Positions 1-64,000 of a stretch of 64,000 nt of DNA are shown one piece after another (positions within the stretch are counted from its first letter, which is position 1; each line of letters begins with the position of its first letter). Position numbers and translations under genes: made by a program. This stretch comes from Candidatus Omnitrophota bacterium (GTDB lineage: Bacteria; Omnitrophota; Gorgyraeia; 2-01-FULL-45-10): positions 331 to 64,330 of the forward strand of contig JAFGJL010000010.1 of the NCBI GenBank assembly GCA_016929115.1. Direction: 5' to 3'. The notes beneath the pieces were generated by a model, which was given only the letters and a program-made list of their open reading frames with translations, was not told where the DNA came from and searched no databases.

Positions 1-24
1 AGGTTTTGCCAGGACTATCTTCAT

Positions 25-723
25 CTAATTTACGAACCTGTATTTTAACAGCGTGGCGAGCGCCGAGATGCCGTGCTTCCAGGATATCTTCTTGCCCTCG
101 GCGTAGCTCCTGCCGTAATACGATATCGGCATCTCGTAGATGCGCAGCGACTTATTCTTCAGTATCTTCGCTGTCAGCTCCGGCTCGACCGAAAAACCGT
201 TCGAGCGTATGGTGATGCCGTCTACGACGCTTCTCCTGAACATCTTGTAGCAGGTCTCCATGTCGCTGAGCGTGGAATTGTACAGGAAGTTCGTAAGAAA
301 AGAGAGGAAGTTATTGCCCATCTTGTGCCAGAACATGTGTACGCGCTGCGGCTTGCCGCCGGAGAGGCGCGAGCCGTAGACGACGTCGGCCAATCCTTCC
401 TGTATGGGCTTGGCCATCTCGATAAACTCCTGGGGGTCATACTCAAGGTCCGCGTCCTGGACCACGACCACCTCTCCGGAGACGCTCTTGAAACCGGTGC
501 GCAGCGCCGCGCCCTTGCCCGAATTCTTCTCGTGCAGGATCACCCTTACTCTGGGGTCGAATTTCGCATCGCGCAGGACATCCCTTGTGCCATCGCCGGA
601 ACCGTCGTCCACGACCACTATCTCCTTGACGATGTCAAGCTTCAGCACCTTATCGATTATCTTCAGGACCGTGTTCTTCTCATTGTAGACCGGCATCACG
701 ACAGATAGAAACTGTTTATCCAC
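25..723 (-). CDS. GT2 glycosyltransferase, DPM1-like polyprenyl-phosphate mannose/hexose synthase (soluble type)
   Basis: The translation has SVVMPVYNE...VVVDDGSGDGT...VQDADLEYDP, a GT2 DxD/DAD signature, and a C-terminal region typical of dolichol-P-mannose synthase catalytic subunits. There is no TM segment. The start codon is GTG at 723. Confidence 0.8.
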   Translation of the reverse strand: MDKQFLSVVMPVYNEKNTVLKIIDKVLKLDIVKEIVVVDDGSGDGTRDVLRDAKFDPRVRVILHEKNSGKGAALRTGFKSVSGEVVVVQDADLEYDPQEFIEMAKPIQEGLADVVYGSRLSGGKPQRVHMFWHKMGNNFLSFLTNFLYNSTLSDMETCYKMFRRSVVDGITIRSNGFSVEPELTAKILKNKSLRIYEMPISYYGRSYAEGKKISWKHGISALATLLKYRFVN

Positions 724-755
724 GTCAAACTCCTCTTTTTTATGAACTGATGGCC

Positions 756-785
756 GAATCAGCTCATGAGCTCATGAGCTGATTC
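756..785. repeat. Perfect 30-bp palindrome (gaatcagctcatgagctcatgagctgattc) in the intergenic gap between the rSAM stop and the GT2 start
   Basis: Checked base by base: the reverse complement equals the sequence itself. It contains a tandem agctcatg core. It lies 14 nt downstream of the stop of the 799..2238 gene. It is a possible hairpin, attenuator or dimeric-regulator operator. Confidence 0.85.
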
Positions 786-798
786 GCAAACCTTCATT

Positions 799-2238
799 TT
801 AATATGCGATTTCATACTTCCCTTTTCTCTTCTTCCTTTTAAGAAGGCCGAGGCCTTTCAGCGTATCCTTGACAAGGTCCTCGAAGGCCTTCCAGTAGTA
901 CCGGTGGTATTTCAACGCGTCGACGAGCGCTAGAGTCGAAAGCGGCTTTCTCTTATCGAGCGCGTCATGGAAGATATTGAGGGCCGTCTTTGAGTTCTCC
1001 GCGGTGAATATCTTCCAGTGGTAATCGGTCAGCCAGAAATCGTCGTCGATAAAGCCTATCTTCTTGGCATGCTCGTACAGCTCAGTACCGGGAAGGATCC
1101 TTAGCCCGTTCGCGAGCCCCACCTCATCCGGCCCTGTCCTGTTCAGGAAATCGATCGTTTCGTTTATAGTTCGCCTGGTCTCGCCGAGATTGCCTACTAT
1201 GAGGAGGGCGGATGTCCTTATGCCCATCGTCTTCGTCATCACTATCGCCTTCTCCGAAATCCCGACGTCGACCTCTTTATGCATCTTTTTCAAGAGTTCC
1301 GGCGAGGCCGATTCTATACCGAAGCATATCTTGAAGCAGCCTGCCTTTTTAAGGGCGGCCAAAAGGTCCGGGTCGATGCAATCTGCGCGCGATACGATCT
1401 CAAAAGTTATCCTCAGCCCGCGCCGCGTTATCTCTTCGGCCACCTCTTTTGCCGCGCGTCGGTCCGCCGTGAAGAGGTCATCGTTAAAATTGAAGCGTTT
1501 GGCGCCGTATGTCTTATTGAGCATCTCGATCTCATCGACCATGTTCTTAGCGGACCTGCGGCGCCACCGTTTCCACAGGAGTTTGTCGGCGCAGAATACG
1601 CAGCGTCCTATGCATCCGCGCGAGAATACCACCGGAACGCACGGCTCGGCGGCGAGATCGATACCGTTATATCTACCGGACCCTTCGGGCGGATATTTGC
1701 CGATGTCGATCAGTTCCCACGCGGGGAACGGCACATCATCAAGGTTCGCGATAAGTGGCCGCTCGGGGTTCAAGCGGACTTCTTTGCCTTCCCGATAAGC
1801 TATACCCTGAATGTCTTTCAAGTCCTTGCCCTGGCACATCTCCAGAAAGGTGATCTCGCCTTCTCCCCTCGCCACAATATCGACGAACGGGTAGTGCTCG
1901 AGAAGTTGCCGAGGCATCAGCGTGGCGTGGGCGCCGCCCAGGACGACGAGCGTCTTCGCGTCCGCCTTTTTGACCGCCTCCGCCACTTTAAGCGCCTTAA
2001 CGCGGGAATAGGTGTGGCATGTGATACCGACGATCGTGGGTCGGTACTCCCTCATCTTCTTCTCTATTCCGTCCCATCCGGCGATGTAACCGTCGATAAG
2101 ATCGACGGGGATAGAGTTCTTCTTCAGCACCGCCGCAAGATATAAAAGCCCCAGAGGCGGCGTCGAATAGTCACCCCGTCCTGATTCCGGAGGGTTTATG
2201 AGGAGGACTCTTTGCATAACTCCCTGTATTTTGCCCAC
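799..2238 (-). CDS. Cobalamin-binding (class B) radical SAM enzyme
   Basis: The N-terminal B12-binding Rossmann region is LLINPPE...PPLGLLYLAAVLKK...VGITCHT. The radical SAM CX3CX2C motif is GCIGRCVFC. Length is 479 aa. Confidence 0.8.
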   Translation of the reverse strand: MGKIQGVMQRVLLINPPESGRGDYSTPPLGLLYLAAVLKKNSIPVDLIDGYIAGWDGIEKKMREYRPTIVGITCHTYSRVKALKVAEAVKKADAKTLVVLGGAHATLMPRQLLEHYPFVDIVARGEGEITFLEMCQGKDLKDIQGIAYREGKEVRLNPERPLIANLDDVPFPAWELIDIGKYPPEGSGRYNGIDLAAEPCVPVVFSRGCIGRCVFCADKLLWKRWRRRSAKNMVDEIEMLNKTYGAKRFNFNDDLFTADRRAAKEVAEEITRRGLRITFEIVSRADCIDPDLLAALKKAGCFKICFGIESASPELLKKMHKEVDVGISEKAIVMTKTMGIRTSALLIVGNLGETRRTINETIDFLNRTGPDEVGLANGLRILPGTELYEHAKKIGFIDDDFWLTDYHWKIFTAENSKTALNIFHDALDKRKPLSTLALVDALKYHRYYWKAFEDLVKDTLKGLGLLKRKKRKGKYEIAY

Positions 2239-2969
2239 TTAAGGAAATTTATGAACGCGAACAATACGGCGAATAGAAGCCCGTAAAACCCTTCCCTGTA
2301 GCCCTTCTTCTTGAAATACGCCTTCCAGAATATCTTGAATGAGCGGCCCATCATCTCTTTGCGGATCTTCTTCTCGCTCAAAACGCCTTTTTCCTTCAAT
2401 AAGTCTTTTGCCGCGATATCCGTATAGCGGTTCTGCCTGTTTATGAACTGGCTTATCGAATCGAAAGGGTAGTGCTCGATATCCGCCTCGATCGTGCCCA
2501 TCGCGCCTTTATAGACGGGCACCTCATGGACCTCGCCCTCGAAACGGACGAAGCGCCTGTTGAGGAAGTTCGGGATATAGTGACTCCACCCGCCATTCTC
2601 CATCGCGTGCCCGAGGAAGAAGTTCTTCCGGCGGAATTTGTATATTACGGTATCGCCCTTGTTTTGCGAGAGCGCATCCTCCGCCTTGAGGCGGAAACCA
2701 TCGGTCACGATGTCGTCCGCGTCGAGCGTCAGGACCCAGTCATTGCGGGCATTGTCATTGCCGACGTTACGGTCGTCGGCAAAGGCGCCCGTGAACTTGT
2801 GCGGCACTACCTTCGCGCCGTAGCCCTTCGCTATCTCGACCGTCTTATCGGTCGAGAGGCCGTCCACGACGATGACCTCGTCGACCCACCTGATCGACTC
2901 GAGGCACTTCGCGATGCGTTTTTCTTCGTTCTTCGCGATAATTACGGCTGATATCTTCGGCGCGCTCAT
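2196..2969 (-). CDS. GT2 family glycosyltransferase (WaaE/KdtX-like)
   Basis: MSAPKISAVIIAKNEEKRIAKCLESIRWVDEVIVVDGLSTDKT...LTLDADD. The start is set at the internal ATG at 2969, which forms an ATGA overlap with the upstream stop. The 358-aa N-terminal extension in the ORF track would overlap the whole upstream gene and is rejected. This is a paralog of 2966..3742. Confidence 0.75.
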   Translation of the reverse strand: MSAPKISAVIIAKNEEKRIAKCLESIRWVDEVIVVDGLSTDKTVEIAKGYGAKVVPHKFTGAFADDRNVGNDNARNDWVLTLDADDIVTDGFRLKAEDALSQNKGDTVIYKFRRKNFFLGHAMENGGWSHYIPNFLNRRFVRFEGEVHEVPVYKGAMGTIEADIEHYPFDSISQFINRQNRYTDIAAKDLLKEKGVLSEKKIRKEMMGRSFKIFWKAYFKKKGYREGFYGLLFAVLFAFINFLKWAKYRELCKESSS

Positions 2970-3742
2970 ATCTTCGGCTGGTTTTTCTCGTTCTCCAGCA
3001 TCTCCCAATATTTCACATAACTCATGAACTGGTAGGCGGCGCCGGCCCAGGAGACGATGAACCCGAGGAAGCCGTCCTTGAAGCCGCCTTTCTGGATATA
3101 CGCCTTGATAAAGCGGCTCGCCCCCTTGCGGTACATCTTGATGAAGTTTATCCTGCGCCTTTCCTTGAACCATTTCTTCGCCTCGAGAGTCGTCTGATTG
3201 TTCAGGCTCTGGAAAAAGTCGTGGAAGTCGCGGTACGAATAGTGGATGATGTCGCCTTTCAGGTGCCCGCATGTGCCGTCGATGAACACCCTGGGATGTA
3301 CCTCGGCTTCTTCATACTTGAACGAGCGCCGCTCAAAGAGCCGTACCTTCGGCGCCGGATACCAGCCCGCATGCCTGATCCAGCGCTTGCCGATGTACGT
3401 CTTTATCGGGATGGTGTAGGCCTTGTGCGGCTCAGGCCCGGCCTTGAATAGGCCGGCTAGTTCCGCGATGATCTCGGGACTTATACGTTCGTCAGCGTCA
3501 AGGCTCAGCGCCCAGTCGTTCCTGGCAAGGCTATAGGCGTAGTTGCGGTGCCTTCCCTCGATGTCCATCTTGCGCGAAAATACCTTGTCGGTGTAGCGCT
3601 TGGCGACCTCAACGGTCTTATCCGTAGAATTGTCGTCGAGCACGATCACCTCATCGCATCCTTGCGCGCTCTTCAGGCACTCCGCAATATTCTCTTCCTC
3701 ATTCTTCGTAATCACTACAACCGATATAGGTATTTTGTCCAT
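2966..3742 (-). CDS. GT2 family glycosyltransferase (WaaE/KdtX-like), paralog of the downstream gene
   Basis: ISVVVITKNEEENIAECL...VIVLDDNSTDKT...LSLDADE. The C-terminal half with KGGFKDGFLGF is shared with the neighbouring paralog. Confidence 0.8.
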   Translation of the reverse strand: MDKIPISVVVITKNEEENIAECLKSAQGCDEVIVLDDNSTDKTVEVAKRYTDKVFSRKMDIEGRHRNYAYSLARNDWALSLDADERISPEIIAELAGLFKAGPEPHKAYTIPIKTYIGKRWIRHAGWYPAPKVRLFERRSFKYEEAEVHPRVFIDGTCGHLKGDIIHYSYRDFHDFFQSLNNQTTLEAKKWFKERRRINFIKMYRKGASRFIKAYIQKGGFKDGFLGFIVSWAGAAYQFMSYVKYWEMLENEKNQPKI

Positions 3743-3761
3743 TATCTTTCCTTATTTTGAG

Positions 3762-3799
3762 ATTCCACCTACGCGGTGTTAACACCGCGTAGGTGGAAT
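3762..3799. repeat. Perfect 38-bp palindrome (attccacctacgcggtgttaacaccgcgtaggtggaat) centred on GTTAAC
   Basis: Checked base by base. It occupies almost the whole 63-nt gap between the stop of the GT2 triplet (3806) and the start of the GT2 pair (3742). No T-run follows it on the coding strand. Confidence 0.85.
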
Positions 3800-3805
3800 T
3801 ACCCG

Positions 3806-4825
3806 CTAATAATACTGTATCTTCGCCTTGTGAATGAACGAGAATTGCTCGAGCACCTTGCCGAAGCGCTCGTCGTCGACGAATATCCTGTCGAACTTCT
3901 TCTTCTTTTTCAATATGTTGAACAATACCGCCAGATGGAAGCGCTCGGACGGCATGCTCTTCACGATGATGTTCGAATGCCTCGGCGCGTCGAACGGCCC
4001 CTTCGAGAAGCACCAGACCCAGTTGCCGCCGCGCGCCAGTTTCATGAACTCGTTATTGACGTGGTTCAGCGTCAGGTCATCGAACGAGTCGAGCACGTAC
4101 GCCACGCGCGCTGGCCTGCCCCACCTGAACTCGTATATCTCCTTGTTGCGCTTAAAATCCTCTTCGAACGTCTTTGCCTTGTTGAACGAGCCGTGTTCCC
4201 TGTGGTACACATAGGCGCCGCACGCGCGGACGCATTTAAAACCTTCCCTAACGGCTTTGCGCGAAAAATCCGTGTCCTCGAAGTTGCCCATGCCGTATAT
4301 CTCGTCGAAATAGCCTATCTTCCCGATCACGGCCCGCGTTATGAGCATGCAGAAGCCGATCGCCGCGCCCAGTTCGACGTAAGCGCCGGCCTCTCTTCGG
4401 AGCTTCTCGGCATAAAGCTCGACCGGCTCGCCGGGTTCAGGCCTTTGGCCGAGATTGTTAGAAGACGGGTTCACAATGCCTATATCGGCCGACTTCTCCG
4501 CGATGGCGATCATTTCGCCGAGCCATCCTTTAGTCACGAGAGTATCATTGTTCAAAAGACAGACATAAGGCGCGCTTGACGCGCGCATACCCTGGTTCGC
4601 GGCCTTTACGAATCCGGTGTTCGCCTCGTTCCGGATGAGAAGCACCTTGTCGCCGTGCGACTTCGCAAGCGACTCGAGATAACTCTTCGTCTTCTCCTCG
4701 CTCGCGTTATCGATGAAAACGATACGGTACTCCGCGCCGGTATATTTAAAGATGGAATCGACGCAGTCGGCGGTAAAAGCGAGCTGGTTCCAGACAGGTA
4801 TTATTATGTCGCACTTCGCGCTCAT
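3806..4825 (-). CDS. GT2 glycosyltransferase with about 110-aa C-terminal extension (triplet member A)
   Basis: MSAKCDIIIPVWNQ...FIDNASEE...NNDT...FEDTDFS. The start is set at the ATG at 4825, which forms a verified ATGA overlap with the upstream stop. The track ORF extends to 4873. Confidence 0.75.
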   Translation of the reverse strand: MSAKCDIIIPVWNQLAFTADCVDSIFKYTGAEYRIVFIDNASEEKTKSYLESLAKSHGDKVLLIRNEANTGFVKAANQGMRASSAPYVCLLNNDTLVTKGWLGEMIAIAEKSADIGIVNPSSNNLGQRPEPGEPVELYAEKLRREAGAYVELGAAIGFCMLITRAVIGKIGYFDEIYGMGNFEDTDFSRKAVREGFKCVRACGAYVYHREHGSFNKAKTFEEDFKRNKEIYEFRWGRPARVAYVLDSFDDLTLNHVNNEFMKLARGGNWVWCFSKGPFDAPRHSNIIVKSMPSERFHLAVLFNILKKKKKFDRIFVDDERFGKVLEQFSFIHKAKIQYY

Positions 4826-5868
4826 GGTTGATCCGTTTTCGCGATCGCGTCGATTATATCGACGACGCGGCATTCGTCCTTATCCGCGTTGAAATAATAG
4901 ACTTTCGGCCTGACTTTCGAAAGTACCTGGCAGAGCACCGCGTCATCCGTAAAGACGGCGGCGTAACGCTTCGTCTTCTGCTTTGTCCAGTTCAGGCCCA
5001 GAAAGAACGGCGCGATGACCGCGGTGACAAGCCCCGGCCACTTCTTGTAACGTATGTTTATATGCTCCAGGCCTGCCCTGGCAGCGCCGTTCCACACATA
5101 GACGATGTGCTGTCGCCTGGCGAGCGACAGCAATATATCGAAGAAGCGCCTGTCCCTCGCCTTTGTCATGACGAAGGCGACGTTAAGGCGCCTGCCCCAT
5201 TTCTTGTAGAAGAGCGCCTTGTTCTTCTCGTGGAGCTCGAGCCGCTCGGCCTCCGCGAAAATATCCTTGAATGTGGAATCGCGCAGATGCTCGACATAGA
5301 CATCGTTCGCCCTCACGCACTTAAAGTGGGCGCGCAGCGCCCGCACCGAGAAGTCATCGTCGTCATAGTAGCCCAGGCCGTAACCCTCATCAAGGCCGCC
5401 GATCTTTTCGAGCACTTCCCTTTTTACAAGGATGCAGTAACCACGGCAGAAATCCACCTCGATATAGGGCTTATCCGACCGCTGCCTTACCTTCACCTCG
5501 AACCTCGGGTTCACGAGACCTATATCCGGTTCTGTCGCGGCAACGGCGAGGAGCTTCGAAAGCCAGCCCTTCGTATGCACAACAGTGTCGTTGTTCATGA
5601 CGCAGATGTACGGTGTTGAGGAAAGTTTTATGCCCTGGTTGACCGCCTTCACCCAGCCGAGATTCTCATCGTTGCGCACCAGGATAACGTTACCGTTGGA
5701 GCGCTTGAAATCCTCGAGAAATCCTTTTATTTCGCCTTTCGAACCGTTATCTATCAGGATGAGCCTGTACGGCGCGGTCGTGTTGGCTTGGATGCTCTCG
5801 AGGCAGTTCTTCGTGAGCTCCAGTTTGTTGTATACGGGAATGATGATGTCGCACTGCGCATCAGGCAT
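4822..5868 (-). CDS. GT2 glycosyltransferase with C-terminal extension (triplet member B)
   Basis: CDIIIPVYNKLELTKNCLESI...LIDNGS...MNNDT...YDDDDFS. It overlaps the next gene by 8 nt (ATGCCTGA). Confidence 0.75.
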   Translation of the reverse strand: MPDAQCDIIIPVYNKLELTKNCLESIQANTTAPYRLILIDNGSKGEIKGFLEDFKRSNGNVILVRNDENLGWVKAVNQGIKLSSTPYICVMNNDTVVHTKGWLSKLLAVAATEPDIGLVNPRFEVKVRQRSDKPYIEVDFCRGYCILVKREVLEKIGGLDEGYGLGYYDDDDFSVRALRAHFKCVRANDVYVEHLRDSTFKDIFAEAERLELHEKNKALFYKKWGRRLNVAFVMTKARDRRFFDILLSLARRQHIVYVWNGAARAGLEHINIRYKKWPGLVTAVIAPFFLGLNWTKQKTKRYAAVFTDDAVLCQVLSKVRPKVYYFNADKDECRVVDIIDAIAKTDQP

Positions 5869-7033
5869 ATTTTTTACGCTTCTCTTTTATGGAGAGGGCC
5901 GCCTCCTTCCCTCTTTCAAGCCAATCGTCGCATTCATCCTGCACCGAAAGCCGTTCGACGAAGGTATTGACCGCCCTCGCGCAAATAGCGAGCGGCCCGG
6001 CCACGGCATCGTCCAGTATCACGACCGCGTCGAAGCGCTTGTCGCGCATCCTTTTGCGGATCCGCTCGACGAGTTTGCCCGAGAGCGTCAGGCCGAAGAG
6101 CGGCTTCGGCAGATTGAAACGGTCGATCCTTATGTTCTGGTGCGGCGCCAATCCCTTTTTCGCCAAAACGGCCATCACCATCTCATCCAGCTTCTTGGCG
6201 TCGGCCGCCGTGTTTACCCAAAGATGGACCCATGTCCATTCCCGCGCGAGACCATAGGCCAGCAGGACCGCCTTTTGCAGCGTCATGGCATCATTGGCAG
6301 CGATAGAGACGGCCAGGCCGATGCGCAGGTGCTTGCCCCACTTTTTATAATAGATCTTCTGGTTACGCCTGACCCAATGCTCGCGGTTACCCGCCTTATC
6401 GAACGACGCATGGATGCGGTGGTAGACGTAGGCGTCATGGATGGCGACGGAACGGTAGCCGGCATTGTGGGCCCGCATCGAGTAATCGGTATCATCATAG
6501 CCGCCGATGCCGAACGCCTCGTCGAGATACCCTATCTTATTGATAAGGTCGCGCTTTATGAGCATGCAGAAGCCCTGGCACTGGTTCATCTCCATGTACT
6601 TGCCCTTGTTCTTCGCCAGCTCCTCCGCGTACGCTTCTATCGCCTTATCGCGGTGCCCGCCGCATACGGGGTTGATGAGGCCCACATCGTCGTGGCTCGC
6701 GGCAAAGTCTATCATGCGCTCGAGCCATCCCGGTCCGGGTATCGTGTCGTTATTGAAGACGCAGATATAAGGCGCGTCCGACAGCTTCATGCCCTGGTTG
6801 ACGGCTCTTACGAACCCCGCGTTCTCGTTGTTGCGTATTAGCCGCACATCGATCTCCTTGCCCAGCGCGCCCGGCTTCGCGATACCTTCGAGATATGCCC
6901 TTGTCTCGGCGTCGCTCGCGTTATCGATCAGGATGAGCCTGTACGGATACGCCGTGTTCCTGACGATATGCTCGACGCACTGCTTAGTGTGGTCGAGCTG
7001 GTTCCATATGGGTATGATGATGTCGCATTTCAT
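5861..7033 (-). CDS. GT2 glycosyltransferase with C-terminal extension (triplet member C)
   Basis: MKCDIIIPIWNQLDHTKQCVEHI...LIDNASD...FNNDT...YDDTDYS. Length is 390 aa. Confidence 0.75.
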   Translation of the reverse strand: MKCDIIIPIWNQLDHTKQCVEHIVRNTAYPYRLILIDNASDAETRAYLEGIAKPGALGKEIDVRLIRNNENAGFVRAVNQGMKLSDAPYICVFNNDTIPGPGWLERMIDFAASHDDVGLINPVCGGHRDKAIEAYAEELAKNKGKYMEMNQCQGFCMLIKRDLINKIGYLDEAFGIGGYDDTDYSMRAHNAGYRSVAIHDAYVYHRIHASFDKAGNREHWVRRNQKIYYKKWGKHLRIGLAVSIAANDAMTLQKAVLLAYGLAREWTWVHLWVNTAADAKKLDEMVMAVLAKKGLAPHQNIRIDRFNLPKPLFGLTLSGKLVERIRKRMRDKRFDAVVILDDAVAGPLAICARAVNTFVERLSVQDECDDWLERGKEAALSIKEKRKKYA

Positions 7034-7039
7034 AGTCGT

Positions 7040-7125
7040 TAGCCATGTTTAGCGTTTAGCGTGGAGCGTATAGAGAAAAATCCCCACCCTATACGCTAAA
7101 CGCTATCCGCTATACGCTAATTCAT
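7040..7125. repeat. Intergenic dyad element built from 7-nt periodic AGCG / CGCT repeats
   Basis: The left arm is tttAGCGtttAGCGtggAGCGtatag. The right arm is ctataCGCTaaaCGCTatcCGCTataCGCTaa. They are separated by gaaaaatccccaccc. It lies between the B12-rSAM stop (7133) and the GT2-triplet start (7033). Confidence 0.7.
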
Positions 7126-7132
7126 GCGCTCC

Positions 7133-8464
7133 TTATATAATACGCTGTAAAAAGTGCTTTATACGCCGCTCGATTATAAAATCGGCTTTCCGCGCGAGAC
7201 GGACGGATACGAAACGCTTTTTCGATTCGACAAGGGCTTCCTGCAGGAATTTGTAGTCGATCCCCTTTATCTTGGGCGCGTTCGGCGAACGGGCGAAGTC
7301 CGAATGCGACCTTATGAGCGACAGGCCGTTCTTGACGCAATAGTCGTAAAGGTCGCTTCCCGGATGGGGCGTGAAGAACGCGGGGCTCGGCCGGTAGGGC
7401 TTTATCTTCTGTATCATCCTTACCGTGTCCATCGCCTCCTCTTTCGTCTCGGTCGGCATGCCGAGCATGTAATTCGCCCATATCCGGACGCCGTGCTTTT
7501 TGCAGATCCTCGCGGCGCGATAGTTCATCTCAACCGTAGTCCCCTTGCGCAGGAAATTCAAAACGCGCTGGTTGCCGCTCTCGAAACCTATCAAGTACAT
7601 CGCGAGGCCGGCCTTCTTCATCAACCGGACCATATCCTCGTTCTTGCAGATTATATCGGCCCTTGACTGGCAAACGAACGGCTTCCGGAACTTGCGTCTC
7701 CTGTATTCGTCGCAGAACCGGATCACCCATTTGCGGTCCTCTGTCAGGCAATCGTCATGGAACATGAAACTCTGGAAGTCGTATCTTTCCCTCAAGAGCT
7801 CCAGCTCATCTATGACATTGGCCACGCTCCTTCGCCTGACTTTACGGCCGAATATCTTCCGCTCAGCGGGCTGGCAGAAGCTGCAGTTGTAGACACATCC
7901 GCGGCCCGCTATCACCGTGACGAAGGGCCGCCTCAGGAAATTCTCGATCGGTGATTCCTTGAAGCGGAAGAGCTCGCGATCGGCGAACGGCAGCGTGTCA
8001 AGGTCGGGATGCTCGCCGGTGATGACTCGCTCGCGCGGCCTGCAGTTCTCGATATCCTCGAGCAGTTTAAGGAAGGTCGTTTCGCCTTCGCCGACGACAA
8101 CGTAGTCGATGTTCGCGCCGGCCGCCACCTCCTCAGGCAGGATGCTCGGATGAGGCCCGCCGGCCACCACGACGATGTTCCTGTCGACTGATTTCGCGAT
8201 GCGCGCCGCCTCCATCGCCGGTTCGTAATCGACGCTCATCATCGTGACGCCGAGGACCTGCGGCTTAAGCCGCGATATCTCGCCGCGCACATCATCCCAG
8301 CCGGCAAGTTCCCTGAGGTCAATAAGGCTTACGTCGTGGCCCACCGCCTTGGCGCAAGCGCTCAAGGACGAAAGGCCGTGGTTCATCCAGCTGTATTCGA
8401 CCGGCGCCTTCGCTGTGTTGAACCCGGTCTCAGATATCCCCGGGAATACGAGCGTGACTCTCAT
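7133..8464 (-). CDS. Cobalamin-binding (class B) radical SAM enzyme
   Basis: N-terminal B12-binding region (VTLVFPG...VLGVTMMSV...VVVAGGPHPS). The CX3CX2C motif is GRGCVYNCSFC. Length is 443 aa. Confidence 0.8.
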   Translation of the reverse strand: MRVTLVFPGISETGFNTAKAPVEYSWMNHGLSSLSACAKAVGHDVSLIDLRELAGWDDVRGEISRLKPQVLGVTMMSVDYEPAMEAARIAKSVDRNIVVVAGGPHPSILPEEVAAGANIDYVVVGEGETTFLKLLEDIENCRPRERVITGEHPDLDTLPFADRELFRFKESPIENFLRRPFVTVIAGRGCVYNCSFCQPAERKIFGRKVRRRSVANVIDELELLRERYDFQSFMFHDDCLTEDRKWVIRFCDEYRRRKFRKPFVCQSRADIICKNEDMVRLMKKAGLAMYLIGFESGNQRVLNFLRKGTTVEMNYRAARICKKHGVRIWANYMLGMPTETKEEAMDTVRMIQKIKPYRPSPAFFTPHPGSDLYDYCVKNGLSLIRSHSDFARSPNAPKIKGIDYKFLQEALVESKKRFVSVRLARKADFIIERRIKHFLQRII

Positions 8465-9542
8465 TTTTTATGTCTTCCATGAAGCGGTCGATGTGGCGTG
8501 TCACATCGGCCGGTTTTATGCGGTCAAGGCATTTGAATGTATCGCAGGCGTTATGCTTGAAATTCCTGTAGCAGGGCCTGCATGCCTCGTCGCTCGTCAC
8601 CGTGACGAAATCCGCCTTCTGCGGATACGGCCCGTATATCCGCTCATCGACCGGGCCGAAGATCGATATGGTCCGTTTCTTCAGTCCCACAGCTATATGC
8701 AACGGGCCGCCGTCATTCGTGACGATGAGATCGCACCGGTCCAGAAGCGCGGCGAACTGCCCGAGCGACGTCTTGCCGCACGCGGTGACCGGCCGCGCCT
8801 TCATCTTCGCGTCGACCTCATCGCATATCAGCTTCTCCCTCTCGTCCCCGAAGATAGCTATCTTGCAGTCATACCTCTCGGCAGCGTAGTCGGCCACCTC
8901 GGCGAACTTCGAGGGCAACCATCGCCGGTACTTCGCGTTCCGGCCCCAGCTTGCACCGCAACCCGGAATGATGCCGCATACGCAGTCATCCTTATTGATG
9001 CCATGCTCAGCCAAAAAGCGCTCTGCCCATCGCCTGTCCTCATCCGCGACACAGACCTCTATGCACTTATCGGAGACGTCGATACCAAGCGGACGCCCCA
9101 GGTCCAGGTAATACTCGATGACGTGTTTGCCGTTAAAACCCTCCAGCATGATCTTATCGGTCAAAAACTTGCCACGATCCCTGTAGTTAAACCCTATGCG
9201 CCGCCGTATATGGGTAAAAGCTGCCAGGAGCAGGCTGCACTGATAGCCCAGCGACATATCGATAGCTACGTCGTAACCGGCCCTGTCCAGCGTCTTCAGG
9301 AGGCCATAAAGGGCCTTCAGGCATCTTAGCTTCGATTCCTTCCATAATTTCCGGTAGTCGTCCTTCTCGAATATATGGATGCCCGATATCTGGGGATTGT
9401 CCTTTATGATGCCGTAGGCCCTTTTGTTGCAGACGTAATCGATAGAGGAATCTGGGTACGCTCTTTTAAGCGCTCTCACAAGAGGCGTCGAAAAGAGGAC
9501 GTCCCCTACGCCGAACGGGTTTATGATGAGTATCTTCTTCAT
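8430..9542 (-). CDS. GT9 family ADP-heptose:LPS heptosyltransferase-like glycosyltransferase
   Basis: KKILIINPFGVGDVLFSTPLVRALKRAYP, the hallmark GT9 N-terminus, with a C-terminal GT-B half (TNDGGPLHIA). Confidence 0.8.
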   Translation of the reverse strand: MKKILIINPFGVGDVLFSTPLVRALKRAYPDSSIDYVCNKRAYGIIKDNPQISGIHIFEKDDYRKLWKESKLRCLKALYGLLKTLDRAGYDVAIDMSLGYQCSLLLAAFTHIRRRIGFNYRDRGKFLTDKIMLEGFNGKHVIEYYLDLGRPLGIDVSDKCIEVCVADEDRRWAERFLAEHGINKDDCVCGIIPGCGASWGRNAKYRRWLPSKFAEVADYAAERYDCKIAIFGDEREKLICDEVDAKMKARPVTACGKTSLGQFAALLDRCDLIVTNDGGPLHIAVGLKKRTISIFGPVDERIYGPYPQKADFVTVTSDEACRPCYRNFKHNACDTFKCLDRIKPADVTRHIDRFMEDIKNESHARIPGDI

Positions 9543-9544
9543 AT

Positions 9545-10825
9545 TTAAGCGCCTTCCGATATCCGGCCCATCGATGCCAAAAGTCCTGCCGACACCCAGA
9601 AGAGCGCGGCAAGATTAAGCGAAAACAGGTTTGTGTCCGTGAAAGCGTGAACAAGATATGCGATCATGCCCAGAGCGAGACCTGCCTGCATGCAACGAAG
9701 GAGAGCGTCTTCCGTCTTGCTTATCAGGTGCCGCGCGCGCCACACAAGCGCTGCCGCAAAGGCCAGGAATGCCGACAGACCCAATAATCCGGTATCCGCG
9801 GCTATCTGAAGATAACAATTATGGGCATAGGACCCCTTTTTGCCCTTGTATTCATCTTCGCGGATATTCATATAATTCACAAAGAATGTGTTGATGCCGC
9901 TGCCGATGACCGGATGCTGTTTGAATATCTTCCAGCCGTTTGACCACATGGTGTTCCTTTCAGCGATGCCGCCGAAAGACGTTACCGCCCCCTTCATGTG
10001 TTTCTTGAGAACGAACGGGCTTGCCAGCAATATGATGACCGCGAAAAGCGCGAGCGGTCTTTTTATGCTGCGGAACTTTATGCTGAATAGGGGAGCGATC
10101 AGGAGTCCCACGCCAAAAGCAAGCCAGGCCCCCCTAGTCTTGGTCAATATAAGGAATAGCATAAGGCATGCGGACAGGAGCGCAAAAAATATCCTGGCCA
10201 GGGGCTTTCCTTTATATGCTATGGCCATAATCGCTACGGGAAAGATCATTACCAGGATCCATGACGCGAAATCGTTCGGGAACGGGAACGACGCGGTCGG
10301 GGCCCCAAGGAACGTGGTTATGCGCGGATGTATTGAGCCAGGATATGTGACCATGAACGAGGTGCTGAACTGGAAGGAGGGATACCCGTGGAGTATATCG
10401 ACATAGGTGACGAAATACTGGATGAACGCGTCGATCACTATGACCACGCACGATATGAGCGCCATAACGGAGAAGTTCTTTATCTTTATCCTGTCATTGA
10501 GGGCCTCCTGCGCGACCAGGAAAAGCGCCGCGAACTTCAGGATCTTGGTAAAGAGCGCCTTAAGGCTCAAGGCTGTGTATGCGGTATTGATAAAGGACGG
10601 CAGCGACGCGAGGACAAAGGCCAGCAGCGCTATGTTGACCGCATTGAGAGCGAACAGCCTTTCCCTCTTCAATGCCTTCCTGGCCATGACCGCCACCAGA
10701 GCGACCACTATGCCGATCTCGATGATCGATTTCGAAAAGGGCAGGGCAAATATCAATATGTAAAGCGCCCAGGCCGCTATTTTGTCGAAATACCGCGCTA
10801 TTCTTTCGCGCTGCTCGCTTATCAT
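9545..10825 (-). CDS. O-antigen ligase/polymerase family (WaaL/Wzy_C-like) polytopic membrane protein
   Basis: KTRGAWLAF, GIAERNTMWSNGWKIFKQHPVIGSGINTF and YAHNCYLQIAADTGLLG match Wzy_C signatures. There are many TM helices. The start is set at the internal ATG 10825, with a verified ATGA overlap. The 112-aa upstream extension begins with GTG, is not membrane-like, and is rejected. Confidence 0.7.
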   Translation of the reverse strand: MISEQRERIARYFDKIAAWALYILIFALPFSKSIIEIGIVVALVAVMARKALKRERLFALNAVNIALLAFVLASLPSFINTAYTALSLKALFTKILKFAALFLVAQEALNDRIKIKNFSVMALISCVVIVIDAFIQYFVTYVDILHGYPSFQFSTSFMVTYPGSIHPRITTFLGAPTASFPFPNDFASWILVMIFPVAIMAIAYKGKPLARIFFALLSACLMLFLILTKTRGAWLAFGVGLLIAPLFSIKFRSIKRPLALFAVIILLASPFVLKKHMKGAVTSFGGIAERNTMWSNGWKIFKQHPVIGSGINTFFVNYMNIREDEYKGKKGSYAHNCYLQIAADTGLLGLSAFLAFAAALVWRARHLISKTEDALLRCMQAGLALGMIAYLVHAFTDTNLFSLNLAALFWVSAGLLASMGRISEGA

Positions 10826-11850
10826 TTTTTCTTCCGTCCGAACCGTTTCGTGTCTACGAGCGCCAATCTCAAGCCCAACACCAGCATGACCATGAAGACA
10901 AGGAATGCCACCACAAGGCTCGTCGTCCAGTATGCCTTCGTCACCGTCACGGCCGCGAGCCCCAGGAAGACGCATACGCCATATATGACAAGGACCGCCC
11001 TGAAGCGCTTTAATCCAAGCAGGGCCAGACGGTGCGACGAATGGTCCTTCCCGCCCTGGAATATTGAGCGCCTCTCCAGCATCCTGACCACCGTAACGAG
11101 AGTAGTGTCGAATATGGGGTAACCGAGGATAAGGATCGGGATCATGATCGACGTCGTCCACGAGGACGTCTTCCAGCTTGCCAGTATAGCTATCGTAGCG
11201 AGAAGATACCCGAGAACGAGGCTTCCTGCATCGCCCATAAAGATGCTTGCCTTGGGAAAATTGTGTTTCAGGAAACCCAAAGCGCTCCCCGCCACGGCGA
11301 AAGAGAGCGCGGCCACCATGCCCTGGCCGCTCATGTACGCGACCGTCCCCAGGAACGCCGCGGAAATAACGGCTATGCCGGCCGAAAGGCCGTTCATGTT
11401 GTCCAGAAGGTTGAACGCGTTCGTGATGCCTATTATCCAGAGATATGAGAATATTACATCGAGGTAGTAATTATTGAAAAATTCTATCCTCACGCCGGCC
11501 TTAATGGCGACGAGGGCCGCGAGGAACTGGCCCAGAAGTTTTATATTGGGCATCATGCCCATCTTGTCGTCGATAAGTCCGATCATAATGAGTATGAAAA
11601 TACCGCCTATCATGGCTTGCACATAGCCTGAAGATATGAGATCAACCTTCGTGAGGACCGCGATCAGGAAGGCGAAGAATATCGCGAGGCCTCCCAGAAG
11701 CGGCGTAGGATGGGCGTGGACCTTGTTGTCGTGAGGATGGTCAAGATATCCGAATCTTAAGGCAAGTCTCTTGATGAACGGGATAAGCGAATACGAGACG
11801 ACCAGCGCTACGAAAAAAGCCTCAAGGATCTGAGCTATCTGCATACGCAC
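10822..11850 (-). CDS. Polyprenyl-phosphate N-acetylhexosamine-1-phosphate transferase (MraY/WecA/GPT family initiating enzyme)
   Basis: IGLIDDKMG (DD motif), NAFNLLDNMNGL and IFMGDAGSLVLG, in a polytopic membrane protein of 342 aa. Confidence 0.8.
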   Translation of the reverse strand: MRMQIAQILEAFFVALVVSYSLIPFIKRLALRFGYLDHPHDNKVHAHPTPLLGGLAIFFAFLIAVLTKVDLISSGYVQAMIGGIFILIMIGLIDDKMGMMPNIKLLGQFLAALVAIKAGVRIEFFNNYYLDVIFSYLWIIGITNAFNLLDNMNGLSAGIAVISAAFLGTVAYMSGQGMVAALSFAVAGSALGFLKHNFPKASIFMGDAGSLVLGYLLATIAILASWKTSSWTTSIMIPILILGYPIFDTTLVTVVRMLERRSIFQGGKDHSSHRLALLGLKRFRAVLVIYGVCVFLGLAAVTVTKAYWTTSLVVAFLVFMVMLVLGLRLALVDTKRFGRKKK

Positions 11851-11853
11851 CTC

Positions 11854-12840
11854 TTATGTGAACTTCGGCTTATGTTTGAAATCCATGACGATCCTGGAGA
11901 GGAGCTCGTCTATCTCGATCTCCGGCTTGAACTTCGTCGATCTTTTCAGTTTCGTTATGTCCGGCTCGCGGTGGCGCATGTCCTCGAACCCCTTCTCATA
12001 CGCCTTGTCATACGGGATATGGTGTATCGGCGACCTTGAACCGGTCAGCTCCTTTATCCTTTTGGCTAACGCATTTATCGTTACCTTGTTGGCGGGATTG
12101 CCGATGTTGTATGCCTCGCCGTATAACCTTTGAACGTCGGCCAGGAGCATTACTGCCTTCACCGCGTCCGATACGTCGGTAAAGCACCTTGTCTGCTTGC
12201 CGTCGCCATAGATGGTAATGGGCTCGTTGGCAAGCGCCTGCCTGACGAATCGCGGGACGACCATGCCGTAGCGGCCTGTCTGGCGCGGCCCGCAGGTGTT
12301 GAAGAACCTGATTATTGTCACGGGCAGTTTCTTCTCCTTGAAATACGCGAGCGCAAGGAACTCATCAAGGGCCTTCGTGCACGAATAGCTCCAGCGCGAT
12401 ATCGATGTCGGGCCCAGGACGCGGTCGTCGTTCTCGTTAAAAACGCTCTTGCCGGGCCTGTCCTTGCCGTAGATCTCGGATGTCGAGGCGATGAGGACTT
12501 TTTTATTGCCGTACTCGTGCGCGAGCGACAGCACCATCTCAGTCCCGCCAACGTTGGTCAGGATCGTCTCGAGCGGATGGTCTATCACATACCTGACGCC
12601 GACAGCGGCGGCAAGATGATATATGACGTCGCATTTCTCGACAAGCTCTATCATGAGCGTCTTGTTCATGATGGTATCAATGTAATAGGTGAAATCCTTC
12701 ATCTCTTTCAGATGCGCGATATTCTCCACCCTGCCCGTGGAAAGGTTATCGATAACGGTTACGGTATCCCCTCTCTGCAGGAGCGCCTCCGCAAGATGCG
12801 AACCGATAAAACCCGCACCGCCTGTGATTAGGCATCTCAT
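11854..12840 (-). CDS. NAD-dependent nucleotide-sugar epimerase/dehydratase (extended SDR)
   Basis: CLITGGAGFIGSH (GxxGxxG) and YSCTK (YxxxK). Length is 328 aa. Confidence 0.8.
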   Translation of the reverse strand: MRCLITGGAGFIGSHLAEALLQRGDTVTVIDNLSTGRVENIAHLKEMKDFTYYIDTIMNKTLMIELVEKCDVIYHLAAAVGVRYVIDHPLETILTNVGGTEMVLSLAHEYGNKKVLIASTSEIYGKDRPGKSVFNENDDRVLGPTSISRWSYSCTKALDEFLALAYFKEKKLPVTIIRFFNTCGPRQTGRYGMVVPRFVRQALANEPITIYGDGKQTRCFTDVSDAVKAVMLLADVQRLYGEAYNIGNPANKVTINALAKRIKELTGSRSPIHHIPYDKAYEKGFEDMRHREPDITKLKRSTKFKPEIEIDELLSRIVMDFKHKPKFT

Positions 12841-14078
12841 TTCTTTCTCCTTTTCGCTTCAAAACGATCAAGATACAGCTTCGTCATGTTCTTCACCAGG
12901 TTTTCCTTGCTGAAATACGCGCTGCGCTTCAGGCCCTCGGCGCCGAGACGGTGCCTCAGTTCCCCGCTCTCGATGAGCCTGATGAGACCCGCGACAAAAC
13001 CGCCAAGATCGTTCTTCTTGACGAGGATGCCGTTGGCGCCGTCCTCCACAATATCGCCGACGCCACCTACATCTGTCGCGATGACCGGCCTCGAACAGGC
13101 CATCGCCTCGATAAGGGCCAACGGCGTTCCTTCGTTCAGCGAAGTAAGGGCCACGACGTCGAGCGCCTTATAAAGGACCGCGAGGTCATCGCGCCATCCG
13201 AGAAAGCGAACGCAGTCTTCTAAGCCGATCGAGTTAGAAAAACTCTTCAAGACGCCTGAGAGCTCTCCGTCGCCCGCGATGACAAAGACAGCTTTAAGAT
13301 CAGGCCGCCTCTTGCGCACCCCGGCAGCCGCGCTTAAGAACATTATATGGTTCTTGACCGGCACGAGCCGTCCTATAATACCTACCAGTACGGTCTTATC
13401 ATCTATCGCGAGCTCTTTTCGCAAGTCCACCGACACGCCGTTCGACGCGCTTAACCGGCTGATATCGACCCCAAGCGGAATGACCGCGCATTTAGAGCCA
13501 GGCATGATCTTGAACCGCCGCGCTATATCATCTTTCTGGCGCTCGCTCAAGACTACAACTTTATCGGTGACGAGCCCCAGGAACCGTTCGATCATGACAA
13601 AGAGCGCAGTCTTGACCGGACCGAAATAATGCTCAAAGACGTTGCCGTGGAAAGTGTGTATCTTCACCTTGACGCCGCACAAAGCCGCGGCCATCCTGCC
13701 GAGCGTACCCGCCTTGGCCGTGTGCGTGTGGACTATGTCCGGCCTTTCCCTTCGTATGATACCGAGTATCTTGAAGAAAGCCTTTATATCGCCCAGAGGA
13801 CTTATTTCGCGCCCCAGTTCCGGCACAAGCTCCATATCTACGCCCTGCTGCTCCATGAGGTATTTAAAGCTTCCCTCGCCTTTTGCCAAAGAACCGTAGA
13901 TAACCTTTGTCGAAAAGGTCTTAGCGTCCAGCGAAGATGAAAGTATGGACGCGTTGACGGCCGGACCGCCTATATTGAGCCGGGCGATTATCCTGAGGAC
14001 CCTTATCCTCCTTCGCCCTTCAACAGAAGACTGAGGTAGGGCTTCGGAGGATCCCGCAAAGTGCTTCATATTATCCAT
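12837..14078 (-). CDS. GT4 family glycosyltransferase
   Basis: EGTPLALIEAMACSRPVIATDVGG (the GT4 EX7E region) and a GT-B N-domain with HTH..AG. An alternative ATG at 14069 would give an ATGA overlap with the small upstream ORF. Confidence 0.8.
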   Translation of the reverse strand: MDNMKHFAGSSEALPQSSVEGRRRIRVLRIIARLNIGGPAVNASILSSSLDAKTFSTKVIYGSLAKGEGSFKYLMEQQGVDMELVPELGREISPLGDIKAFFKILGIIRRERPDIVHTHTAKAGTLGRMAAALCGVKVKIHTFHGNVFEHYFGPVKTALFVMIERFLGLVTDKVVVLSERQKDDIARRFKIMPGSKCAVIPLGVDISRLSASNGVSVDLRKELAIDDKTVLVGIIGRLVPVKNHIMFLSAAAGVRKRRPDLKAVFVIAGDGELSGVLKSFSNSIGLEDCVRFLGWRDDLAVLYKALDVVALTSLNEGTPLALIEAMACSRPVIATDVGGVGDIVEDGANGILVKKNDLGGFVAGLIRLIESGELRHRLGAEGLKRSAYFSKENLVKNMTKLYLDRFEAKRRKK

Positions 14079-14383
14079 CTAGAATTTTCCGCCGCGCGGC
14101 CTAGCGCGTTCATTATCCCGCTGCCCCGATAAATATTGCCGGCAAAATTGAATATGGCGTTTTTCAACAGCGCGAGAAAATTCACGGCAGCCGACAGGGA
14201 CGCTGAATGGGCTGAGGCCGCGGCAAATACGGAACCTGCCCGCGACGAGAACTTCGCCGCGGCGCCTACGAACGCCGAATTTGAATAGTAGGTGCCCAGC
14301 GCCCTTTCGAGCCTATTAAGAAAGCTGCCGCCGAGAGTTGCCATGCCGGCCAAAAGATCCAATGTGACGCTTCCCCGCATCAT
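14066..14383 (-). CDS. Small hypothetical protein (105 aa, Ala/Ser-rich)
   Basis: The ORF is exactly bracketed by ATGA junctions at both ends (14380..14383 and 14066..14069). There is no recognisable domain. Confidence 0.35.
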   Translation of the reverse strand: MMRGSVTLDLLAGMATLGGSFLNRLERALGTYYSNSAFVGAAAKFSSRAGSVFAAASAHSASLSAAVNFLALLKNAIFNFAGNIYRGSGIMNALGRAAENSRWII

Positions 14384-14850
14384 GCTTTATCGCCTGCTTT
14401 CGTATCAAAATCAAGGATTGTCCCGTCCAGGACAGAATAGACCGGGTTCAACAAAACGATATTTGAATTTATCTTGATCGGCGTATTGGCGCAATAATAC
14501 TCACCGTTCAATATGACGCATTTCGCCTTTATGAGGACGATCACGTCGCTGTATCCGGCCTCCTTGTCGCCATAGCCTTTAACGGGCTTTATCTCCAGCA
14601 CCTTCTTTATCCTGGCATTGCCGCCCATTATGGCCTCGTCGGGCCTGAAGATCTTCCTGTTATTGGCTACCTCGGTCGGCAGGCGGCACAATACTTTCAC
14701 GTAAAGCTCCCGGCTCAGCTTTTCGGTCTTTGCCCTGTCCGAGAAGTTGATCCTTACGGACATGGCGACCCCCGCGATCAGCAATATCACCAGAAGATCT
14801 ATGAGGTTTATTATACCGAATAATCTGCCCTTATTATCTACCAGCCGCAT
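14380..14850 (-). CDS. Hypothetical membrane-anchored protein (N-terminal TM helix, DUF4330-like)
   Basis: GIINLIDLLVILLIAGVAM N-terminal helix followed by a soluble domain of about 120 aa. This protein type often accompanies polysaccharide loci. Confidence 0.5.
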   Translation of the reverse strand: MRLVDNKGRLFGIINLIDLLVILLIAGVAMSVRINFSDRAKTEKLSRELYVKVLCRLPTEVANNRKIFRPDEAIMGGNARIKKVLEIKPVKGYGDKEAGYSDVIVLIKAKCVILNGEYYCANTPIKINSNIVLLNPVYSVLDGTILDFDTKAGDKA

Positions 14851-16093
14851 ACTCGCTCCTTTTTTTGAACAGGAACCGGTAAAGTTTAGATATACTGAAA
14901 CTGAAGAATATAAGCACCAGCGGCTCTACGAGCCATCTATGCCTCCCCTCCACATAAAAGAAACTCTGCATACAGCAGACGGCCATTAAGACGAATACGA
15001 TGAGCAGCGCCCCCTCCCTGGTCGCGTTATTCCCGGAGAAAACGGCGAGCAGAAGTCCCGCAACTGAAAGCGGCAGCATAACCGAATAGAGCCATTTATA
15101 AATGACAAGGTATAGCCTGGGATACAGATAACCGCTCTGGTCCGAAAACCACCAGAAGTAACGGATCTTTGTGAAATAAAGTCCGATAAAACGCGCCGGG
15201 TTGCGCCTTATAAAGGCGAAGGCCTCGTTCTCGAAGAACTTCTTCTGCCCCAACTCGTCCAGTGAACGGACCTTCTCCTGAAAACCGGCTGGCCACAGGC
15301 CCAGTATCGATCTTCCGTCCTTTGTCAGCGATGCCCCTGTCGCGAGCTCATTATTGCCGCGCCAGAAATTTTCCCCGGTGGTCGATACTATAAAAACGAA
15401 TTCTTTTTGGACCGTGTAATTCCGTATCAGCCATGGCGATATCACTATAAATGCCGCGAGCACCATAAAAGATGCCAGCTTAAGTTTCGTTTTGAAACTG
15501 GCGCTCTTAACGAACAGGAATAAGAACAGGAGCAGGAACGGCAACAGGGACCCGATCATCCCCCTGCTCAAGGTTCCCAACCCTATGATACCGCCGATAA
15601 GCAACGCCCTTAAGGCAGTAGGCCTGTCCTTAAAGCGCAGAAAAAGATAGGTGGCTGAGGCTATAAAGAACGAGTCGATGCTGAGCGGTATAAGGTTAAA
15701 AACATCGTAATACATATAGCCCGGGTGAAAAACGACGAGCGTTGCCGCGATTAACGCGACATCTTCATCGAACAGGGCCTTCGCGATATTGAATATAACG
15801 GCCGCAAGAGCCAGCGAAAAGAGCGCCTGCAGCAAAAGGACCGCCAGATAACTGTGGTTCGTCAGTAGATATATCCCCGCGCATAGATATGTATAGAGCG
15901 GGGTCGTCAAAGACCTGCATGAAGCCCCTAAGAAATTCCCGTACAGGAAGCCCTTGCCGGCCAGGATGTTATTGATTATCTCCTCAAATTCCCATTTCAC
16001 GGGATGGGCATACGTCTTAAAGGCGATTATCAGCGCTATCCTGATCAAAAATGCCGCAGCCAAAATTATGATAAGTTTCTTCTTCATGTCCAC
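14834..16093 (-). CDS. GT-C fold membrane glycosyltransferase, ArnT/PMT (GT39/GT83, COG1807)-like
   Basis: Polytopic protein of 419 aa. An acidic WEFEE loop follows TM1. The overall TM architecture is typical of polyprenyl-P-sugar-dependent GT-C enzymes. Confidence 0.6.
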   Translation of the reverse strand: MDMKKKLIIILAAAFLIRIALIIAFKTYAHPVKWEFEEIINNILAGKGFLYGNFLGASCRSLTTPLYTYLCAGIYLLTNHSYLAVLLLQALFSLALAAVIFNIAKALFDEDVALIAATLVVFHPGYMYYDVFNLIPLSIDSFFIASATYLFLRFKDRPTALRALLIGGIIGLGTLSRGMIGSLLPFLLLFLFLFVKSASFKTKLKLASFMVLAAFIVISPWLIRNYTVQKEFVFIVSTTGENFWRGNNELATGASLTKDGRSILGLWPAGFQEKVRSLDELGQKKFFENEAFAFIRRNPARFIGLYFTKIRYFWWFSDQSGYLYPRLYLVIYKWLYSVMLPLSVAGLLLAVFSGNNATREGALLIVFVLMAVCCMQSFFYVEGRHRWLVEPLVLIFFSFSISKLYRFLFKKRSEYAAGR

Positions 16094-17082
16094 TAGGAGA
16101 CCTTTACCCCTGTCCCTCTCCAGCTGTTCTTATTCCTGAAAGATATATTGATATCGCTTAGACCCGCCCTTTTAAACCAGCTCTCTATCTCATTCTTGCT
16201 TATATACTGGGTCTTGGCAGCTACCAGCTGATCGAAGACTATATTGAATATATAACGGAAATTAAAGGCCGCTATCGAATCAAGATAATCGTTCAGGGGG
16301 ATGAATCTTGTAACGGGTTTCGTGAAACGCATCTTGTTAAGCGGGTATATGATAAATCTGGACATTGTAAAAAGGAGCGCTGACGCCGGAAACGACAAAA
16401 CATAGAGTAGAAAACGCGGCATCCTGGATGTGATATGCAGCCTCACGGGATCGATGAACTTCCTCACTATGAAATTGCCCTCTTTCGCGTAAACCCAGAC
16501 CGAGATACGCCCGCCCTTCTTAAGCAGCTTCGTGAGCGATCTGAAACCTTCTTCCGGGTCAGGCAGGTGATGCAGCACCCCTATGCAATAGACGTAGTCA
16601 AAGACCTGCGATAGCGGGACGTTATATATATCGGCCTGCATCAAATGAACATTGCTGAATTCCCTCGTATTCTCATGCGCAACATCTATTGCCTTGCTCA
16701 GATCTAACCCCACCACCTCTTTTGCGCCGAACATTGCGGTCTGGTAGACATGGCGGCCGTTACCGCAACCGGCGTCGAGCACTACCTTATCCTTGAGATC
16801 ATTTGGCGAGACGGGCCATATCCAGCTGAGGAACTGCTGACGGTAAAAATCATAATATTCCGGGAAGGCCGTCCATGAATAACCGAAGCCCTCAGCGGTC
16901 TTCTTCTTCAGTTCCGACAGCTTGGGATCGAGGAATCTGGGTATGCCCGATACTACGGGATAGCTGCTGCGGCATTTCCCGCATATCAGCTCACCGTTTG
17001 CGGAATCTTGCCGATCCGCGCCTTCAAACGCGCTGCGGCATTTCGGGCACACTAGTATCTCACACAGATACTTATCTATCAT
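16093..17082 (-). CDS. Trm112-like zinc-ribbon fused to class I SAM-dependent methyltransferase
   Basis: LVCPKCRS...CGKCRSSYP (Cys4 ribbon) then VLDAGCGNGRH (SAM motif I). The start is set at the ATG at 17082, with a verified ATGA overlap. Confidence 0.75.
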   Translation of the reverse strand: MIDKYLCEILVCPKCRSAFEGADRQDSANGELICGKCRSSYPVVSGIPRFLDPKLSELKKKTAEGFGYSWTAFPEYYDFYRQQFLSWIWPVSPNDLKDKVVLDAGCGNGRHVYQTAMFGAKEVVGLDLSKAIDVAHENTREFSNVHLMQADIYNVPLSQVFDYVYCIGVLHHLPDPEEGFRSLTKLLKKGGRISVWVYAKEGNFIVRKFIDPVRLHITSRMPRFLLYVLSFPASALLFTMSRFIIYPLNKMRFTKPVTRFIPLNDYLDSIAAFNFRYIFNIVFDQLVAAKTQYISKNEIESWFKRAGLSDINISFRNKNSWRGTGVKVS

Positions 17083-17864
17083 TTTACGCTTTCCTTCTTC
17101 CTGGCAACGCACATCACCGCTACACCGAAAGGAAGTCGTGTCTTCTTTACGATCCTGGACTCGAAGTCCAGGATACTGACTAATATGGAGTTCAGGAATG
17201 GAGGCAGGCTCTCGACCCTCGTCCTCTCTACCTTGAGAAAAGGCCTAAGGAGACCGTATTGGACGAGTCTTATGGCCGCAACGAACGGAAATAGGAAGAA
17301 ATTCGCATAAGTCATCCTCGCCACTTCAAACCCCGCCTTCTCAAGCTTAACCTTCAGATCGCATGCCGTATAGCGCCTCTTATGAAAATTGGCTATATCA
17401 TGCTGGCTCCATAGAAAACCGAAAGCCGGCACCGCGATCACGAGGAATCCGCCTTTTGCCATCACCCTGTTCATCTCCTTAAGCGCGCCCAGATCATCTT
17501 CTATGTGCTCTATTATATCGAAAGCGTTCATCAACGAGAACGACCCGTCCTTGTACGGGATATTTTCTGCCGACGCCTGGTTTAGGCATACAGAAGATCT
17601 CTCTTTCGTAAACCTCAGCGCATCCATGGACAGGTCCAGACCGTACACCTTTGCGGCATAGTTCCTGAGGTGGAGCATCTTTCCACCCGCGCCGCATCCC
17701 AGGTCCAGCGCCCGGCCCGTCCGGTCAAAACCTTTAAGGGACACTTCGAGGAAAGCGGCCCATATATCGAACATGCCCTTGTAAAACCAGTTCGTGTCCT
17801 TGAGCTTAAAATCCCTTTCGAACTCTTCTTTCGGCAGGTTCGTCACTATGCCCGCTCTCAGCAA
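17079..17864 (-). CDS. Class I SAM-dependent methyltransferase
   Basis: ALDLGCGAGG (motif I) and MNAFDIIEHIED...MAKGGFLVI (Methyltransf_11-like). Confidence 0.75.
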   Translation of the reverse strand: MLRAGIVTNLPKEEFERDFKLKDTNWFYKGMFDIWAAFLEVSLKGFDRTGRALDLGCGAGGKMLHLRNYAAKVYGLDLSMDALRFTKERSSVCLNQASAENIPYKDGSFSLMNAFDIIEHIEDDLGALKEMNRVMAKGGFLVIAVPAFGFLWSQHDIANFHKRRYTACDLKVKLEKAGFEVARMTYANFFLFPFVAAIRLVQYGLLRPFLKVERTRVESLPPFLNSILVSILDFESRIVKKTRLPFGVAVMCVARKKESVK

Positions 17865-18808
17865 TTTACCTTCTCCTCCACCACGTAAATGGTCCTTCTG
17901 GTCGTTTCGTAATATATCCGCACGCTCAGTTCCGCGAGTAGGCCCATGAATATTATCTGGGTCCCCAGGATGAATGAGAATACGGATAAGAGCAAAAGCG
18001 GGTTCCTATGCACCCACAGCCCCAATATCACTTTCTGGGCAAGCGTTACGAACCCGCAGACCGTACCGACCGCTATCAGCAGCACCCCCCAACCGCCAAA
18101 AAAATACAACGGGCTCGTGGAGGAGTTGCCCAAAAGGAACTTTACGGTAATAAGATCGAATATAACTTTAAGCGTCCTATTGATGCCGTATTTGGACTTG
18201 CCCCACCTGCGTCCCCTGTGGTTCACCTCTATCTCCACTATCTTCCCGCCCATCCAATATACGTAAACAGGTATGAAGCGGTGCATCTCACCGTAAAGGT
18301 TCACATTCTTCAGGACGTCCCGCCTGTACATCTTGAGCGTGCACCCGTAATCATGCAACTTCAATCCGGTAAGCGCCGATATTATGCGGTTGGCTATCAT
18401 CGAGGGAAGGCGCCTGCTCAAAAAAGGCTCCTTCCTTTTCCTGCGCCATCCGTTGACAAGGTCATAACCTTCATCCATCTTCTTAAGGAGAAGGGCAGCG
18501 TCCCGCGGGTCGTTCTGCAGGTCCGCGTCCATCGTCATCACGTATTTGCCCTGGGCGTGGTCGATGCCGGCAGCAATGGCGGAGGTCTGCCCGAAATTCC
18601 TCCTTAAGAGGACCGCCTTCACCTTGCTATCCGCCTTGGCCAGGCCCCTTATCAGGTCCCTGCTCTTATCGATACTACCGTCATCGACGAATATGATCTC
18701 GTAAGGATTGTTTATCGCGGAAAAGACTTCCCGCAATTCATCGTAAAGCACGGGAATGTTCTGCTCTTCATTGTAGACCGGGATCACGACCGATATCATC
18801 TCGCTCAT
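17858..18808 (-). CDS. GT2 polyprenyl-phosphate sugar synthase (GtrB/ArnC/CsbB-like) with C-terminal TM helices
   Basis: ISVVIPVYNEEQNI...FVDDGSIDKS...TMDADLQNDP plus two C-terminal TM segments. The start is set at ATG 18808, with a verified ATGA overlap. Confidence 0.8.
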   Translation of the reverse strand: MSEMISVVIPVYNEEQNIPVLYDELREVFSAINNPYEIIFVDDGSIDKSRDLIRGLAKADSKVKAVLLRRNFGQTSAIAAGIDHAQGKYVMTMDADLQNDPRDAALLLKKMDEGYDLVNGWRRKRKEPFLSRRLPSMIANRIISALTGLKLHDYGCTLKMYRRDVLKNVNLYGEMHRFIPVYVYWMGGKIVEIEVNHRGRRWGKSKYGINRTLKVIFDLITVKFLLGNSSTSPLYFFGGWGVLLIAVGTVCGFVTLAQKVILGLWVHRNPLLLLSVFSFILGTQIIFMGLLAELSVRIYYETTRRTIYVVEEKVNC

Positions 18809-20673
18809 ATCCACCCCTTCCACCAATAATAGGCTATCCCTATATATTCATGCACTATGCCTTTTATCTGGCCGAAACTTATCTGCCGGTGAAAAAACGG
18901 GATATCCTCATGCGCGTAGAATGCGCTCCTGGGCACCGGCGTGTAGGCGATCTTCATGTCGCCGGCATACTTCTCAAAGACAAGGGATAAGCGCTTCATG
19001 TGGTAAGGCGAGCTTACAAGCAATGCGCTGCGCCACTTGTTCGCCAGCATAATCTCCCTGGTCTGTTCCACGTTCTGATAAGTATTCGCCGATTTGTCAT
19101 CCAGGATTATATCTTTTGCAGACACGCCAAGCGCTACGGCCAGGGCCTTCATCACAAGTGTCTCTTTGAACACATACGTATAACCGGAAGAGAACACGAT
19201 ATGGCCGGCGTAACCCTTTTTATAAAGTTCTACGGCATACTGGACCCTCTCCTCATACCCCTGCCCGGCCTTGCCTGATTCCCCCACCCCGCCTCCGAGC
19301 ACTACAATAGCGTCAGCCTTCTGCGGCTGATCGGCTATGGCAAGCGGCCCGGCCAGGAACCACATTAGAGGCGTATAGAACAAAAGCAGGTACAGCGCCA
19401 GCCCTGCTGAGAGGGCCTTCAAGGCCCCACGCCTTGTGTTCTTATATAACAGCAGGAACTTCTCCTGCCAGTTCGCGGAAGGGGCTTTCTTCTTCCTCTC
19501 GATGGCGCTTTCCATTAGAGCGCTCATGCGCTCTATGCGCTCGTTCCAACTGTTCTTTTTTGCGAGTTCCATTCTCTGCCCCGAGATCTTCCCGTGATCG
19601 CAAGCGAGCGCCTTTTCGACAAGCTTGACAAATTCTTCCCGCGTCCTGGCTATCGCCGTAAGACAGCTACCCTGCTCATTCATGGCCTCTACCTCGGGAA
19701 GGGCCGTGGAAACAACGGGCTTGCCCATTATATGGTATTCGTTCAGCTTGGATGGATAAACGGTTTCCGTGTAACCCGAGACAAGATAGGGTATTGTGCA
19801 GACATCGAACCCGTTTATATACGCCGGCAGCGTATTGAACTCCTTCTTTCCCAGCGCAAAGACGTTCGGCATAGCGTCTATCTGGGACGTATCGGTCTGT
19901 TTCGGCCCAACCAGCACTATGGACCATTCCGGATGGCTCGCGGCCATGTAGTGGATGAGGGTCATATCCACATGCTTGTGTATCCCCCCCACATAGCCGA
20001 TTATGGGCTTCTTTATCTCCTTCAATCCCTCCGCCTCGCCTTTTACGGGAGCGCTCAGGTAATCCTCGAATATCTTCGTATTGACACCGGGCGGAAAGAT
20101 GTGGACATTCGCGTTCAGCTTCCTGCACTTATCGGCGAGTACCTTTCCCTGGGCGAATATGATATCGCTCTTCTTTATCAATATCTCCTCTGTCTTCTTC
20201 AGCATTTTCGGGTTATCGGTCAATTCTTCAAAATCCGCCACGCAATCATAGACCAGGAGCTTCCTGTCAGACAGTTCATCTATGATCTCGAGCGCTATGG
20301 TGGTGGGCAGAAAAGTCCAGATGATAGGATCGTGGAACGACATAGCTTTTATCCAGCGCTTAAGCGGCTCTATCAGCAGCCGTTTATTGATCCAGCAGGC
20401 GAACCTTGAATAAGGAAAAGGCAATACGACCGGGGAATATATAAACAGGTTGCCCGATTCTTTCCTGAATCCCTTGATGCTCTTTAACCAGCTAACCACG
20501 CGCTTCTTTAAACGCATTATGTCCCTGAACCCGGGCTTGCGGACGCCTGTATTCTCTATGAAAAGTACCCTGTTGCCGTTCTTCGCAAAGGTCGACATTA
20601 TCTCCTGGTGGCTCTGCCAGACAAAGTCCCAGTCTATGGAGGATATGCATATTATGTTCTCGTTCTTACGCAT
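18805..20673 (-). CDS. Fusion protein: GT4-like glycosyltransferase (N) + DUF218 / YdcF-ElyC-SanA family domain (C)
   Basis: The GT-B region is GYVGGIHKHVDMT...GKPVVSTALPEV. The C-terminal region has ADAIVVLGGGV...SSGYT...NTYQNVEQT...LVSSPYHMKR, which is characteristic of DUF218. Length is 622 aa. Confidence 0.7.
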   Translation of the reverse strand: MRKNENIICISSIDWDFVWQSHQEIMSTFAKNGNRVLFIENTGVRKPGFRDIMRLKKRVVSWLKSIKGFRKESGNLFIYSPVVLPFPYSRFACWINKRLLIEPLKRWIKAMSFHDPIIWTFLPTTIALEIIDELSDRKLLVYDCVADFEELTDNPKMLKKTEEILIKKSDIIFAQGKVLADKCRKLNANVHIFPPGVNTKIFEDYLSAPVKGEAEGLKEIKKPIIGYVGGIHKHVDMTLIHYMAASHPEWSIVLVGPKQTDTSQIDAMPNVFALGKKEFNTLPAYINGFDVCTIPYLVSGYTETVYPSKLNEYHIMGKPVVSTALPEVEAMNEQGSCLTAIARTREEFVKLVEKALACDHGKISGQRMELAKKNSWNERIERMSALMESAIERKKKAPSANWQEKFLLLYKNTRRGALKALSAGLALYLLLFYTPLMWFLAGPLAIADQPQKADAIVVLGGGVGESGKAGQGYEERVQYAVELYKKGYAGHIVFSSGYTYVFKETLVMKALAVALGVSAKDIILDDKSANTYQNVEQTREIMLANKWRSALLVSSPYHMKRLSLVFEKYAGDMKIAYTPVPRSAFYAHEDIPFFHRQISFGQIKGIVHEYIGIAYYWWKGWI

Positions 20674-20836
20674 CGGCCTTATACCCCCACACGATCCGGC
20701 TCAGCTGAAATTAAAAAGCATCGGTTAGGCTTATTACGCATGTTTTGTATATGATCTATATATCAGACTTATATTGTTATATTACAGGGAAGGAGGTATT
20801 ATAATATAATATTGATATATAAGCAAGGAGATGTAA
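20674..20836 (-). promoter_or_regulatory. 163-bp AT-rich intergenic island; candidate promoter TTGCTT-N17-TATAAT on the coding (minus) strand
   Basis: Base composition drops sharply. The minus strand reads ttgcttatatatcaatattatattataat. The gene 18805..20673 follows with a GGGGG SD. Confidence 0.4.
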
Positions 20837-21922
20837 TTAGGGGATAATTATATTCTTATTCTGAAGGTAAGTCAAGGCATCCTTTATGCGGTGATGCCAG
20901 GTATGGCTTTCCAGGACCTTTTCCTTACCTTTTTCTATCATTAAACGGCGCTTTTCCGGATTATCCAGATAGAACCTTACCTGCCTCTTCAGGTCAACAA
21001 GGTCTTTATAATACGCTATCTCCTTCCCGGGCTTAAAAAGCCTGTCCATCTCCGGCTTATAATCCGTCAATTCGAACGCGCCGCAGGCAGGTATGTCGAA
21101 GGTCCTGGTATTGACCCCTTCCCTGCCTTCCGGAGTATGGATATTCAATACGATCTTTGAAGACCTGTAAAGTTTCAGGACCTTCTCGCCCACGGCCTTG
21201 CCCTTGTAATAATCAGGCGTCTTTTTGAGCCTCAGCCAATGCCATTTGTCCCATCCGTCGCCAAAGACGCCAAGCCTGAATTCCCGGAGACTGTCCAGGA
21301 CCTCTACGCGGTTGTATAACGGCGATCCGACGAAACAGATATCATAGCCAAGCTCTCTCTGTTCTTCGGCGCTTATATCTATCTCCTTATACTGGCCTGG
21401 GCTTGTGGCGAGCGGCAGATAGCTTACATGCGATATGCCCCTTGCCGTTATCTCCCTGACGTAATACGGGTCGTGGACAAAGATGTGGTCGTACATCCGC
21501 ATGCAGTCGGCGAAATTATTCTTTCGGTATTTATCCGCGAACTGGCCCATAAAAGAATAGAAGGGGCAGTCCCATACATATGCCACGCAGGGGATCTTCA
21601 TGCCGTTCTTAATTGCCTCCAGGGTCTTCGGGTAGATCGTCTCCCCTTTGATGACGAACAAAAGATCCGGCTTTGCGTCCCTTATGAGGGATATATACTC
21701 TTCGTTATCCCTGTCCAGGTATGACTTTATAAGAGGCGTCAGGAGCGGTTCGGCTAACGGCACGCTTTTAGCGGCCTTCAAAGCGATGGATTCGGCAGGC
21801 TCCAGCCTCTTCCTGGTGTTCTTCAGGACGACCTCGAACCCGAAAGATCCGAATATCCGGCTGATCGACTTATCGATGCCGTAAAAATCCGGCGCTATGA
21901 TGAATATCTTTTTTTTAGCCAT
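20837..21922 (-). CDS. CgeB-family (Glyco_trans_1_2 / DUF3880-like) putative glycosyltransferase
   Basis: KIVLNIHTPEGREGVNTRTFDIPACGAFELTDY...FYLDNPEKRRLMIEKG resembles the CgeB-type C-terminal domain. Confidence 0.55.
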   Translation of the reverse strand: MAKKKIFIIAPDFYGIDKSISRIFGSFGFEVVLKNTRKRLEPAESIALKAAKSVPLAEPLLTPLIKSYLDRDNEEYISLIRDAKPDLLFVIKGETIYPKTLEAIKNGMKIPCVAYVWDCPFYSFMGQFADKYRKNNFADCMRMYDHIFVHDPYYVREITARGISHVSYLPLATSPGQYKEIDISAEEQRELGYDICFVGSPLYNRVEVLDSLREFRLGVFGDGWDKWHWLRLKKTPDYYKGKAVGEKVLKLYRSSKIVLNIHTPEGREGVNTRTFDIPACGAFELTDYKPEMDRLFKPGKEIAYYKDLVDLKRQVRFYLDNPEKRRLMIEKGKEKVLESHTWHHRIKDALTYLQNKNIIIP

Positions 21923-22820
21923 TCCCGGAAGCCTTTTTAAGATTTTTCATCAACTTAAGCCCCTCGGTCACGGAGAGGGGCTTTATCCCCAGTACAGCGC
22001 GCATCTTTCCGGTATGATACGAAGTATCCGACGGTCTTTTCGCCATCTCGTTGAAAAATCCCTGCTGGACCGGCATGACAAGGCCCGGATCGAACCCGAA
22101 GATGCGGGCCGCTTTTTGGATAAGGCCGTATATGCTCACCCTCTCTTTGCCGGCGATGTTGAAGGTGTCGTATCTTTCGTCTTTCACGATCTTCCATATG
22201 GCGTCGGCGCAGCTCTGGACGAAAAGCGGGTTCACGTATACGTCGTCATAGACATGCACCTTCTCGCCTTTCCGAAGCTTGGAAAGGGCGAAGGTCACTA
22301 TATTCGGCCTGGACGACGGGTTGTTCCAGCCGTACATCAGTATCGGCCTCACTATGGCGTGCGGGACACCGGTTTTTTTTGCGACCTTCTCGCCTTCCAG
22401 TTTTATCTTGCCGTAAAAGTTTATGGGTTTGGCCTTGTCGTCCTCTCGATAGGGCGCGCTCTTCCCGTCATAAATGCCGTTCGAGGATATGTATATGAAC
22501 TTTGCCCCGTAGCGCTCGCAGTTGGCGACGATATTGGCGGTGCCGCCGACGTTTATCTCGCGGGATTCCTTCTTGTGCTTTTCGGCGTGATCGGGGCTGC
22601 CCACGCCGGCCGTGTGTACCACCACGGAAGGCCTGAGCTCCCTGAAAAGACGGTCATACCCTTCCCTGTCGCGGATATCCAGCTTCCTGTATTTAACGGC
22701 GGGGGTATCCTTCGGCGGGCACTTATCCAGATACGTCGCCGTTATACCGCAACGCCGGCCCGACGTCTCGATGAGCGCCCTGCCCAAAAGCCCTGTCCCT
22801 CCCGTTATCAATATCTTCAT
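21915..22820 (-). CDS. RmlD-like NAD(P)H-dependent nucleotide-sugar reductase (dTDP-4-dehydrorhamnose reductase family)
   Basis: MKILITGGTGLLGRAL and YGKIKLEGE (YxxxK). Length of 301 aa is typical of RmlD. Confidence 0.7.
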   Translation of the reverse strand: MKILITGGTGLLGRALIETSGRRCGITATYLDKCPPKDTPAVKYRKLDIRDREGYDRLFRELRPSVVVHTAGVGSPDHAEKHKKESREINVGGTANIVANCERYGAKFIYISSNGIYDGKSAPYREDDKAKPINFYGKIKLEGEKVAKKTGVPHAIVRPILMYGWNNPSSRPNIVTFALSKLRKGEKVHVYDDVYVNPLFVQSCADAIWKIVKDERYDTFNIAGKERVSIYGLIQKAARIFGFDPGLVMPVQQGFFNEMAKRPSDTSYHTGKMRAVLGIKPLSVTEGLKLMKNLKKASGNG

Positions 22821-22835
22821 CGCATATTGCCTGGG

Positions 22836-24431
22836 TTATCTTGAAATAAAGTCCTTGACCGCTGATTTAACATCATGGTCCAATCTTTCCCGGAACCATT
22901 CGACAGCCACGGAAACACTCTCATCTTTATCGATCGCTGACGACCATCTGGAGACGCCTTTAATAAACCCGAATGATCCATGAACGCTCTCAGCCAATAA
23001 CGAAGCCTCTTTCCGGAATCCCGACCTTTTATACAGCCAGCCTAACATAAGCGCAAATCTTAAGAAGTGGAATTTGTTCGTATCCGGAGGAAAATCCTTA
23101 AGCCATTCGACATCGTCGGAAGATAATTTCATCTTCTTCGAATAAAGCATATCGATCCAAAGACTTTTAAGTATATTTTCTTTATACGCCCCTGAAACAA
23201 CTCTTTTTAATAGGGCCAGGTCTTCCCGGCCGGCCCTGCGCGTAACAAGCCCCTTGATAGCATCTTCCGCATCCGGATTGCTGTATTCTGCGGCAGATAA
23301 CCGCTCGATCACCCTGCGAGCTTTAGCTCTATACCCCATCCATGCCCAGAAGAGTGACAGGTCCGCCCACTTAATCCATTCATTACCCGCAGCTCCGGAA
23401 TCTATGACCTCTCTTATCTTGGATACGGCGTTCATAGCCGACTTTTCCGGCGGGATCGAAAGATGCGCTTCAATTAAACTGTCATAAATACCGACCCCTT
23501 TTTCATGGATGATGCTGATCACCCTGGGAACATCGGTTTCGTCCCTCACTATTATCTCGTCCAGCGAACCGTCGAATATCGTCCTGCGGCAGATCGGGAC
23601 AGGAACCACAGGTATCTTTCTCTGCATCGCGTCTATGATAACCTGGGATGTCCCCCTGTTGAAGAGGATATCAGTAACATCCAGGACCCTGTCTATGGGC
23701 GTCGGTCCGGGAGCCATCCTTGCGCGCGGGGCATAAGTTCTTAAGAATTTCATGGTCGTCGCCATGCTCTCAGCGGGATGCGGCTTGACCAGGAGCTCGT
23801 ATTCTTCCGTCAGCCCTTTTGACAAGATCTCAAGAATGCGTTTGCGCATGAAAGGCGTCTCTCCGTTAGGCGCAAGAAGGTCGAGGCTTAAGGTCGCAAC
23901 ACGCTTACTCTCGCTCAAACCAAATTCGCTCTTTGACGCTTTTTTTATAGTTTCACCCTTTTTATAACGGAATACGCCGCCTACCGTTTCTAGCGCGCTG
24001 GATGGCACCCCCAGTTTCATGAACTCGCTCTTCTCGTATTCCGAAGCAACAAAAAAATTATCAACAGGCAGGATATAATTATTCATAGCCGCCTGCGATA
24101 GCATCATCTGAGAAACCTCTTCCACAGCGATCACCGGTATCTTTCTCAAAAACGCCTCTTCCACCAGATTGCACTGCGCCGTGCGAAGCTGGGCGGTAAA
24201 AAGTATGACAGCCTTCACATCATCAAACGCCTCGCGAGATGGGCGCTGGAACAACCTGCCGCCAAACCATACCGCATCATCGCAGGACAGTTTCGCCGGA
24301 TCGGAAAACCATGAGAAATTCGGGTTGTATATCGCCCGGAAATGAAACTCCGGCATCAGCTTCTTGAATATCTGTATATTCCTGTCGTGAACAATTCCGA
24401 CCGGATTGAACAATATAACGTTTTTCTTCAT
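22836..24431 (-). CDS. Hypothetical GT-B-like protein with HP motif (TagF/KpsS/KpsC-type) plus helical C-terminal domain
   Basis: LLVKPHPAES followed by GTSQVIIDAMQRKIPVV, as in CDP-glycerol glycerophosphotransferase and capsule Kdo-transferase families. Confidence 0.45.
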   Translation of the reverse strand: MKKNVILFNPVGIVHDRNIQIFKKLMPEFHFRAIYNPNFSWFSDPAKLSCDDAVWFGGRLFQRPSREAFDDVKAVILFTAQLRTAQCNLVEEAFLRKIPVIAVEEVSQMMLSQAAMNNYILPVDNFFVASEYEKSEFMKLGVPSSALETVGGVFRYKKGETIKKASKSEFGLSESKRVATLSLDLLAPNGETPFMRKRILEILSKGLTEEYELLVKPHPAESMATTMKFLRTYAPRARMAPGPTPIDRVLDVTDILFNRGTSQVIIDAMQRKIPVVPVPICRRTIFDGSLDEIIVRDETDVPRVISIIHEKGVGIYDSLIEAHLSIPPEKSAMNAVSKIREVIDSGAAGNEWIKWADLSLFWAWMGYRAKARRVIERLSAAEYSNPDAEDAIKGLVTRRAGREDLALLKRVVSGAYKENILKSLWIDMLYSKKMKLSSDDVEWLKDFPPDTNKFHFLRFALMLGWLYKRSGFRKEASLLAESVHGSFGFIKGVSRWSSAIDKDESVSVAVEWFRERLDHDVKSAVKDFISR

Positions 24432-24434
24432 GAT

Positions 24435-25415
24435 CTAGTCATTCCATGAGGAAACGGTGTCACAGACTACCGTGCATTTTCCGCATACCGGATATTTTTC
24501 ATATTTGAAACCGCGAAAATCCTCGCGCACTTTCCTGTAGGCATCGCCATTCCATATTTCATGGATACTCTTATCCCTGACGTTCCCGATAACCTGATCC
24601 CCGTTATAATCCGGAGCGCATAAAACCACATCGCCATTTATGAGTATCACCATAACGCGCCATGGGAAAGTACAGATCCTCGCAATGTCGCCCATCTTGA
24701 TAAATGAGCGTCCGTCACCATAATTATATAGAGGAGCGATAAAAACCGAATCCCCCAATGATCTATCCAGAAAGGGGTTCACTAACTGAGTGAATTCTTT
24801 CGTCATGCACTTGTTCGTCGGGGTCCCTATATACTGTATGATGACTTTCGGGTTCTTCCTGCCGAGCTCTTTCCGCGTCTTGAAAAATACCGAGACCTTC
24901 GAAATGGTATCATTAAAATCAAGGCCGACCATCGTACTGTTATAGGTCTCCGGATCCGTACCGTAGAAGCTGAATTTCATCTCATCAAGCCCGGCCTCTA
25001 TGATCTCACGCGCTCTCGCCTCTGTGAATAACGAGCCGTTTGTTACAAAATAAGTATGGCGCATACCGCGATCTTTGGCGATCTTCACTCTTTTCGCAAG
25101 GTCTTTATCGAGAAGCGGCTCGCCAAAATTATGAAGGTGCAATCGTGTGACGTCATCGCGGTGCATCGAGACTTCTTTCATGATCTTCTCAAAAAGGCCT
25201 AAATCCATAACGCCTTGCGGCCTTGTGAGCTTCTCGCGCGGGCATATCGTGCAATGGATATTGCACCTGTTGGTATTTTCTATATAAACCTCGGGAGGAA
25301 AATCGGTGGGTTTCATAAATGGCCTTGCCGTTAAATACGAGCGTTTTTTTCTGCCATATAGAATAACGGGTTTCAATGCCCGCCACCGGTTCATATACCT
25401 GATCATGTTAACCAT
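24435..25415 (-). CDS. Radical SAM / SPASM-domain protein
   Basis: The CX3CX2C motif is CNIHCTIC, and C-terminal auxiliary-cluster cysteines are CGKCTVVC. Length is 326 aa. Confidence 0.7.
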   Translation of the reverse strand: MVNMIRYMNRWRALKPVILYGRKKRSYLTARPFMKPTDFPPEVYIENTNRCNIHCTICPREKLTRPQGVMDLGLFEKIMKEVSMHRDDVTRLHLHNFGEPLLDKDLAKRVKIAKDRGMRHTYFVTNGSLFTEARAREIIEAGLDEMKFSFYGTDPETYNSTMVGLDFNDTISKVSVFFKTRKELGRKNPKVIIQYIGTPTNKCMTKEFTQLVNPFLDRSLGDSVFIAPLYNYGDGRSFIKMGDIARICTFPWRVMVILINGDVVLCAPDYNGDQVIGNVRDKSIHEIWNGDAYRKVREDFRGFKYEKYPVCGKCTVVCDTVSSWND

Positions 25416-25424
25416 TTCAGCTCC

Positions 25425-26492
25425 TTAAAAAGTGAATCTGGACAGCCATCTCTTCGGTAAAAATTTAAAGGCGCGCAGCAGGCGTGTGTAAAAATAATGG
25501 CCATATAAAAATACGTCGAATTTCCTTGAGATAAGGCCTGATACGGAATTTTCCCTCCAAAGAATGAAGCGTATGTTACTGTCATATTCGCGCGGGAACT
25601 TTTCCGCCTTTTTGCCGGGTGAGCGCTTGAATATGCCTCTGACTTTCTCGTCGACAAATATGGGCTCGAAATTATCCATGATGCTCATGAGCGCGTTCCT
25701 CGAAAAGTGATACAGGTGAGCTATATGCAGGGAGCCGAGATAGCTCTTATCATGGCTTTTATAATAATTGGCGTTCTTTATGCTCGGGACCGAAAGGTAC
25801 AATATCCCGCCATCCTTAAGAAGGTTGAAAGCTGTCTGCACGGCCTCTTTCGGATCCACCAGGTGCTCAAGCACATGATTCATTATCAGGAAGTCAAATC
25901 GCTCGCCCGTATTTTTCACTTCGTCTATGCCGCCATGACGGAGATCCAGACCTCTGTTTATGCTGCGGCCGTACTCGAGATAACTTTTATTATAGTCGTA
26001 CCCCCGCACGTCCGCGCCATCCTCTAAAAAAGGCAGCAGTATGCCCCCCGCGGAACATCCGATCTCCATCACAGTCTTTCCCCTGAATCCCGATATATTG
26101 AGATGCCCTTTAATAAAATCTTTCATATAAACGCCGCCGGTGACCTGCGCACGGAAATGATCGGAGATATTTTCAGGCTCGGCATCCCAATAGAGGTCCT
26201 GGTACTCCCGGCTGTAAAATTCCTTAAGGACACCGCGGCTAGGTCGAGGATCGATCCGTAAAATACCGCATGACCTACATATGACCGTATTGATGGCAAA
26301 GCCGTAGCGGTCCGTTCCCGCAATAATGACATCGTCATCAGCGCCGCAAAGACAATGGCAATCCTCGAGCTTGTAATATCCCTTATCAAGCTTATCCTGA
26401 ATGGCGTCGCGCAGCGCGGTTTGGACGCTGTTCAACGGAACATGCGATCTACCGGAGAACATGAAACGGTTCGGCATTTTATAAATTGACAT
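25425..26492 (-). CDS. SAM-dependent methyltransferase with N-terminal Cys4 zinc-binding domain (sugar C-/O-methyltransferase-like)
   Basis: CHCLCG...CRSCG then MEIGCSAGG and LIMNHVLEHL. This is a paralog of 30955..31971. Confidence 0.7.
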   Translation of the reverse strand: MSIYKMPNRFMFSGRSHVPLNSVQTALRDAIQDKLDKGYYKLEDCHCLCGADDDVIIAGTDRYGFAINTVICRSCGILRIDPRPSRGVLKEFYSREYQDLYWDAEPENISDHFRAQVTGGVYMKDFIKGHLNISGFRGKTVMEIGCSAGGILLPFLEDGADVRGYDYNKSYLEYGRSINRGLDLRHGGIDEVKNTGERFDFLIMNHVLEHLVDPKEAVQTAFNLLKDGGILYLSVPSIKNANYYKSHDKSYLGSLHIAHLYHFSRNALMSIMDNFEPIFVDEKVRGIFKRSPGKKAEKFPREYDSNIRFILWRENSVSGLISRKFDVFLYGHYFYTRLLRAFKFLPKRWLSRFTF

Positions 26493-26506
26493 GATTGACC
26501 GTTTTG

Positions 26507-28303
26507 TTAGATATTTTGAGCGTTGATCTGCGTTTCGTGTAATTTTCTATATATACCCTGTTTATGGATCAGCTCCGAATGATTTCCGCTTTCAGCGATC
26601 CGTCCCTCATCCAAAACTATTATATTATCCGCATTATGTATCGTCGAAAGCCTGTGGGCTATTACGATCACTGTGCGGTTCTTCGACAGCTCGTCGAGCG
26701 CCCGCTGGATCTGCTTTTCTGTCCTGGTATCAAGATGGCTGGTGGCCTCATCAAGGATTAGTATCTCCGGATTCTGTATGATGGCCCTGGCTATCGACAT
26801 CCTCTGCCTCTGGCCGCCCGAGAGCTTAACGCCCCGCTCGCCGAAGATCGTATCATATCCCGCCGGAAGGCTCATGATATAATCATCTATGTCAGCGATC
26901 CTGGCAGCCGCCCTTATCTCGTTTTCCCGCACGCCTTGCCGGCCGTAGACTATATTATCCCGCGCCGACGCATTGAATATGAACACGTCCTGGGAGACGA
27001 CACCGATATTTTTTCTCCACGACCTGAGCTCAAATTCTTTCAGGTCGAACCCATCCATCGTGATCCTTCCTCCAGAGACGTCGTAGAACCTCAGGATGAG
27101 ATGCGCGATCGTCGTCTTGCCGGTCCCGGAAGAGCCGACTATGGCAGTGGTCTTATCTTTTGGCACGATGAACGACGCGCCGTCAAGGACCTTCTTATTG
27201 GCTTCATAGCTGAAACGGACATTTTCGAACCTTATCTCTCTCCTTAGCCCCTCAAAACGGCGTATGCCGTCCGCCATGGCGCTTTCGTCTATCCTTTTCA
27301 GGAAATCTTCGTAGGAATCAAACGCGCCGAGATAGCCGGCGGCCTCAGCCCTGCGGTCCTGGATGCCGCCGAAATCCGTCAACACGTTCTTCGAGACGTA
27401 AAGATAGGTGACGACATACGGCATCATCTTCATTACATCGATCGTTAGGACGCGTAACGCGACGATAAAGAGCCCAACGAATATACTTAAGAACGCTATC
27501 TGGCTGATAGGCATCATGAGTTCAGAGTGTTTCAGGTTCGAATAATTAAATCTATAGACATCATCCGAAGCATTCTTAAAGCGCTTCCGTTCGTAATCCT
27601 CGCCTGCGAATATGCGGATGACCCTTATGCCGTTTATCGCTTCGAGGACCGTAAAATTGAAACCGGCTATCGCTTTATTCACTGCGACGCCTATCTGCCG
27701 TATCCTTTTTACCACGAAAGACAGGGGGATGCGGATAACGATGAAGACCAGAAGGGCTATGAGCGTAAATTTCCATGACATAGCCGTAAGGATGACGAGA
27801 CCGACCGAAAGCCTCACGGCCATGGCGCAAATGCGCAAAACACAATTGATGAAGTTGCCTATCCTTGTCGTCTCATTGTACAAGCTGTTTATTATGAAAC
27901 CGCTCTTCGCCGAATCAAAAAAACCGATACCCGCAGACATCAGCCTGTCAAAAAGGTCAACCTGCAGATCCCTCGTCAGGAGAAAGCGCTGCTTGCTTAT
28001 CGCCACATTCCCTAAATAAAAGATCATGCTCCTCGCGATGAAAGAGGCCAGATAGAATATCAAGAGGATCGATATCACGTCGGGGCGGTCCCACCCGGCA
28101 AAAAAGGCACCCATCCTGTTTATTACAGGTATCCCCCGGAAGATGGTGTCGCTTCCCGATACCGCCTGCAGTATCGGGAAGAGCAGCCCTACATTGAAGA
28201 CTTCCAGGGCCGAGCCAAACACGATAAAAAGGAAGACAATAAGCGATAACGCCCAGTACTTTTTCAGGTAGAAAATCGTTTTCAGCATCTTATCGGTTAC
28301 CAT
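26507..28303 (-). CDS. ABC exporter, fused TMD-NBD (MsbA/PglK-like lipid-linked glycan flippase candidate)
   Basis: Walker A is GSSGTGKTT. The ABC signature is LSGGQRQRMSIARA. Walker B is ILILDEATSHLD. There is an N-terminal 6-TM domain. Confidence 0.85.
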   Translation of the reverse strand: MVTDKMLKTIFYLKKYWALSLIVFLFIVFGSALEVFNVGLLFPILQAVSGSDTIFRGIPVINRMGAFFAGWDRPDVISILLIFYLASFIARSMIFYLGNVAISKQRFLLTRDLQVDLFDRLMSAGIGFFDSAKSGFIINSLYNETTRIGNFINCVLRICAMAVRLSVGLVILTAMSWKFTLIALLVFIVIRIPLSFVVKRIRQIGVAVNKAIAGFNFTVLEAINGIRVIRIFAGEDYERKRFKNASDDVYRFNYSNLKHSELMMPISQIAFLSIFVGLFIVALRVLTIDVMKMMPYVVTYLYVSKNVLTDFGGIQDRRAEAAGYLGAFDSYEDFLKRIDESAMADGIRRFEGLRREIRFENVRFSYEANKKVLDGASFIVPKDKTTAIVGSSGTGKTTIAHLILRFYDVSGGRITMDGFDLKEFELRSWRKNIGVVSQDVFIFNASARDNIVYGRQGVRENEIRAAARIADIDDYIMSLPAGYDTIFGERGVKLSGGQRQRMSIARAIIQNPEILILDEATSHLDTRTEKQIQRALDELSKNRTVIVIAHRLSTIHNADNIIVLDEGRIAESGNHSELIHKQGIYRKLHETQINAQNI

Positions 28304-29799
28304 ATTTTCACCAGTTTGGCCAATTTCTTGCGTACGCTGAACGGCAAGAGCGGCAGGACAGCATCAGCTATGTTGTAAAGGAACATATAAGGAAGATAGA
28401 GCGCCGGCCTGTTCTTCCTGTAATAATCCAGCCTCGTCTCTTTCCTTATCATGAACGCCCATCGTTTCCACATCCTGTCAGGTGTTTTAGTAAGGTTGAT
28501 GAACGGCCTGCCTCCGTGCTCGCAGACCAGATCAAGATATTTTTCAAGGTCATCGATGAGCTTGTTCTCTTCCACATAATTCCATATAGGCGCTCCGGGC
28601 AGCGGCATAAGATAGTTCAGGGAATACTGATATCCGCCGACATCCTTCAGGAACCGGACCGTCTCCCGGATCGTATCTTTCGTCTCGGAAGGAGAGCCGA
28701 TAACTATCTGAACGACGCTCAGTATGCCTACCTTTTTGGTTGTAAGCACTGTTATATCCCTGTTCTTACTGCTCGATATGCCCTTTCTGTACTCCTTCAG
28801 TATGGTGTCTGACCCGGACTCCTGCCCATAGGAGATCTCGATACATCCGGTATCTTTCATACGGCGTAATATTTTTTCATCCATCTTATCGAGCCTTGCG
28901 CCCGCAACGATGTAGAAGATGTCGATCTTTTCCCTTTCTAACGCATCACAAAATTCATAGACCCATTCCTGACGGGAATTGAAAAGTTCATCGGCAAATG
29001 AAAAACCTTCGATCCCGTAGGTTTCCATGAGAAACTTGATCAGGCGTATCAGATAGCCGACGCTATGCTGCCTTATACCGTCCATGTGCCTGTAGCAGAA
29101 GCTGCATCTATGCGTACAGCCCCTGGCGGTAACGACCGGGAAATAATGCGTCCTGTTGCCTATGCGCGCCTTGATGTCGTTGTACAACGGATTTATCTCA
29201 AACAACATTTTATATGAAGCATAAAGGGTCGACACCGGCTCAAGATACCTCTTCACATCAACAAGATGGTAAGCGGGAAAAGGGATCGAGTCCAGGTCTT
29301 TTATCTGCTCGGGATTCTTATTCCTGGTTATTATCCCGTCCGATCGATGTGAAATGCCCGGAGTGCTTTTCCAGTCCCCGCCGGCCGCGACTTTATCAAG
29401 AAAATACGGCAAGGACGTTTCAACCTCACCGTGAAAAACCGCGTCTATCCCGGCATTTTCCAGAAGAAGGCGGGTGATAGAGGCAAGCGGCCCGCCGGCT
29501 ATCTGTAATATGCCGGGATAATTGGCCTTCACGAATTGAGAGAGCTTCTTTGTCCTGCCATACGAAGTAGATACGCCCCCGTACCCGATTATCGATGGTT
29601 TGAAAGATCCTATCAGCTCTGATATCTTGCTGAAATCTCCCGCATCGAATTTTTCTATATCTGAAGGGTCTAGATACGGATCATAGATAGCTGCCTTGTG
29701 CCCCTCTCTTTCGACGGCCGATCCGGCATACAACAATCCCTGCGGAAGCATGCTTCCGCCCCCTTTTCTCGACGGGCTATTTATCAAAAGGACGTTCAT
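28297..29799 (-). CDS. Cobalamin-binding (class B) radical SAM enzyme
   Basis: The B12-binding N-terminus is NVLLINSP...PQGLLYAGSAV. The CX3CX2C motif is TARGCTHRCSFC. The start is set at ATG 29799, with a verified ATGA overlap. The track ORF extends to 29835. Confidence 0.8.
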   Translation of the reverse strand: MNVLLINSPSRKGGGSMLPQGLLYAGSAVEREGHKAAIYDPYLDPSDIEKFDAGDFSKISELIGSFKPSIIGYGGVSTSYGRTKKLSQFVKANYPGILQIAGGPLASITRLLLENAGIDAVFHGEVETSLPYFLDKVAAGGDWKSTPGISHRSDGIITRNKNPEQIKDLDSIPFPAYHLVDVKRYLEPVSTLYASYKMLFEINPLYNDIKARIGNRTHYFPVVTARGCTHRCSFCYRHMDGIRQHSVGYLIRLIKFLMETYGIEGFSFADELFNSRQEWVYEFCDALEREKIDIFYIVAGARLDKMDEKILRRMKDTGCIEISYGQESGSDTILKEYRKGISSSKNRDITVLTTKKVGILSVVQIVIGSPSETKDTIRETVRFLKDVGGYQYSLNYLMPLPGAPIWNYVEENKLIDDLEKYLDLVCEHGGRPFINLTKTPDRMWKRWAFMIRKETRLDYYRKNRPALYLPYMFLYNIADAVLPLLPFSVRKKLAKLVKIW

Positions 29800-30977
29800 A
29801 CGTGCACCTTGATAGCATCCGAGACTATCTGCCAAAAAGGCTTGTCTTCCGAGACAGACCTTTTAATATATGATTCGATATATTCCCTATATGCCGTTTC
29901 ATCTATGGACAGCTCCCCGGCCAGATCGATATCGAGCGCTTCATCCACATTTACCGCCCGTTTATTGAACTGAGAAGCTATATCATCGATGACTCTCCCC
30001 TGCGCGCCCGCCTTCAACTCATTCGTCGTAACGCATATCAGCGGCTTTTTAAATAATATGGCATAGTTGATAGATGTGGTCGAATGCGCTATCACAAAAC
30101 TCGAACGCTTTACAAGCTCAACGGTCTTTCCCTTTATGACGGGCCTCTTCCCGAAGTAATCCGGAAGCTCCTCGTATTTTGAACGTGGATGCGCCGCAAT
30201 GACGACATCAAGACCGCTCTTCTTCTCCAGGAGGCTGAAGAACTTCCTCAGAGGCCCGTAATACTTGTCGGGCGTCGCGAACGGGGCATGTTTCACATAG
30301 AGGTAATCCCGGTGGAAGCAGATATCCTCATCCAGAAACAGGGCGAATGGTTTTTCGGCAACGGAGGCCTTTTCCTTTTCTTTCAGATAGATATCGTAAT
30401 CCAGCGCATGGGCCCACACTATCTTCGTATCGCCGTTCAGAGGATAGTATATATACTGGTTCGCGCTTATTTTTCCTCCTGCCAATAATAAGGCCGCGGG
30501 CCGGACACCGAAATACGCAAATGGCAGCCGGAGAAATATGGCGTTCGATATCTTGTCCGCAGTGAGCCGCCTGAGTCTGCGTAGCGCATCCGGTACCGTC
30601 GATCTGTTATTGCCCTTAGGCAGGGCATTTGCGGCGAACATGGCATACTCTATCCCTTTTCTGGAAATCGCCCTGAACATGGGATAAGAGTTCAGATCGT
30701 AAAAAACGAATGAGACCACAAATGACTTTTCCCGGATAGCTGAAACGGCCTTCAGGACTTCCTTTTTCGCACGAAAGAGGCGGTAACCATCGCAGTTGAT
30801 CGGGCTTTCCCCTGTGATCTTGGCATAGATATCCGGATGCAGCGCCGGAGTAAGGTCCCACACCTCTACTGCGAAACCGCTATCCTTCATGGTATCGACA
30901 CCGAACCTCTCGTAGTCCCTTTTGCAGAAAGGCGCTTCTACCATGTATATTATTTTAGATATTTTGGCCATACCCAT
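29796..30977 (-). CDS. Hypothetical GT-B-like protein with HP motif (TagF/KpsS-type fold)
   Basis: VVIAAHPRSKY...SFVIAHSTTSINYAILFKKPLI. There is no other recognisable domain. Confidence 0.4.
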   Translation of the reverse strand: MGMAKISKIIYMVEAPFCKRDYERFGVDTMKDSGFAVEVWDLTPALHPDIYAKITGESPINCDGYRLFRAKKEVLKAVSAIREKSFVVSFVFYDLNSYPMFRAISRKGIEYAMFAANALPKGNNRSTVPDALRRLRRLTADKISNAIFLRLPFAYFGVRPAALLLAGGKISANQYIYYPLNGDTKIVWAHALDYDIYLKEKEKASVAEKPFALFLDEDICFHRDYLYVKHAPFATPDKYYGPLRKFFSLLEKKSGLDVVIAAHPRSKYEELPDYFGKRPVIKGKTVELVKRSSFVIAHSTTSINYAILFKKPLICVTTNELKAGAQGRVIDDIASQFNKRAVNVDEALDIDLAGELSIDETAYREYIESYIKRSVSEDKPFWQIVSDAIKVHV

Positions 30978-31971
30978 CCGCCTGCTTATATAGACCCAGT
31001 CCGGACAAGACCGTCTTCACGCGGTATTTCAGCCGGATAAATCCCAGATGAGAACGCATCTTTAAATAATGCCCCTTGAGCCCGCCTCTCATTACAGGCG
31101 CCCCTTTCTTGAATATGCCGAACATATGCACCTTTTGTGCCGGGCCCTTCATTATGAGCCGCAGGCCGGCCTTTGAACAAAAATACTCCAATGTCCAAGG
31201 CGTGAAATAATAAGTGTGCGCGCCCTGCAGTTGCGAAATGCCGAAATTCATGATATTGGGGACGCCTATATATATGACGGACCCGTCGTGCATATGCTTT
31301 GTTATCTTTTTCAGCAAGCCGACGGGGTCCGGCAGGTGCTCCAGAACATGGTTTATGATGACTACGTCATATACGCCCCTGATATCGTTCGCATCGCCCT
31401 GAGCCATGTCTACGCCGTGCTTGCGCCCCAGTTCCACAAGGCTCGGGCTATACTCTATTCCGCGCGCTATCGCCCCCGCCTTTATGAAAGGCAGGAGATT
31501 CCATCCTCCGCCGGCGCCGAGCTCGATCACCGTTACCCCCGGCGTTATTTTCCTTGCCTTATCAACCGCTTCAAAGATATGGATCACGGAGCTGTCTTCG
31601 TATTTGCGTTTCTCGAATGCCTCGAGATAGTCATAACCTTCGTAACATCTCCTGTAAAGGTCCGATGAATAGAAATCGCGGGTTTGGGCTTCGGTCATCC
31701 TCGGATTGGACCGGATGAGGCCGCAATCGGTACACATGACCGTCTGCTGGAGTATGGCGTACCTGTCGATCGACGCTATCAGTACAAAATCCCGGCAACC
31801 GCACAGGCAAGGCGCTTCTTCAAACGCCACCCTGTTGTTTGTAATATCTTCGTTAAACTTCCCGATAAGCCGCAACTGGTCATCCGTCGTTGGCCCGACC
31901 GGTTTAGCCGCGGACGTGAACGGTTCGAACGGGAATAATATAGCGCCTGTTTTCATTTTAATCCCACTCAA
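30955..31971 (-). CDS. SAM-dependent methyltransferase with N-terminal Cys4 zinc-binding domain (paralog)
   Basis: CLCGC...CTDCG then IELGAGGG and VIINHVLEHL. Confidence 0.7.
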   Translation of the reverse strand: MSGIKMKTGAILFPFEPFTSAAKPVGPTTDDQLRLIGKFNEDITNNRVAFEEAPCLCGCRDFVLIASIDRYAILQQTVMCTDCGLIRSNPRMTEAQTRDFYSSDLYRRCYEGYDYLEAFEKRKYEDSSVIHIFEAVDKARKITPGVTVIELGAGGGWNLLPFIKAGAIARGIEYSPSLVELGRKHGVDMAQGDANDIRGVYDVVIINHVLEHLPDPVGLLKKITKHMHDGSVIYIGVPNIMNFGISQLQGAHTYYFTPWTLEYFCSKAGLRLIMKGPAQKVHMFGIFKKGAPVMRGGLKGHYLKMRSHLGFIRLKYRVKTVLSGLGLYKQADGYGQNI

Positions 31972-32839
31972 AATCTTCTTCGCGAAAATATCTCAGCTTA
32001 TATTTCACCTTCTCCTCTTCGGAGAATAAGACCTTCTCTCCTGTCCCGAGAAGGTCTTTTACGGCCCTTGCATCCCTCACTACGAGTTCCAATCCTCTTT
32101 TTTCCAAAGAAGCTGATTGGTCTGACCCGTACATGCTCCTGTCAAGAGTTATATGCCTTTCCAGGGCCACGGCGCCCAACGCAGCCGCAACCGTAGTCGG
32201 GCCTACGCCGTTCTCGTGGCCGCTGTAACCCACCGGGCAGTCATATCTCTTCCTGAAGACATCGATCATCTTTACGTTGCACCATTCGTCCGGGCACGGA
32301 TAGATCGAGACGCAGTGCATAAGGGTGAACGGGCAGTCATGCTTTCTGAAAAGGGCGACCACCCTGTCCACCTCATCCAACTTGCTCATGCCCGTCGAGA
32401 TAAAGGTGTGTTTGCCTTCCCTGGCTATCATCTCAACCAGGCCCTTGTGGGTAAGCATAGCCGACGCTATTTTGTTGAACGGCAGGTCGTACTGCCTCAG
32501 GAACTCCTGGCTCTTTTCATCCCATGCGGAAGCGAACCAGTGGATACCGATCTCTTTGCAATGCCTGTCAATGACATCGTATCCTGGCTTGCCCAGCTCA
32601 AGGGCCTCCTTCTGGGCCCTTTGCGTAGTCCCCCAGGGGCTCTGTCTCGGGGAATCGAGCACCTCTTTAGGGTAGACTATTTCTATAGTCCTCTTCTGGA
32701 ACTTTACAGCATCAGCCCCGCATTCCTTCGCCATATCAATCAACTTCTTTGCGATACCGACATCACCGTTGTGATTGATACCTACCTCGGCTATTATGAA
32801 CGGCAAGCTCTCCTCATTCTTATAAGGATCTATGCGCAT
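31958..32839 (-). CDS. NeuB-family (N-acetylneuraminate/pseudaminate/legionaminate synthase-type) PEP-condensing synthase, lacking C-terminal SAF domain
   Basis: IIAEVGINHNGD...KFQKR...ISTGMS...GYSGHE...ERHITLD. At 293 aa it is only the TIM-barrel domain. Confidence 0.85.
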   Translation of the reverse strand: MRIDPYKNEESLPFIIAEVGINHNGDVGIAKKLIDMAKECGADAVKFQKRTIEIVYPKEVLDSPRQSPWGTTQRAQKEALELGKPGYDVIDRHCKEIGIHWFASAWDEKSQEFLRQYDLPFNKIASAMLTHKGLVEMIAREGKHTFISTGMSKLDEVDRVVALFRKHDCPFTLMHCVSIYPCPDEWCNVKMIDVFRKRYDCPVGYSGHENGVGPTTVAAALGAVALERHITLDRSMYGSDQSASLEKRGLELVVRDARAVKDLLGTGEKVLFSEEEKVKYKLRYFREEDFEWD

Positions 32840-34757
32840 ACGATACCTCCTTTTTGCTCTCCGCCAATCCGTTCTCTTCCCTGTACTTCTTCACTGAAAT
32901 ATCCAGCGAATGCTTTGCATCGTTCGTTCTTGCCAGCTCGCACATAAAGGTTTGAATAAATCCGCCTATCCTTTCAGGCGCCAGGAGATCATCGAAATAA
33001 TTGAACTTCTGTCTCCATTCGGTAAAATCGCCTATCGTCCTGTCCCCTCCAGCCGCTTTAACGATCGCCGCCTTAAGGTCATCGAGTGAAAGATATACGA
33101 TCTTCTGCCCTGCGTCTGTCTGGAATGTGCGGTGGCGTATCCCGCCGCAGTCCCAGTGTATCGCGCGGCAACCATGGACAGCGGAAATGATGCCGGCGGA
33201 ATTAAGCCCGAAACATACCGAAAGGTCGGCTTGCCCGGATGCCGCAAGCGGATTATTTTGACGGTCCAGCATGACAAACCGCTTCTCTTTCGCAAGAGCG
33301 TCCATTCTCGAAACGATCTTTTCCCCTTCCGGCAACGACCGCAGGCGCGCCCTGTCACTATTCTTGCTCTTGACTATAGCGCCCCACCGCGGGTTATCTT
33401 CGATGAGGCCCAGTATCTCCAGATAGAACCTTGCCAGCGTAGCGGTCGAATACTGGATATTGTACCCTGCGGAGTTGTCGAATATCGCTATGACGAAATC
33501 CAGCCCGTCGCTAAAAGCCGGCTTCGGATCGAGGCCTCCCTCAGGCCGCATCATCCATAATCCGGAAGGCAGTATATTCCGGGGGGCATTGCCTATCTTT
33601 TCCATATATTCCCGGATCTCCTCCCCCCAAGTGAAATAGACATGGTGCGGAAAGATGTGGGTGGGAAGCGACAGGAAGTAGTAGTTAGACCAGTTATACC
33701 CTAACATGATGCCGCCGGCCGCCTCAACGGCCTTTGCCTGGACTTCCTGCCTCCAGAAAGCTTCCTGATGCTGGATCAGCACCTTCACCTGGAACCGCCT
33801 GAAGATCTTCTCATACAACAATAGATACAATTCATAATCAAAATAGAACAGCCGGAGCCACCGAGGCGATTTTTTAGTGAAGCGGCGGCGCCTTGGAAAC
33901 AGCCTGTTTAACTCGCTAAGCCTTATACCGCTCAGAGATATCATCGGGAAGAAATGAAGGTCGATCCATTTACATCCTCTCTTCCCGGCCATCTCGGCAA
34001 ACTTCAGCCGCAAGCCATCGTCGTTCCTGTCGAGATAATACACTACGTCGAATGCCTCTGCCTTGACGTGGCCGCGCCAGAAAAGAAAATCGACCATGCC
34101 CACATTGGCATATTCCACCCAGACAGCAGGCCTTGGCCGATCTATGTTCCCCCGCGCCTTTGCGGGGATAAACCTCGCCGCCAGAATAGCTAAAAAACAA
34201 AGAGCCGGTTTCGTAAAGAAACCCGCTGTTTCCATCACTCCGCATTCTTTTACGTCGAAATCCTTTTTCTCGTCGAACAGGAATATAACGGAGTTAAGAG
34301 GGTGCCTTTGTACATAGAGCACATGCCTGATATCTTTTGCGGTATTTTCCTGGCATTTTACCTTCGCCTCGACCATTGTCATGAACATAAAACGGTGGAG
34401 CAGGAAGCGGGCAAGGTAGGACTTAACCATCTTCCTGAACGAAGCGGGCTCTTCAGGTAGATATTGCATACAAAATTTTTCCAGGCATGTATCCGCCCGC
34501 ATCTGAGCCCGTTGGCTTAACGCAAATCCCTCGCCCTCCTTAAGATTCATCGATAGTCCGGCCTTATGAAAATTACGACATAGCCCGATCTTCCCGGCAA
34601 ACGGCATAAGGCGGGCTGCCGCACAGGATATCCTGTGCTCATCATACAGTATTTCGGCTCCGGAAAAGAAGCTTACGAACGACAAAGACAGCAGCTGTGC
34701 CAAACCCATCTTCTCAACCCATATTTTTTTTACACATCTTCTGCTTTCGCTATTCAT
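32820..34757 (-). CDS. Large hypothetical protein (645 aa), possible novel glycosyltransferase
   Basis: No signature motifs recognised. The C-terminal third has a GT-B-like pattern (VIAIFDNSAGYN...CFGLNSAGIISAVHG). The true start is probably downstream of the first ATG. Confidence 0.35.
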   Translation of the reverse strand: MNSESRRCVKKIWVEKMGLAQLLSLSFVSFFSGAEILYDEHRISCAAARLMPFAGKIGLCRNFHKAGLSMNLKEGEGFALSQRAQMRADTCLEKFCMQYLPEEPASFRKMVKSYLARFLLHRFMFMTMVEAKVKCQENTAKDIRHVLYVQRHPLNSVIFLFDEKKDFDVKECGVMETAGFFTKPALCFLAILAARFIPAKARGNIDRPRPAVWVEYANVGMVDFLFWRGHVKAEAFDVVYYLDRNDDGLRLKFAEMAGKRGCKWIDLHFFPMISLSGIRLSELNRLFPRRRRFTKKSPRWLRLFYFDYELYLLLYEKIFRRFQVKVLIQHQEAFWRQEVQAKAVEAAGGIMLGYNWSNYYFLSLPTHIFPHHVYFTWGEEIREYMEKIGNAPRNILPSGLWMMRPEGGLDPKPAFSDGLDFVIAIFDNSAGYNIQYSTATLARFYLEILGLIEDNPRWGAIVKSKNSDRARLRSLPEGEKIVSRMDALAKEKRFVMLDRQNNPLAASGQADLSVCFGLNSAGIISAVHGCRAIHWDCGGIRHRTFQTDAGQKIVYLSLDDLKAAIVKAAGGDRTIGDFTEWRQKFNYFDDLLAPERIGGFIQTFMCELARTNDAKHSLDISVKKYREENGLAESKKEVSYAHRSL

Positions 34758-34768
34758 ATTGCCCCGCG

Positions 34769-36163
34769 TTAAGCGTGCCGGAAACCTCGAAAAGCGGCAT
34801 CCTTTTCCAGATAAAGCGCTTTTGACTGCCGTATCGACTCGGACAGCTTTTTGCCGAAATAGTTCTCAAGGAGCCTTACGTTAGCCTCTAAAAGGCACCT
34901 GTGGAATTCATCGTCTTCCATATCCGTGAAGTTCACGCTCAAAAGGTCGGAATTGACATGCTTATGCTCATAAAAATCCTCGCAGTCCTTAAGCAACCCT
35001 TTTGTGATAGCGTGATAATACAAGGGAGACCCGGGATAAGGCGTAACAGGCCGTATGGTCCTGATCTGGGACCCGTCGTCATACTTCAAAAGGAACTCCA
35101 CGCCTTTTTCCAGAGTCTCTTTGTCCTCGCCGATGTTCCCGAATATGATATTGAGGCCCGGGCTTATGCCGACCTCAAGCGTGTTCTCGATCCCCTTTAT
35201 CACCTGCTCGGTCGTCAGGGCCTTGTTCATGTTCTTGAGTATGCGGTCATCCATGGCCTCTATACCGTAGTTGACAAATACGCACCCTGCCTTCTTCATC
35301 AGCTCAAGCACCTTCTTCGTGGCAAAGTTGAGCCTGCCGTTGCAATACCAGTTTATGCCGAGCCCCGCACGAAGAAAATCCTCGCACAGCTCCGTCGTCC
35401 TCGCCTCCGAGCACATGAAAAGATCGTCGCAGAAAGATATGTAGGTGACGTTATACCTGTCCTTGAGCGTCTTTATCTCGTCTATTATGCTCTTGGCTGT
35501 CCTTGGGCGGAACCCCTTGTCCATCCTGTAGCAGAAATTGCACTTATAAGGGCAGCCCCGGCCCGTTATTATAGGAAGACCTTTCTGGTTGTGTTTGATA
35601 TTGGGAAAACGGAACAGGGAGTAATATTCCATGTTAAAGAGATCCCATGCCGGATACGGTATCGAATCGAGGTCCTTTATCAGCGGCCGCGATGGCGTCT
35701 GGATGAACTTTCCGCTCTCTTTGTCTATATAGGCTATGCCCTTAACATCTTTCCACGGAGAATCATTTTCGATGGCCTTGCATAACTCCACGATAGTCTT
35801 TTCGCCCTCGCCTGTCACGACAGCGTCCGCTTCCGTCTTCTTCAGGAAATACTGCGGCTCAGGCGACGGGCCGTGCCCGCCGATGACATAGACCGGCCTG
35901 TTCTTTGACTTATTTACGGCCTCGGATATCTTGAGCAATTTCCTGTATTGGTAATATCCGCCCGAAACGCCCATGCCCACCAGGTCAAACCGGTGTTCAT
36001 CAAGATAAGCGGTGATATGCCCCTCCGGAAGATGGCCCGCATCCTGCTGATAGACGGTCACATCGTGCCCCGCCTCCCTCAGCGCGGCCGCGACGTATCC
36101 CAATCCCAGAGGGAACCAGTGCAGGAACGAATCGTTGTCATAGGCTATCAAGAGTATCTTCAT
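34769..36163 (-). CDS. Cobalamin-binding (class B) radical SAM enzyme
   Basis: The B12-binding N-terminus is KILLIAY...PLGLGYVAAAL. The CX3CX2C motif is GRGCPYKCNFC. Confidence 0.8.
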   Translation of the reverse strand: MKILLIAYDNDSFLHWFPLGLGYVAAALREAGHDVTVYQQDAGHLPEGHITAYLDEHRFDLVGMGVSGGYYQYRKLLKISEAVNKSKNRPVYVIGGHGPSPEPQYFLKKTEADAVVTGEGEKTIVELCKAIENDSPWKDVKGIAYIDKESGKFIQTPSRPLIKDLDSIPYPAWDLFNMEYYSLFRFPNIKHNQKGLPIITGRGCPYKCNFCYRMDKGFRPRTAKSIIDEIKTLKDRYNVTYISFCDDLFMCSEARTTELCEDFLRAGLGINWYCNGRLNFATKKVLELMKKAGCVFVNYGIEAMDDRILKNMNKALTTEQVIKGIENTLEVGISPGLNIIFGNIGEDKETLEKGVEFLLKYDDGSQIRTIRPVTPYPGSPLYYHAITKGLLKDCEDFYEHKHVNSDLLSVNFTDMEDDEFHRCLLEANVRLLENYFGKKLSESIRQSKALYLEKDAAFRGFRHA

Positions 36164-37746
36164 GCTGTTTCCAGTGCCGGCTCTTCATTAAAACGCTTTT
36201 TATAGACCCTGTATTCCAGGTCGCGCAGGCCTCTTGCCGCCTCGCTATCGGCCGCGGTAAGCAACCGCTTCACTTCGTCGCGCATCGCTGGCTCGGTCTC
36301 CTGAAAAAGTATAAAATTGTCCATGAGCCTCTTGCCCTCTTCCTTTGTCTTCGGGTCTACTTTGAGGACGGTGTCCTCGAACGTGATGTAATTCTCATTC
36401 AGATAGTCCATGTCGCGGACGGATCCTTCGTCCTCGATCCTGTTGAGCGCGTTCAAGTCGATCATGCCTTCTTTCATGCAATACTCTCTCAGCTCCGTTC
36501 CGGCGTAAGGGTAAAATATCCTTGCGGAAGCATGGTCGATGCCCCATTTGCCGCTTAAGCGGACATCCTGCCACATGTCTTCCAGCGTTTCATGGGGAAG
36601 GAAGAACATGAAATTGGCGACTTTCCGCAAGCCGTACTCAGTGATTATTTCGAAACATCTTTCGTACGCCTCATTGGATATGGGCTTGTTGAGGACCTTT
36701 TTTCTCAGCCGCTCATTCGACGTTTCCACCCCCACGCTCACTGACCGGCAACCCATCTCCGCCAGCATCCTGGCATTGTCGCGGTTTATCGTTTGCGCGG
36801 TCGTTTCGATGGTGAACGGCAGCGCTATGCTTTTTTTGTAAATGCTTGCGAATTTTGACAGATAATCCTTCGGCATCGAAAGGAATGTCTCGTCCCAGAA
36901 GCGCAGGAATTCCAGGTCATAGCGCTCCTTCAGGAAAAGAAGCTCGTCTGTGAGATAAGAAAGGCTCTTGAACCGCGGGCGTCTGCTTTCCCCGCCATAT
37001 ATGCGCCCGAAGAGGTCGTTTATGCAAAAATTGCATACATACGGGCATCCCCTGCCGATGAAAACGCTTCCCCGCCTGTAAAGTTTCCCTTCAAAGGGAT
37101 AGTAGAAATTGGCATCGTTGTACATGGACCAATCCAACATGGGAACGTCGTCGCTGAACTGCATCAGCGGCCTCAGGGGATTCTTTATGACCTTACCGTC
37201 CTTCTTTATCCACAGGTTCTTGATGGAGGTATCCGTCTTTCCGCTGTCTATAGCATCGAGGAGGTCGACAAGCGCCAGCTCCCCCTCGCCCACGCAGACC
37301 ATCGACACCTCGTCATGTTTTATGACTTGCTCCGGCCTGACCGTGGCGTGAACGCCGCCCACTATGATGGGGATATCCGGCACCATTGCGCGGACCTTCC
37401 TTATAAGAAAAAGCGCAAAGGGCCAATCGTCGGAAAACGACGAAAAGCCGATGACATCGATCTTGCGGTTCACGATAGCGCCTCTGAGATCGCCCAAAAG
37501 GCTCATGATGGACTTTTTCCGCGGCATGACCTCTTTATTCTTTATCGCCCTGAATTCAAGGTCTATGCGGGGCTTGTCCTTATACGACCTGTACGATGCC
37601 GCTGCCTTATCGCTCGTGTAATCCGCGGTGTCAAAAAATATGAACTTGTGCCCTGCTTTTTTGGCAAAAGCCGACATGCTCGAGATGCCCGGATACTGGA
37701 CGCCCGAGACCAGCCTGTTGCAATGTATCATCAAAACCGTTGCCAT
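36160..37746 (-). CDS. Cobalamin-binding (class B) radical SAM enzyme
   Basis: The B12-binding N-terminus is present. The CX3CX2C motif is GRGCPYVCNFC. There is a verified ATGA junction with the downstream rSAM gene. Length is 528 aa. Confidence 0.8.
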   Translation of the reverse strand: MATVLMIHCNRLVSGVQYPGISSMSAFAKKAGHKFIFFDTADYTSDKAAASYRSYKDKPRIDLEFRAIKNKEVMPRKKSIMSLLGDLRGAIVNRKIDVIGFSSFSDDWPFALFLIRKVRAMVPDIPIIVGGVHATVRPEQVIKHDEVSMVCVGEGELALVDLLDAIDSGKTDTSIKNLWIKKDGKVIKNPLRPLMQFSDDVPMLDWSMYNDANFYYPFEGKLYRRGSVFIGRGCPYVCNFCINDLFGRIYGGESRRPRFKSLSYLTDELLFLKERYDLEFLRFWDETFLSMPKDYLSKFASIYKKSIALPFTIETTAQTINRDNARMLAEMGCRSVSVGVETSNERLRKKVLNKPISNEAYERCFEIITEYGLRKVANFMFFLPHETLEDMWQDVRLSGKWGIDHASARIFYPYAGTELREYCMKEGMIDLNALNRIEDEGSVRDMDYLNENYITFEDTVLKVDPKTKEEGKRLMDNFILFQETEPAMRDEVKRLLTAADSEAARGLRDLEYRVYKKRFNEEPALETA

Positions 37747-37766
37747 GCGCTATCCTGCTTATCGTT

Positions 37767-38426
37767 TCAGGCCACTTCCACAAATGATATCGCGTTTGAA
37801 TAAGGAAGTTTATTTATCTTTATATTCTTACCGTTGAAGAAATCATCTATCGCTTTATTGGCGCCCGCGAACGCGCCGTAATCATCCAGCACCACGATGC
37901 CCCCTTTGGAGACGAGCGGATACAGCTCTTTAAGGCAAACAGCCGTCGCTTCATGCAAGTCCACATCGATATGCAAAAGGGATATCTTGAGATGGGGATT
38001 TTTAGCTTTGTACTCCGGGACGGTCTTCAATATGTCCCCTTCAACGAGATCTATGTTCTGGTATAAGCCGAGCTTTTGAAGTACGGAGACGAACTGGTCC
38101 TTGCTGATGCTCTGGCTGCCTGCCTCTTTTATGAATTGCGCCCTGCGCTCCACATCCTTTTCATACTTCGCCGCCGGAAATTCCCCGAACGTATCGAACG
38201 CCACTATCTTCTTTGAGTGGACGTTCTCGAAAAGCGCCCTGAATTTGATGAAACGCGAAAGCGAGACGCCTTTAAAGACGCCGCACTCCACTATGTCCCC
38301 CGCTATGCCGGATACCCTCCTGAAAAGGTCGAGGTGTGTCGCGAACTTACTTATCCTGTTGATGGGGGCCGTCAGGTAGAAATTATTCTCGTAATCGAAC
38401 TGTTTTGCGAAATCAAGCTCTATCAT
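37767..38426 (-). CDS. TylF/MycF-family (macrocin-type) SAM-dependent sugar O-methyltransferase
   Basis: GDIVECGVFKGVS...LLHIDVDLHEAT...GGIVVLDDYG, typical of the PF05711 family. Confidence 0.75.
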   Translation of the reverse strand: MIELDFAKQFDYENNFYLTAPINRISKFATHLDLFRRVSGIAGDIVECGVFKGVSLSRFIKFRALFENVHSKKIVAFDTFGEFPAAKYEKDVERRAQFIKEAGSQSISKDQFVSVLQKLGLYQNIDLVEGDILKTVPEYKAKNPHLKISLLHIDVDLHEATAVCLKELYPLVSKGGIVVLDDYGAFAGANKAIDDFFNGKNIKINKLPYSNAISFVEVA

Positions 38427-38449
38427 ATGCCTCTCCTTAGCGCCTGCGG

Positions 38450-39307
38450 CTATTTTTTCAGTTTCTTCCTTATATCTTTCTCGCTCGGCATGATCCGTTT
38501 CTCGCCGTCTCCCATGATCGCGTCTATATCCCTTATTCTTTTCCTGAGCATATCCATCGCCGCAACCTCAAGGCTCGCGGCGTGGTCGGTCCCCCACATG
38601 CCGTGGTTCAGCGTTATGTGGCGCTCGATGATCTTCGCCCCCAGCACCGACGCGTAGACGGTCGGCTCAACGTTATACTCGTGGCCGCTGTATCCGATGA
38701 CGCAGCCGTAACGTTTTTTGAGGGTCTTTACGCAGTTGATGTTCAGCTCTTCTTTCGGTGTCGGATAGCTGGAATTCGTGTGCATGAGGGCAAAATCCGA
38801 CGCGTACCTTTTCAATACATCCACGAGGTCATCCACTTCCTTCATCGAGCTCATCCCGGTGGACGCTATTATCGGCACCCCGGTCTTGGCGGCGGTCTCT
38901 ATCAGTTTCAAGTCCGATATCTTGGCGGAAGGTATCTTGATGAACGGCATTTTATAGCCCAGGCTGAACCGGAGGCTGTCCATGTCCCAAACGGACGCGG
39001 TCCAGTCGATCGGCTTCTCCCTGCAGTACTTATCTATGTAATCGTATTCTTCCCTGCCGAATTCTATCTTCTTCTTGTATTCAAGATATGTCATCCTGCC
39101 CCAAGGGGTATCCCTCAAGACCTTCTTCTGCTTTTCAGGGATGCATTTATCCGGATTCCTCTTCTGGAATTTGGCGCAGTTCCAATGGCATGCGAAGACC
39201 GCGTCGATCAGCCTTTTGGCGATATTCAGGTCGCCGTTATGATTTATCCCTATTTCCCCTATAAGGTAAATACCGTCGATATCCTTGAAACGCATCATAT
39301 CGCTCAC
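38450..39307 (-). CDS. NeuB-family PEP-condensing synthase, SAF-less (second paralog)
   Basis: LIGEIGINHNGD...KFQKR...ASTGMS...GYSGHE...ERHITLN. Length is 285 aa. Confidence 0.85.
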   Translation of the reverse strand: MSDMMRFKDIDGIYLIGEIGINHNGDLNIAKRLIDAVFACHWNCAKFQKRNPDKCIPEKQKKVLRDTPWGRMTYLEYKKKIEFGREEYDYIDKYCREKPIDWTASVWDMDSLRFSLGYKMPFIKIPSAKISDLKLIETAAKTGVPIIASTGMSSMKEVDDLVDVLKRYASDFALMHTNSSYPTPKEELNINCVKTLKKRYGCVIGYSGHEYNVEPTVYASVLGAKIIERHITLNHGMWGTDHAASLEVAAMDMLRKRIRDIDAIMGDGEKRIMPSEKDIRKKLKK

Positions 39308-39312
39308 CTCTT

Positions 39313-39987
39313 TTATTTCGATTTGAAGAACCGGCCTATTTTTTGGGCTTCCTTGAAATCTTTCTCGCTGTCTATGTCTACCGAAGAGAATACGCCATCC
39401 TGCTTATATAATCTTGCGGCCTTGCCGTACCAAGAATTATGGCCGCGGAAGTGGCCCACGTTGACGGCGTAAAACATGCCGTTCTCGACCGTATATTCAA
39501 AGCCGAAATCATCCGTGCCGCGGCGCTTGCCTTCTGTTTTGAACAAAGGCCTGCTTGACCTCCAAACGAACGGACTGACGCTGAAGCACGAGATAACGGC
39601 GTCCGGGCCGTCTTTTTCTATGATCTTCGCTATAGAACGGTAGTCCTCCTTCGTCCTGAAAGGCGACGTCGGGTTCAGCAACCAGAGATAATCTTTACCG
39701 GACATCCCGTATCGGCGGATCAAAAGCTGCATAAGGTCCTTGATGCATGCCCTCTTCGTCGCAAGCCTCTTCTCCCTAAGGTGTTTCACGGCTCCGGCCG
39801 GTGGCCTGTAGGCAATCCTGTCGGTAGATACTATCACCTTGTCGAAAATGCCGTCCGGTATCGTTGCCAACGTAAAATCGACCAGGCATTTCCCGCCCAA
39901 AAAGGAGCGCCAGTTCTTGTCCCTACACCGGCTCGAATTGTTCTTGGCCGGGACCAGTCCGTAATGTCTTATATTATTTCTCTTCAT
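39313..39987 (-). CDS. Acylneuraminate cytidylyltransferase family (CMP-ulosonic acid synthetase, NeuA/KdsB-like)
   Basis: GLVPAKNNSSRCRDKN...LGGKCLVDFTL, a CTP_transf_3-type N-terminus. Length is 224 aa. Confidence 0.75.
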   Translation of the reverse strand: MKRNNIRHYGLVPAKNNSSRCRDKNWRSFLGGKCLVDFTLATIPDGIFDKVIVSTDRIAYRPPAGAVKHLREKRLATKRACIKDLMQLLIRRYGMSGKDYLWLLNPTSPFRTKEDYRSIAKIIEKDGPDAVISCFSVSPFVWRSSRPLFKTEGKRRGTDDFGFEYTVENGMFYAVNVGHFRGHNSWYGKAARLYKQDGVFSSVDIDSEKDFKEAQKIGRFFKSK

Positions 39988-41320
39988 TTAGGAGTTTCTC
40001 TTTTATGAGTTTACCCACTATCGCCTCATCCTTCAGCCCGAAATCGGCAGGCGAAAACGTTCCGCCTTTTTTGTGCCAGGCCTCCAGTATGAGGGCGATA
40101 TCATCCTTAACGCATAATATCTCGGAGCCAAAACGGTCTATCATGTAAAAACCATCTTCCTTCCTGAACCTCAAGTTGGACGGGACTGAGCATTTCAGGC
40201 CGGAAAGCTTCACTGTCGGCTCTTTTTCGGCCACCCGGCCTTTCGGTTTGACGGGCCACCCTATCCTGAGTATATCAGCCGAAGACATCCTACCGGCATA
40301 GGCCAGCGCGCACAGCCTGCAGCCTCCGTTGCATTCGTCGAACATCTCGCAGGCTTTGCACTCATCCGGGAAATATTCACCGGACCGCCACTTTTTCATG
40401 TTCGCCCATACGCCCTTTAATCCGGCTTCGAATATGTTGCCGTAGCTTTCCTTCTCGTGGACGCAGGCATGGGCGTCGCCATTCGCGTTCAGCGATATCA
40501 TCTTGTTCCCGGCGGGGCAGCCGTGAGAATAAAATTTCGCGTACCTTTTTTTATCGTCATCCCCTACGAGCAGGCACAGCGGGAACGGAACAAGCGTTCC
40601 GACCTGCATCGGGAAATCCTTCTCCACCCTCATCAACTCATCGATTATGCGGCGCGCTTCCTTCTGGTATATAAGGAACTCTTTCTGCTCGTTCACGTCC
40701 TTTGTAATGTGCGGGGTCACACGCGTCCCGAAGAATTTTTTGGCTCCGAGTTCCGAGGCGAGCTTCGCTGTCTCGTAAATATCGCCTATGTTCGTTTCGG
40801 ATATTATCATGTTTACGCTTATACGTATGCCGACCGAGACGGCGTTCTTTATGCCATCGACGATCTTGGCATAGGCGCCCTTCATCGATACGAGGTAATC
40901 GTTCCTCTCTGGGATGTGGGAATTCAGGGATGTCAGGACATGCTCCAGACCGGCCTCTTTGAGTTTCTTGAGCTTCCCGGCCGAATTCGCCACGGCGAGT
41001 GTGGAATTACAGGTAACACTGGCGCCGGCGCCCTTCGCCTTTTTTATGCCCTGCAGGAGCAACGGGCTGTTCAAAAGCGGCTCACCCCCCGTGAAGATCA
41101 CGTGCATGATGCCGTTCTTTATAAGTTCATCCAGTATCCTGTCGAGCTCGGCCTGCGACATGAAAACCGGTTTCGTCTTCTCCGGCCGCCAGAAGTTGTA
41201 ACAATGCCTGCAGCTGAAACAGCATGAAGATGTAAGCTCTATATGCACGGTTGTAGGCAATGAAAGCGTCATGTCGTTTTCCAAAGTGGCTATGGGGGTC
41301 TTGACTATTTTTTTCAGCAT
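39974..41320 (-). CDS. Radical SAM / SPASM-domain protein
   Basis: The CX3CX2C motif is SSCCFSCRHC, and the C-terminal SPASM cysteines are CKACEMFDECNGGCRLC. Length is 448 aa. Confidence 0.75.
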   Translation of the reverse strand: MLKKIVKTPIATLENDMTLSLPTTVHIELTSSCCFSCRHCYNFWRPEKTKPVFMSQAELDRILDELIKNGIMHVIFTGGEPLLNSPLLLQGIKKAKGAGASVTCNSTLAVANSAGKLKKLKEAGLEHVLTSLNSHIPERNDYLVSMKGAYAKIVDGIKNAVSVGIRISVNMIISETNIGDIYETAKLASELGAKKFFGTRVTPHITKDVNEQKEFLIYQKEARRIIDELMRVEKDFPMQVGTLVPFPLCLLVGDDDKKRYAKFYSHGCPAGNKMISLNANGDAHACVHEKESYGNIFEAGLKGVWANMKKWRSGEYFPDECKACEMFDECNGGCRLCALAYAGRMSSADILRIGWPVKPKGRVAEKEPTVKLSGLKCSVPSNLRFRKEDGFYMIDRFGSEILCVKDDIALILEAWHKKGGTFSPADFGLKDEAIVGKLIKEKLLNEEK

Positions 41321-42663
41321 TATTTTTTCATCGCTCCTCTTGCTATTATATAAGCCGTCTTATTGTTAAGGGTGTCGGTCCGGAAAGATTCCTTCCCTGA
41401 AAGGCCGAAAAGATCCACGTTATCGAAGTGGCGTTTCATCATGGCGCTGAGACTGTTATATGTGAGGTTGCTTATATGGAAGGGGTTTTCTGTCTGGCCG
41501 GTTATATCTTCCGAGACCGGGCATGTCAGCCATACCTCGCCGCCGGGCTTCAGCCAGCTCTTGGCCCTCACGAGGAACTTTTCCGGTTCGGCAAGATGCT
41601 CTATCGTCTCGACGCTGATGATCTTGCTGTAAAGCTCTTTCGGGTCGAATGACTCCACCGGCGAGGCATCGAACCGTATATTGGGCCGCCCGTGATTGCG
41701 CCTGGCGTATTCGATCGTCTTCCGGTCGCCGTCCACACCGCGGACCGCAAGCGCCTTTGAAGCCAAAAGTTCACTGCCATAGCCGCTTCCACAAGCTATA
41801 TCAAGGACCGAATCACGCGGTTTCACATGCTTAAGGAAGAACCTGTAGCGCCCGAAATGCCTTTCGTAAGCGGCGGAATCGAAGGCGTTCCTTAATATGC
41901 CCATTTGCGGATCATCGTGTACATAGAAACGCTGGACATTGAACCTTCCTCTCTCGTTCCAGCTCACGCGCTTGTTTTTAAATGAGAGGGCCGCTTCAGC
42001 CATCGCGACATCATACTGGGTCTCTATGTCGACCCCCGACACTTCGTCCATTTCGAAGCCATAGGACTTCCCGGACATAAGCAGGCCGTTTAACCCGTCT
42101 ATCTGCTTAGGCCTGATAAGCCATATGGCGCGATTCAACCTGTAAAGAGGCGGCTGGTCCTGGCGGTTGGTATATTTAAAGGCGCCTTTGACCAGCGGCC
42201 TGGCCCTCTTACTGCCGTCCAGCGATAATCCTCCAAAAGGATGTGTGCGAAGCCGCGTGACACCCGCCACGCTGTCAAAGCCCTTCAGTGACCGGGCGAA
42301 CTTTATCGCGTCTTCGACGTGTTTCGCGGTCCTGAACGGCGCGGTGGGAGAAAGTACCGCTACCATGTCCGGCCCTGGCCGACCCATATGGCTGAGAGCG
42401 TTCTTCACAGCGTCCTTTATAGGTGCGCCATCGCCGGCCAGGGGTTTTGGCCGCCTTATCAGTATCATGCCCCTGTGTCCTTTGTACTTTTTGAGAAGCT
42501 CCGCGTCATCCGTGGACAGATAGACGTTGCGTACTGATGGGGATCCGCAAGCCGCTTCGATCGTATATTCTATGAGAGGCTTATCGCCGATAAGGATCGT
42601 GCATTTCTTATACAACCCCTTACTGCCGCTGCGGGCCAATATGAGTGCGTCTGTCTTCATCAT
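41320..42663 (-). CDS. Bifunctional fusion: acylneuraminate cytidylyltransferase-family domain (N) + class I SAM methyltransferase (C)
   Basis: The N-terminus has ALILARSGSKGLYKKCTILIGDKPLIEY (CTP_transf_3). The C-terminus has VLDIACGSGYGSELL...ISVETIEHL (Methyltransf_11). Length is 447 aa. Confidence 0.75.
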   Translation of the reverse strand: MMKTDALILARSGSKGLYKKCTILIGDKPLIEYTIEAACGSPSVRNVYLSTDDAELLKKYKGHRGMILIRRPKPLAGDGAPIKDAVKNALSHMGRPGPDMVAVLSPTAPFRTAKHVEDAIKFARSLKGFDSVAGVTRLRTHPFGGLSLDGSKRARPLVKGAFKYTNRQDQPPLYRLNRAIWLIRPKQIDGLNGLLMSGKSYGFEMDEVSGVDIETQYDVAMAEAALSFKNKRVSWNERGRFNVQRFYVHDDPQMGILRNAFDSAAYERHFGRYRFFLKHVKPRDSVLDIACGSGYGSELLASKALAVRGVDGDRKTIEYARRNHGRPNIRFDASPVESFDPKELYSKIISVETIEHLAEPEKFLVRAKSWLKPGGEVWLTCPVSEDITGQTENPFHISNLTYNSLSAMMKRHFDNVDLFGLSGKESFRTDTLNNKTAYIIARGAMKK

Positions 42664-42670
42664 CTCCCCT

Positions 42671-43222
42671 TTATACCAGCTTGTCGGCCAACAATAACGC
42701 GGTCGAGGCGAGCGACTTAAGTTCCTCTATTTTCTTAAGCCTTTCCTCGTAGGTCTTTGCCAGCTTCTTCTCTTCATCGGTCCAATTCTCATCCGGCACC
42801 TTGATGATGTTCTTGAAGGAGTCTATCATGTCTGAGGTCTCTCCCATCCTCCTCTGGATAGCCTGCCTCACCTTTCTCAATATGACGCCTTTCACATCGA
42901 GGTTCGCCTCATAGTAGTCCTTCCGGGACCCCTTTACCCAAACGCTTCTTACGGCGTTCCAGTTCTCAAGCTCCCGGATATTGATGCTGACATTGCCCTT
43001 GCTTACCTTGAGCCTTTCGACTATCTCGTCCAGGGAAAGAGGCTTGTCGCTCAGATACAGCACGGCGTAGAGCTGGGCTATGAAACGGTTCAACCCGAAG
43101 CTGTCGCACAATTTCCCGATGCTTTCAATGAACTTGTCTTGGGCGGTCTCCAACTTGCTATTCATCTGCATCCCCCTTTGATTATCTCCTGTTGCGCTTT
43201 CGATCCTCATCTGTTTTGACAT
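42671..43222 (-). CDS. GbsR/MarR-like winged-helix transcriptional regulator
   Basis: LNRFIAQLYAVLYLSDKPLSLDEIVERLKVSKGNVSINIRELE...KDYYEA resembles COG1510/GbsR. The start may be an internal ATG (43210 or 43174). Confidence 0.55.
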   Translation of the reverse strand: MSKQMRIESATGDNQRGMQMNSKLETAQDKFIESIGKLCDSFGLNRFIAQLYAVLYLSDKPLSLDEIVERLKVSKGNVSINIRELENWNAVRSVWVKGSRKDYYEANLDVKGVILRKVRQAIQRRMGETSDMIDSFKNIIKVPDENWTDEEKKLAKTYEERLKKIEELKSLASTALLLADKLV

Positions 43223-43673
43223 AATATAAAAGCTCCCTTAAAACGCCCTCGCCGCCGGTTGTATTCAGGACGATCTTTGCTACAGCCTTTGCTTCCTTGC
43301 AGGCGTTAGCGGGACATACGGGATGCCCCACGATCCGCATCGCTTCAAGATCGTTAAGGTCGTTACCCACATAGACCACGTCCTTCAGGGGTATATTCGT
43401 GTCGCGGCAATATATTTTCAAGGCCTCGCACTTATCCGGCACATCCTGCAATACGGGTATATCGAGCTTTTTCGCTCTTTCAGCGACCACCTTGTTTCTT
43501 TCTGTGGAGAGGATCATCTGGGGTATTCCGCGGCGCTTAAAGACGCCCACCGCCAGCCCGTCAGAACGGTTGACGGTGACGCTCTCCAGGCCGTCCTCCC
43601 TCAGGATGATCTTATTATCCGTCATCACTCCGTCAAAATCGTATACTATGAGTTTTATGTTCCTCACCAGCAT
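43182..43673 (-). CDS. KdsC-family HAD phosphatase (ulosonic acid-phosphate phosphatase)
   Basis: LIVYDFDGVMTDN (DxDGV) and VYVGNDLNDLEAM. A length of 163 aa is typical of KdsC and of KDN-9-P phosphatases. Confidence 0.8.
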   Translation of the reverse strand: MLVRNIKLIVYDFDGVMTDNKIILREDGLESVTVNRSDGLAVGVFKRRGIPQMILSTERNKVVAERAKKLDIPVLQDVPDKCEALKIYCRDTNIPLKDVVYVGNDLNDLEAMRIVGHPVCPANACKEAKAVAKIVLNTTGGEGVLRELLYYVKTDEDRKRNRR

Positions 43674-44524
43674 GTCCTCCCGCCGTCTATCACGACATTT
43701 GCCCCGGTCATATAGGAAGAAGCGTCGCTGACCAGGAAGACGACCGCGGCTTCGTATTCATCGCTCTTGGCCATGCGTCCCATAGGTATCAGATCCGTAA
43801 GCTTGCTGACGAACCCGGCCGGTTGGTTCTTATAAACTCCACCGGGAGATATGGAATTCACCCGTATGTTCTTACTTGCCCAGTAGGTAGCGCAATATTT
43901 GGTAAGCCCTATAAGGCCGTGCTTGACCACAGAATAAGTGACGGGCTTAGCGGGTTGCCCGGTTTCCGGCAGCCCTTTTTTGCGGTATATCCTCTGATCA
44001 GGCGCTATGACGCCCAGATCCGAAGAAACGTTCAGCATGACCCCGCCGCCGTGTCCGGCAAAATAGGATCCCACGACCTGGCTGCAGATAAACGCTCCGG
44101 TGAGTCCGACGGAAATATCTTTTTCCCATGACTCAAGTCCGAAGTTCTCCAGTCTGCTTCCGGCAAGGCTATCGCTTTTTTCCACCTTCGGGTTATGGGC
44201 CGCGTTATTTATGAGTATATTGGCCTTTTTGAACCTGCGGATAACCGCCGAAAGCGCGTCCTTGACGCATTTCTGATCCCTGATATCCACGGCAAAACCT
44301 TCGCATCTGACGCCGCAGGATCTATTGATATCCTGGGCGGCTTTCTTCACGGCCTTTTCGTCTATATCCCATAACACCGGTATCCCGCCCGCTTCGCCTA
44401 CCGCCTTGGCGTGCCTGCGCCCTAAAAAGCCAGCGCCGCCCGTGATGATAGCCACTTTACCCCCGAGCCTGAATCTATCAAGTGTTTTCATGGTGATCCT
44501 TTTATCTTTAGGCCATCTCTTCAA
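43664..44524 (-). CDS. Classical short-chain dehydrogenase/reductase (SDR)
   Basis: VAIITGGAGFLGRR, NNAA and YSVVK (YxxxK). The start may be the ATG at 44491. Confidence 0.75.
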   Translation of the reverse strand: MKRWPKDKRITMKTLDRFRLGGKVAIITGGAGFLGRRHAKAVGEAGGIPVLWDIDEKAVKKAAQDINRSCGVRCEGFAVDIRDQKCVKDALSAVIRRFKKANILINNAAHNPKVEKSDSLAGSRLENFGLESWEKDISVGLTGAFICSQVVGSYFAGHGGGVMLNVSSDLGVIAPDQRIYRKKGLPETGQPAKPVTYSVVKHGLIGLTKYCATYWASKNIRVNSISPGGVYKNQPAGFVSKLTDLIPMGRMAKSDEYEAAVVFLVSDASSYMTGANVVIDGGRTCW

Positions 44525-45875
44525 AACACTCTTCGTAAACTCTCAGCCCTTCCACAAGCGCGCTTTCTGGTATCGTCAAGGGCGGGCCGAGTTTTATTGT
44601 CCCGCGCCCGGTGCATATCGAGAAGACGCCTTTTTCCATGGCCCGCTCAACGATGCGGTTCGTGAAGTCTATATCGAGCTCGTCAGAATTCTTCTTTGTG
44701 ACGAAGACGCCGAAGAGCATGCCCTTACCCAGGATACGGCCGATCCGGCCGGGAAACCGCTTTTTCAATCTGGCGAGCTCCCTGGTGATTACAGCTTCTT
44801 TCCGCTTCGATACGGCCACTAGATCGTCCTTTTCGAACGCCTCCAGATTGCCCAGTCCGGCCGCGCATACCAGCGGATGCCCGCCGTGCGTGCTGGTATA
44901 GGTCGGGTCAAGCTCGATCAGGCCGGCGCCTCCCAATACGGCCGAAAGCGGCAGGCTCGACGAGATCGCCTTACCGCAGATAACCATATCGGGCTCCACG
45001 CCGTAGTGCTCGTAGGCGAAAAATTTGCCCGTCCTGCCGAAACCCGCCTGTATCTCGTCAAATACCAGAAGCGACTTGTTCTCTTTGGACCACTTTCTCA
45101 TCGTCTTTATATAATCTACCGGATAGAAGACCGCTCCCCATCCCTGGAACGATTCGACAAAGAACGCGGCGATCTCGTTCAGTTTAACGCCGCCCTTTTC
45201 AAGGTCTTTCAAATGCTTAAAGAAGAGAGCTTCCCCCCTCAACCCGGATCTTTCCAATGCCCATGGATAAGGGAACGGCATATGAACCATGTTCGGGTCG
45301 AGGTAGCCTATCCATTTCTTTCCGTCATGCTGGCCGCCTGCCATCTGGGAGCCCATCGTCTTGCCGTGGAAATTCCCCTCTCCTCCGACGATAACTGCCT
45401 TCCGTGGCGTGAACTGCATGCCGTAGTACCGGGCCAGCTTTATCGCCCTCTCGCTGGCCTCTGTCCCGGAACTGAATAATGACGCCTTCTTCAGGTAAGA
45501 AGGCGTCATTGAAATGAGCTTTTCCAGGAATGCCGCCCTTATGGGGGTAGGATAAGAATAGCTATGGAGAAGCGGCTTGTCCAACTGCTCCTTGACGCGC
45601 TTTATTATACGGCTATTGCCGTGGCCGGCATTGGTAACAAAAATGGACGACGTGAAGTCTATCCATTTGTTCCCCCAGGAGTCAAAGACCTGGTATCCTT
45701 CGGCATGGTCCCATATCACAGGCAACTGGTCCATCACGTTGGAGGACTCGTACTTTTTGATCTTTTTCAGCAGTTTCAGCGACTGTGGCACCGGGATCTT
45801 AGTTTTGATGCAACGGTACTTTGTAAGCACTTTCGGAACGGCTCGCGGCGTCAGGTTGAACTTAAAACCACTCAT
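44508..45875 (-). CDS. Class III PLP-dependent aminotransferase
   Basis: DEIQAGFGRTGKFFA and ICGKAISSSLPLSAV (Schiff-base lysine region). Length is 455 aa. Confidence 0.8.
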   Translation of the reverse strand: MSGFKFNLTPRAVPKVLTKYRCIKTKIPVPQSLKLLKKIKKYESSNVMDQLPVIWDHAEGYQVFDSWGNKWIDFTSSIFVTNAGHGNSRIIKRVKEQLDKPLLHSYSYPTPIRAAFLEKLISMTPSYLKKASLFSSGTEASERAIKLARYYGMQFTPRKAVIVGGEGNFHGKTMGSQMAGGQHDGKKWIGYLDPNMVHMPFPYPWALERSGLRGEALFFKHLKDLEKGGVKLNEIAAFFVESFQGWGAVFYPVDYIKTMRKWSKENKSLLVFDEIQAGFGRTGKFFAYEHYGVEPDMVICGKAISSSLPLSAVLGGAGLIELDPTYTSTHGGHPLVCAAGLGNLEAFEKDDLVAVSKRKEAVITRELARLKKRFPGRIGRILGKGMLFGVFVTKKNSDELDIDFTNRIVERAMEKGVFSICTGRGTIKLGPPLTIPESALVEGLRVYEECFEEMA

Positions 45876-45920
45876 CTTTACACCTCTTTCTTTGATCTTA
45901 TCGTTGCCGAATATGCTGAA

Positions 45921-47009
45921 CTAACGACTCCTGGACATTTCCGGGACGTTCATCTCTCTTGTCGTAGGGACATAGCGCTTAGCTTGCTCAATATCCTTCC
46001 CGGATGACGTCAGGGTATACTTGACGGATAAGTATAGGGCGGAATCCATGACCTTTTCGCCCACACGTATCTCCTTTAAAATCAGGGCCCTGCCTCCGGC
46101 GATAACCCTGACATACCGGTCGTCCAATATAGTAACGATCTTGCCGTTACAAAAAGGATGGAATTCCTGCGAGACCGATGTGTCGATATAGCTGTCCAGG
46201 ATATGCACCTTTTGGCCGTTGTAATAGGTATAGGCTCCCGGATAAGGGACGCTGAACGCCCTTATGAACCGTTCGACCGAGTTGATATCCCAATCCCAGT
46301 TTATGATGCCGTTCTGCTCCGTATAAAGGCGCGGATAATAAAAGCTTTTGTTGTGGTCCTGGGGCCTGGCGGGAACGGGATCCTCCTTTAAAAGAATGTC
46401 GAGAAACCCGCTCAGGAGCTTCTTGCAATTGTCCACTTCCGCGATCAGGTAATCGACCGGCTTGGGGTGATCCTTTTTTATGGCGACGCGGCCCTGGAGG
46501 ATCACGTCTCCGCTGTCTATGCCCTCGTCGAGATAATGGACGGTGTCCCCTACCGTGTTGATGCCGTTCAGGATGCGCCAGGTATTCAACGCCCCTCCCC
46601 TTTCATCCGGCAGATACGAGTCATGGATATTGAAGATCTGCCCCTTGAAATAGTCGATTATCATCTTCTTTATGATATTGCGGCAGCTCGTCGAAAAGCC
46701 GATATTGCATTTATGCCCGGACAGGATCTCGATAGCTTCGTCGCAATTGACGTTCTCCATCTTGTAGATCCTGACCAACCCACGGCTGGCCAGGGACTCC
46801 ATGTCCCCGCAAAGCCCGTAAGGGGTCAGGAGCTTTTTATCCCTCATGTATTCTTCGTCCGGAGAGACGATCGCGACAGGCGGCGGGAATCCGCGCGCGT
46901 GCAATTCCTTGATCAGATGGTCTGTATAGACGATCCTGCCGAAAATGGCGAATTGAAAGTCCTTGGGCTGTTTCACGTTTGCGTCCTTTGGGTTAAAGGC
47001 TCCACACAC
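45921..47009 (-). CDS. Formyltransferase-family protein (sugar N-formyl/acyl transferase, Fmt N+C domains)
   Basis: NIHDSYLPDERGGA matches the HxSLLPxxRG formyltransferase motif. There is a C-terminal Fmt_C-like domain. Confidence 0.7.
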   Translation of the reverse strand: MCGAFNPKDANVKQPKDFQFAIFGRIVYTDHLIKELHARGFPPPVAIVSPDEEYMRDKKLLTPYGLCGDMESLASRGLVRIYKMENVNCDEAIEILSGHKCNIGFSTSCRNIIKKMIIDYFKGQIFNIHDSYLPDERGGALNTWRILNGINTVGDTVHYLDEGIDSGDVILQGRVAIKKDHPKPVDYLIAEVDNCKKLLSGFLDILLKEDPVPARPQDHNKSFYYPRLYTEQNGIINWDWDINSVERFIRAFSVPYPGAYTYYNGQKVHILDSYIDTSVSQEFHPFCNGKIVTILDDRYVRVIAGGRALILKEIRVGEKVMDSALYLSVKYTLTSSGKDIEQAKRYVPTTREMNVPEMSRSR

Positions 47010-47796
47010 TGTTGGAGCCGACCGGTTCTTTCAAACGGGCCTCTCTTTTCAGGTTCTTGTAATTTGAGCAAAGATGATCATAGACGGGATGTTTCTGGTT
47101 CGCCAGAAAGAAGTTCAGCTTCCTGAAATCGTCCGGTCCGTCGACTTCGCCCGTGTCGGGAGTCATGAAGGCCAGCATCCTCGGTCCGTAACACGATCTA
47201 TAGCGCTTCAGGGTGTGCGTTTTGATGATATCGACATACCCGTTACCGAAATATGCGGGCGGGAAAGCCTGTCTGGGAAGCGTAAAATATTCCGGTCTGG
47301 GATCGAAGGGACACAGGCCCTGCAGATAACCGTCATGCATGCCGAACATCTTCCCTGGCGGCTCTTCGATCTCATGCACGGAAACGAGGCTGGTCGACTC
47401 CGGCCTGCTTTTTATGTACGAGACGGATTCGCTGAGCAGCGCCGGGTCACGAAGCGGGGTCGTGGGGCGTATCTGGACCCAGTATTCAGGCGCATAGTTC
47501 TCGTTCTGCTCAAACCAGCCCAGGGCATGCTCGATGACTTCCTTATCCGTTGAATTGTCCCTGGCGAATTCGGCCGGCCTCATAAAAGGCACTTCGGCAC
47601 CAAAAAGTTTCGCGATCTCCGCGATCTCTTCGCTATCCGTTGAAATGATGGTCCTTTCTATATTCTTGGCCAGCTTGCATGCAACCACTGAATACGCTAT
47701 TAAAGGAAAGCCACCGAGATCGCGTATATTCTTTTTGGGCACTCCCTTTGAGCCGCCGCGGGCTTGTATCAACGCGATCACATCGCTTTTTTTCAT
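46993..47796 (-). CDS. Acylneuraminate cytidylyltransferase family (third CMP-sugar synthetase)
   Basis: ALIQARGGSKGVPKKNIRDLGGFPLIAYSV. Length is 267 aa. Confidence 0.8.
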   Translation of the reverse strand: MKKSDVIALIQARGGSKGVPKKNIRDLGGFPLIAYSVVACKLAKNIERTIISTDSEEIAEIAKLFGAEVPFMRPAEFARDNSTDKEVIEHALGWFEQNENYAPEYWVQIRPTTPLRDPALLSESVSYIKSRPESTSLVSVHEIEEPPGKMFGMHDGYLQGLCPFDPRPEYFTLPRQAFPPAYFGNGYVDIIKTHTLKRYRSCYGPRMLAFMTPDTGEVDGPDDFRKLNFFLANQKHPVYDHLCSNYKNLKREARLKEPVGSNSVWSL

Positions 47797-47808
47797 TGCT
47801 CTCTTCTC

Positions 47809-49152
47809 CTAATTGGAAACAGCATTACGTTCGCGCAGGCCTTTAAAGACAGGCGAACCCGGTTTGCATCTAAGGAATTTTGCGATATCGTCGCCGCTCT
47901 CCACGGCGTTCTTTATGACGACGCAGGCCTTGTCGAACGAGTCGATGAAACAATCAAGGTCTTCGCGCGAATGTGAGTAAGAGAGCATGAGGACCCCCGC
48001 AAAGCAGAGTATGCCCTCCTTGAACATCTCCTGTTGGTAAAGCGTTGCGAGGTTAAGGTTGTGGATGCCGTTTGAATCGTGCGTATTGACCATGAGCCGC
48101 ACCGGATATCCCGCCAGGGAAACGTTTTTACCGACCCCGTGCCTGTCAATGATAGCCCTGAGCCCCTTCTCCAGATATTCTCCTTTCTCCCATAATTTTG
48201 CGATCACATCATTTTCCTTATAAAAATCTATCACCGCTGAAGCCGCGGCCAATGTCAATGCTTCAGGCGCGTAGGTGGAGGAGAGAAAGGCCTTGTCAAA
48301 ATTTTTCATGTATTTCCTCTTCCCCGCGATAACGCCCAGAGGCATGCCGTTCGTTATGCCTTTGCCGAATGTCGCGAGGTCGGGCACCACATTAAAGAAC
48401 TCCTGCGCCCCTCCCATCCTGAAGCGGAAACCCGATATCATCTCGTCGAATATGAGGAGCGCGCCGTTCTCGTGAGCCAGCGCCTTGACCTTGTTCAGGA
48501 AATCGTCCTTTGGTTTTTCCGCTATCACCGGCTCCATGATCACGGCGGCCACACGGCCGTGGTACTGCTCGAACATCTTACTTAAACCGCTTATGTCGTT
48601 ATACCGGAAAGACTTGGTGAGCTCGCGCACGCATTTGGGGACACCGGCGTTGCGGTCCGTAGAGCCGATATACCAGTCCTGGAAGCCGTGGTAGCCGTAA
48701 CATAATATCATCTCTTTTCCTGTAACGGCCCTTGCCAGCCTCACGGCCGCCGCGCACACATCGCTGCCGTTCTTGGAAAATTTGAGCATCTCGGCACACG
48801 GAATGCATTCAACAAGCTTTTCGGCCACCTCCACCTCCAGCGGATTGAGCAGGCTGAAGAGTATGCCTTTATCCATCTGTTTTTTTATGGCCTCATTGAT
48901 GGGCTCGTAATTATGCCCCAAGGTGGTCGGCCCGCACCCCATTACCATGTCGATAAACTCGTTGCCGTCAACGTCCCAGACATGGGAACCCTTCTGCCGG
49001 ATGACGTATTTCGGCGCGGCACCGTCCGGAAAGACGCCCGGGGACCTGCTGAATGTCTGAGTGCCAGTAGCTATCACCTTGAGCGCTCTCCGCCATAATT
49101 CGTCGCTCTTCTTGATGCCGTACCTCAAGCCAAGTTTTTTGTTTGCTGACAT
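47809..49152 (-). CDS. Class III aminotransferase, glutamate-1-semialdehyde aminomutase-like
   Basis: FDEMISGFRFRMGGAQEFFNVVPDLATFGKGITNGMPLGVIAG (HemL-like signature). Length is 447 aa. Confidence 0.8.
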   Translation of the reverse strand: MSANKKLGLRYGIKKSDELWRRALKVIATGTQTFSRSPGVFPDGAAPKYVIRQKGSHVWDVDGNEFIDMVMGCGPTTLGHNYEPINEAIKKQMDKGILFSLLNPLEVEVAEKLVECIPCAEMLKFSKNGSDVCAAAVRLARAVTGKEMILCYGYHGFQDWYIGSTDRNAGVPKCVRELTKSFRYNDISGLSKMFEQYHGRVAAVIMEPVIAEKPKDDFLNKVKALAHENGALLIFDEMISGFRFRMGGAQEFFNVVPDLATFGKGITNGMPLGVIAGKRKYMKNFDKAFLSSTYAPEALTLAAASAVIDFYKENDVIAKLWEKGEYLEKGLRAIIDRHGVGKNVSLAGYPVRLMVNTHDSNGIHNLNLATLYQQEMFKEGILCFAGVLMLSYSHSREDLDCFIDSFDKACVVIKNAVESGDDIAKFLRCKPGSPVFKGLRERNAVSN

Positions 49153-49994
49153 ATCGCCTCCTTATCTTCGAGCCATTTTTCCACCATACAACGGTACCTG
49201 CACAACGCGCCGGCATGATCACCGTCCGAAGCCCTTGCGGTCTGCAGGATATAGTTACCCTCATAACCGCCGGCACGAAGAGCGCTGAGAGCACCGGCTA
49301 TATCGGCATCCCCTTCTCCCAGGGGCACGGTCGTGCCCTTGAACTTCCTGTCCTTTATATGGACGTTCTTTATCCTGCCGCCATAAGCCGGGAACTCCTC
49401 TTTAAAATCATAGCCCAGCGAAGCGCTGTTACCGATATCGTAATTGATACCGAAATGTTCCGGATCAAATTTAGCGATGAACTTCTTAAGGCGGGACGGC
49501 CTAAAATCCGATTCGAATACTATGACCGCCCCGCTATCGCGAAGGACAGGAGCGACCGAAGCCATGCCTCTCAATAATTCCTCCTCCTGATCCTTATTTT
49601 CCAGGCTGCCTTTATCCACCAGCGGGACCACTATCTTCTTTATGCCTAATTCGGCGCATGAGGAGACTATTTTCTTAAAATCATCCAGCAGACTTGTGTT
49701 GCGGGACCCTTGCGCTTTATAAAAAGGCTCCTGGATATAGGTGTCGCAGGTTATGGACCTTATAGCCATATCGTTCTTCTTCATTAATTCCTTGATCTCA
49801 AGACGGCCCGCTCTGCTCATGAGGGGGTTCTCGTTCAATCTTTCCTGCTCAATAACCCATTCCATCAGCCTGAACCCATGCTTCTTTGCAATGGCGAACT
49901 CATCGCGCCATGTCTGCCAAGGGAAGGCCTGTATCCTGCCTTCCTCTATAACCGAAAACCGGCCCTGCATAAAACCTATTCGCGCTGGATCCAT
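49125..49994 (-). CDS. Xylose-isomerase-like TIM-barrel sugar(-phosphate) isomerase/epimerase
   Basis: AP_endonuc_2-type pattern (HGFRLMEW...IVFESDF...HFGINYDIGN...HIKD) with the acidic/His metal ligands. Confidence 0.65.
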   Translation of the reverse strand: MDPARIGFMQGRFSVIEEGRIQAFPWQTWRDEFAIAKKHGFRLMEWVIEQERLNENPLMSRAGRLEIKELMKKNDMAIRSITCDTYIQEPFYKAQGSRNTSLLDDFKKIVSSCAELGIKKIVVPLVDKGSLENKDQEEELLRGMASVAPVLRDSGAVIVFESDFRPSRLKKFIAKFDPEHFGINYDIGNSASLGYDFKEEFPAYGGRIKNVHIKDRKFKGTTVPLGEGDADIAGALSALRAGGYEGNYILQTARASDGDHAGALCRYRCMVEKWLEDKEAICQQTKNLA

Positions 49995-50032
49995 ATTATC
50001 CTCTATTTACTACTTTTAGAACGTTTTGAACG

Positions 50033-50061
50033 ATTATACTAACGTAGCACTATCTTGTCAA
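50033..50061 (-). promoter_or_regulatory. Consensus sigma70-type promoter TTGACA-N17-TATAAT, followed by an AGAGGA Shine-Dalgarno and the ATG at 49994
   Basis: The minus strand reads TTGACAagatagtgctacgttagTATAAT (-35 at 50061..50056, -10 at 50038..50033), verified base by base. The SD is aatAGAGGAtaatATG. Confidence 0.5.
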
Positions 50062-50084
50062 GGCAAAAATGGGGATGATCGGGA

Positions 50085-50831
50085 TTATCTTAAAGGATTG
50101 ATCGCTTCTTCTTTTTCTATGCCGAAGGCCTTCTTGAGTTCGTATATAATGCGGTGCAGCGGCATCTGCCTGTAAGGGCGCAGGGTAATACCATCTCTGA
50201 CCTGCCGCAGGTCAATACTATAATATAGATCCTTATATGGAACCCCATTTATCACTACATTATCCACTTCCTCACCCCTGACTAAGGAGGGATCATTAAC
50301 TATATCTTCTACTGAGGCTATCTCGCCGTCATCTTTTCTGAAATATTCCCCATAAAAGGCGTCAAAGACACGCCACTTACCGTTGATCTTGACAAGCGAT
50401 ACAAAATTTCTTGCCTTGTGCTCTTTATCATAGAACTTCTCAAGAAATGCCGGCAGGCCGGCATATGAACAGAGCGTGGTAAAGACATCCTGGAATTGCT
50501 CGGGCACAGCGTATCCCCTGATGATGATATTCAATACATGGTCATCGATGACAGGCGCTCCTGCGGACAGTTCCCTGATATTATCATGCGTCCATTCGAG
50601 TATCGCCAAGGCCTTCTCTTCGTCGGTCCGGCAGCCCGCCGTTATCTCCCTGGCCAGCCTTGCGTATTCATAATGGCGCGCGAGGAACTGCGTCCACTTT
50701 ACATATAACGGCATGTGGATATGCCTCAGGCGCCCATCGACTCCCTGACGTATCGATACGTCAATATTCGCTATCGCTATCACAGCGGCAAAAAGAACTA
50801 AAAAAACGGCAAGATACCGTATTTTTCTCAT
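50085..50831 (-). CDS. Secreted transglutaminase-like (cysteine-protease fold) domain protein
   Basis: N-terminal signal/TM region (LAVFLVLFAAVIAIA). TLCSYAGLPAF resembles the transglutaminase core Cys motif, with downstream His/Asp. Confidence 0.45.
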   Translation of the reverse strand: MRKIRYLAVFLVLFAAVIAIANIDVSIRQGVDGRLRHIHMPLYVKWTQFLARHYEYARLAREITAGCRTDEEKALAILEWTHDNIRELSAGAPVIDDHVLNIIIRGYAVPEQFQDVFTTLCSYAGLPAFLEKFYDKEHKARNFVSLVKINGKWRVFDAFYGEYFRKDDGEIASVEDIVNDPSLVRGEEVDNVVINGVPYKDLYYSIDLRQVRDGITLRPYRQMPLHRIIYELKKAFGIEKEEAINPLR

Positions 50832-50847
50832 CCTTATCCCCTTCTCT

Positions 50848-52284
50848 CTATTCGCTGAGCCCGAGAAGCGCTCCGGCCGCTCTCCAATAATACTTTATAT
50901 CTTCAACAGACCGTATGCTCATGAGGTTAGCCATGATCACCTTCGGGGATGTGTAAAATTTCAGATACGCCTTTTTATAGTATTTTAACAACCTTTCTTT
51001 CCCCAGCTGCGGGTTCACGTATATCGGGTTGGAAAAGTCCGTGGAGGTGTAGTCATCCCAGGCGACGCCTTGCCTCAATCCCCCGTCGATCCTGCATTGC
51101 TCCAGAAGCTCCGTTCCCGGAAAAGGCACCGGAAGGTAGAATATCGCCGTATGCGTCGCGAGCTTCCTGGCAAAATCGATCGTATTCTCCACTTCCCTTG
51201 ACGTCTCGCCGGGGAACCCTAATATATATGAAGCGTATACTTGTATGCCTGCCTTTTTTACCGCGTTGACCGCCCTGACGACCTGTGCCGGGGTCTGGTT
51301 CTTCTTCATAAGTTTAAGCGATGATTCGTTCGCTGACTCAACGCCAAAGACTATCTGCCAGCAACCGGCCTTCTTCATTAGCCGGGCGAGATCTTCATCT
51401 ATCTGGTCCACCCTCGCGTTGCACATCCAGGACAGGTCATACCTTCCTTTAATAAGGCGCTCGCAGAATTCAACAACATATTTCCTTGAAGTCAGAAAAC
51501 TTGAATCTTGGATAAAGAAACCCCTGGCCCTGTGCTCTCGTATCAGGTAATCCATCTCCTCGAATATCTTATCGAGCCCTTTCATCCTCAGTTTCCTGCC
51601 GTGGATCTTGGAGGCGGAGCAGAACGTGCACTGGTACGGGCATCCCCGCGTCGTCAGTAACGGATAGCTCGGGAGCCTTTTATATTGAGTAGAGTGCGGA
51701 AAGTACTTGTCAAGCTTCAGCAGGTCGTATGCCGGCATCGGCAATATATCCAGGTTCGCGATCGGATGGCGCAGCCTTGTCATCTTCACGGCTGTGCCGT
51801 CCCTGTAAGCGATGCCGTTGATCTCTTCCAATTTCATGCCTTTGCCCGATCTCCAGTCGAGTACATCTAAAAAAGTGAGTTCCCCCTCGCCTATCACGAC
51901 CATATCAGCTGCCGGGCACTCCGACATCGTCTTTTCAGGAAGGACCGTAGCATGAACTCCTCCCAGGACGACCAAGGATCCGGGCAATGCTTTGCGCACG
52001 ATATTGGCAGTCTTGAACGTGTAACCAGCTGTGTTCGTAAAACAAGGCATTCCGACGACATCGTAATTCTTGGACTTCAGATGCTTCTCCAAATCGTCGT
52101 CGCGCATGCCCTCCACGCCGGTATCGAATATTTCGACGCTATATCCCTTCTCCCTGATATAGGCGGCTATGGAAAGCATGCCTATAGGAGGCACAAAACC
52201 TCCTCCCCTGTGGAACTTGCCCCACAGGACCCTGAAAGGGACTATCGGATGCAAGAGAAGTATCTTCAAGCCTATTTTTTCCAC
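50848..52284 (-). CDS. Cobalamin-binding (class B) radical SAM enzyme
   Basis: The B12-binding N-terminus is KILLLHP...PIGMLSIAAYI. The CX3CX2C motif is TTRGCPYQCTFC. Length is 478 aa. Confidence 0.8.
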   Translation of the reverse strand: MEKIGLKILLLHPIVPFRVLWGKFHRGGGFVPPIGMLSIAAYIREKGYSVEIFDTGVEGMRDDDLEKHLKSKNYDVVGMPCFTNTAGYTFKTANIVRKALPGSLVVLGGVHATVLPEKTMSECPAADMVVIGEGELTFLDVLDWRSGKGMKLEEINGIAYRDGTAVKMTRLRHPIANLDILPMPAYDLLKLDKYFPHSTQYKRLPSYPLLTTRGCPYQCTFCSASKIHGRKLRMKGLDKIFEEMDYLIREHRARGFFIQDSSFLTSRKYVVEFCERLIKGRYDLSWMCNARVDQIDEDLARLMKKAGCWQIVFGVESANESSLKLMKKNQTPAQVVRAVNAVKKAGIQVYASYILGFPGETSREVENTIDFARKLATHTAIFYLPVPFPGTELLEQCRIDGGLRQGVAWDDYTSTDFSNPIYVNPQLGKERLLKYYKKAYLKFYTSPKVIMANLMSIRSVEDIKYYWRAAGALLGLSE

Positions 52285-54548
52285 ACGCTTTCCAGGTTTT
52301 TGTAAAATAACGGCGCGTTGGACGCGAGAGAATATTCTTTTAAGGCCTTTTCCCTGCCTTTCCTGCCCATCGCGTCACGCAAGGCGGGATCCTCGACCAG
52401 CATCGATAATTTGCGTATCCATTCCTCGACGCTGCCGGCAAGGAAACCGTTTATCCCGTCATCTATTATGTCCAGGTTTGTACCTACGGGAGAAGCCACG
52501 ACGGGAAGCCCGCATGTCATATAAAGTATCGCCTTAAAGCCGCACTTGCCCTTTGTCCAATCGGTATCCGGCATCGGCATTATGCCTATATCAAAAGACC
52601 TGATATCGTCCCTTTCGGTATCCAAAGACCACTCCCTGATTATTATCCTTTCGTGGCTTATCCCATCGGATCTGCTGCCCACAAGGCATATCTTTAGATC
52701 CTTATATTTATCGAGCAGCGACAGGAATGCCCGCTCAAGGTTTTTCAGATAGACCCGGGTGGTATGGCTGCCTATCCAGCCTATAACTACATCATCCTTG
52801 CCGCCCTTGGCGGGACCCGGCCCGTTATATTTATCCGTATCTATGCATGTCGGGATTATGCTGACATTCTTATTTAAAAGCCTGGCGTGGTCTCGCAAAA
52901 ATTCATTCCCGGCTATGACGAGGGAGCTGTGCTTTATTATAAAGTCCGTCTTCCAGGGGCACTTCATCATGCTCATGATCTTAGCCGATCCTTCAGGCGG
53001 AAGATATATCGCGTCATCGAAGTCAAATATGACCTTTTTACCGAATAAGAAGAGCGCGGCCTCGAATAACGGCGGCCCTATGGGGAACATCTCCCTGTGT
53101 ATAAAGACAATGTCGTAAAAGAGCGCTCTTGCCAGGTCGACGAGCCGGCGGCATGAGCAGAAGATGAATAAGAGGAATTTGCCGATCGCGTGGCCTTTTT
53201 CGTACAATATGCCGTAAAAACGGGACGTAAGAAAAGGCCTGACGGCATATCTTATGCCGGCCTTGTCGAGGACAGGCAGGAACTGCTCCACCCTCAGGCG
53301 GACGCTCGCTCCTTCTTTAGGATAAGGGACGATAAATATAACCCTCTTTTTCATCAAGCGGTCATATATCGCGCTGTAAACGGATGAGCCCAGACTCATG
53401 GGAAGATGTTCTGCCGCGACTTTTCCGCACCGCTCACGCATCGATCCGCCTTCTTTCACAAGGTCCTCTAGAACGCCCAGGGCCGCGATGTATGAACCGG
53501 TATCGCAAGAGCCGACCACGACACCCGCCCTGTTTTTAGAGACGAGCTCTTCGACGTCACCCATTCCGGAGTTTATGACTACCGGAAGTCCGGCCGCAAG
53601 ATATTCGGCTATCTTTATAGGGAATGAGTCGAGCCGCTGATTCGGCCGTTTGAACAATATGCCGGCAGTCGCGCCGCGGAGGTATCTCGGGACATCTTCA
53701 TAGCGCGCCTTTACGATCATGACGCCTTCCAGCTTCCTCTCCTTTATCATGCGGCCGAGGCTGCCGTCTTTATCGTCCGTCAGGAACAGGAATTCCGAGC
53801 CTGGACGCGCCTTTTTTACGGCCTCGAAAAAGCTCAGCATCTCAGGCAGCATATACCATCCGGATAATGACCCAAGGTAGACGAGCTTTATCCCGCCGCC
53901 CGATGGCGGATACGCGCCTTGCAGGTTTCCGGCGAAGCGCTCGATATCGACGCAGCATGGAAGGACCGTTATCCGCGGAGGCCTCTTCCTTGAGGATGCC
54001 ATATTTTCCAGCTGCCCCTTATGGACGTTCGTTTCGACTATGACCTCATCCGAATTAAGGACGCACAGCCTTTCGAGGTACGCGAGCGCTTTGTATGTCA
54101 GCGACCCCCGCTTTATCCTCCCGCTCAGGCGGTACCCTTCGGCCAGGGAGCTCTTCATATCGAATATGAACCTGGCGCCGCAAAGTTTTGCGGGAACCAG
54201 CGATATGCATGCGCTCATTATGCCGCGGGCATGGACAATATCTATCTTCTTTGTGATGCATGTCCACAGGGCGACGAGAGAGCCGAGCTTGATATCGAAT
54301 GGTTTTGCGATTATGAAAGGCTTATGGTGGAACTTCAGCCTTATCCATCCTATTCCGGCATCCTTTAATTCTTTTGAAACGTCGGCGCCGGCCGCTGGCT
54401 CTTTCTCAAAAGACATAAGATAGAACTTTATGCCTTGAGCCGATAGTGCGGAGATGTAGGGAAGCGCCTGGCTCTTAACGAGCGGCTCTGTCGCGGCATT
54501 ATAGGATACGAATAAGGCCCTTTTGTCTTTTGGCATCTTTCCGCTCAC
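52272..54548 (-). CDS. Tandem two-domain GT4 glycosyltransferase (GT4-GT4 fusion)
   Basis: Two complete GT-B units. The first has ...IAEYLAAGLPVVINSGMGDVEEL. The second has ...FKAILYMTCGLPVVASPVGTNLDII. Length is 758 aa. The start is GTG at 54548 or ATG at 54536. Confidence 0.75.
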   Translation of the reverse strand: MSGKMPKDKRALFVSYNAATEPLVKSQALPYISALSAQGIKFYLMSFEKEPAAGADVSKELKDAGIGWIRLKFHHKPFIIAKPFDIKLGSLVALWTCITKKIDIVHARGIMSACISLVPAKLCGARFIFDMKSSLAEGYRLSGRIKRGSLTYKALAYLERLCVLNSDEVIVETNVHKGQLENMASSRKRPPRITVLPCCVDIERFAGNLQGAYPPSGGGIKLVYLGSLSGWYMLPEMLSFFEAVKKARPGSEFLFLTDDKDGSLGRMIKERKLEGVMIVKARYEDVPRYLRGATAGILFKRPNQRLDSFPIKIAEYLAAGLPVVINSGMGDVEELVSKNRAGVVVGSCDTGSYIAALGVLEDLVKEGGSMRERCGKVAAEHLPMSLGSSVYSAIYDRLMKKRVIFIVPYPKEGASVRLRVEQFLPVLDKAGIRYAVRPFLTSRFYGILYEKGHAIGKFLLFIFCSCRRLVDLARALFYDIVFIHREMFPIGPPLFEAALFLFGKKVIFDFDDAIYLPPEGSAKIMSMMKCPWKTDFIIKHSSLVIAGNEFLRDHARLLNKNVSIIPTCIDTDKYNGPGPAKGGKDDVVIGWIGSHTTRVYLKNLERAFLSLLDKYKDLKICLVGSRSDGISHERIIIREWSLDTERDDIRSFDIGIMPMPDTDWTKGKCGFKAILYMTCGLPVVASPVGTNLDIIDDGINGFLAGSVEEWIRKLSMLVEDPALRDAMGRKGREKALKEYSLASNAPLFYKNLESVWKK

Positions 54549-55849
54549 TGCTCCTCGGCCTTTTGGCCCTTCTTGGGGCGGCTTGTCTTCGCGAGCCCGT
54601 AGGCCGCGAATATTATATAGACAGGCACGATCATGTCCCTGTGTCTCAGGAGCGTCTCATAGTTGGCTTCCGAAAGCCCGAGAGCCGAAGTGAAGAACAA
54701 CCCGACGGTGATCAGGGCGAGCTTATCCGCCGTCATCTTTTTAAAGGAGAAGCACAATCCCGCTGCGGCAAAGACAACGACCAGATACCATGCGAGCATC
54801 TGCGGCAATATTACGAGCTGCTGGATCTTATTAAACGCAAGAGGCGACGGCCCGAATAAAAATACGCATACGCCCTTCAGATAAGCTATGATCATGTGAA
54901 AGGCGGATACGCCGTCCTGACAGATGCTCCTTCCCGTGGGTATATATGTATAATAACTTTCCGGCAACAGCTTGTATGTAAGGCCTCCGCGATAATTCAG
55001 GATCAAGTGATAATTCAGCATGAACGAGAGCTTTGTCCAGATAAAATCGAACAGCCGGCCGCTCGCCGGATAGAAAGCAAGGAGTGCCCCGGCGAAGGTA
55101 AGCGCCACCCGCCTGTAAGAGAACGCGAACCTGATAAAAAGGTATGCGGCCAGGAAGCCCGCCAGGACGAGCATGGCATTTACCCTCAGCTCAGCGAGCA
55201 GCCATAAAGCGATAGCGGTCACGGCCATAGCTATCAACGGCCCCCTCGCATCATCGGTCTTCTTTATGAACAATACCTGGGATATGACCAGCATGACCAG
55301 CAGGTTTATCAGGGTATCGCGCTGGATACTGGCTGAATAAATAATAAAGGATGGCATGAAGAGCGCTATAGCAAGGGAGATCCGCCCTGTCCGTTCGTCA
55401 AAAGCGCGCCTTGCCACATTATATGTCAAAAACGCCGTAAGAACGCTTGCGCCGCTTATGAAGAATCTTAAAAGGACCGGCGCATACCCGAATACATAAT
55501 AAAATCCTCCTATTATGTATGAAAAGAGGGTTACGCCGTATTCCCTTATAGAAGGCAGTAGGCCGCAGTAATTCACCGGCGTCCCTAAAAGCCCGCCTAT
55601 CAGCGAATAATCGTTGGGGATGCATTGCGCGGGCAGCGCCAAAGTATTGAACCCTTTCAGCACGAGCGCTATGTACCACCCCATTATCGAATACGCCTCT
55701 CCGTCGAACGCGTATATGGGCCTTTTGAGGCCGGCGATGAAGACGTGATAATACGCTGCGCCGATGCAGAACCTTACGATGAGCGCAAGCATAGCGATCT
55801 TGACGCAAAATACGGCCGGTTTCTCCTCGTTAAAAAATTTATTGATCAT
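54545..55849 (-). CDS. Polytopic membrane protein, GT-C-like putative glycosyltransferase/polymerase
   Basis: 434 aa with about 10 or more TM helices and no soluble domain. The context is GT-C/YfhO neighbours. Confidence 0.45.
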   Translation of the reverse strand: MINKFFNEEKPAVFCVKIAMLALIVRFCIGAAYYHVFIAGLKRPIYAFDGEAYSIMGWYIALVLKGFNTLALPAQCIPNDYSLIGGLLGTPVNYCGLLPSIREYGVTLFSYIIGGFYYVFGYAPVLLRFFISGASVLTAFLTYNVARRAFDERTGRISLAIALFMPSFIIYSASIQRDTLINLLVMLVISQVLFIKKTDDARGPLIAMAVTAIALWLLAELRVNAMLVLAGFLAAYLFIRFAFSYRRVALTFAGALLAFYPASGRLFDFIWTKLSFMLNYHLILNYRGGLTYKLLPESYYTYIPTGRSICQDGVSAFHMIIAYLKGVCVFLFGPSPLAFNKIQQLVILPQMLAWYLVVVFAAAGLCFSFKKMTADKLALITVGLFFTSALGLSEANYETLLRHRDMIVPVYIIFAAYGLAKTSRPKKGQKAEEQ

Positions 55850-58353
55850 CGAAGCGGCCTCGCAGCAAAAATGCGCCTGAGCGAAACGGCGAGCATGAGA
55901 GCCATAAGAGCCGCGCAGATGTAGAGCAGCTCGTAAAGGCCTTTCGGCTTAAATATAAAACGCACCCGCTTGTCCCCTGCCCTGACCTGGACGGCCCTGA
56001 ACGCGTAATCCGCCTTAAGGACAGGCCTCTCTTTGCCGTCGACGAACGCCCTCCAGCCAGGAAAATACGTGTCGGAAAGTACCAGGACGCCCTCTTCATC
56101 CCCTTCCGTCTCCACTACAACCTCGTTCGGGCCGTAACTCAAGATGTCCGGATACGATATCCCGGATCCCGCCACCTTTTCCAGCGCAACTCCATGGACG
56201 CGCTCGACGACCGCCTCTCTGGCCGGGTCGAAGGAATCCTCGCGGATCATGCCGTAAGCGGCTTCGCTGTCGGGAGCGACGCGGACGTTGCCGGTAATGA
56301 ACGCGCGCGGCATGGCGCCCGCGTTCCCGTATATCTTTACCTCTTTATCGTATACGAGCTCCCACCTATCGGCCGTTATCTCCTTTTCCGAGACCAGGTA
56401 TTTGACGTTCAGGAACGGCAGGAACTTGCTGTTGTAGTCATTAAAGCGCTCTATGACGATCTCGTCCGGCTCATCGCCCATGATGAACCGGTAATACCAG
56501 CGGGCCTGGCCCAGGTTCTCGTATCCGCGCACATCGTAGAGGCCATAAGGCATGGCGGTGTTCGGCGGATACATGTCCCCGCGCGGCGAGCTTGTCCTCT
56601 CGGAAAAACCTACGATCCTGAACAGGCCGCGGTCTGCGCTGAGGAAACGGGCCGCGTTAGTTACGGGATAGGCGTTCGACGCGCGCGAATACGCCGGAAA
56701 GACGAGGCCGTGCATGAGAAGATCGACCGCAAGCACGATGACGACAACCCCGGTGAAGACGGCCTTGCGCTTCGACACCGCAAGAGCCGCTATCGCGAGG
56801 AATGAGACGAGCGCCAGGCCGAGCGGCACGCGCGCCTCATCGGACGCAAGCAATGAGCCGTAAGCGGATCGCAGCGTCGCCAGATACTGTGTAAAGGCGC
56901 TGAGGCTCTTCAGGCTGTGCGTCCCGTCAAAAAGCGCGCCGGGAAGCGCCTTCTCGGCGGCGGCAAGGAATGATTTAGCCGATACCATATTGACGCGCGA
57001 TAAAATCTCAAGGCAGCCGAATAGAGAGATGAGGAGCGCGAGCGCGATCACCGCTATCTTGACGAATTTTTTTCCGTCATCCCGTAAAAGCCCGTCGCAT
57101 CCCCAGCCAGCCATGACAGCCACCGAAAAGGCGTAGAGCGTCGTGAGCCGGTAATGGTCCACGGACTGGAAATAAGGCATTAATTTTATGACCGGCTTGT
57201 AGACGAACGGCAATGCGAATGACATGAGCGCGATGAGTATCCCGCCGGAAAAGAAGAGATAAAAAAACCTGTCGTGTCTTTTGCGCGCTAAAAAACCCAC
57301 CGCCGCGAGAAAGAGAGTGATGATGCCGACATACGGCGGGCTGAGGCGCATGAAGCCCCTGTTAAAAATATACGTGCCGAACCCGAGGTCCCAGCCGTCG
57401 TACTGTATGCCGTAAAAGAACGGCGAGATATACGAGATGAGCATCTGCGGATAGAGCAGGCTCAGGCCGTAACGGCCGGCTGTCCGCGTGGAATTCGCGA
57501 TATTGATCTTCTGGACGATAAGCTCCGGCAATGCGTATAATACCGCTACCGTTATGATGATGAGCGCGATCGTGGCGTAACGGCCCGATCCTTTTCTATC
57601 TGAAACCGCGGACTGGATAGAACGAAAAACAAGATAGACAAGCGCCATTGCCGAGGCGTAGACGGCAAGTTGTATCTGGCCGGACCAGAAAAAAAGGGCG
57701 AATGATAAGCCGCACCAGAAGGCGGCCGATACGCTTTTCCGCGCAAGCGCCTTTTCTATCAAAAGAAGCGCGAGAGGCAGCCATGAAAAGACGCCCAGGT
57801 AGCTTAAGGTCTGGAACTGTATTACAAATGTCATGTTGAGCATATAGGCGAGCGCCGCCACCAGAGCGCCCGGCCTTCCGGAGCCGATCTGCCGGCTGTA
57901 AAAATACATACCGATACCGGCAACCGCGAACTGGCACATCAAAAATATCCCCCAAGCCTTGACGAAGCTGAAAAGAAAGAAGACGATGTTGAGCGGGTTT
58001 AACGGCGTGGCGAAGTTATTCCCCCATAACGGCGTCCCACACATGATGTAAGGGTTCCATAGCGGCATGATACCCTGCTTCATGAACTGGATAGTGACAA
58101 ATTTAATGGGATACATGTAGAGCACAGGGTCTGTGTCATTATTGAAAGGAGCGGCCGACGCCGCATGGGCTATCCCCTTCCACGGATAGAAGTTATCGAC
58201 GAGCCAGTCGGCGTTGAGCGGCACCATCCCGAGGAACACGAATTTGTAAAAGAATATGGCAAGGGCGGCGAGCAGTATGCCTATCATCAATATATCTTTA
58301 GCCCTTGGACTTAAAAGAATATCTTTGCGATCTTCCATATCCCCTGGTCCCAC
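55846..58353 (-). CDS. YfhO-family (GT-C fold) membrane glycosyltransferase-like protein
   Basis: 835 aa. There is a large N-terminal polytopic domain followed by a C-terminal extracytoplasmic domain of about 250 aa. The architecture and length match YfhO-type proteins that pair with CsbB/GtrB-like GT2. Confidence 0.55.
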   Translation of the reverse strand: MGPGDMEDRKDILLSPRAKDILMIGILLAALAIFFYKFVFLGMVPLNADWLVDNFYPWKGIAHAASAAPFNNDTDPVLYMYPIKFVTIQFMKQGIMPLWNPYIMCGTPLWGNNFATPLNPLNIVFFLFSFVKAWGIFLMCQFAVAGIGMYFYSRQIGSGRPGALVAALAYMLNMTFVIQFQTLSYLGVFSWLPLALLLIEKALARKSVSAAFWCGLSFALFFWSGQIQLAVYASAMALVYLVFRSIQSAVSDRKGSGRYATIALIIITVAVLYALPELIVQKINIANSTRTAGRYGLSLLYPQMLISYISPFFYGIQYDGWDLGFGTYIFNRGFMRLSPPYVGIITLFLAAVGFLARKRHDRFFYLFFSGGILIALMSFALPFVYKPVIKLMPYFQSVDHYRLTTLYAFSVAVMAGWGCDGLLRDDGKKFVKIAVIALALLISLFGCLEILSRVNMVSAKSFLAAAEKALPGALFDGTHSLKSLSAFTQYLATLRSAYGSLLASDEARVPLGLALVSFLAIAALAVSKRKAVFTGVVVIVLAVDLLMHGLVFPAYSRASNAYPVTNAARFLSADRGLFRIVGFSERTSSPRGDMYPPNTAMPYGLYDVRGYENLGQARWYYRFIMGDEPDEIVIERFNDYNSKFLPFLNVKYLVSEKEITADRWELVYDKEVKIYGNAGAMPRAFITGNVRVAPDSEAAYGMIREDSFDPAREAVVERVHGVALEKVAGSGISYPDILSYGPNEVVVETEGDEEGVLVLSDTYFPGWRAFVDGKERPVLKADYAFRAVQVRAGDKRVRFIFKPKGLYELLYICAALMALMLAVSLRRIFAARPLR

Positions 58354-59354
58354 GGCACGCGATGCGATACTCCCTTTGCCTTGCCGAATTTATTTTTATT
58401 ATCGAGATACCATCTGTAATTACGTATGAGCGCATCCTTGTTGGAGTATTTAGGCTTGAATCCTAATACTTTTTCCGCTTTCTCCATGGAGACAAAGGAC
58501 TCGACGTATGCGGTCCCGTAATTCCACTTATAGACCGGAGAAAGTTTCAGATAATGCAACAGCTCAAGAGCCAACAGCGCCGGCTTGACCGGGAAAGATA
58601 CTATCTTCTTGCCGTGCCCGGCGTAATCAAGGACCGCCTGAAAATCCTCGCGGATGGTCCTGAATTCTTTAGCGCCGAGATTGAACGTATCATTAACGGC
58701 ATCCGCATCCTTCGTCATGCAGGCGTATATCGCCTCCGACAGGTCGTAGACGTCCATTAGCTGGAAGAGATTATCGCCTTTTCCCACTATCGGGAAGTTC
58801 TTCCCGGAATCCGCCCAGTCATAAAGGAGCGCGAATATCCCGAGCCTCTCAGGACCTATGAACGACTTCGGCCTTAGGATGGGGACGCACATCCCCTTCT
58901 TCCTGTATTCCCTGCAAAGGCCCTCGGCCATGATCTTCGCCCTGCCGTAGTCGCCGACCTCTTCCCCGCCGAGCGGGTCGGTCTCGTAGATGGGGTGTTT
59001 CTTGGGGATGCCGTAAACGGCTGTCGTGGATATATGGATGAATCTCCGGACCTTATGCCTTAACGCCGCGTCAAGGACGGTGCGCGTGCCTTCGACGTCT
59101 ATGGAATATATGTCTTCCTTCTTGTAGAGCGGCAGCGCAGCTGCCGTATGGACGACCATGTCGATGCCCTCCATGGTTTTATCCATGAGCGCGGCATCCC
59201 TTATGTCGCATTTGATCGCCCTCACCCAGCCTCTTTCAGGGTAATCAAATTCAGCGATATCGACGCATACAATATCCCCGATCCCCTTCTCCATAAGAAG
59301 CCGGATCAGGTTGATCCCCAAAAATCCTGCTCCGCCTGTGACCAGCACCCTCAT
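58311..59354 (-). CDS. NAD-dependent nucleotide-sugar epimerase/dehydratase (extended SDR)
   Basis: MRVLVTGGAGFLGINL and YGRAK (YxxxK). Length is 347 aa. A GGGGGAGG SD lies 7 nt upstream. Confidence 0.8.
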   Translation of the reverse strand: MRVLVTGGAGFLGINLIRLLMEKGIGDIVCVDIAEFDYPERGWVRAIKCDIRDAALMDKTMEGIDMVVHTAAALPLYKKEDIYSIDVEGTRTVLDAALRHKVRRFIHISTTAVYGIPKKHPIYETDPLGGEEVGDYGRAKIMAEGLCREYRKKGMCVPILRPKSFIGPERLGIFALLYDWADSGKNFPIVGKGDNLFQLMDVYDLSEAIYACMTKDADAVNDTFNLGAKEFRTIREDFQAVLDYAGHGKKIVSFPVKPALLALELLHYLKLSPVYKWNYGTAYVESFVSMEKAEKVLGFKPKYSNKDALIRNYRWYLDNKNKFGKAKGVSHRVPWDQGIWKIAKIFF

Positions 59355-59418
59355 AGTAAGGCCTCCCCCATACGCTCCTTATATCCGGCGATGCATTGAA
59401 TGGGCTTCAGTGTCCGCC

Positions 59419-60189
59419 CTAATCATAATATCCGCTCAGCTTGGCCCTGAAATCATGGATCGTATCGTAGCCGTCAACCTCTGTCCTGCGCAATAGATAC
59501 GGATCGACCGACACGCCGTTCAGGCCCTTGATTGTGGAGCAGCCGCCTGTATACCCGGCCTTCTTTACCAAACTAACGATCCTGCCGTTCAGCTTCCCGT
59601 AAGGATAACTTATGGTCTTCGGATCGATACCGGTCTTGCTCAAGATCTCGTCTTTCGACCCTTTGAGCTGCGCGAGCGCCGCCTCATCATCAAGATCCGA
59701 CAGCGCTATGTGGTCGATCATGTGGGAGCCTATCTCGAATCCCATGCGGCCAAGCCGCGCGACGTCGTCCCAGTCCATGTAAACACGCCTGCTGCCGTCG
59801 GTCCAGGCATTGCGGCTCTTGCCGTCTATATATGATGTTGTGACAAAAAATGTGGCCTTCATGCCCCTGGCTGCGATCGCAGCCGCGACTTCGGTGACAT
59901 TATCCTTATATCCGTCATCAAAGGTCAAAGCTATATCTCTGGTCCTGTCCGCCGCGGCTCCGCCCTTGATGATATCAGAGACGGTCTTTGTGAAATACCC
60001 CCGGGCCGCGATCTCATCAAGTTGCCGCCTGAAATTTTCCGGAGGCACCCTGATGGCAAGTCGATGGTCTGCCGGGTTGCCGATCGAATGGTACATAAGG
60101 ATCCTTACCCCATCCGTTTTCCCGCGAAACGGCAAAAGGGACATGACATACGCCCTGATACGATGTATATTTTTCCGCACCATAAACAC
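59419..60189 (-). CDS. Polysaccharide deacetylase (CE4/NodB homology domain)
   Basis: LTFDDGYKDN (NodB motif 1), GSHMIDH (His motif) and RVYMDWDD. Confidence 0.8.
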   Translation of the reverse strand: MFMVRKNIHRIRAYVMSLLPFRGKTDGVRILMYHSIGNPADHRLAIRVPPENFRRQLDEIAARGYFTKTVSDIIKGGAAADRTRDIALTFDDGYKDNVTEVAAAIAARGMKATFFVTTSYIDGKSRNAWTDGSRRVYMDWDDVARLGRMGFEIGSHMIDHIALSDLDDEAALAQLKGSKDEILSKTGIDPKTISYPYGKLNGRIVSLVKKAGYTGGCSTIKGLNGVSVDPYLLRRTEVDGYDTIHDFRAKLSGYYD

Positions 60190-60192
60190 ACC

Positions 60193-61629
60193 TTAAGCCG
60201 CGAAACGTTTTTTAAATATCATCTTCAGCATGCGAAGCGCCGTCTTCGAGACCTTGAGATAGTTTTGGGAATGCTTTGAGACGCCGGTCGCGCGCTTGTA
60301 ATAAGATATCGGTATCTCGACGATGCGCTTGCGCGCGCGCAGCACCTCTATCATCATCTCCGGCGAGAACTCCGGCCCTGTGCCGGAAAGCCGGTCGCGT
60401 ATCTTCATGTACGTATCGCGCCATATCGCGCGGTACGTGCAGCCGACGTCGGTGAAGCGCGGCTCCTGGCCCCACCAGAGCGCCTCGACGAGCTTGCCGA
60501 CCGCGACGTTGCCCCACCGCAAGGCCCCCTTCATGTTCGCGCCCTGCTCTATCATCTGCCGCGTCGTGCGCGTGCCGATGACCATGTCCGAATCCTTCAG
60601 GTACTCCAGGAACTTGCCGAGGTCCTTGGCGCGGAACGAATGGTCCGCTTCTACGACAATAAGGATGTCGCCCTTCGCGTGGTCAAGGCCGTATTTTATC
60701 GTGTCGCCGTAGCCCTTCAACTTCACCGTCTCGACGCGCGCGCCCGCCTGCTCGGCGACGCGCCTCGTCCTGTCAGCGGATGAATTGTCGACGACAAAGA
60801 CCTCGTCGACCTTGCCTGCGAAGTCCTTCACCACGCAACCTATCGACTCCTCCTCGTTGTAGGCCGGTATGACGACGCTCGTCTTGAAGGAGCTGAAGAA
60901 CGTCGAGCGGTACATGTAATTGGCGTAGTTGTAGTCCTCGACCGAATTGATGTTGTGGTACTCGCCTTCAAGGAAGATGCCGCGCACGGCTTTACCTTCC
61001 CTGACGAGCGTATTGATGGCGTCGGTCAGCTCGACCCTGCCGGACTTTTTCGACGGTTTGGTGCGCTCTATCGCGCCGAATATCTCGGGCGTAAAGATGT
61101 AGGTGCCGATGCCGAGGACCGGGCCATCCGCCTTATTCGGCTTCTCTTCGAGCGAGGCCACCCTGTCGCCCTTGAGTTTCACGGTGTAGTTCTTCGCTAT
61201 CATCTTGAAGTCGTCGGACCTCAACAGGCAGCATGCGGCGGCGAGACCGCCCATGTCCATACCCTTCAGGATAGCGTGGTTCGAATTTATATACACTTCG
61301 TCGCCCAGGATCGTGACGAAATCCTCTTTTATCCTGTCCTTGGCGAGCAATATACCCTTCGCGAGGCCGCTCGCATGGTCATCGCAGTCTATATATTGTA
61401 TCTTGACCCCGAACCGCGATCCGTCCTTCAGGAAAGACTTTATCGTATCGCCCATGTAGCCGGTTATGGCCCAGATATCCTTTATGCCGAGCCTGTCCCT
61501 CATTATCTCGATATTGCGCAGGATGACGGGTTTGCCCGCTATCTCGAGCATCACCTTCGGGATATAGGTAGTCGCCGGATAGGCTCGGACGCCCGCGCCC
61601 GCGGCCGGTATAAGAGCTTTCGTTATCAT
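60193..61629 (-). CDS. Bifunctional fusion: sugar-1-phosphate nucleotidylyltransferase (N) + GT2 polyprenyl-phosphate/DPM-synthase-like glycosyltransferase (C)
   Basis: The N-terminus has KALIPAAGAGVRAYP...PKVMLEIAGKPV (NTP_transferase). The C-terminus has SVVIPAYNEEESI...VVDNSSADRT...VEADHS (GT2). Length is 478 aa. Confidence 0.75.
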   Translation of the reverse strand: MITKALIPAAGAGVRAYPATTYIPKVMLEIAGKPVILRNIEIMRDRLGIKDIWAITGYMGDTIKSFLKDGSRFGVKIQYIDCDDHASGLAKGILLAKDRIKEDFVTILGDEVYINSNHAILKGMDMGGLAAACCLLRSDDFKMIAKNYTVKLKGDRVASLEEKPNKADGPVLGIGTYIFTPEIFGAIERTKPSKKSGRVELTDAINTLVREGKAVRGIFLEGEYHNINSVEDYNYANYMYRSTFFSSFKTSVVIPAYNEEESIGCVVKDFAGKVDEVFVVDNSSADRTRRVAEQAGARVETVKLKGYGDTIKYGLDHAKGDILIVVEADHSFRAKDLGKFLEYLKDSDMVIGTRTTRQMIEQGANMKGALRWGNVAVGKLVEALWWGQEPRFTDVGCTYRAIWRDTYMKIRDRLSGTGPEFSPEMMIEVLRARKRIVEIPISYYKRATGVSKHSQNYLKVSKTALRMLKMIFKKRFAA

Positions 61630-63363
61630 CTATCCACCCACTTTTATGACTGAAAAATAGCGGTCCTCGTAGGCCGTCTTGAAGCCGGCGCCAAGCAGAT
61701 CCTTGATAACATCGTCATCCCTGCCCTTGACCGCCACCACATAATCCACCTTGTACTTCTTCGCGAGCCTCAAGCCGTCCTCGGACAGCATCATTTTATA
61801 CCGCGAGACCAGCGCCTTGCGCTCGGTCTCCATGAACTCCCTGGTCCTGTTCGAGTCGCCGGTGAGGAATATCGCGCCGTCCCATGAATACGGATGGCTG
61901 ACGGCCTCGTCGAGCGTCAGGCCAAAAAGCCTGTAAGCGGCGAGCATCCTGTAACGCGTCTCACCTGCCGATATGAGAGAGAGGCAGAAGAACGGTTCAG
62001 AATAGTAGACATAGCTCTTGGTGTAGATCGGGATGAGCTCTGACAACCGGATATCATTGGGTGACGGCAGTATTACGTCGCCGGGTAACGCGTTGGCGTT
62101 CAACCAGCGGAAAGCCCCGGCCATCTGCTGCAGCTTCAGGTTGTCGTTAAAGTGGTGGCGGTGGTAATTCAGCTGCATTCCGATGCCGTGAACGAGAAGC
62201 GCCGAGAAGAACAGGGCGGGCAGTGCGACCTGGAGCCAGGCCAGGCGCGTTCTCCTGGCTGCGAGGACTTTGGCAAGCGCGGCGACCGACAGGATGACCG
62301 TGATTATGAGCACGAACTTGCCGGTATAGGCGGTCCAGTGGCTCTCTTTGAAAAGTCTTCCGGTCAGTACCTGCTGATTTACCAGCAGGATGACCGCCGC
62401 GAGCATCGCTGCCAGAAACTGGAAGGTCCTCTTCCCCGATACGGCGACGATGGCCCTGCGCGCCAGTAAAAGAAAAGCAAGCGCTGCCACGGTCGCGACC
62501 GGCAAGACCGGCTTGTGCGTGTAAGCGACGTTAAAACGCAGGAGCAGGAGTCCATAGTTCGGGTCCCGCATAGTCTGGATATTCATCATCCAGTACGGTA
62601 CCGACACGATAGCCCCGATCACGGCAATGGCGAACGCCTTCCTGAAAGCGGAAAGATCCTTCTGCGCCAGGAAAACGATGCACAGGACGCCGATAGTCGC
62701 ATATATGTGCATCCAGTAGAACACGCTTACGTAGAAAAGCGAGCCGAGAAAGATCCCGGCAAGCCAGACAAATGTTTTTCTGCCATCATTGAGCGCCTTG
62801 TACAGGAAGATGAGCGCCAGCGTAAAGAATACAAAGTGCATCTGCGGCGTTATCGGCCTGGCGAACCATAGCGGCAGATGGTATCCCGTATTAATGAGCT
62901 TGCCGCCAAAAATGAATATTTTGGAGGCGAGGTGCATGCCGAAGAGCACGCCTGCCGCCATCGCGATCGAACACCACTTCACGCCCGATATTTCATACGA
63001 GAACACGAATACGAGGATAAAGATCAGCGCCGGCATCAGGAAAGTCCATAACATATCAAGCTGCGCCACTGAAAGGACGAGGGCCTTGCCTATAAGCGCC
63101 TCGATAGACTCGCAGATAGTCGGCATGATGACCGGATCGTTGCGGTGTTCGTATATGGCCGGATTGCGGGCCAGAAAGTCACCCCTGTAGATCGCGTTGA
63201 TCCGGCCCAGATAGACCGTCTCGTCGCGGAAACCGATCGGCACTATGCCCTTATACCTGTTGCCGGCCTCTTGCACAAACCGGAGGTCCGGGTAGATATA
63301 TATCAACCCGGCGAAGACCGCCAAGACGAACACTAGCGCTAAGGTTTTTTTCTTTGTATCCAT
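61630..63363 (-). CDS. Polytopic membrane protein with C-terminal soluble domain (GT-C/YfhO-like architecture), function unknown
   Basis: 577 aa. There are about 12 predicted hydrophobic helices and then a hydrophilic tail of about 150 aa. Confidence 0.45.
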   Translation of the reverse strand: MDTKKKTLALVFVLAVFAGLIYIYPDLRFVQEAGNRYKGIVPIGFRDETVYLGRINAIYRGDFLARNPAIYEHRNDPVIMPTICESIEALIGKALVLSVAQLDMLWTFLMPALIFILVFVFSYEISGVKWCSIAMAAGVLFGMHLASKIFIFGGKLINTGYHLPLWFARPITPQMHFVFFTLALIFLYKALNDGRKTFVWLAGIFLGSLFYVSVFYWMHIYATIGVLCIVFLAQKDLSAFRKAFAIAVIGAIVSVPYWMMNIQTMRDPNYGLLLLRFNVAYTHKPVLPVATVAALAFLLLARRAIVAVSGKRTFQFLAAMLAAVILLVNQQVLTGRLFKESHWTAYTGKFVLIITVILSVAALAKVLAARRTRLAWLQVALPALFFSALLVHGIGMQLNYHRHHFNDNLKLQQMAGAFRWLNANALPGDVILPSPNDIRLSELIPIYTKSYVYYSEPFFCLSLISAGETRYRMLAAYRLFGLTLDEAVSHPYSWDGAIFLTGDSNRTREFMETERKALVSRYKMMLSEDGLRLAKKYKVDYVVAVKGRDDDVIKDLLGAGFKTAYEDRYFSVIKVGG

Positions 63364-63364
63364 A

Positions 63365-64000
63365 TTATAATTTCCGGTATCTCTGCACGGTAAGGTCGCC
63401 GAATTTTTTCGAATCGACCGGCGTGTACCGCCCGTTCAGAAAGGAGTTGAACCGCTCGTGGCAGCGGCGTGATTCGAGCTTCTCCGGATAGGAGATAAAG
63501 ACGATCTCTCTGTCGGCTATGCGCCGGACATCCGGGTCTTCGAGCTGGTGCAGGTTGGGCATATCGTAGAAATAATACTTGAACGAACCGCCGAACGACG
63601 GCGATACTATCGCGGTCTCGCGTGTCGCGACCGCCTTGGCATAAGCATGCGCGCCTTTCAGGTCCATCTCCTTGTCCGCGTAAAGGAAGACCAGGCGGCT
63701 TAAGAATACCGCCGACACTGCCGCGAGAAGCAGATATTGCGCCTTCTCGGAAAGTACGGCGCGGCATGCTGCCACCAGGAAGAGAACGAGAAAGACGAAA
63801 CTTGCGATGAAATAATGGCTCATCAGCACTATCTTTACGGCCTGGTGCAGGAATATAGCTATGGCAAAAGGGACTGCCGCAAGGATCAGGAAGAAATAGG
63901 CGTATTTGCGCTCATCCCGCGTAAACTTAGGGCTGCGGATGTATTTGGCAGCTAGCAATGTCGCGGCGAGGGAGGATATAAGCATGCCGGCGAGGGAGGC
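63365..64000 (-). CDS. Membrane protein, C-terminal part (5' end lies beyond the window edge)
   Basis: The ORF runs in frame to the window edge. There are hydrophobic helices then a soluble C-terminus. It is likely another GT-C-type protein. Confidence 0.45.
   Translation of the reverse strand, partial: ASLAGMLISSLAATLLAAKYIRSPKFTRDERKYAYFFLILAAVPFAIAIFLHQAVKIVLMSHYFIASFVFLVLFLVAACRAVLSEKAQYLLLAAVSAVFLSRLVFLYADKEMDLKGAHAYAKAVATRETAIVSPSFGGSFKYYFYDMPNLHQLEDPDVRRIADREIVFISYPEKLESRRCHERFNSFLNGRYTPVDSKKFGDLTVQRYRKL

What the first reader, a model, noticed from the sequence alone, without database searches (positions are those of the whole stretch)
799..52284. Six cobalamin-dependent (class B) radical SAM enzymes plus two SPASM radical SAM enzymes embedded in one glycan locus
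Eight radical SAM ORFs sit in this one locus:
- Six (799-2238, 7133-8464, 28297-29799, 34769-36163, 36160-37746, 50848-52284) combine an N-terminal B12-binding Rossmann domain with a CX3CX2C radical SAM core.
- Two (24435-25415, 39974-41320) carry SPASM auxiliary-cluster cysteines.

Class B rSAM enzymes catalyse difficult C-methylations and rearrangements at unactivated carbons; GenK, Fom3 and OxsB are carbohydrate/antibiotic precedents. Surface-polysaccharide loci normally contain none. All eight are interleaved with glycosyltransferases and sugar-nucleotide enzymes and are translationally coupled to them.

This suggests a surface glycan carrying multiple radical C-methyl or otherwise rearranged sugars, which would be a largely undescribed chemistry for bacterial cell-surface polysaccharides.
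Basis: partly seen in the sequence, partly recalled or inferred. Interest (0 to 1): 0.85.

Follow-up and report, generated by a model that had tools for sequence, protein, structure and literature searches.

The report
Radical SAM enzymes tailoring surface sugars
An uncultured Omnitrophota bacterium has eight radical SAM enzymes inside one giant cell-surface sugar gene island, and one of them belongs to an unnamed, highly conserved family that accompanies sialic-acid-like (nonulosonic acid) pathways in many phyla, pointing to an undescribed sugar-modifying step.

Summary
All eight ORFs exist at the stated coordinates. Six combine a B12-binding Rossmann domain with a CX3CX2C radical SAM core, and two carry SPASM/twitch domains. 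They lie in a single-strand glycan island of more than 64 kb (56 genes, largest gap 163 bp) from a Candidatus Omnitrophica MAG.

The link to glycan genes is real. Relatives of the 50848-52284 enzyme sit beside glycosyltransferases, whose density falls 4.6-fold over 10 kb. The five-GT2-plus-rSAM array at 25-9542 is syntenic in another Omnitrophota MAG. Natural rSAM-GT4 fusions exist.

The main new result concerns the 34769-36163 enzyme (B4). It belongs to a very conserved family (about 462 aa, 55-72% identical across six phyla). This family follows nonulosonic-acid operons: 34 of 43 loci with enough flank, against 5 of 70 controls. Curated models identified one such operon as LegB/LegC legionaminic-type.

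The reaction (C-methylation, ring contraction or dehydration) cannot be decided, and cobalamin binding is unproven. Such clusters are common in anaerobic MAGs and also occur in Lawsonia and Solidesulfovibrio. No enzyme reaches any curated family cutoff, and ten full-text searches found no paper describing the association. Verdict: new variant of a known kind, interest about 0.65.

The parts
799..2238 (-). B1: class B-type radical SAM enzyme (B12-binding Rossmann domain + CX3CX2C at residue 209). Likely true start is the ATG at 2217. Sits inside a GT2 array.
   Evidence: PF02310 79 bits, PF04055 72 bits. 71% orthologue in Omnitrophota MAG L017, inside the same syntenic GT2 array.
7133..8464 (-). 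B2: class B-type radical SAM enzyme between the GT9 gene and the GT2 array. Accessory: missing at this position in the syntenic relative.
   Evidence: PF02310 76 bits, PF04055 72 bits. L017 has no orthologue at this position. 52% orthologue in a Chloroflexota MAG, L064.
28297..29799 (-). B3: class B-type radical SAM enzyme. The longest ORF reaches 29835. Its start overlaps the stop of the conserved 393-aa unknown protein and its end overlaps the start of the ABC exporter gene.
   Evidence: PF04055 62 bits, PF02310 40 bits. Start codon choice.
34769..36163 (-). B4: member of a highly conserved class B-type radical SAM family that accompanies nonulosonic-acid pathways in many phyla. Proposed to modify a (CMP-)ulosonic acid.
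36160..37746 (-). B5: class B-type radical SAM enzyme with an N-terminal extension. Its stop overlaps the B4 start by 4 nt.
   Evidence: PF04055 77 bits, PF02310 50 bits. 100% identical to an NCBI Candidatus Omnitrophica MAG protein. 63% orthologue sits in a NeuB/flippase/SPASM locus, L171.
50848..52284 (-). B6: class B-type radical SAM enzyme downstream of a double GT4 gene and upstream of a transglutaminase-like gene. Represents the glycosyltransferase-associated type.
24435..25415 (-). S1: radical SAM enzyme with a SPASM/twitch-type auxiliary-cluster domain, BtrN-like. Candidate anaerobic sugar dehydrogenase.
   Evidence: PF13186 61.5 bits. Reduced cysteine set. Best PDB sequence match is BtrN, 66 bits.
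39974..41320 (-). S2: radical SAM/SPASM enzyme with the full CX2CX5CX3C motif, lying between two CMP-type cytidylyltransferase genes.
   Evidence: PF04055 79 bits, PF13186 25 bits. Motif at residue 321. PDB: PqqE 60 bits, BlsE 35 bits.
31958..32839 (-). NeuB-family ulosonic-acid synthase 1 (short form, no SAF domain).
   Evidence: PF03102 222 bits. NeuB_NnaB 230 bits against a cutoff of 400, so not an equivalog.
38450..39307 (-). NeuB-family ulosonic-acid synthase 2 (short form).
   Evidence: PF03102 222 bits. NeuB_NnaB 223 bits against a cutoff of 400.
39313..39987 (-). CMP-type cytidylyltransferase (CTP_transf_3).
41320..42663 (-). Fusion of a CMP-type cytidylyltransferase with a class I SAM methyltransferase. 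The fusion is conserved in L090.
46993..47796 (-). CMP-type cytidylyltransferase, PseF-like but below cutoff.
   Evidence: PF02348 79 bits. PseF 126 bits against a cutoff of 206.
43182..43673 (-). HAD phosphatase of the KDN-9-P / KDO-8-P phosphatase type. Indicates a route through a phosphorylated intermediate, not the legionaminic route.
   Evidence: KDN-9-P phosphatase model 105 bits (cutoff 180); KdsC subfamily 87 bits (cutoff 107).
29796..30977 (-). Conserved soluble 393-aa protein of unknown function. Its stop overlaps the B3 start. Its family recurs in loci that carry B4 orthologues.
   Evidence: No Pfam, NCBIfam or PDB match. Homologues at 29-47% identity in 12 loci with B4 orthologues.
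32820..34757 (-). PFTS-motif polysaccharide biosynthesis protein (weak match), directly downstream of B4. The adjacency is conserved in L090 and L101.
   Evidence: TIGR04417 32 bits. PF27878 annotated on the exact-match contig..
37767..38426 (-). TylF-type sugar O-methyltransferase upstream of B5/B4. Directly precedes the B4 orthologue in L090.
   Evidence: PF05711 83 bits..
2196..7033 (-). Array of five GT2 glycosyltransferases. Together with the GT2 at 25-723 and the GT9 at 8430-9542 it is syntenic with Omnitrophota MAG L017.
   Evidence: 51-80% identity and the same gene order in L017.
8430..11850 (-). GT9 heptosyltransferase-like protein, Wzy_C (O-antigen ligase/polymerase-like) membrane protein, and WecA-type polyprenyl-phosphate sugar-1-phosphate transferase.
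   Evidence: PF01075, PF04932 and PF00953. Twelve predicted TM segments in the Wzy_C protein.
26507..28303 (-). ABC exporter (fused transmembrane and ATPase domains) directly downstream of B3.
   Evidence: PF00664 and PF00005.
44508..49152 (-). Two class III aminotransferases and a formyltransferase that flank the cytidylyltransferase at 46993-47796. Candidate amination and N-formylation steps.
52272..58353 (-). Double GT4 glycosyltransferase followed by two GT-C-type membrane glycosyltransferases (PMT_2 and YfhO), upstream of B6.
   Evidence: TM predictions.

Best explanation
The window is most of a cell-envelope glycan island of at least 66 kb, all on one strand, from an uncultured Candidatus Omnitrophica (Omnitrophota) bacterium. 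The eight radical SAM enzymes are dedicated sugar-tailoring enzymes of that island. They are not one system; they fall into groups.

(i) B4 (34769-36163) belongs to a very conserved family that travels with NeuB-type synthases and CMP-transferases. Elsewhere it usually follows a true legionaminic-acid operon. Here it accompanies a KDN/KDO-like route that uses a HAD phosphatase. It most likely modifies the nine-carbon ulosonic acid, probably in its CMP-activated form, at an unactivated carbon. B5 and S2 sit in the same sub-cluster and probably act on the same or a sister ulosonic acid.

(ii) B1, B2 and B6 (B3 is placed here by position only) are embedded among GT2, GT4, GT9 and GT-C glycosyltransferases. 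They most likely act on sugars of the nucleotide-linked or lipid-linked oligosaccharide on the cytoplasmic side.

(iii) S1 is BtrN-like. It probably oxidises a sugar hydroxyl to a ketone without NAD.

Generic mechanism (established for the superfamily, inferred here):
1. The CX3CX2C [4Fe-4S] cluster reductively cleaves SAM to a 5'-deoxyadenosyl radical.
2. That radical abstracts a hydrogen from a sugar carbon.
3. In the cobalamin-dependent case, methylcobalamin held by the N-terminal Rossmann domain delivers a methyl group to the substrate radical.
4. A second SAM re-methylates cob(I)alamin.

C-methylation is the single most likely outcome for most of the six, at roughly 50-60% each. It is not shown.

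Shown: domain architecture, motifs, predicted fold, gene order, and co-conservation with glycan and nonulosonic-acid genes. Inferred: substrates, cobalamin use and reaction type.
For: - Architecture and motifs. GG and GEGE motifs are invariant in all six.
- Rossmann domain: the N-terminal domain aligns by sequence to cobalamin binders (OxsB, MgmA, CysS, TokK, TsrM). AprD4 aligns only to the radical SAM core.
- Glycosyltransferase link (B6 type):
  - L082 has four B12-rSAMs and one SPASM rSAM with PMT_2, GT2 and a flippase. L084 has two with a CMP-transferase and a GT2.
  - 47 of 80 loci from GTDB species representatives have a GT within 10 kb.
  - GT density falls from 1.2 to 0.26 per 10 kb with distance.
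- B1: a 71% orthologue lies in a syntenic GT2 array in L017.
- Fusion proteins: B12-rSAM-GT4 and methyltransferase-B12-rSAM.
- B4:
  - 120 listed relatives, nearly all at 62-72% identity, with named ones from six phyla.
  - Contexts in Bacillota (next to flaG/fliD), Vulcanimicrobiota and Omnitrophota.
  - 34 of 43 loci with at least 6 kb of flank have NeuB, a CMP-transferase or Epimerase_2, against 5 of 70 contrast loci. 184 of 186 nonulosonic-acid genes are co-directional with B4.
  - In L105, LegB, LegC, NeuC, NeuB and NeuD models score above their curated cutoffs directly upstream of the B4 orthologue.
- S1: best PDB match is BtrN, 66 bits.
- Methylation as the default: every class B group that has a characterised member includes C-methyltransferases (review PMC12931638).
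Against: - No enzyme reaches any curated NCBIfam cutoff. The best are BchE and HpnJ at 104-208 bits against cutoffs of 481 and 577, and those two are non-methylating.
- The review states that methylating and non-methylating members cannot be distinguished.
- The B6-type census loci are only 28-37% identical to B6, so they are family-level relatives and not orthologues.
- In one Phycisphaerae locus the B4 orthologue sits among housekeeping genes, with the nonulosonic-acid genes 6-10 kb away.
- 9 of 43 well-flanked B4 loci show no recognised nonulosonic-acid gene.
- B3, B5, S1 and S2 have little comparative support in the loci sampled.
- No product, substrate or cobalamin dependence has been measured for any member.
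Confidence: 0.6

Rival explanations
1. The enzymes do tailor the locus's sugars, but most of them do not methylate. They would catalyse other radical reactions: ring contraction to a carbocyclic pseudo-sugar (as proposed for HpnJ and calditol synthase), 1,2-diol dehydration to a deoxy sugar (as in AprD4, without cobalamin), oxidation or epimerisation.
For: - HpnJ and BchE are the top NCBIfam hits for five of the six.
- The HpnI (GT), HpnK (deacetylase), HpnJ pathway is a direct precedent for a B12-type rSAM remodelling a glycolipid sugar (PMC13459092). The window also encodes GT2s and a polysaccharide deacetylase.
- Non-methylating members sit in the largest, unexplored class B group and cannot be distinguished from methylases.
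- The locus already has at least eight class I methyltransferase domains.
Against: - AprD4 similarity is confined to the radical SAM core. The N-terminal domains align to true cobalamin binders and keep the GG and GEGE motifs.
- The AprD4 family model scores 36-105 bits against a cutoff of 500, and HpnJ 95-202 against 577.
- C-methyltransferases are by far the most common characterised function in this class.
Confidence: 0.25
2. The B12-type enzymes act on lipids and not on sugars. Targets could be the polyprenyl carrier, a lipid anchor or membrane lipids, as with the hopanoid methylases HpnP/HpnR, ladderane-type enzymes or archaeal tetraether enzymes. They would merely share an envelope-biogenesis island with the glycan genes.
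For: - Sub-threshold hits to the 'lipid biosynthesis B12-binding/radical SAM protein' model (TIGR04072, up to 150 bits against a cutoff of 360) and to HpnR.
- The island encodes lipid-linked steps: a WecA-type transferase and GT-C enzymes.
Against: - No lipid-biosynthesis genes (squalene/hopene cyclase, fatty-acid or isoprenoid enzymes) appear among the 56 genes.
- B4 tracks soluble nucleotide-sugar enzymes of the legionaminic pathway and not lipid genes.
- None of the rSAMs checked (B1, B6, S1) has a predicted membrane segment.
- An rSAM-GT4 fusion exists.
Confidence: 0.07
3. Some of the enzymes (for example B3, S1 and S2 with the ABC exporter) mature a ribosomal peptide, or modify the protein that receives the glycan. 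They would be RiPP-type C-methyltransferases and SPASM maturases.
For: - Sub-threshold hits to the RiPP enzymes ApyD and rSAM_ocin_1, and to SPASM peptide maturases.
- An ABC exporter lies directly downstream of B3.
- A transglutaminase-like protein lies next to B6.
Against: - No precursor-like small ORFs. All intergenic gaps are 163 bp or shorter, and the largest holds only a promoter-like AT-rich stretch.
- All RiPP models score far below cutoff.
- S1's best structural relative is the carbohydrate dehydrogenase BtrN.
- Neighbours in related loci are sugar enzymes.
Confidence: 0.05
4. The co-localisation has no functional meaning. Radical SAM genes are simply abundant in anaerobic MAGs, and they accumulated by chance or by horizontal transfer in a hypervariable surface-glycan island.
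For: - Class B enzymes are extremely numerous: 83,589 accessions in the review and 51,668 representative clusters matching B4.
- Glycan islands are known hypervariable cargo regions in Omnitrophota.
- B2 is absent from the syntenic relative.
Against: - GT density declines with distance from the rSAM.
- 34/43 against 5/70 for B4, with 184 of 186 nonulosonic-acid genes co-directional.
- Synteny at 51-80% identity.
- Overlapping stop and start codons.
- Fusion proteins.
Confidence: 0.03

Closest known systems
GenK / GenD1 (gentamicin) and MoeK5 (moenomycin): cobalamin-dependent radical SAM C-methyltransferases acting on sugars
   Same: Same two-domain architecture (B12 Rossmann domain plus radical SAM core) and a carbohydrate substrate. 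They act as late tailoring steps encoded next to glycosyltransferases. The 2026 review lists them as class B Csp3-methyltransferases.
   Different: They belong to antibiotic (secondary-metabolite) clusters of actinomycetes and not to cell-envelope glycan loci. No curated model for them was available in the libraries used, so membership was not tested. The resemblance rests on my own knowledge plus the review.
Fom3 (fosfomycin): class B C-methyltransferase that needs a CMP-activated substrate
   Same: B4 orthologues are most often nearest to a CMP-type cytidylyltransferase: 39 of 80 loci have one within 10 kb. This suggests a cytidylylated substrate, as for Fom3. The Fom3 substrate requirement comes from my own knowledge.
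   Different: Fom3 methylates a phosphonate and not a sugar acid. The related PhpK-family model scores 60-145 bits against a cutoff of 600. No PEP mutase or other phosphonate gene is in the window.
HpnJ with HpnI and HpnK (hopanoid cyclitol ether pathway); calditol synthase Cds
   Same: A B12-type radical SAM enzyme encoded with a GT2 and a deacetylase, remodelling a sugar attached to an envelope lipid. HpnJ is among the top three NCBIfam hits for all six enzymes.
   Different: Scores are 95-202 bits against a cutoff of 577, so these are not HpnJ. No hopanoid genes are present. HpnJ is proposed to contract a ring, not to methylate, and its mechanism is itself unproven.
AprD4 (apramycin): radical SAM 1,2-diol dehydratase with a Rossmann-like N-domain that binds no cobalamin
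   Different: Sequence similarity is limited to the radical SAM core. The N-terminal domains of the window enzymes align to cobalamin binders instead. The AprD4 family model scores at most 105 bits against a cutoff of 500.
Campylobacter-type CMP-legionaminic acid pathway (LegB, C, H, G, I, F with PtmE, F, A)
   Same: B4 orthologues directly follow operons whose LegB, LegC, NeuC, NeuB and NeuD models score above curated cutoffs (L105). The same gene order recurs in many loci.
   Different: As I know it, the described pathway contains no radical SAM enzyme, and none turned up in ten full-text searches. The window itself lacks LegB and LegC and uses a HAD-phosphatase route.
BtrN (butirosin): radical SAM dehydrogenase with a twitch auxiliary cluster
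   Same: Best solved relative of S1 (66 bits). It has a similarly reduced cysteine pattern in the C-terminal domain and a carbohydrate-like (aminocyclitol) substrate.
   Different: Low similarity, covering only the N-terminal half. S1 is longer and matches the full SPASM profile. Function is untested.
Annotated but unstudied clusters in cultured bacteria: Lawsonia intracellularis plasmid 1, Solidesulfovibrio carbinolicus pDCAR1, Campylobacter fetus phase-variable block
   Same: The same combination of B12-type and/or SPASM radical SAM genes with GT2, class I methyltransferases, cytidylyltransferases, an MptE/Maf-like protein or a formyltransferase.
   Different: Only 22-31% identical to the window enzymes. 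None is characterised, and the records name them only 'radical SAM protein' or 'cobalamin-dependent protein'.

Membership tests
Class B (cobalamin-dependent) radical SAM enzymes | CX3CX2C motif that binds the radical SAM [4Fe-4S] cluster | tested here: met
   One motif in each of the six, at residues 190-240. PF04055 scores 62-97 bits against a cutoff of 29.5.
Class B (cobalamin-dependent) radical SAM enzymes | N-terminal Rossmann-type B12-binding domain | tested here: met
Class B (cobalamin-dependent) radical SAM enzymes | Full-length fold like solved class B enzymes | tested here: met
Class B (cobalamin-dependent) radical SAM enzymes | Cobalamin actually bound and required for catalysis | not testable with these tools
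   AprD4 and ArsL share the fold but bind no cobalamin. AprD4 ranks equal to the cobalamin enzymes by fold.
BchE (TIGR02026) | Score at or above the curated cutoff of 481.35 bits | tested here: not met
   104-208 bits for the six.
HpnJ (TIGR03471) | Score at or above the curated cutoff of 577.6 bits | tested here: not met
   95-202 bits. No hopanoid genes in the window.
AprD4 family diol dehydratase (NF033070) | Score at or above the curated cutoff of 500 bits | tested here: not met
   36-105 bits. Alignment is restricted to the radical SAM core.
   44-114 bits.
GenK / Fom3 sugar or phosphonate C-methyltransferases | Orthology to the characterised enzymes | not tested
   No GenK or Fom3 model or reference sequence was available in the libraries. 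The related PhpK-family model (TIGR04479) scores 60-145 bits against a cutoff of 600.
SPASM / twitch radical SAM enzymes | C-terminal auxiliary-cluster domain (PF13186) with a seven-cysteine SPASM motif including CX2CX5CX3C | tested here: met
   Met for S2: PF13186 25 bits (cutoff 21.5) and CKACEMFDECNGGC at residue 321. S1 matches PF13186 at 61.5 bits but lacks CX2CX5CX3C. Its five C-terminal cysteines resemble a twitch domain.
CMP-legionaminic acid pathway (in the window itself) | LegB (TIGR04180, cutoff 475) and LegC (TIGR04181, cutoff 420) present | tested here: not met
   The best LegB score in the window is 152 bits. There is no DegT/LegC-type aminotransferase. Both are met in the related locus L105: 538 and 556 bits.
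NeuB/NnaB N-acetylneuraminate synthase equivalog (TIGR03569) | Score at or above the curated cutoff of 399.65 bits | tested here: not met
   230 and 223 bits. Both proteins lack the C-terminal SAF domain. Only the family-level PF03102 is met, at 222 bits.
Wzy-dependent O-antigen / surface polysaccharide locus | Initiating polyprenyl-phosphate transferase, Wzy/ligase-type membrane protein and Wzx flippase | tested here: inconclusive
   PF00953 (WecA type) and PF04932 (Wzy_C) are present. No Wzx/Polysacc_synt protein was found in the window; an ABC exporter and an unannotated 9-TM protein are present instead. The island continues beyond the window.
RiPP biosynthetic cluster | Precursor peptide gene next to the maturases | tested here: not met
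   No intergenic space longer than 163 bp and no candidate small ORF.

The most novel reading that the evidence does not exclude
The B4 family (window 34769-36163) defines a previously unrecognised, widely conserved radical step in nonulosonic-acid biosynthesis. A class B radical SAM enzyme would act on (CMP-)legionaminic acid or related ulosonic acids to make a C-alkylated or otherwise carbon-skeleton-modified sialic-acid-like sugar. That sugar would decorate flagellins and envelope glycans in many anaerobic phyla (Bacillota, Nitrospirota, Omnitrophota, Planctomycetota, Vulcanimicrobiota). The remaining class B enzymes in the island would add further radical modifications, giving a surface glycan chemistry with no described counterpart.
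Probability: 0.45. Interest if true: 0.8.

Novelty: new variant of a known kind. Interest (0 to 1): 0.65.

Why it matters
Nonulosonic acids (sialic, legionaminic and pseudaminic acids) are key surface determinants for motility, phage and immune recognition, and host mimicry. Their pathways are regarded as well mapped and are described without any radical SAM step.

A conserved class B radical SAM enzyme at the end of legionaminic-type operons in many phyla implies an unknown derivative of these sugars and a new enzymatic reaction. Class B radical SAM enzymes number more than 80,000 sequences. The largest groups have no known function, and a 2026 review of the class does not mention glycans at all.

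This finding gives a concrete, testable substrate hypothesis (CMP-legionaminic acid, which can be made enzymatically) for one large, sharply conserved family. It also points to cultivable organisms with analogous clusters (Lawsonia, Solidesulfovibrio). More broadly, it suggests that anaerobic and uncultured lineages routinely use radical chemistry to diversify their surface glycans.

Tried and rejected
- Recent tandem duplication: rejected. The six paralogues are 23-32% identical to each other.
- RiPP cluster: no precursor ORFs.
- Phosphonate-glycan pathway (PhpK/Fom3-like): no PEP mutase or other phosphonate enzyme among the 56 proteins.
- DxHxxG motif: absent. This is uninformative, because as far as I know class B enzymes generally lack it.
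- B4 orthologue in a cultured organism: none found. Plasmid hits are at most 30% identical and phage hits 25%. NCBI members carry MAG names or no name.
- Is the B4 family separated from other class B enzymes by a clean identity gap? My fetched loci suggested yes, with nothing between 35% and 50%. The exhaustive representative search shows a graded halo: two full-length representatives at 58-59%, about 20 at 40-55%, then a continuum. The family core is compact but not isolated.
- First exact-match look-ups: these failed for ORFs with GTG starts or uncertain starts.
- Literature: ten full-text searches combined radical SAM or B12 with nonulosonic, pseudaminic, legionaminic, O-antigen, polysaccharide or Omnitrophota. 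None found a description of the association. One of them was badly designed and uninformative. Subscription journals are not covered.
- The two largest unknown partner families: no Pfam match for either, and no PDB sequence match for the window's 393-aa member.

Full report
**Observation.** The window has 56 consecutive minus-strand genes. The largest intergenic gap is 163 bp.

- 799-2238 (B1), 7133-8464 (B2), 28297-29835 (B3), 34769-36163 (B4), 36160-37746 (B5) and 50848-52284 (B6) each combine PF02310 B12-binding (40-80 bits, cutoff 32.1) with PF04055 Radical_SAM (62-97 bits).
- 24435-25415 (S1) and 39974-41320 (S2) combine Radical_SAM with PF13186 SPASM.
- Each B-type protein has one CX3CX2C motif.
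- S2 has the full CX2CX5CX3C SPASM motif. S1 has a reduced, twitch-like cysteine set.
- The six B-type proteins are only 23-32% identical to one another, so they are ancient paralogues.
- All eight overlap a neighbouring gene or lie within 20 nt of one on at least one side.

**The locus.** Pfam and NCBIfam on all 56 products give:

- Glycosyltransferases: seven GT2, several GT4/GT1, a GT9, and three GT-C type membrane enzymes (PMT_2, YfhO).
- Assembly and export: a Wzy_C membrane protein, a WecA-type initiating transferase and an ABC exporter.
- Ulosonic-acid genes: two short NeuB-family synthases, three CMP-type cytidylyltransferases (one fused to a methyltransferase) and a HAD phosphatase closest to KDN-9-P/KDO-8-P phosphatases.
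- Other tailoring enzymes: two class III aminotransferases, a formyltransferase, an SDR, at least eight class I or TylF methyltransferase domains and a polysaccharide deacetylase.

The island continues upstream of position 64000. B5 is 100% identical to a protein of an NCBI Candidatus Omnitrophica MAG on a 69-kb contig. The closest named relatives of B1, B4 and B6 are also Omnitrophota.

- B6: a 66-67% orthologue lies with three more B12-rSAMs, a SPASM rSAM, PMT_2, GT2 and a flippase (L082). A 46% relative in a Syntrophales MAG lies with a CMP-transferase, methyltransferases and a GT2 (L084).
- Among 80 loci from GTDB species representatives (28-37% identical to B6, bacterial and archaeal, nearly all MAGs), 47 have a glycosyltransferase homologue within 10 kb, 46 have at least two B12-rSAMs and 30 have at least three.
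- As an internal control, GT density falls from 1.2 per 10 kb in the nearest 2.5 kb to 0.26 per 10 kb at 7.5-10 kb.
- B1: its 71% orthologue sits in the same GT9, five GT2, B1, GT2 array (51-80% identity) in another Omnitrophota MAG. That MAG lacks B2 at the corresponding position, so B2 is accessory.
- Two natural fusions link the functions: B12-rSAM-GT4 (812 aa) and class I methyltransferase-B12-rSAM (693 aa).

The link therefore survives the test.

**The key new result: B4.**

- Its relatives are unusually uniform. 120 are listed, about 462 aa long, nearly all 62-72% identical to B4. Named ones come from Omnitrophota, Nitrospirota, Thermodesulfovibrionales, Phycisphaerae, Bacillota and Vulcanimicrobiota MAGs. 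An alignment of 68 of them has 75% mean column identity and more than 100 invariant columns.
- Bacillota locus: the orthologue lies between a PglD-type acetyltransferase and NeuB+SAF, beside Epimerase_2 and upstream of flaG and fliD.
- Vulcanimicrobiota locus: it follows a full legionaminic-like gene set and precedes three more B12-rSAMs and a SPASM rSAM.
- Omnitrophota relative: the order TylF, B4, PFTS protein, HAD, CMP-transferase, NeuB matches the window.
- One Phycisphaerae locus is an exception, with the NulO genes 6-10 kb away.
- Census of 80 metagenome loci (55-65% identity):
  - Of the 43 with at least 6 kb of flank, 34 carry NeuB, a CMP-transferase or Epimerase_2, and 26 carry three or more NulO enzyme classes.
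  - 184 of 186 NulO genes are co-directional with B4.
  - The B6-type loci, used as contrast, give 5 of 70 and 1 of 70.
- In L105, curated models score above cutoff for LegB (538 vs 475), LegC (556 vs 420), NeuC (489 vs 236), NeuB (498 vs 400) and a NeuD/PglB acetyltransferase (242 vs 161). These are followed by a PtmE-like transferase, a CMP-transferase, a PtmA-like SDR and then the B4 orthologue.
- The window lacks LegB and LegC and uses a HAD-phosphatase route. What the contexts share is a NeuB-type synthase and a CMP-transferase, which points to the (CMP-)ulosonic-acid core as the substrate.
- Recurrent extra neighbours are a HisH/HisF-like pair, a class IV aminotransferase, flippases and two unknown families of about 400 aa. 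One of those families includes the window's 393-aa protein at 29796-30977, whose stop overlaps the start of B3.
- The exhaustive representative search shows a compact core (two representatives at 58-59%) with a graded halo at 40-55%.

**What do they do?**

- None of the eight reaches any curated NCBIfam cutoff. The best hits are BchE, HpnJ and ApyD at 104-208 bits against cutoffs of 481-750.
- AF2 models of B6 (pLDDT 95.9) and B4 (91.7) match the whole class B architecture.
- AprD4 binds no cobalamin, so fold alone cannot settle cobalamin use. At sequence level AprD4 aligns only to the radical SAM core, whereas OxsB, MgmA, CysS, TokK and TsrM also align to the Rossmann domain, including the GG and GEGE motifs. 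I take this as moderate evidence for cobalamin binding.
- The 2026 review of the class says that every group with a characterised member contains C-methyltransferases. It also says that non-methylating enzymes (BchE, HpnJ, ladderane enzymes) sit in the largest group and cannot be told apart.
- HpnI (GT), HpnK (deacetylase) and HpnJ, together with calditol synthase, are precedents for radical ring contraction of envelope-lipid sugars.
- S1's best solved relative is the carbohydrate dehydrogenase BtrN. S2's are PqqE and, weakly, BlsE.
- I therefore commit to 'dedicated sugar-tailoring radical enzymes, with C-methylation the most likely single reaction', and keep non-methylating chemistry as a serious rival.

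**Rivals rejected or down-weighted.** A RiPP role is unlikely because there is no room for precursor genes. A lipid role is unlikely because there are no lipid genes and B4 tracks soluble nucleotide-sugar enzymes. A phosphonate role is unlikely because there is no PEP mutase. Chance co-localisation is contradicted by the distance decay, the contrast census, synteny and the fusions.

**Novelty.**

- Ten full-text searches found no paper linking radical SAM or B12 enzymes to nonulosonic, legionaminic or pseudaminic acids, O-antigen or polysaccharide loci. The 2026 class B review does not contain the words polysaccharide or glycan. Subscription journals are not covered, so prior description cannot be excluded.
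  - The pattern is widespread in anaerobic and uncultured lineages.
  - It occurs, annotated only generically, on Lawsonia intracellularis plasmid 1 and Solidesulfovibrio carbinolicus pDCAR1, the latter beside an MptE/Maf-like protein.
  - A phase-variable gene block of Campylobacter fetus also has SPASM-type rSAMs.
- I rate this a new variant of a known kind: known enzyme class and known pathway type, in an undescribed and conserved combination.

**Limits.**

- Neighbour classification used phmmer with queries taken from the window and four annotated loci, so the counts are lower bounds.
- The B6-type loci are distant relatives and not orthologues.
- Metagenome contigs are short.
- B3, B5, S1 and S2 have little comparative support.
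- Substrates, products and cobalamin dependence are all inferred.

Noticed in passing
window 724-798, 3743-3805, 7034-7132 (minus strand): Three intergenic gaps in the GT2/B1/B2 region hold very stable RNA hairpins without a U-tract: dG -28.2, -34.0 (perfect 17-bp stem) and -37.6 kcal/mol, z-scores -4.3, -8.8 and -4.5, with no shuffle folding as well. They are not classical intrinsic terminators. They could be processing or stability elements or attenuators.
   Followed up: partly
window 20674-20836: The only sizeable non-coding stretch in 64 kb (163 bp) is AT-rich and looks promoter-like. It suggests an internal transcription start, so the array is probably more than one operon.
   Followed up: partly
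window 29796-30977; also L088:11597-12811, L126:11974-13206, L128:6778-8010, L090:20163-21395: A soluble 393-aa protein with no Pfam, NCBIfam or PDB sequence match. Its stop overlaps the B3 start. It belongs to a family found (29-47% identity) in 12 loci that carry B4 orthologues, often directly downstream of B4. It could be a functional partner or an unrecognised NulO transferase.
   Followed up: partly
L161:7216-8439 and 12 other B4-orthologue loci: A second recurrent family of about 408 aa with no Pfam match lies within 4 kb of B4 orthologues in 13 loci.
   Followed up: no
L122:9244-9933, L105:12656-13522, L087:16761-18181: A HisH/HisF-like glutamine amidotransferase/cyclase pair recurs next to B4 orthologues (7 and 6 loci). 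From my own knowledge, such pairs in NulO or O-antigen clusters are usually linked to acetimidoyl group formation.
   Followed up: no
proteins P0323 (812 aa) and P0092 (693 aa): Natural fusion proteins: B12 domain + radical SAM + GT4 glycosyltransferase, and class I methyltransferase + B12 domain + radical SAM. Both confirmed by Pfam.
   Followed up: yes
proteins P0383, P0390, P0393, P0412, P0415, P0422, P0453, P0464, P0466 (1,800-2,600 aa): Giant proteins that contain two to four class B radical SAM-like stretches appear among the representatives matching B4. A 2026 preprint reports radical SAM and sugar-metabolism domains in giant Omnitrophota proteins.
   Followed up: no
window 41320-42663; 60193-61629; 18805-20673: Three fusion genes: CMP-type cytidylyltransferase + class I methyltransferase (conserved in L090); sugar-1-phosphate nucleotidyltransferase + GT2 (AglJ-like, 102 bits against a cutoff of 325); GT1 + DUF218.
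   Followed up: partly
window 9545-11161 vs 10822-11850; 2196-3272 vs 2966-3742; 63365-63985: Longest-ORF artefacts. The Wzy_C ORF overlaps the WecA-type gene by 340 nt, and its first TM segment starts at residue 128. One GT2 ORF overlaps the next by 307 nt, with the real start near 2960. The last ORF is the C-terminal part of a 484-aa PMT_2 protein that runs off the window.
   Followed up: yes
L173 (Lawsonia intracellularis plasmid 1, NC_008012) and L174 (Solidesulfovibrio carbinolicus pDCAR1): Cultured or cultivable bacteria carry plasmid-borne glycan clusters with B12-type and SPASM radical SAM genes, several class I methyltransferases, GT2 and, in S. carbinolicus, an MptE/Maf-like protein. 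All are annotated generically. They are possible experimental models.
   Followed up: partly
L171:19292-21030: The B5-orthologue locus of another Omnitrophica MAG contains split transketolase subunits, heptose-pathway genes and two SPASM radical SAM genes. This hints at two-carbon branched or higher-carbon sugars.
   Followed up: no
window 42671-43222: A small MarR/ArsR-like HTH protein (weak Pfam hit) lies inside the NulO sub-cluster. It is conserved at 64% identity at the same position in L090. It may be a pathway-specific regulator.
   Followed up: no

Follow-up and report, generated by a model that had tools for sequence, protein, structure and literature searches.

A conserved array of five GT2 glycosyltransferase genes in Omnitrophota, three of which encode a basic C-terminal α/β domain

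In bacterial genomes, the loci for surface glycans typically rank with the most variable regions. Campylobacter pgl, the waa genes of the LPS core and Rhizobium PssG/PssI are assembly lines for lipid-linked oligosaccharides that use paralogous transferases. The cluster described here resembles these lines in its initiating polyprenyl-phosphate transferase, putatively sequential cytoplasmic glycosyltransferases, exporter and Wzy_C-family ligase, all co-oriented. It differs from them in having many B12-radical-SAM enzymes and a lineage-specific two-domain GT2 family, and its deep conservation sets it apart from hypervariable O-antigen loci. For the two-domain enzymes, the closest described proteins are non-processive GT2 enzymes of the WbbL/MftF/EpsD type and, in layout, Staphylococcus aureus TarP and TarS, which consist of a GT-A domain and a C-terminal oligomerisation domain. 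To our knowledge, the cell surface of Omnitrophota is essentially uncharacterised.

We analyzed a 64,000-nucleotide stretch of DNA from a Candidatus Omnitrophota bacterium (the window). Five consecutive GT2 genes were found, all on the minus strand, comprising a pair (A1, A2) and a triplet (B1, B2, B3). All five proteins match PF00535 (Glycos_transf_2) with 70-90 bits, relative to a gathering score of 23.3, and the Pfam family PF13641 was matched in addition. An earlier note on this DNA had placed five GT2 genes here, and its left boundary (2196) and its coordinates for the triplet are correct. The genes and domains are as follows, together with the GT2 gene at the syntenic end of the array.

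25-723, minus strand: G0, 232-aa DPM1/GtrB/AglJ-like GT2 (polyprenyl-phosphate sugar synthase type; PF00535, 128.6 bits)
2196-2969, minus strand: A1, 257-aa GT2, second in the short pair (PF00535, 79 bits)
2966-3742, minus strand: A2, 258-aa GT2, first in the short pair (PF00535, 70 bits)
3762-3799, no strand: 38-bp perfect palindrome in the B1-A2 gap (19-nt arms, 100% complementary, no loop)
3806-4825, minus strand: B1, 339 aa
4121-4825, minus strand: B1 GT-A catalytic domain, residues 1-235 (PF00535, 89 bits)
3809-4120, minus strand: B1 C-terminal basic α/β domain, 104 aa, the shortest version (hhalign; pI 9.8)
4822-5868, minus strand: B2, 348 aa
5197-5868, minus strand: B2 GT-A catalytic domain, residues 1-224 (PF00535, 90.5 bits)
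4825-5196, minus strand: B2 C-terminal basic α/β domain, 124 aa (hhalign; pI 10.1)
5861-7033, minus strand: B3, 390 aa
6338-7033, minus strand: B3 GT-A catalytic domain, residues 1-232
5864-6337, minus strand: B3 C-terminal basic α/β domain, 158 aa, the longest version, with five β-strands

The genes are tightly packed. Reading frames overlap by 4 nt at B2/B1 and by 8 nt at B3/B2, and the ATG of A1, at 2969, overlaps the stop codon of the upstream gene (ATGA). These overlaps of stop and start codons suggest co-translation. A longer, mechanically called reading frame for A1 (2196-3272, 358 aa) was rejected as over-extended; the 257-aa protein starting at ATG-2969 fits the orthologues, which have 254-264 aa. 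The only real intergenic gap within the array is the one between B1 and A2 that holds the palindrome. The palindrome is missing in another Omnitrophota locus, L001, where this gap is only ~10 nt.

The proteins fall into two paralogous groups. B1, B2 and B3 are 36-40% identical to one another over nearly their whole length (E 3e-69 to 2e-80), with 42-47% identity between their GT-A cores, and A1 and A2 are 34% identical (E 3e-37). Comparison of the A proteins with the B proteins, or of either group with G0, gave marginal N-terminal similarity over at most ~90-120 residues (E ≥ 5e-5). The pair and the triplet proposed in the earlier note are thus real paralogues, far beyond chance, and the triplet members are much closer to one another than to unrelated GT2 proteins.

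The N-terminal motifs quoted in that note for the triplet (CDIIIP, IDN.S, NNDT and (Y/F)(D/E)D(T/D)D(F/Y)S) are present and invariant in the three proteins. The residues D37/N38, N94-N95-D96 and D181/D183, the last pair in the acidic (D/E)D(T/D)D region, do not vary among the 89 family members compared, B1, B2 and B3 among them. At the position of the metal-binding motif, NND replaces the canonical DxD: the triplet has N-N-D (N94-N95-D96 in B3) where Escherichia coli K4CP (PDB 2z86) has D-C-D, and the last Asp alone is kept. A1 has LDADD and A2 has LDADE. The GT-A fold is confident in the predicted structure of B3. We considered whether one of the B copies might be a pseudo-enzyme and rejected this, as B1, B2 and B3 all keep the invariant GT-A motif residues; judged by sequence, none of them looks like a dead enzyme.

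The triplet shares with WbbL/MftF/EpsD-like enzymes the motifs 'DN.S', 'NNDT' and 'DD.D.S', a soluble-looking character and the lack of a QxxRW-type processivity module. The nearest NCBIfam models are MftF, EpsD and the TIGR01556 rhamnosyltransferase subfamily. All of these scores are far below the cut-offs, and therefore no specific subfamily membership or sugar specificity, and no donor, acceptor or linkage, can be assigned. The matches stop by ~residue 216, and the additional C-terminal α/β domain lies outside all of them. K4CP is only ~15% identical and is a polymerase of ~620-690 aa with two GT-A domains, whereas B1-B3 each have one GT-A domain and one domain of another kind. For the pair, the best PDB sequence match of A2 is the N-terminal glycosyltransferase domain of GmaR (E 8e-16), and the best named similarities of A1 and A2 (SunS, TIGR04283 and GmaR) are all sub-threshold or partial. 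LgtF/WaaE-type β-glucosyltransferases, which act on the heptose of the LPS core, are a tentative candidate family for the pair; there was no LgtF/WaaE model among the matches of A1 and A2 in the libraries searched. The NCBIfam matches of G0 (AglJ, PpgS, ArnC-like) are also below their cut-offs.

Adjacent, co-oriented paralogues could be the product of recent tandem amplification and rapid divergence that gives strain-level variation in linkage or acceptor, essentially as the earlier note had proposed. In keeping with this, loci across the phylum carry from 1 to 4 members of the family, and one orthogroup (X358) is absent from the window. In a recent amplification, the copies would be closest to each other and dS would be unsaturated. 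We found the opposite. The paralogues are 51-56% identical in nucleotide sequence, and dS between them is saturated (1.3-1.45) or not computable (-1), such that the paralogue dN/dS ratios, although computed, are meaningless. Each copy has closer relatives at the same position in other Omnitrophota: B1-B1 63-67%, B2-B2 51-57%, B3-B3 53-62%, A1-A1 61-69% (L001 and L003) and A2-A2 74-77% identity. In the same comparison, positional orthologues overall are 51-77% identical and paralogues 31-45%. No gene of the array is more conserved than A2, whose orthologues are 70-93% identical across many Omnitrophota. A neighbor-joining tree of 62 family members resolved four old orthogroups, each with sequences from at least 10 loci; X358 is the fourth. 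Because in-window dS was saturated, dN/dS was taken between orthologues, against locus L074. It was 0.09-0.10 for whole genes, and values of ~0.1 indicate long-term purifying selection.

The order B3-B2-B1-A2-A1 was found again in ~20 of 73 fetched loci. More distant Omnitrophota carry a single family member or two, or have inserted genes, and the array is therefore 'fixed' in one large clade only. Taken together, the closer positional orthologues, the four-orthogroup tree and the recurring gene order indicate that the duplications are older than the split between these lineages. Copy number does vary between relatives, as the earlier note had suggested checking, but the copies are old. We consider recent amplification highly improbable, and, as read from these sequences, the array is a conserved feature and not a generator of diversity.

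The conservation extends beyond the array. Two B12-radical-SAM enzymes flank it, and elsewhere the window is taken up by a single long cluster for glycan biosynthesis, with many B12-radical-SAM enzymes. The partners referred to below are:

8430-9542, minus strand: GT9 (PF01075), upstream partner
9545 to ~10825, minus strand: Wzy_C/O-antigen-ligase-like protein (PF04932), upstream partner
10822-11850, minus strand: MraY/WecA-family polyprenyl-phosphate sugar-phosphate transferase (PF00953), upstream partner
26507-28303: ABC exporter

The upstream block (8430-11850) is in the same order in L001, L003 and L074. Orthologues of G0 are 72-75% identical. The full recurring order is epimerase, MraY-like, Wzy_C, GT9, (radical SAM), B3, B2, B1, A2, A1, (X358), G0, and it was seen in L001, L003, L006, L008, L012, L020, L029 and others. 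A literature search on glycosyltransferases, O-antigen and heptosyltransferases in Omnitrophota returned nothing on this array; what it did return was general comment on variable LPS and capsule cassettes.

The triplet proteins differ most in the part beyond the GT-A core. As the earlier note had described, each carries an extra domain of divergent sequence. These domains (104-158 aa) are 23-26% identical pairwise, much more diverged than the cores. Pairwise BLAST among them was barely significant or not significant, and an HMM built from B3 alone reached just E=0.008 on B1. Homology had to be assessed by profile-profile comparison of orthogroup alignments, which found the domains to be mutually homologous with 96-99% probability (E 6e-9 to 4e-17). 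The B1 domain matched the B3-type domain with 98.8% probability (E 4e-17), and the B2 domain matched the B1 and B3 types with 96.6-97.4%.

The domain has no credible Pfam family at E ≤ 10 (B1 alone gave a chance-level match to DUF454, E=0.089), and a PDB profile search at E ≤ 10 gave nothing credible (best E=0.7). At the sequence level, the statement that the extensions have no obvious known fold holds. It does not hold for the predicted structure, which is a common Rossmann-like α/β fold that resembles a GT-B Rossmann half. The nearest folds are GT-B halves, among them an N-terminal-domain construct, and we liken the domain to the N-terminal (acceptor- or membrane-side) Rossmann domain of GT1, GT4 and GT5 enzymes, such as the SPS N-domain (6ldq), BshA, MshA and WaaG. 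Profile homology to GT-B families was not detected by sequence. The domains are basic in all three proteins (pI 9.8-10.1, compared to 6.0-7.1 for the GT-A cores), with a polybasic stretch ahead of strand 4 in every orthogroup. They are constrained to the same degree as the catalytic cores, with orthologue dN/dS of 0.07-0.16 (B1 0.07, B2 0.09). When 1.84 billion proteins were searched with a profile derived mostly from B3-type sequences, matches were limited to 45 cluster representatives, and we found no matching description in the literature on GT-A enzymes with a Rossmann-like C-terminal domain. Proteins with a GT-A core and a basic, GT-B-half-like domain, for which Pfam has no model, form a compact family restricted by lineage.

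One possibility is that the domain binds a small ligand or serves as a second catalytic module; it could, for instance, be what is left of a GT-B half and have kept the ability to bind a nucleotide, sugar phosphate or regulator. The polar motifs LAR, H-x-N and K-[KR]-[FY]-D are common to all orthogroups, and the nearest folds are Rossmann domains of glycosyltransferases, both of which would fit such a module. However, a single Rossmann-like half cannot form the interdomain catalytic cleft of a two-domain GT-B enzyme, no family was matched by sequence, and the final strand and helix of B3 are missing from the B1 domain. We regard a ligand-binding or catalytic role as quite improbable. From its charge, its fold resemblance and the fusions described below, the domain probably serves in docking to the membrane or acceptor, or in complex formation.

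Complex formation as the chief role is a further alternative, in which B1, B2 and B3 would form a hetero-oligomer through their C-terminal domains and the domain would act mainly as a scaffold between proteins, not as a module for binding membrane or acceptor. The triplet resembles TarS and TarP in layout, and oligomerisation could be proposed here by analogy. The fixed gene order, the overlapping coding sequences and the strong constraint on the C-terminal domains are consistent with a hetero-oligomer, as are natural B3-B2 fusions (P0123, 759 aa; P0004; P0027; P0050; P0069), which are independent and keep both complete two-domain modules. It is unlikely that the fused proteins of 520-760 aa are assembly frameshifts, since there are at least five such sequences, from different sources and with different linkers. 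There are also fusions of B2 to GT9 (P0162) and of B1 to a methyltransferase (P0155), which suggest that the fused partners belong to one pathway, and not that the B proteins have a specific interface with each other. In addition, uniformly basic domains (pI ~10) would repel each other unless bridged by a membrane or substrate. We consider a scaffold of this kind possible, although somewhat unlikely; it overlaps with the explanation that we prefer.

Our preferred explanation, which we think is probably correct, is that the five genes encode a fixed and ancient set of sequential, non-processive, soluble or peripheral inverting GT2 enzymes that act on a conserved lipid-linked oligosaccharide. 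With their order and paralogue identities the same across many genomes, the genes resemble a fixed assembly line that would make a conserved surface glycan. Sugars would be added in succession to one Omnitrophota envelope oligosaccharide at the cytoplasmic face of the membrane. Gene content suggests that the lipid carrier would be primed by the upstream MraY/WecA-family enzyme and the glycan extended by GT9, B3, B2, B1, A2 and A1; it may then be modified by the two flanking B12-radical-SAM enzymes. The product would be exported, for example via the ABC exporter, and the Wzy_C-family protein would pass it to a final acceptor, either lipid A-core or protein. The ancestor of the triplet would already have had both domains, and would have split into four orthogroups before the lineages diverged, with each copy presumably specialised for one step. 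The C-terminal domain would most likely dock the enzyme to the anionic membrane or pyrophosphate-lipid acceptor, to neighbouring enzymes, or both. A more elaborate proposal, which we consider speculative and unlikely, is that the domain is an undescribed targeting or scaffolding module that brings three or four GT2 paralogues, GT9 and the modifying enzymes into a membrane hetero-complex, and that this complex builds a phylum-specific 'core' envelope glycan conserved in a large Omnitrophota clade.

Nothing in the array challenges the current understanding of glycosyltransferases. It is a system of an ordinary kind with a modestly new domain variant, and in practical terms it is of use only for annotation and for the glycobiology of candidate phyla. 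One could define the GT-A core with its basic GT-B-half-like domain as a new domain, and the array of five GT2 genes, by keeping its order and paralogue identity, points to an envelope glycan that is conserved across many uncultivated Omnitrophota.

The first 14,000 nt of the window (1-14,000) carry a run of co-oriented genes on the minus strand. Using Pfam, we identified five GT2 genes in this run without interruption (A1-A2-B1-B2-B3). The array is bordered by two genes for B12-binding radical-SAM proteins (rSAM).

25-723: DPM1/GtrB-like GT2, 232 aa
799-2238: rSAM gene bordering the array
2196-2969, minus strand: A1, GT2, 257 aa
2966-3742, minus strand: A2, GT2, 258 aa
3806-4825, minus strand: B1, GT2, 339 aa
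4822-5868, minus strand: B2, GT2, 348 aa
5861-7033, minus strand: B3, GT2, 390 aa
7133-8464: rSAM gene bordering the array

The mechanical A1 ORF (2196-3272) is too long; translation from the ATG at 2969, which overlaps the A2 stop, yields a protein as long as the orthologues. Coding sequences overlap by 8 nt (B3/B2) or 4 nt (B2/B1 and A2/A1). Transcriptionally upstream of the array are genes for a GT9, a Wzy_C/O-antigen-ligase-like protein, a MraY/WecA-family transferase, an NAD-dependent epimerase/dehydratase and a GT4. The mechanical Wzy_C ORF (9545-11161, 538 aa, GTG start) runs ~340 nt into the upstream MraY-like gene. Its true start is probably near 10825, giving ~426 aa, in line with orthologues of 414-428 aa.

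The sole true gap within the array (3743-3805, between B1 and A2) contains a 38-bp perfect palindrome. Strong inverted repeats were present in all three real intergenic gaps of this stretch (755-786, 3762-3799 and 7047-7115). Two are perfect palindromes without a loop (32 bp and 38 bp), and the third is a 27-nt imperfect hairpin of repeated TAGCGT-like units. These repeats are absent at the equivalent positions of L001, a related locus where the gap is ~10 nt, and the sequence differs in L074, a close relative. They might act in termination, RNA processing or protein binding.

The five genes fall into a pair and a triplet, as an earlier note had proposed, and all-against-all BLASTP bears this out. 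B1, B2 and B3 are 36-40% identical to one another over nearly their full length (E 3e-69 to 2e-80), and A1 and A2 are 34% identical (E 3e-37). Similarity of A to B, and of either to the third GT2 type in the window, was marginal and N-terminal only (E at least 5e-5), so that the triplet members are closer to one another than to unrelated GT2s. The motifs quoted in that note are present and invariant, and the triplet proteins do extend beyond the GT-A core, by 104, 124 and 158 residues.

The note had further suggested a recent amplification that generates diversity, and this was unsupported. We compared identities among the window and two related loci with the same gene series, L001 (a 94-kb JGI contig) and L003 (GCA_023818895.1, 733 kb). 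Orthologues were 51-77% identical (B1, 63-67%; B2, 51-57%; B3, 53-62%; A1, 61-69%; A2, 74-77%), compared to 31-45% for any pair of paralogues. A neighbor-joining tree of 62 family members contained four orthogroups, B1, B2, B3 and X358, and the window's triplet placed one gene in each of the first three; X358 was absent from the window. dS between the window paralogues was saturated, and dN/dS relative to L074 (83-88% amino-acid identity) was low (B3, 0.10; B2, 0.10; B1, 0.09). Judged from these sequence comparisons, the duplications are ancient and each copy is selectively maintained.

The series in L001 and L003 is epimerase, MraY-like, Wzy_C, GT9, (rSAM), B3, B2, B1, A2, A1, the fourth B-type gene X358, the 232-aa GT2 and rSAM. 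By ORF classification, the order B3-B2-B1-A2-A1 was found in ~20 of the 73 fetched loci; in more distant lineages the locus varies, holding between one and four family members or having inserted genes. Homologues of B3 number in the hundreds, nearly all in Candidatus Omnitrophota MAGs. Among full-length hits, the best show ~55-65% identity, with 83% and 89% in two close relatives. Scanning GTDB at one genome per species yielded 511 encoded relatives.

There was a local rearrangement at window positions 25-2969 relative to L001 (14011-18324) and L003 (13993-17937). In the relatives A1 is followed by X358, the 232-aa GT2 and then rSAM, whereas in the window A1 is followed directly by rSAM and then the 232-aa GT2, without X358. 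The rSAM gene between GT9 and B3 is present in the window and L001, and absent from L003 and L074. An Omnitrophota-type array also occurs in TPA MAGs titled 'uncultured Planctomycetia/Planctomycetales' (L009, L015, L020, L030, L035, L040, L041, L043, L044 and others), with B3 orthologues 43-61% identical. These titles probably reflect a taxonomy that is coarse or out of date.

The C-terminal extensions of the triplet are only 23-26% identical, compared to 42-47% for the GT-A cores. Alignments of the individual orthogroups matched one another by hhalign over nearly the whole domain (probability 96-99%, E 6e-9 to 4e-17), and on this profile evidence the extensions are homologous despite their divergence. 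They have in common R-[IV] in strand 1, the motif 'LAR', a strand 2 rich in aromatic residues, 'H-x-N', and a run of basic residues that leads into [FY]-D. With a pI of 9.8-10.1, against 6.0-7.1 in the cores, the domains are basic, and their dN/dS of 0.07-0.16 indicates purifying selection. An AlphaFold2 model of B3 (89-sequence alignment; pLDDT 95.6, pTM 0.92) predicts that residues 1-232 form a GT-A domain and residues 237-390 a five-stranded beta/alpha domain. Foldseek agreed, with weak scores, on the superfamily of the latter, which resembles a GT-B half. Because it is a single half and carries no sequence signal, the domain is not a GT-B member and the resemblance is structural only.

Pfam (E ≤ 10) gave no credible match to the C-terminal domains, and the best match in a profile search of PDB sequences was only E = 0.7. 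A domain profile of mostly B3-type sequences matched only 45 proteins among 1.84 billion cluster representatives; each of these either has the domain ~230 residues from the N-terminus of a GT2 or is a fragment. A broader HMM extended the range of the domain to one Spirochaetes MAG and, with weak signal, to Thermodesulfobacteriota proteins of 623 aa. By profile and fold the array genes are ordinary GT2 members, and none of the proteins reached a specific GT2 subfamily threshold. TarS, TarP and GlfT2 are GT2 enzymes with accessory C-terminal domains; no solved GT2 of this type covers the domain of the triplet. We found no description of the array or the domain in a literature search.

The wider surroundings form one 64-kb co-oriented cluster in which radical-SAM genes, at unusually high density, are interspersed among glycan-biosynthesis genes.

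28297-29835, 34769-36163, 36160-37746 and 50848-52284: B12-binding radical-SAM genes, six with 799-2238 and 7133-8464
24435-25415 and 39974-41320: further radical-SAM genes, one with a SPASM domain
31958-32839, 38450-39307, 39313-39987, 41320-42663, 46993-47796 and 44508-49152: two NeuB-family synthases, three CTP_transf_3 (CMP-sugar synthetase-like) genes, one of them fused to a methyltransferase, two class-III aminotransferases and a formyltransferase
60193-61629: 478-aa fusion of NTP_transferase (sugar-1-phosphate nucleotidylyltransferase) and GT2 domains
22836-24431 (531 aa), 29796-30977 (393 aa), 32820-34757 (645 aa), 61630-63363 (577 aa) and 63365-63985 (206 aa): sizeable ORFs with no Pfam match at E ≤ 1e-3

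The radical-SAM density suggests that sugars undergo extensive C-methylation or other radical chemistry, and the NeuB/CTP_transf_3 set is indicative of one or two unusually modified nonulosonic-acid pathways. The 478-aa protein is a fusion of donor synthesis and transfer.

GT-A signature residues are invariant in B1, B2 and B3, with NND in place of DxD at the metal-binding site, and the predicted secondary structure of B3 has no long hydrophobic helix. The genomic partners (an initiating polyprenyl-phosphate transferase, GT9, a Wzy_C ligase/polymerase-type protein, a polyprenyl-phosphate-sugar synthase-type GT2, PMT_2 GT-C proteins and an ABC exporter at 26507-28303) fit stepwise cytoplasmic assembly of a lipid-linked oligosaccharide, followed by export and transfer. 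Proteins from other metagenomes are natural fusions of B3 to B2 (P0123, 759 aa; P0004, P0027, P0050 and P0069), of B2 to a GT9 heptosyltransferase-like domain (P0162, 705 aa) and of B1 to a SAM methyltransferase (P0155, 569 aa). The fusions link the two-domain GT2 family to one pathway, and possibly to one complex. Given the gene partners and fusions, we favor a reading in which four specialized transferases, three of them in the window, and the A pair would act in sequence, and the basic GT-B-half-like domain would serve as a membrane- or acceptor-docking or scaffolding module. The paralogy and its age, the synteny, the constraint, the predicted fold, the charge and the fusions come directly from the analysis; we infer the order of action, the substrate and the role of the domain in this scheme, and likewise the nature of the glycan, which may be LPS-core-like or protein-linked. 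The chief value of the array lies in the evidence it gives for a conserved envelope glycan in Omnitrophota, and its C-terminal domain is a candidate new domain family.

Follow-up and report, generated by a model that had tools for sequence, protein, structure and literature searches.

The locus described here raises the question of what is done by five polytopic proteins that resemble GT-C glycosyltransferases and are encoded together with enzymes resembling polyprenyl-phosphate sugar synthases, and whether they form a single system. The window, by which we mean the entire 64,000-nucleotide stretch analysed, comes from a Candidatus Omnitrophota MAG and is filled from end to end by a cell-surface glycan island of about 56 co-directional genes. 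Selected genes are listed in Table 1. Periplasmic glycosylation from polyprenyl-phosphate sugars is the most likely function. The explanation we favour, which taken as a whole we consider moderately probable, is that the island carries two or more distinct units for extracytoplasmic glycosylation, each of the kind in which a lipid-phosphate-sugar supplies a GT-C enzyme.

Table 1. Features of the glycan island discussed in the text, with family matches (bit scores against cut-offs where available).
Position	Strand	Feature	Match
25..723	-	Third DPM1/PpgS/AglJ-type GT2, 232 aa, no TM helix	NCBIfam AglJ 115 bits, PpgS 77 bits; DAD at 90
9545..11161	-	Wzy_C O-antigen ligase/polymerase-type polytopic protein	Pfam Wzy_C 79.5 bits
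14834..16093	-	GT-C, PMT_2/ArnT-like, 419 aa, at least 7 TM	Pfam PMT_2 55.3 bits vs cut-off 26.1
16093..17112	-	Class I SAM methyltransferase with N-terminal Trm112p-like zinc ribbon, between GT2 and GT-C	Pfam Methyltransf_31/11/25, Trm112p
17079..17864	-	Class I SAM methyltransferase, DVU_1556-like	Pfam, NCBIfam
17858..18826	-	ArnC/GtrB-type polyprenyl-phosphate glycosyltransferase, 322 aa, GT2 with DAD motif and two C-terminal TM helices	
26507..28303	-	MsbA/PglK-type ABC exporter; only candidate lipid-linked-glycan flippase in window	Pfam ABC_membrane + ABC_tran
52272..54548	-	Double GT4 (GT-B) Leloir glycosyltransferase, 758 aa, directly downstream of GT-C block	Pfam Glyco_trans_1_4, Glycos_transf_1, Glyco_transf_4
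54545..55849	-	GT-C, PMT_2, 434 aa, ~9 TM; last GT-C of conserved block	Pfam PMT_2 32.4 bits vs 26.1
55846..58353	-	GT-C, YfhO family, 835 aa, ~11 TM	Pfam YfhO (PF09586) 70.7 bits vs 28.5, in two stretches
58311..59354	-	Extended-SDR NAD-dependent epimerase/dehydratase, 347 aa	Pfam Epimerase 133.7 bits
59419..60189	-	Polysaccharide deacetylase (CE4)	Pfam Polysacc_deac_1 95.6 bits
60193..61629	-	Fusion: sugar-1-phosphate nucleotidyltransferase (residues 4-234) and DPM1/AglJ-type GT2 (251-455), 478 aa, no TM	Pfam NTP_transferase + Glycos_transf_2
61630..63363	-	GT-C, unannotated family, 577 aa, ~9-11 TM and C-terminal alpha/beta extracytoplasmic domain	
63365..64000	-	PMT_2 GT-C, C-terminal 211 aa of 484 aa; gene leaves window	Full gene on identical contig L001

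The five reading frames named in a preliminary description of this DNA are all present on the minus strand with the boundaries shown in Table 1, and all are polytopic by Kyte-Doolittle hydropathy. A simple Kyte-Doolittle window with the positive-inside rule, rather than a trained predictor, gives 7, 9, 11, 9 and at least 4 TM segments for 14834-16093, 54545-55849, 55846-58353, 61630-63363 and 63365-end, the last being cut by the end of the window. Contig L001, 100% identical over window positions 61630-64000, supplies the full gene for this last protein (484 aa, about 10 TM segments), and with it all five lie in the range of about 7-13 TM helices that marks GT-C membership. The preliminary description had named transporters or other folds as the finding that would tell against it; fold and family evidence identifies the five as GT-C enzymes instead, with AftA, AftB, AftD and PimE as structural matches. 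For the 484-aa protein, the PMT_2 match (PF13231) is a precomputed annotation on L001 rather than our own rescoring against Pfam, and the only NCBIfam match, to the flippase activity-associated protein Agl23 model, is weak (41.5 bits against 126). The YfhO annotation is also carried by orthologues in loci L002-L004.

The acidic DE/DxD loop expected after TM1 is conserved in four of the five proteins. D49-G-E51 is invariant among 14 sequences of the 434-aa family, and in the 577-aa family E48 is invariant and D47 present in at least 90% of 14 sequences. KSFQGDE (G-D-E) and HPPLYFY are kept in 3 orthologues of the 484-aa protein, and NNDTDPVLYMYP (DxD motif, D-T-D) in three orthologues of the YfhO protein, which also has a large extracytoplasmic domain ahead of its last TM helix. 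The 419-aa protein has an acidic EFEE stretch at this place, read from a single sequence only. The GT-Cs are predicted to use a polyprenyl-phosphate-linked sugar on the extracytoplasmic face, the basis of this prediction being synteny with DPM/ArnC-type GT2 genes (in the window, L002-L004, L006-L008 and L011).

The 577-aa protein represents a new family of GT-C enzymes, unannotated yet widespread. It has no match to Pfam PMT_2, and profile-profile comparison found no similarity to the 434-aa family. Oligosaccharyltransferases (STT3/AglB/PglB), marked by a WWDYG motif in their C-terminal extracytoplasmic domain and by a lipid-PP-oligosaccharide donor, were also considered as relatives of this protein. 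Genes of the family occur in distant lineages too, at a Desulfobacterales locus (L006) and in unclassified bacteria (L007, L008), where each adjoins a small GT2 gene or is no more than about 3 kb from it; the product of that GT2 gene best matches the DPM-type GT2s of the window, and one of these small GT2s has C-terminal TM helices.

Five transferases in one locus had been proposed, and five GT-Cs are indeed encoded, but in two separate units. Unit 1 (about 20.7-14.4 kb) has a single ArnC-like/ArnT-like pair, at 14.8-18.8 kb. Unit 2, which extends from outside the window (past 64 kb) to about 50.1 kb, has four GT-Cs (genes at 54.5-64+ kb), the fusion, the SDR epimerase and a deacetylase. The five GT-Cs do not form a single system: the pair and the four-GT-C block are separated by nonulosonic-acid and radical-SAM genes spanning about 38 kb, and consensus promoters occur at the two largest gaps. 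One promoter, matching 12/12 of the sigma-70 consensus, lies inside the 49995-50084 gap, and the other, matching 11/12 at 20875-20847, just upstream of a 163-nt gap, the largest in the window; both are consensus matches, the total number of which is not enriched over shuffles.

Exactly three GT2 domains in the window belong to the DPM1/ArnC/AglJ/PpgS subgroup. They align mutually over the whole catalytic domain, that of 25-723 at 29% identity to the other two, while the six other GT2 genes align only over roughly the N-terminal 80-110 residues. The earlier count of three polyprenyl-phosphate sugar synthases, given without coordinates, matches the number of such domains in the window, but only two (17858-18826 and the C-terminal half of 60193-61629) fall inside the region 14834-64000 to which it had been assigned, the third being 25-723. 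Likewise, donor synthases of DPM/ArnC type are present, but the canonical architecture, with two C-terminal TM helices, is confined to 17858-18826. This protein (helices at 242-260 and 278-296, DAD at residue 100) matches solved ArnC (9hwj, E 4e-56) and GtrB (5eke, E 8e-36) over its full length. It was rejected as an ArnC equivalog, scoring 225 bits with the NCBIfam ArnC model against a cut-off of 529, with methyltransferases and, by Pfam, a GT4::DUF218 fusion for neighbours. None of the three domains reaches an NCBIfam equivalog cut-off, and a hydropathy scan found no C-terminal TM anchor in 60193-61629 or 25-723. Since these two lack a TM helix and score far below every equivalog cut-off, a non-lipid acceptor is possible for both. 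PpgS and human DPM1 are known TM-less members of the polyprenyl-phosphate GT2 group, so the missing anchor lowers, but leaves standing, the case for membership of the fusion and of 25-723.

The fusion enzyme is predicted from its two domains to make an NDP-sugar and then load the sugar onto polyprenyl phosphate. It scores 102 bits with NCBIfam AglJ and 65 bits with the Dol-P-hexose transferase model, and the solved GT2 structures matched by its GT2 half (EAD at 327) are DPMS (5mlz, E 6.5e-12, residues 242-453) and ArnC only. More than 1274 homologues, 59-84% identical, occur in many phyla, and this widespread enzyme is new in the sense that it is apparently uncharacterised. The SDR epimerase, whose best NCBIfam match is HpnA-like (101 bits, below cut-off), is its conserved partner, adjoining it also in Aminicenantales and Xanthobacteraceae loci. 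The CE4 deacetylase is a possible analogue of ArnD, NaxD or LgmC, with a lipid-linked HexNAc or glycan as substrate, and a second CE4 gene lies upstream in L001 and L002. The double GT4 could elongate a lipid-linked intermediate; L002 and L004 have GT4 genes 61-64% identical to it in the same place or close by.

The gene order deacetylase, methyltransferase, PMT_2, 577-aa family, fusion, epimerase, YfhO, PMT_2 is found again in three further contigs from other Omnitrophota, L002 and the near-identical L003 and L004, in which identity is far higher for the donor enzymes (78-81% for the fusion, 75-88% for the epimerase) than for the GT-Cs (42-63%). In an 8-Mb genome and a Xanthobacteraceae MAG, unannotated polytopic proteins are encoded next to the fusion, and in one case so is a PMT. 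At the Xanthobacteraceae locus the fusion, epimerase and PMT genes stand beside LPS-core heptose-synthesis and heptosyltransferase genes. In other phyla, the fusion and epimerase pair has just one or two polytopic partners.

We propose that in Unit 1 the ArnC/GtrB-type enzyme would move a sugar from an NDP-sugar to polyprenyl phosphate, that the two SAM methyltransferases may tailor the sugar, and that after flipping the PMT_2/ArnT-like protein would pass it to an exported acceptor. In Unit 2 the fusion would produce an NDP-sugar and hand the sugar to polyprenyl phosphate, the epimerase and CE4 deacetylase(s) would alter the donor, and four unrelated GT-Cs (PMT_2 of 484 aa, 577-aa family, YfhO, PMT_2 of 434 aa) would spend the donor or donors in the periplasm, each probably for a different linkage or a different acceptor site. 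We infer that the acceptor is most likely a Und-PP-assembled glycan made by the WecA-like, GT2, GT4 and Wzy_C gene products encoded elsewhere in the island, for example LPS O-antigen/core or a capsule-like polymer. Observed are the family or fold to which each part belongs, the conserved acidic motifs and the synteny; the identities of donor and acceptor, the topology and the succession of steps are deduced. A WecA-like initiating transferase gene (10822-11850) adjoins the Wzy_C gene, GT9 and many Leloir glycosyltransferases are encoded in addition, and from this gene content the main glycan of the island is predicted to be assembled on Und-PP by a WecA-like/Wzy_C route. Two other kinds of acceptor fit just as well: proteins, through O-glycosylation (PMT, Pgf/PgtC2), and lipid A or core, through aminosugar addition (Arn, Lgm, Flm).

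Three-component systems of comparable design are GtrA/GtrB/GtrC for O-antigen, CsbB/GtcA/YfhO for teichoic acids, and PPPRS/MATE/GT136 of C. youngae, the last also a precedent for auxiliary epimerases that diversify the donor (PMC11127046). As in these systems, a GtrB/ArnC-type GT2 with C-terminal TM helices (17858-18826) is encoded near a GT-C (14834-16093), and a YfhO-family GT-C is present in the island; sugar addition outside the cytoplasm by GT-C enzymes is a known mode, and the island is not a new kind of system. Unlike them, Unit 2 combines a single donor-synthesis set with four GT-Cs, its synthase is TM-less and fused to a sugar-1-phosphate nucleotidyltransferase, methyltransferases and deacetylases are interleaved in the island, and a Pfam scan of all ORFs of at least 100 aa, in a window with no gap above 163 nt, found no GtrA, SMR, MATE or Wzx flippase. 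The flippase gene may lie elsewhere in the genome. The earlier suggestion of extensive post-export decoration or polymerisation from lipid-linked monosaccharides is plausible, but not as one system and with no flippase component in the window.

It is unlikely, with two versions counted together, that the four-GT-C block performs periplasmic polymerisation and ligation rather than side-chain decoration. In one version the fusion would initiate a glycan on polyprenyl monophosphate, the adjacent double GT4 may lengthen this glycan inside the cytoplasm, and the GT-Cs would polymerise it and attach it to another polymer, the mode proposed for lactococcal WpsH/WpsJ; in the other a homopolymer would be built sugar by sugar from one lipid-phosphate-monosaccharide, in the manner of mycobacterial Emb, Aft and Mpt. 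The preliminary description spoke of a novel polymerisation route, but in principle such a route has precedents: GT-C enzymes serve as polymerases or ligases in the lactococcal Wps model and in mycobacterial arabinan and mannan synthesis. In lactococcal Wps and streptococcal GacI/J/K/L, a GT2 starts the glycan on undecaprenyl monophosphate, cytoplasmic Leloir glycosyltransferases can extend it, and several GT-Cs encoded in one cluster carry out polymerisation, ligation or side-chain transfer (PMC10821137). Multiple GT-Cs in one cluster are found here too, but those systems make rhamnan in Gram-positive bacteria and include a Wzx-type flippase and a small activator protein (GacJ/WpsB), neither seen in the island, and a sequence relationship to the 577-aa family is not detectable. 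Mycobacterial and corynebacterial arabinan and mannan assembly combines Ppm1 or DPA synthesis with EmbA/B/C, AftA-D, MptA-C and PimE (PMC3485146). There many different GT-Cs, including those matched structurally here, share one polyprenyl-phosphate-monosaccharide donor, and Ppm1 and PpgS are TM-less DPM-type GT2 domains, as are two of the three in the window. The phylum and envelope are different, however, the island lacks PRPP-based donor genes, there is no sequence-level homology, and the donor here would come from a nucleotidyltransferase::GT2 fusion. Polymerisation is further disfavoured by the lack of a chain-length regulator and a flippase, by a conventional Und-PP route already present elsewhere in the island, and by the few polytopic partners of the fusion and epimerase in other phyla, which fit simple decoration; a GT-C fold does not tell a polymerase from a single-sugar transferase.

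Protein O-glycosylation by some of the GT-Cs, or by all of them, is in our view quite unlikely; the sugar would pass from polyprenyl-phosphate-sugar to Ser/Thr-rich regions of proteins in the periplasm, in the outer membrane or at the surface. Precedents are the actinobacterial and eukaryotic PMTs, GtrB/PgtC2 of S. pyogenes, and Pgf of S. mutans (PgfS GT-A, PgfE epimerase, and PgfM1 and PgfM2, YfhO-type GT-Cs). In the two streptococcal systems, which serve protein O-glycosylation (PMC12041528), as here, one operon holds a GT-A synthase, an epimerase and YfhO-type GT-Cs, and a DxD-type motif lies in an extracytoplasmic loop. The block described here adds PMT_2 and 577-family GT-Cs, however, and its neighbours are of Gram-negative polysaccharide or LPS type, with no adhesin or Ser/Thr-rich acceptor gene nearby and no acceptor protein, S-layer, pilin or flagellin gene in the window or related loci. 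The D of the W-D-G stretch is absent from the distant member P0014, and the PMT_2 family also covers lipid A and polysaccharide transferases.

Arn (ArnC/ArnD/ArnT), Bordetella Lgm and Francisella Flm/NaxD are lipid A aminosugar pathways, and one or more units might modify lipid A or LPS core in their manner: the GT2 would make Und-P-HexNAc (or a formylated aminosugar), the CE4 enzyme would unmask the amine on the carrier, and a small ArnT-like GT-C would transfer the cationic sugar onto phosphates of lipid A or core. The island has the same triad of GT2 polyprenyl-phosphate-sugar synthase, Polysacc_deac_1 (CE4) protein and PMT_2-type GT-C, with the second deacetylase upstream, and ArnC is the closest characterised and solved relative of 17858-18826. 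The three PMT_2 proteins are short (419-484 aa), those of 419 and 434 aa, for which hydropathy was inspected, leaving little room for a soluble domain, and the Xanthobacteraceae locus places fusion, epimerase and PMT beside LPS-core heptose genes. We nevertheless hold this reading to be very unlikely: the ArnC score is far below the equivalog threshold, neither unit has ArnA, ArnB or an ArnE/F set, Unit 1 has methyltransferases instead of a deacetylase, the deacetylase and ArnC-like gene being in different units, and lipid A modification would require far fewer than four GT-Cs.

That the polytopic proteins are transporters, Agl23-like flippase-associated factors or inactive GT-C-fold scaffolds rather than glycosyltransferases is scarcely credible, even with the sub-threshold Agl23 match of the 484-aa protein and a window otherwise without a flippase.

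The DVU_1556-like methyltransferase of Unit 1 has a 33%-identical homologue in the Desulfobacterales locus L006, and a gene similar to the Trm112p-containing methyltransferase adjoins the 577-family GT-C gene in L007.

The 64-kb window carries about 56 tightly packed genes in a single array, all on the minus strand, with intergenic gaps of at most 163 nt. By Pfam scan, the products of nearly all genes fall into families that modify sugars or assemble glycans. The five polytopic GT-C-like proteins named in the preliminary description are all present, with 7, 9, 11, 9 and at least 4 transmembrane (TM) segments, in order of position, by hydropathy scan. The last of these runs off the window, and its remainder is found on Logan contig L001, which is identical to window 61630-64000 across 2371 bases and reaches 2.4 kb beyond the window end. 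An NCBI protein with 100% identity to the 577-aa protein, JW919_00840, is encoded on a 69-kb contig of a "Candidatus Omnitrophica bacterium" metagenome-assembled genome (MAG).

In all five proteins, a short basic N-terminus is followed by TM helix 1 and then by an acidic motif, which the positive-inside rule predicts to face the periplasm. A conserved acidic loop after TM1, proposed as a check on these proteins, is borne out by the orthologue sets of four of them, but the corresponding E-F-E-E of the 419-aa protein is seen in a single sequence only. The 577-aa family has the motif G-F-x-D-E-T, with E48 invariant and D47 kept in at least 90% of sequences, and the 434-aa family has F-D-G-E, in which D49, G50 and E51 do not vary among 14 sequences. 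Three orthologues of the 484-aa protein keep K-S-F-Q-G-D-E and H-P-P-L-Y-F-Y, and three orthologues of the YfhO protein keep N-N-D-T-D-P-V-L-Y-M-Y-P. Neither the 419-aa nor the YfhO protein matched a PDB sequence, and a PDB profile search with the 434-aa family was likewise negative. An origin of the five as recent paralogues was rejected, because pairwise BLAST finds no similarity among them apart from a marginal match of the 419-aa protein to the 434-aa protein (E 2e-4).

Features of the window and of compared loci. Positions are those of the window unless a contig is named; the last column gives identity to the window protein on three related Omnitrophota contigs (L002-L004).
Feature	Position	Strand	Annotation	Identity
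PMT_2 protein (419 aa)	14834-16093	minus	Pfam 55.3 bits, cut-off 26.1	
PMT_2 protein (434 aa)	54545-55849	minus	Pfam 32.4 bits	47-63%
YfhO protein	55846-58353	minus	Pfam 70.7 bits, cut-off 28.5	51-59%
577-aa GT-C	61630-63363			50-54%
PMT_2 protein (484 aa, partial)	63365-end	minus	cut by window end; complete on L001 (484 aa, precomputed PMT_2 match, about 10 TM segments)	42-46%
Extended-SDR epimerase	58311-59354	minus	four-GT-C block	75-88%
CE4 deacetylase	59419-60189	minus	four-GT-C block	
Fusion enzyme (478 aa)	60193-61629			78-81%
ArnC-like GT2 (322 aa)	17858-18826			
Class I SAM methyltransferases	16093-17112, 17079-17864; L001 668-1300; also L006, L007, L008, L011			
GT4::DUF218 protein	18805-20673			
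B12-binding radical SAM genes (six)	799-2238, 7133-8464, 28297-29835, 34769-36163, 36160-37746, 50848-52284			
SPASM-type radical SAM genes (two)	24435-25415, 39974-41320			
Nonulosonic-acid-type genes	31958-32839, 38450-39307, 39313-39987, 41320-42663, 46993-47796			
MarR-like HTH gene	42671-43222; L002 20811-21305			
Transglutaminase-like gene	50085-50831			

The five GT-C proteins had been presented as one system; they fall instead into a small unit (about 20.7-14.4 kb) and a four-GT-C block (about 64-50 kb), separated by some 30 kb of nonulosonic-acid-type genes. Within the small unit, only two SAM methyltransferases lie between the ArnC-like GT2 and the ArnT-like 419-aa protein. A sigma-70 consensus matched at 11 of 12 positions lies at 20875-20847, immediately upstream of the largest gap, and a 12/12 match fills the 90-nt gap 49995-50084, directly after the four-GT-C gene set; both sites are consensus matches only, and the overall number of such matches is not enriched relative to shuffles. 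The small unit's putative promoter is followed first by a gene that joins a TuaH-like GT4 domain to a membrane-anchored DUF218 (ElyC-like) domain.

The intervening segment encodes two NeuB proteins, three cytidylyltransferases, aminotransferases, a formyltransferase, an ABC exporter and many radical SAM enzymes and methyltransferases. The cytidylyltransferases, of CMP-sugar type and one of them fused to a methyltransferase, sit beside the NeuB paralogues, with the aminotransferases, the formyltransferase and a HAD phosphatase accompanying them, and the set looks like one or two nonulosonic-acid pathways. The island as a whole, with six B12-binding and two SPASM-type radical SAM genes, shows an unusually heavy outlay on radical (C-)methylation or other radical sugar chemistry. 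A MarR-like gene in the middle of the array is 59% identical to one on L002, a contig of a DeMMO Omnitrophota MAG, where it closes the block immediately ahead of a porin gene. This suggests a conserved frame into which the nonulosonic-acid segment of the window (about 43-50 kb) was inserted, or within which that segment varies.

Nine window proteins contain a GT2 domain, and three of them belong to the DPM1/ArnC/AglJ/PpgS subgroup. The earlier count of three polyprenyl-phosphate sugar synthases therefore holds for the window as a whole but not for the range 14834-64000 to which it was assigned, because one of the three, an AglJ/PpgS-like, TM-less protein of 232 aa, is encoded at 25-723, 14 kb outside that range. 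The three DPM-type domains align with one another across the whole catalytic domain at 28-29% identity. Only the 322-aa protein has the canonical membrane-anchored architecture, with two C-terminal TM helices; it aligns end to end with the solved structures of ArnC (E 4e-56) and GtrB (E 8e-36), and scores 225 bits against the ArnC equivalog model, under the cut-off of 529. The six other GT2 genes (2-7 kb) were rejected as donor synthases, since their similarity to the DPM-type domains is restricted to roughly the N-terminal 80-110 residues.

Besides its GT-C proteins (at 54.5-64+ kb), epimerase and deacetylase, the four-GT-C block holds the fusion enzyme, a double GT4 protein, a B12-radical SAM enzyme and a transglutaminase-like protein. 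Searches with the epimerase gave generic extended-SDR matches only, with no indication of substrate. Homologues of the 577-aa protein occur on L002 and on the near-identical contigs L003 and L004, in the order deacetylase, methyltransferase, PMT_2 (483-484 aa), 577-family GT-C, fusion enzyme, epimerase (347 aa), YfhO, PMT_2 (431-432 aa), B12-radical SAM and GT4, which is the gene order of the window. Conservation is much higher among the donor-side enzymes than among the GT-C proteins, and from this we infer a donor that has probably stayed constant while transfer specificities diverged. The transglutaminase-like protein, which has an N-terminal TM helix, closes the unit in the window; in an unrelated 8-Mb genome, the fusion enzyme likewise has a Transglut_core protein (L009 13515-15515) in its vicinity, which may be coincidence.

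The 577-aa protein matches no Pfam or NCBIfam model, and neither phmmer nor a 14-sequence profile found a match among PDB sequences. Profile comparison by hhalign shows no similarity between its family and the 434-aa family (probability 0.4%). On modelled structure, the family is tied to GT-C enzymes by fold only; the proteins listed with it are STT3B (19.5), AftA (19.3), Pmt4 (18.6), Pmt2 (17.6), AglB (16.1), ArnT (15.6) and PglB (14.5). An exhaustive profile search returned 2239 cluster representatives at E<=1e-3, of which 745 reach E<=1e-30, and nearly all of the best 150 matches listed are full length. Scans of genome collections yielded one new locus and a duplicate of L002, and those of metagenomes a single 1-kb fragment. 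In distant loci (L006, from a Desulfobacterales MAG, L007 and L008), a small GT2 is adjacent to the 577-family gene or within about 3 kb of it, usually with an epimerase and methyltransferases also nearby. These GT2s, one with C-terminal TM helices, best match the DPM-type GT2s of the window, and their placement argues for lipid-phosphate-monosaccharide donors over the lipid-diphosphate-oligosaccharides used by oligosaccharyltransferase (OST)-like enzymes. OST itself was considered as a possible identity for the 577-aa protein.

Class I SAM methyltransferases adjoin pairs of DPM-type GT2 and GT-C in every lineage examined, and one type, with a Trm112p-like zinc ribbon, is shared by the window and L007. 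These enzymes may methylate the lipid-linked sugar or its product.

The fusion enzyme joins an N-terminal sugar-1-phosphate nucleotidyltransferase domain of RmlA/GalU type to a GT2 domain whose best matches are AglJ (102 bits) and Dol-P-hexose transferase (65 bits); among solved structures this GT2 domain matches only Pyrococcus DPMS (E 6.5e-12) and ArnC. The fusion enzyme has no TM helix. More than 1274 homologues, at 59-84% identity, occur in Aminicenantales, Cyanobacteriota, Planctomycetota, Spirochaetota, Acidobacteriota, Myxococcales, Xanthobacteraceae and others. In a Xanthobacteraceae MAG the gene has as neighbors an unannotated protein with 12 TM segments, an epimerase, a PMT gene and heptose genes of the LPS core, and in the 8-Mb genome it adjoins an unannotated 8-TM protein; neither polytopic neighbor matches the 577-family HMM. 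On an Aminicenantales contig (L012), a 78%-identical fusion gene has directly upstream a 119-aa ORF (9642-10001) left over from the C-terminal end of a 577-family gene, and downstream a 347-aa epimerase and a phage-integrase fragment, with a methyltransferase fragment also there. We read this as the decayed remains of a part of the block that had been transferred horizontally.

The reading best supported by the observed family and fold assignments and synteny is glycosylation outside the cytoplasm with polyprenyl-phosphate sugars as donors; precedents are Gtr, CsbB/YfhO, Gac and Arn (PMC11127046, PMC10821137). In the predicted order of steps, a GT2 at the cytoplasmic face would place a sugar onto the lipid carrier, the donor possibly being tailored by the epimerase, deacetylase and methyltransferases; the lipid-linked sugar would then be flipped, and the GT-C enzymes would pass the sugar on at the periplasmic face. 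No GtrA, SMR, MATE or Wzx protein was found among the window's ORFs by Pfam, and the sole flippase candidate is an MsbA/PglK-like ABC exporter. The acceptor might be a polysaccharide assembled on Und-PP and decorated on its side chains, and genes for such assembly (WecA-like, Wzy_C, GT9 and many Leloir glycosyltransferases) are present elsewhere in the island. Since the five GT-C proteins are unrelated, separate acceptors for separate enzymes are quite possible.

Alternatively, the GT-C enzymes could polymerise or ligate a glycan in the periplasm, on the pattern of the Wps model in lactococci or of arabinan and mannan in mycobacteria. Carried further, the block would be a self-contained, extracytoplasmic polymer-building pathway of a diderm, non-actinobacterial lineage, assembling or ligating a glycan from polyprenyl-monophosphate-linked sugars, with the fusion enzyme channeling sugar-1-phosphate straight into the lipid-linked donor; we regard this as unlikely. 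Its parts would be the fusion enzyme, the SDR epimerase, the deacetylase(s) and four unrelated GT-Cs, one of them from a widespread family that had not been classified before and whose C-terminal domain is OST-like. Such a pathway would be analogous to mycobacterial arabinan/mannan or lactococcal PSP assembly, but independent in evolution. The acceptor might also be protein, O-glycosylated as by Pgf/PgtC2 (PMC12041528), or lipid A or core, receiving aminosugars as in the Arn, Lgm or Flm systems.

Every part of the locus is of a known kind, and clusters with several GT-Cs occur in lactococci and mycobacteria, so the locus is not categorically new. Literature searches returned no description of a nucleotidyltransferase::GT2 fusion or of Omnitrophota GT-C systems. 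What is new is a widespread family of GT-C proteins, about 580 aa long, that has over 2000 cluster representatives and is recognizable by fold only; a nucleotidyltransferase::DPM-type GT2 fusion, apparently uncharacterised, that is highly conserved and very widespread and is predicted to couple NDP-sugar and lipid-phosphate-sugar synthesis; and a conserved block in Omnitrophota with four unrelated GT-Cs around one donor-synthesis set. Known GT-C systems mostly consist of one synthase and one transferase, and GT-C sugar addition outside the cytoplasm drives serotype and phage-receptor diversity. Omnitrophota is a phylum of ultra-small, possibly host-dependent bacteria. Characterisation of these enzymes would add to the GT-C families and the strategies of donor synthesis already catalogued; the principle is established.

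Two pairs of ORFs in the window overlap by 307 nt (2196-3272 and 2966-3742) and 340 nt (9545-11161 and 10822-11850), which suggests that listed start codons are set too far upstream. In 2196-3272 the GT2 domain begins at residue 108, and in the Wzy_C protein (9545-11161) no TM segment precedes residue 135, where the first one starts.
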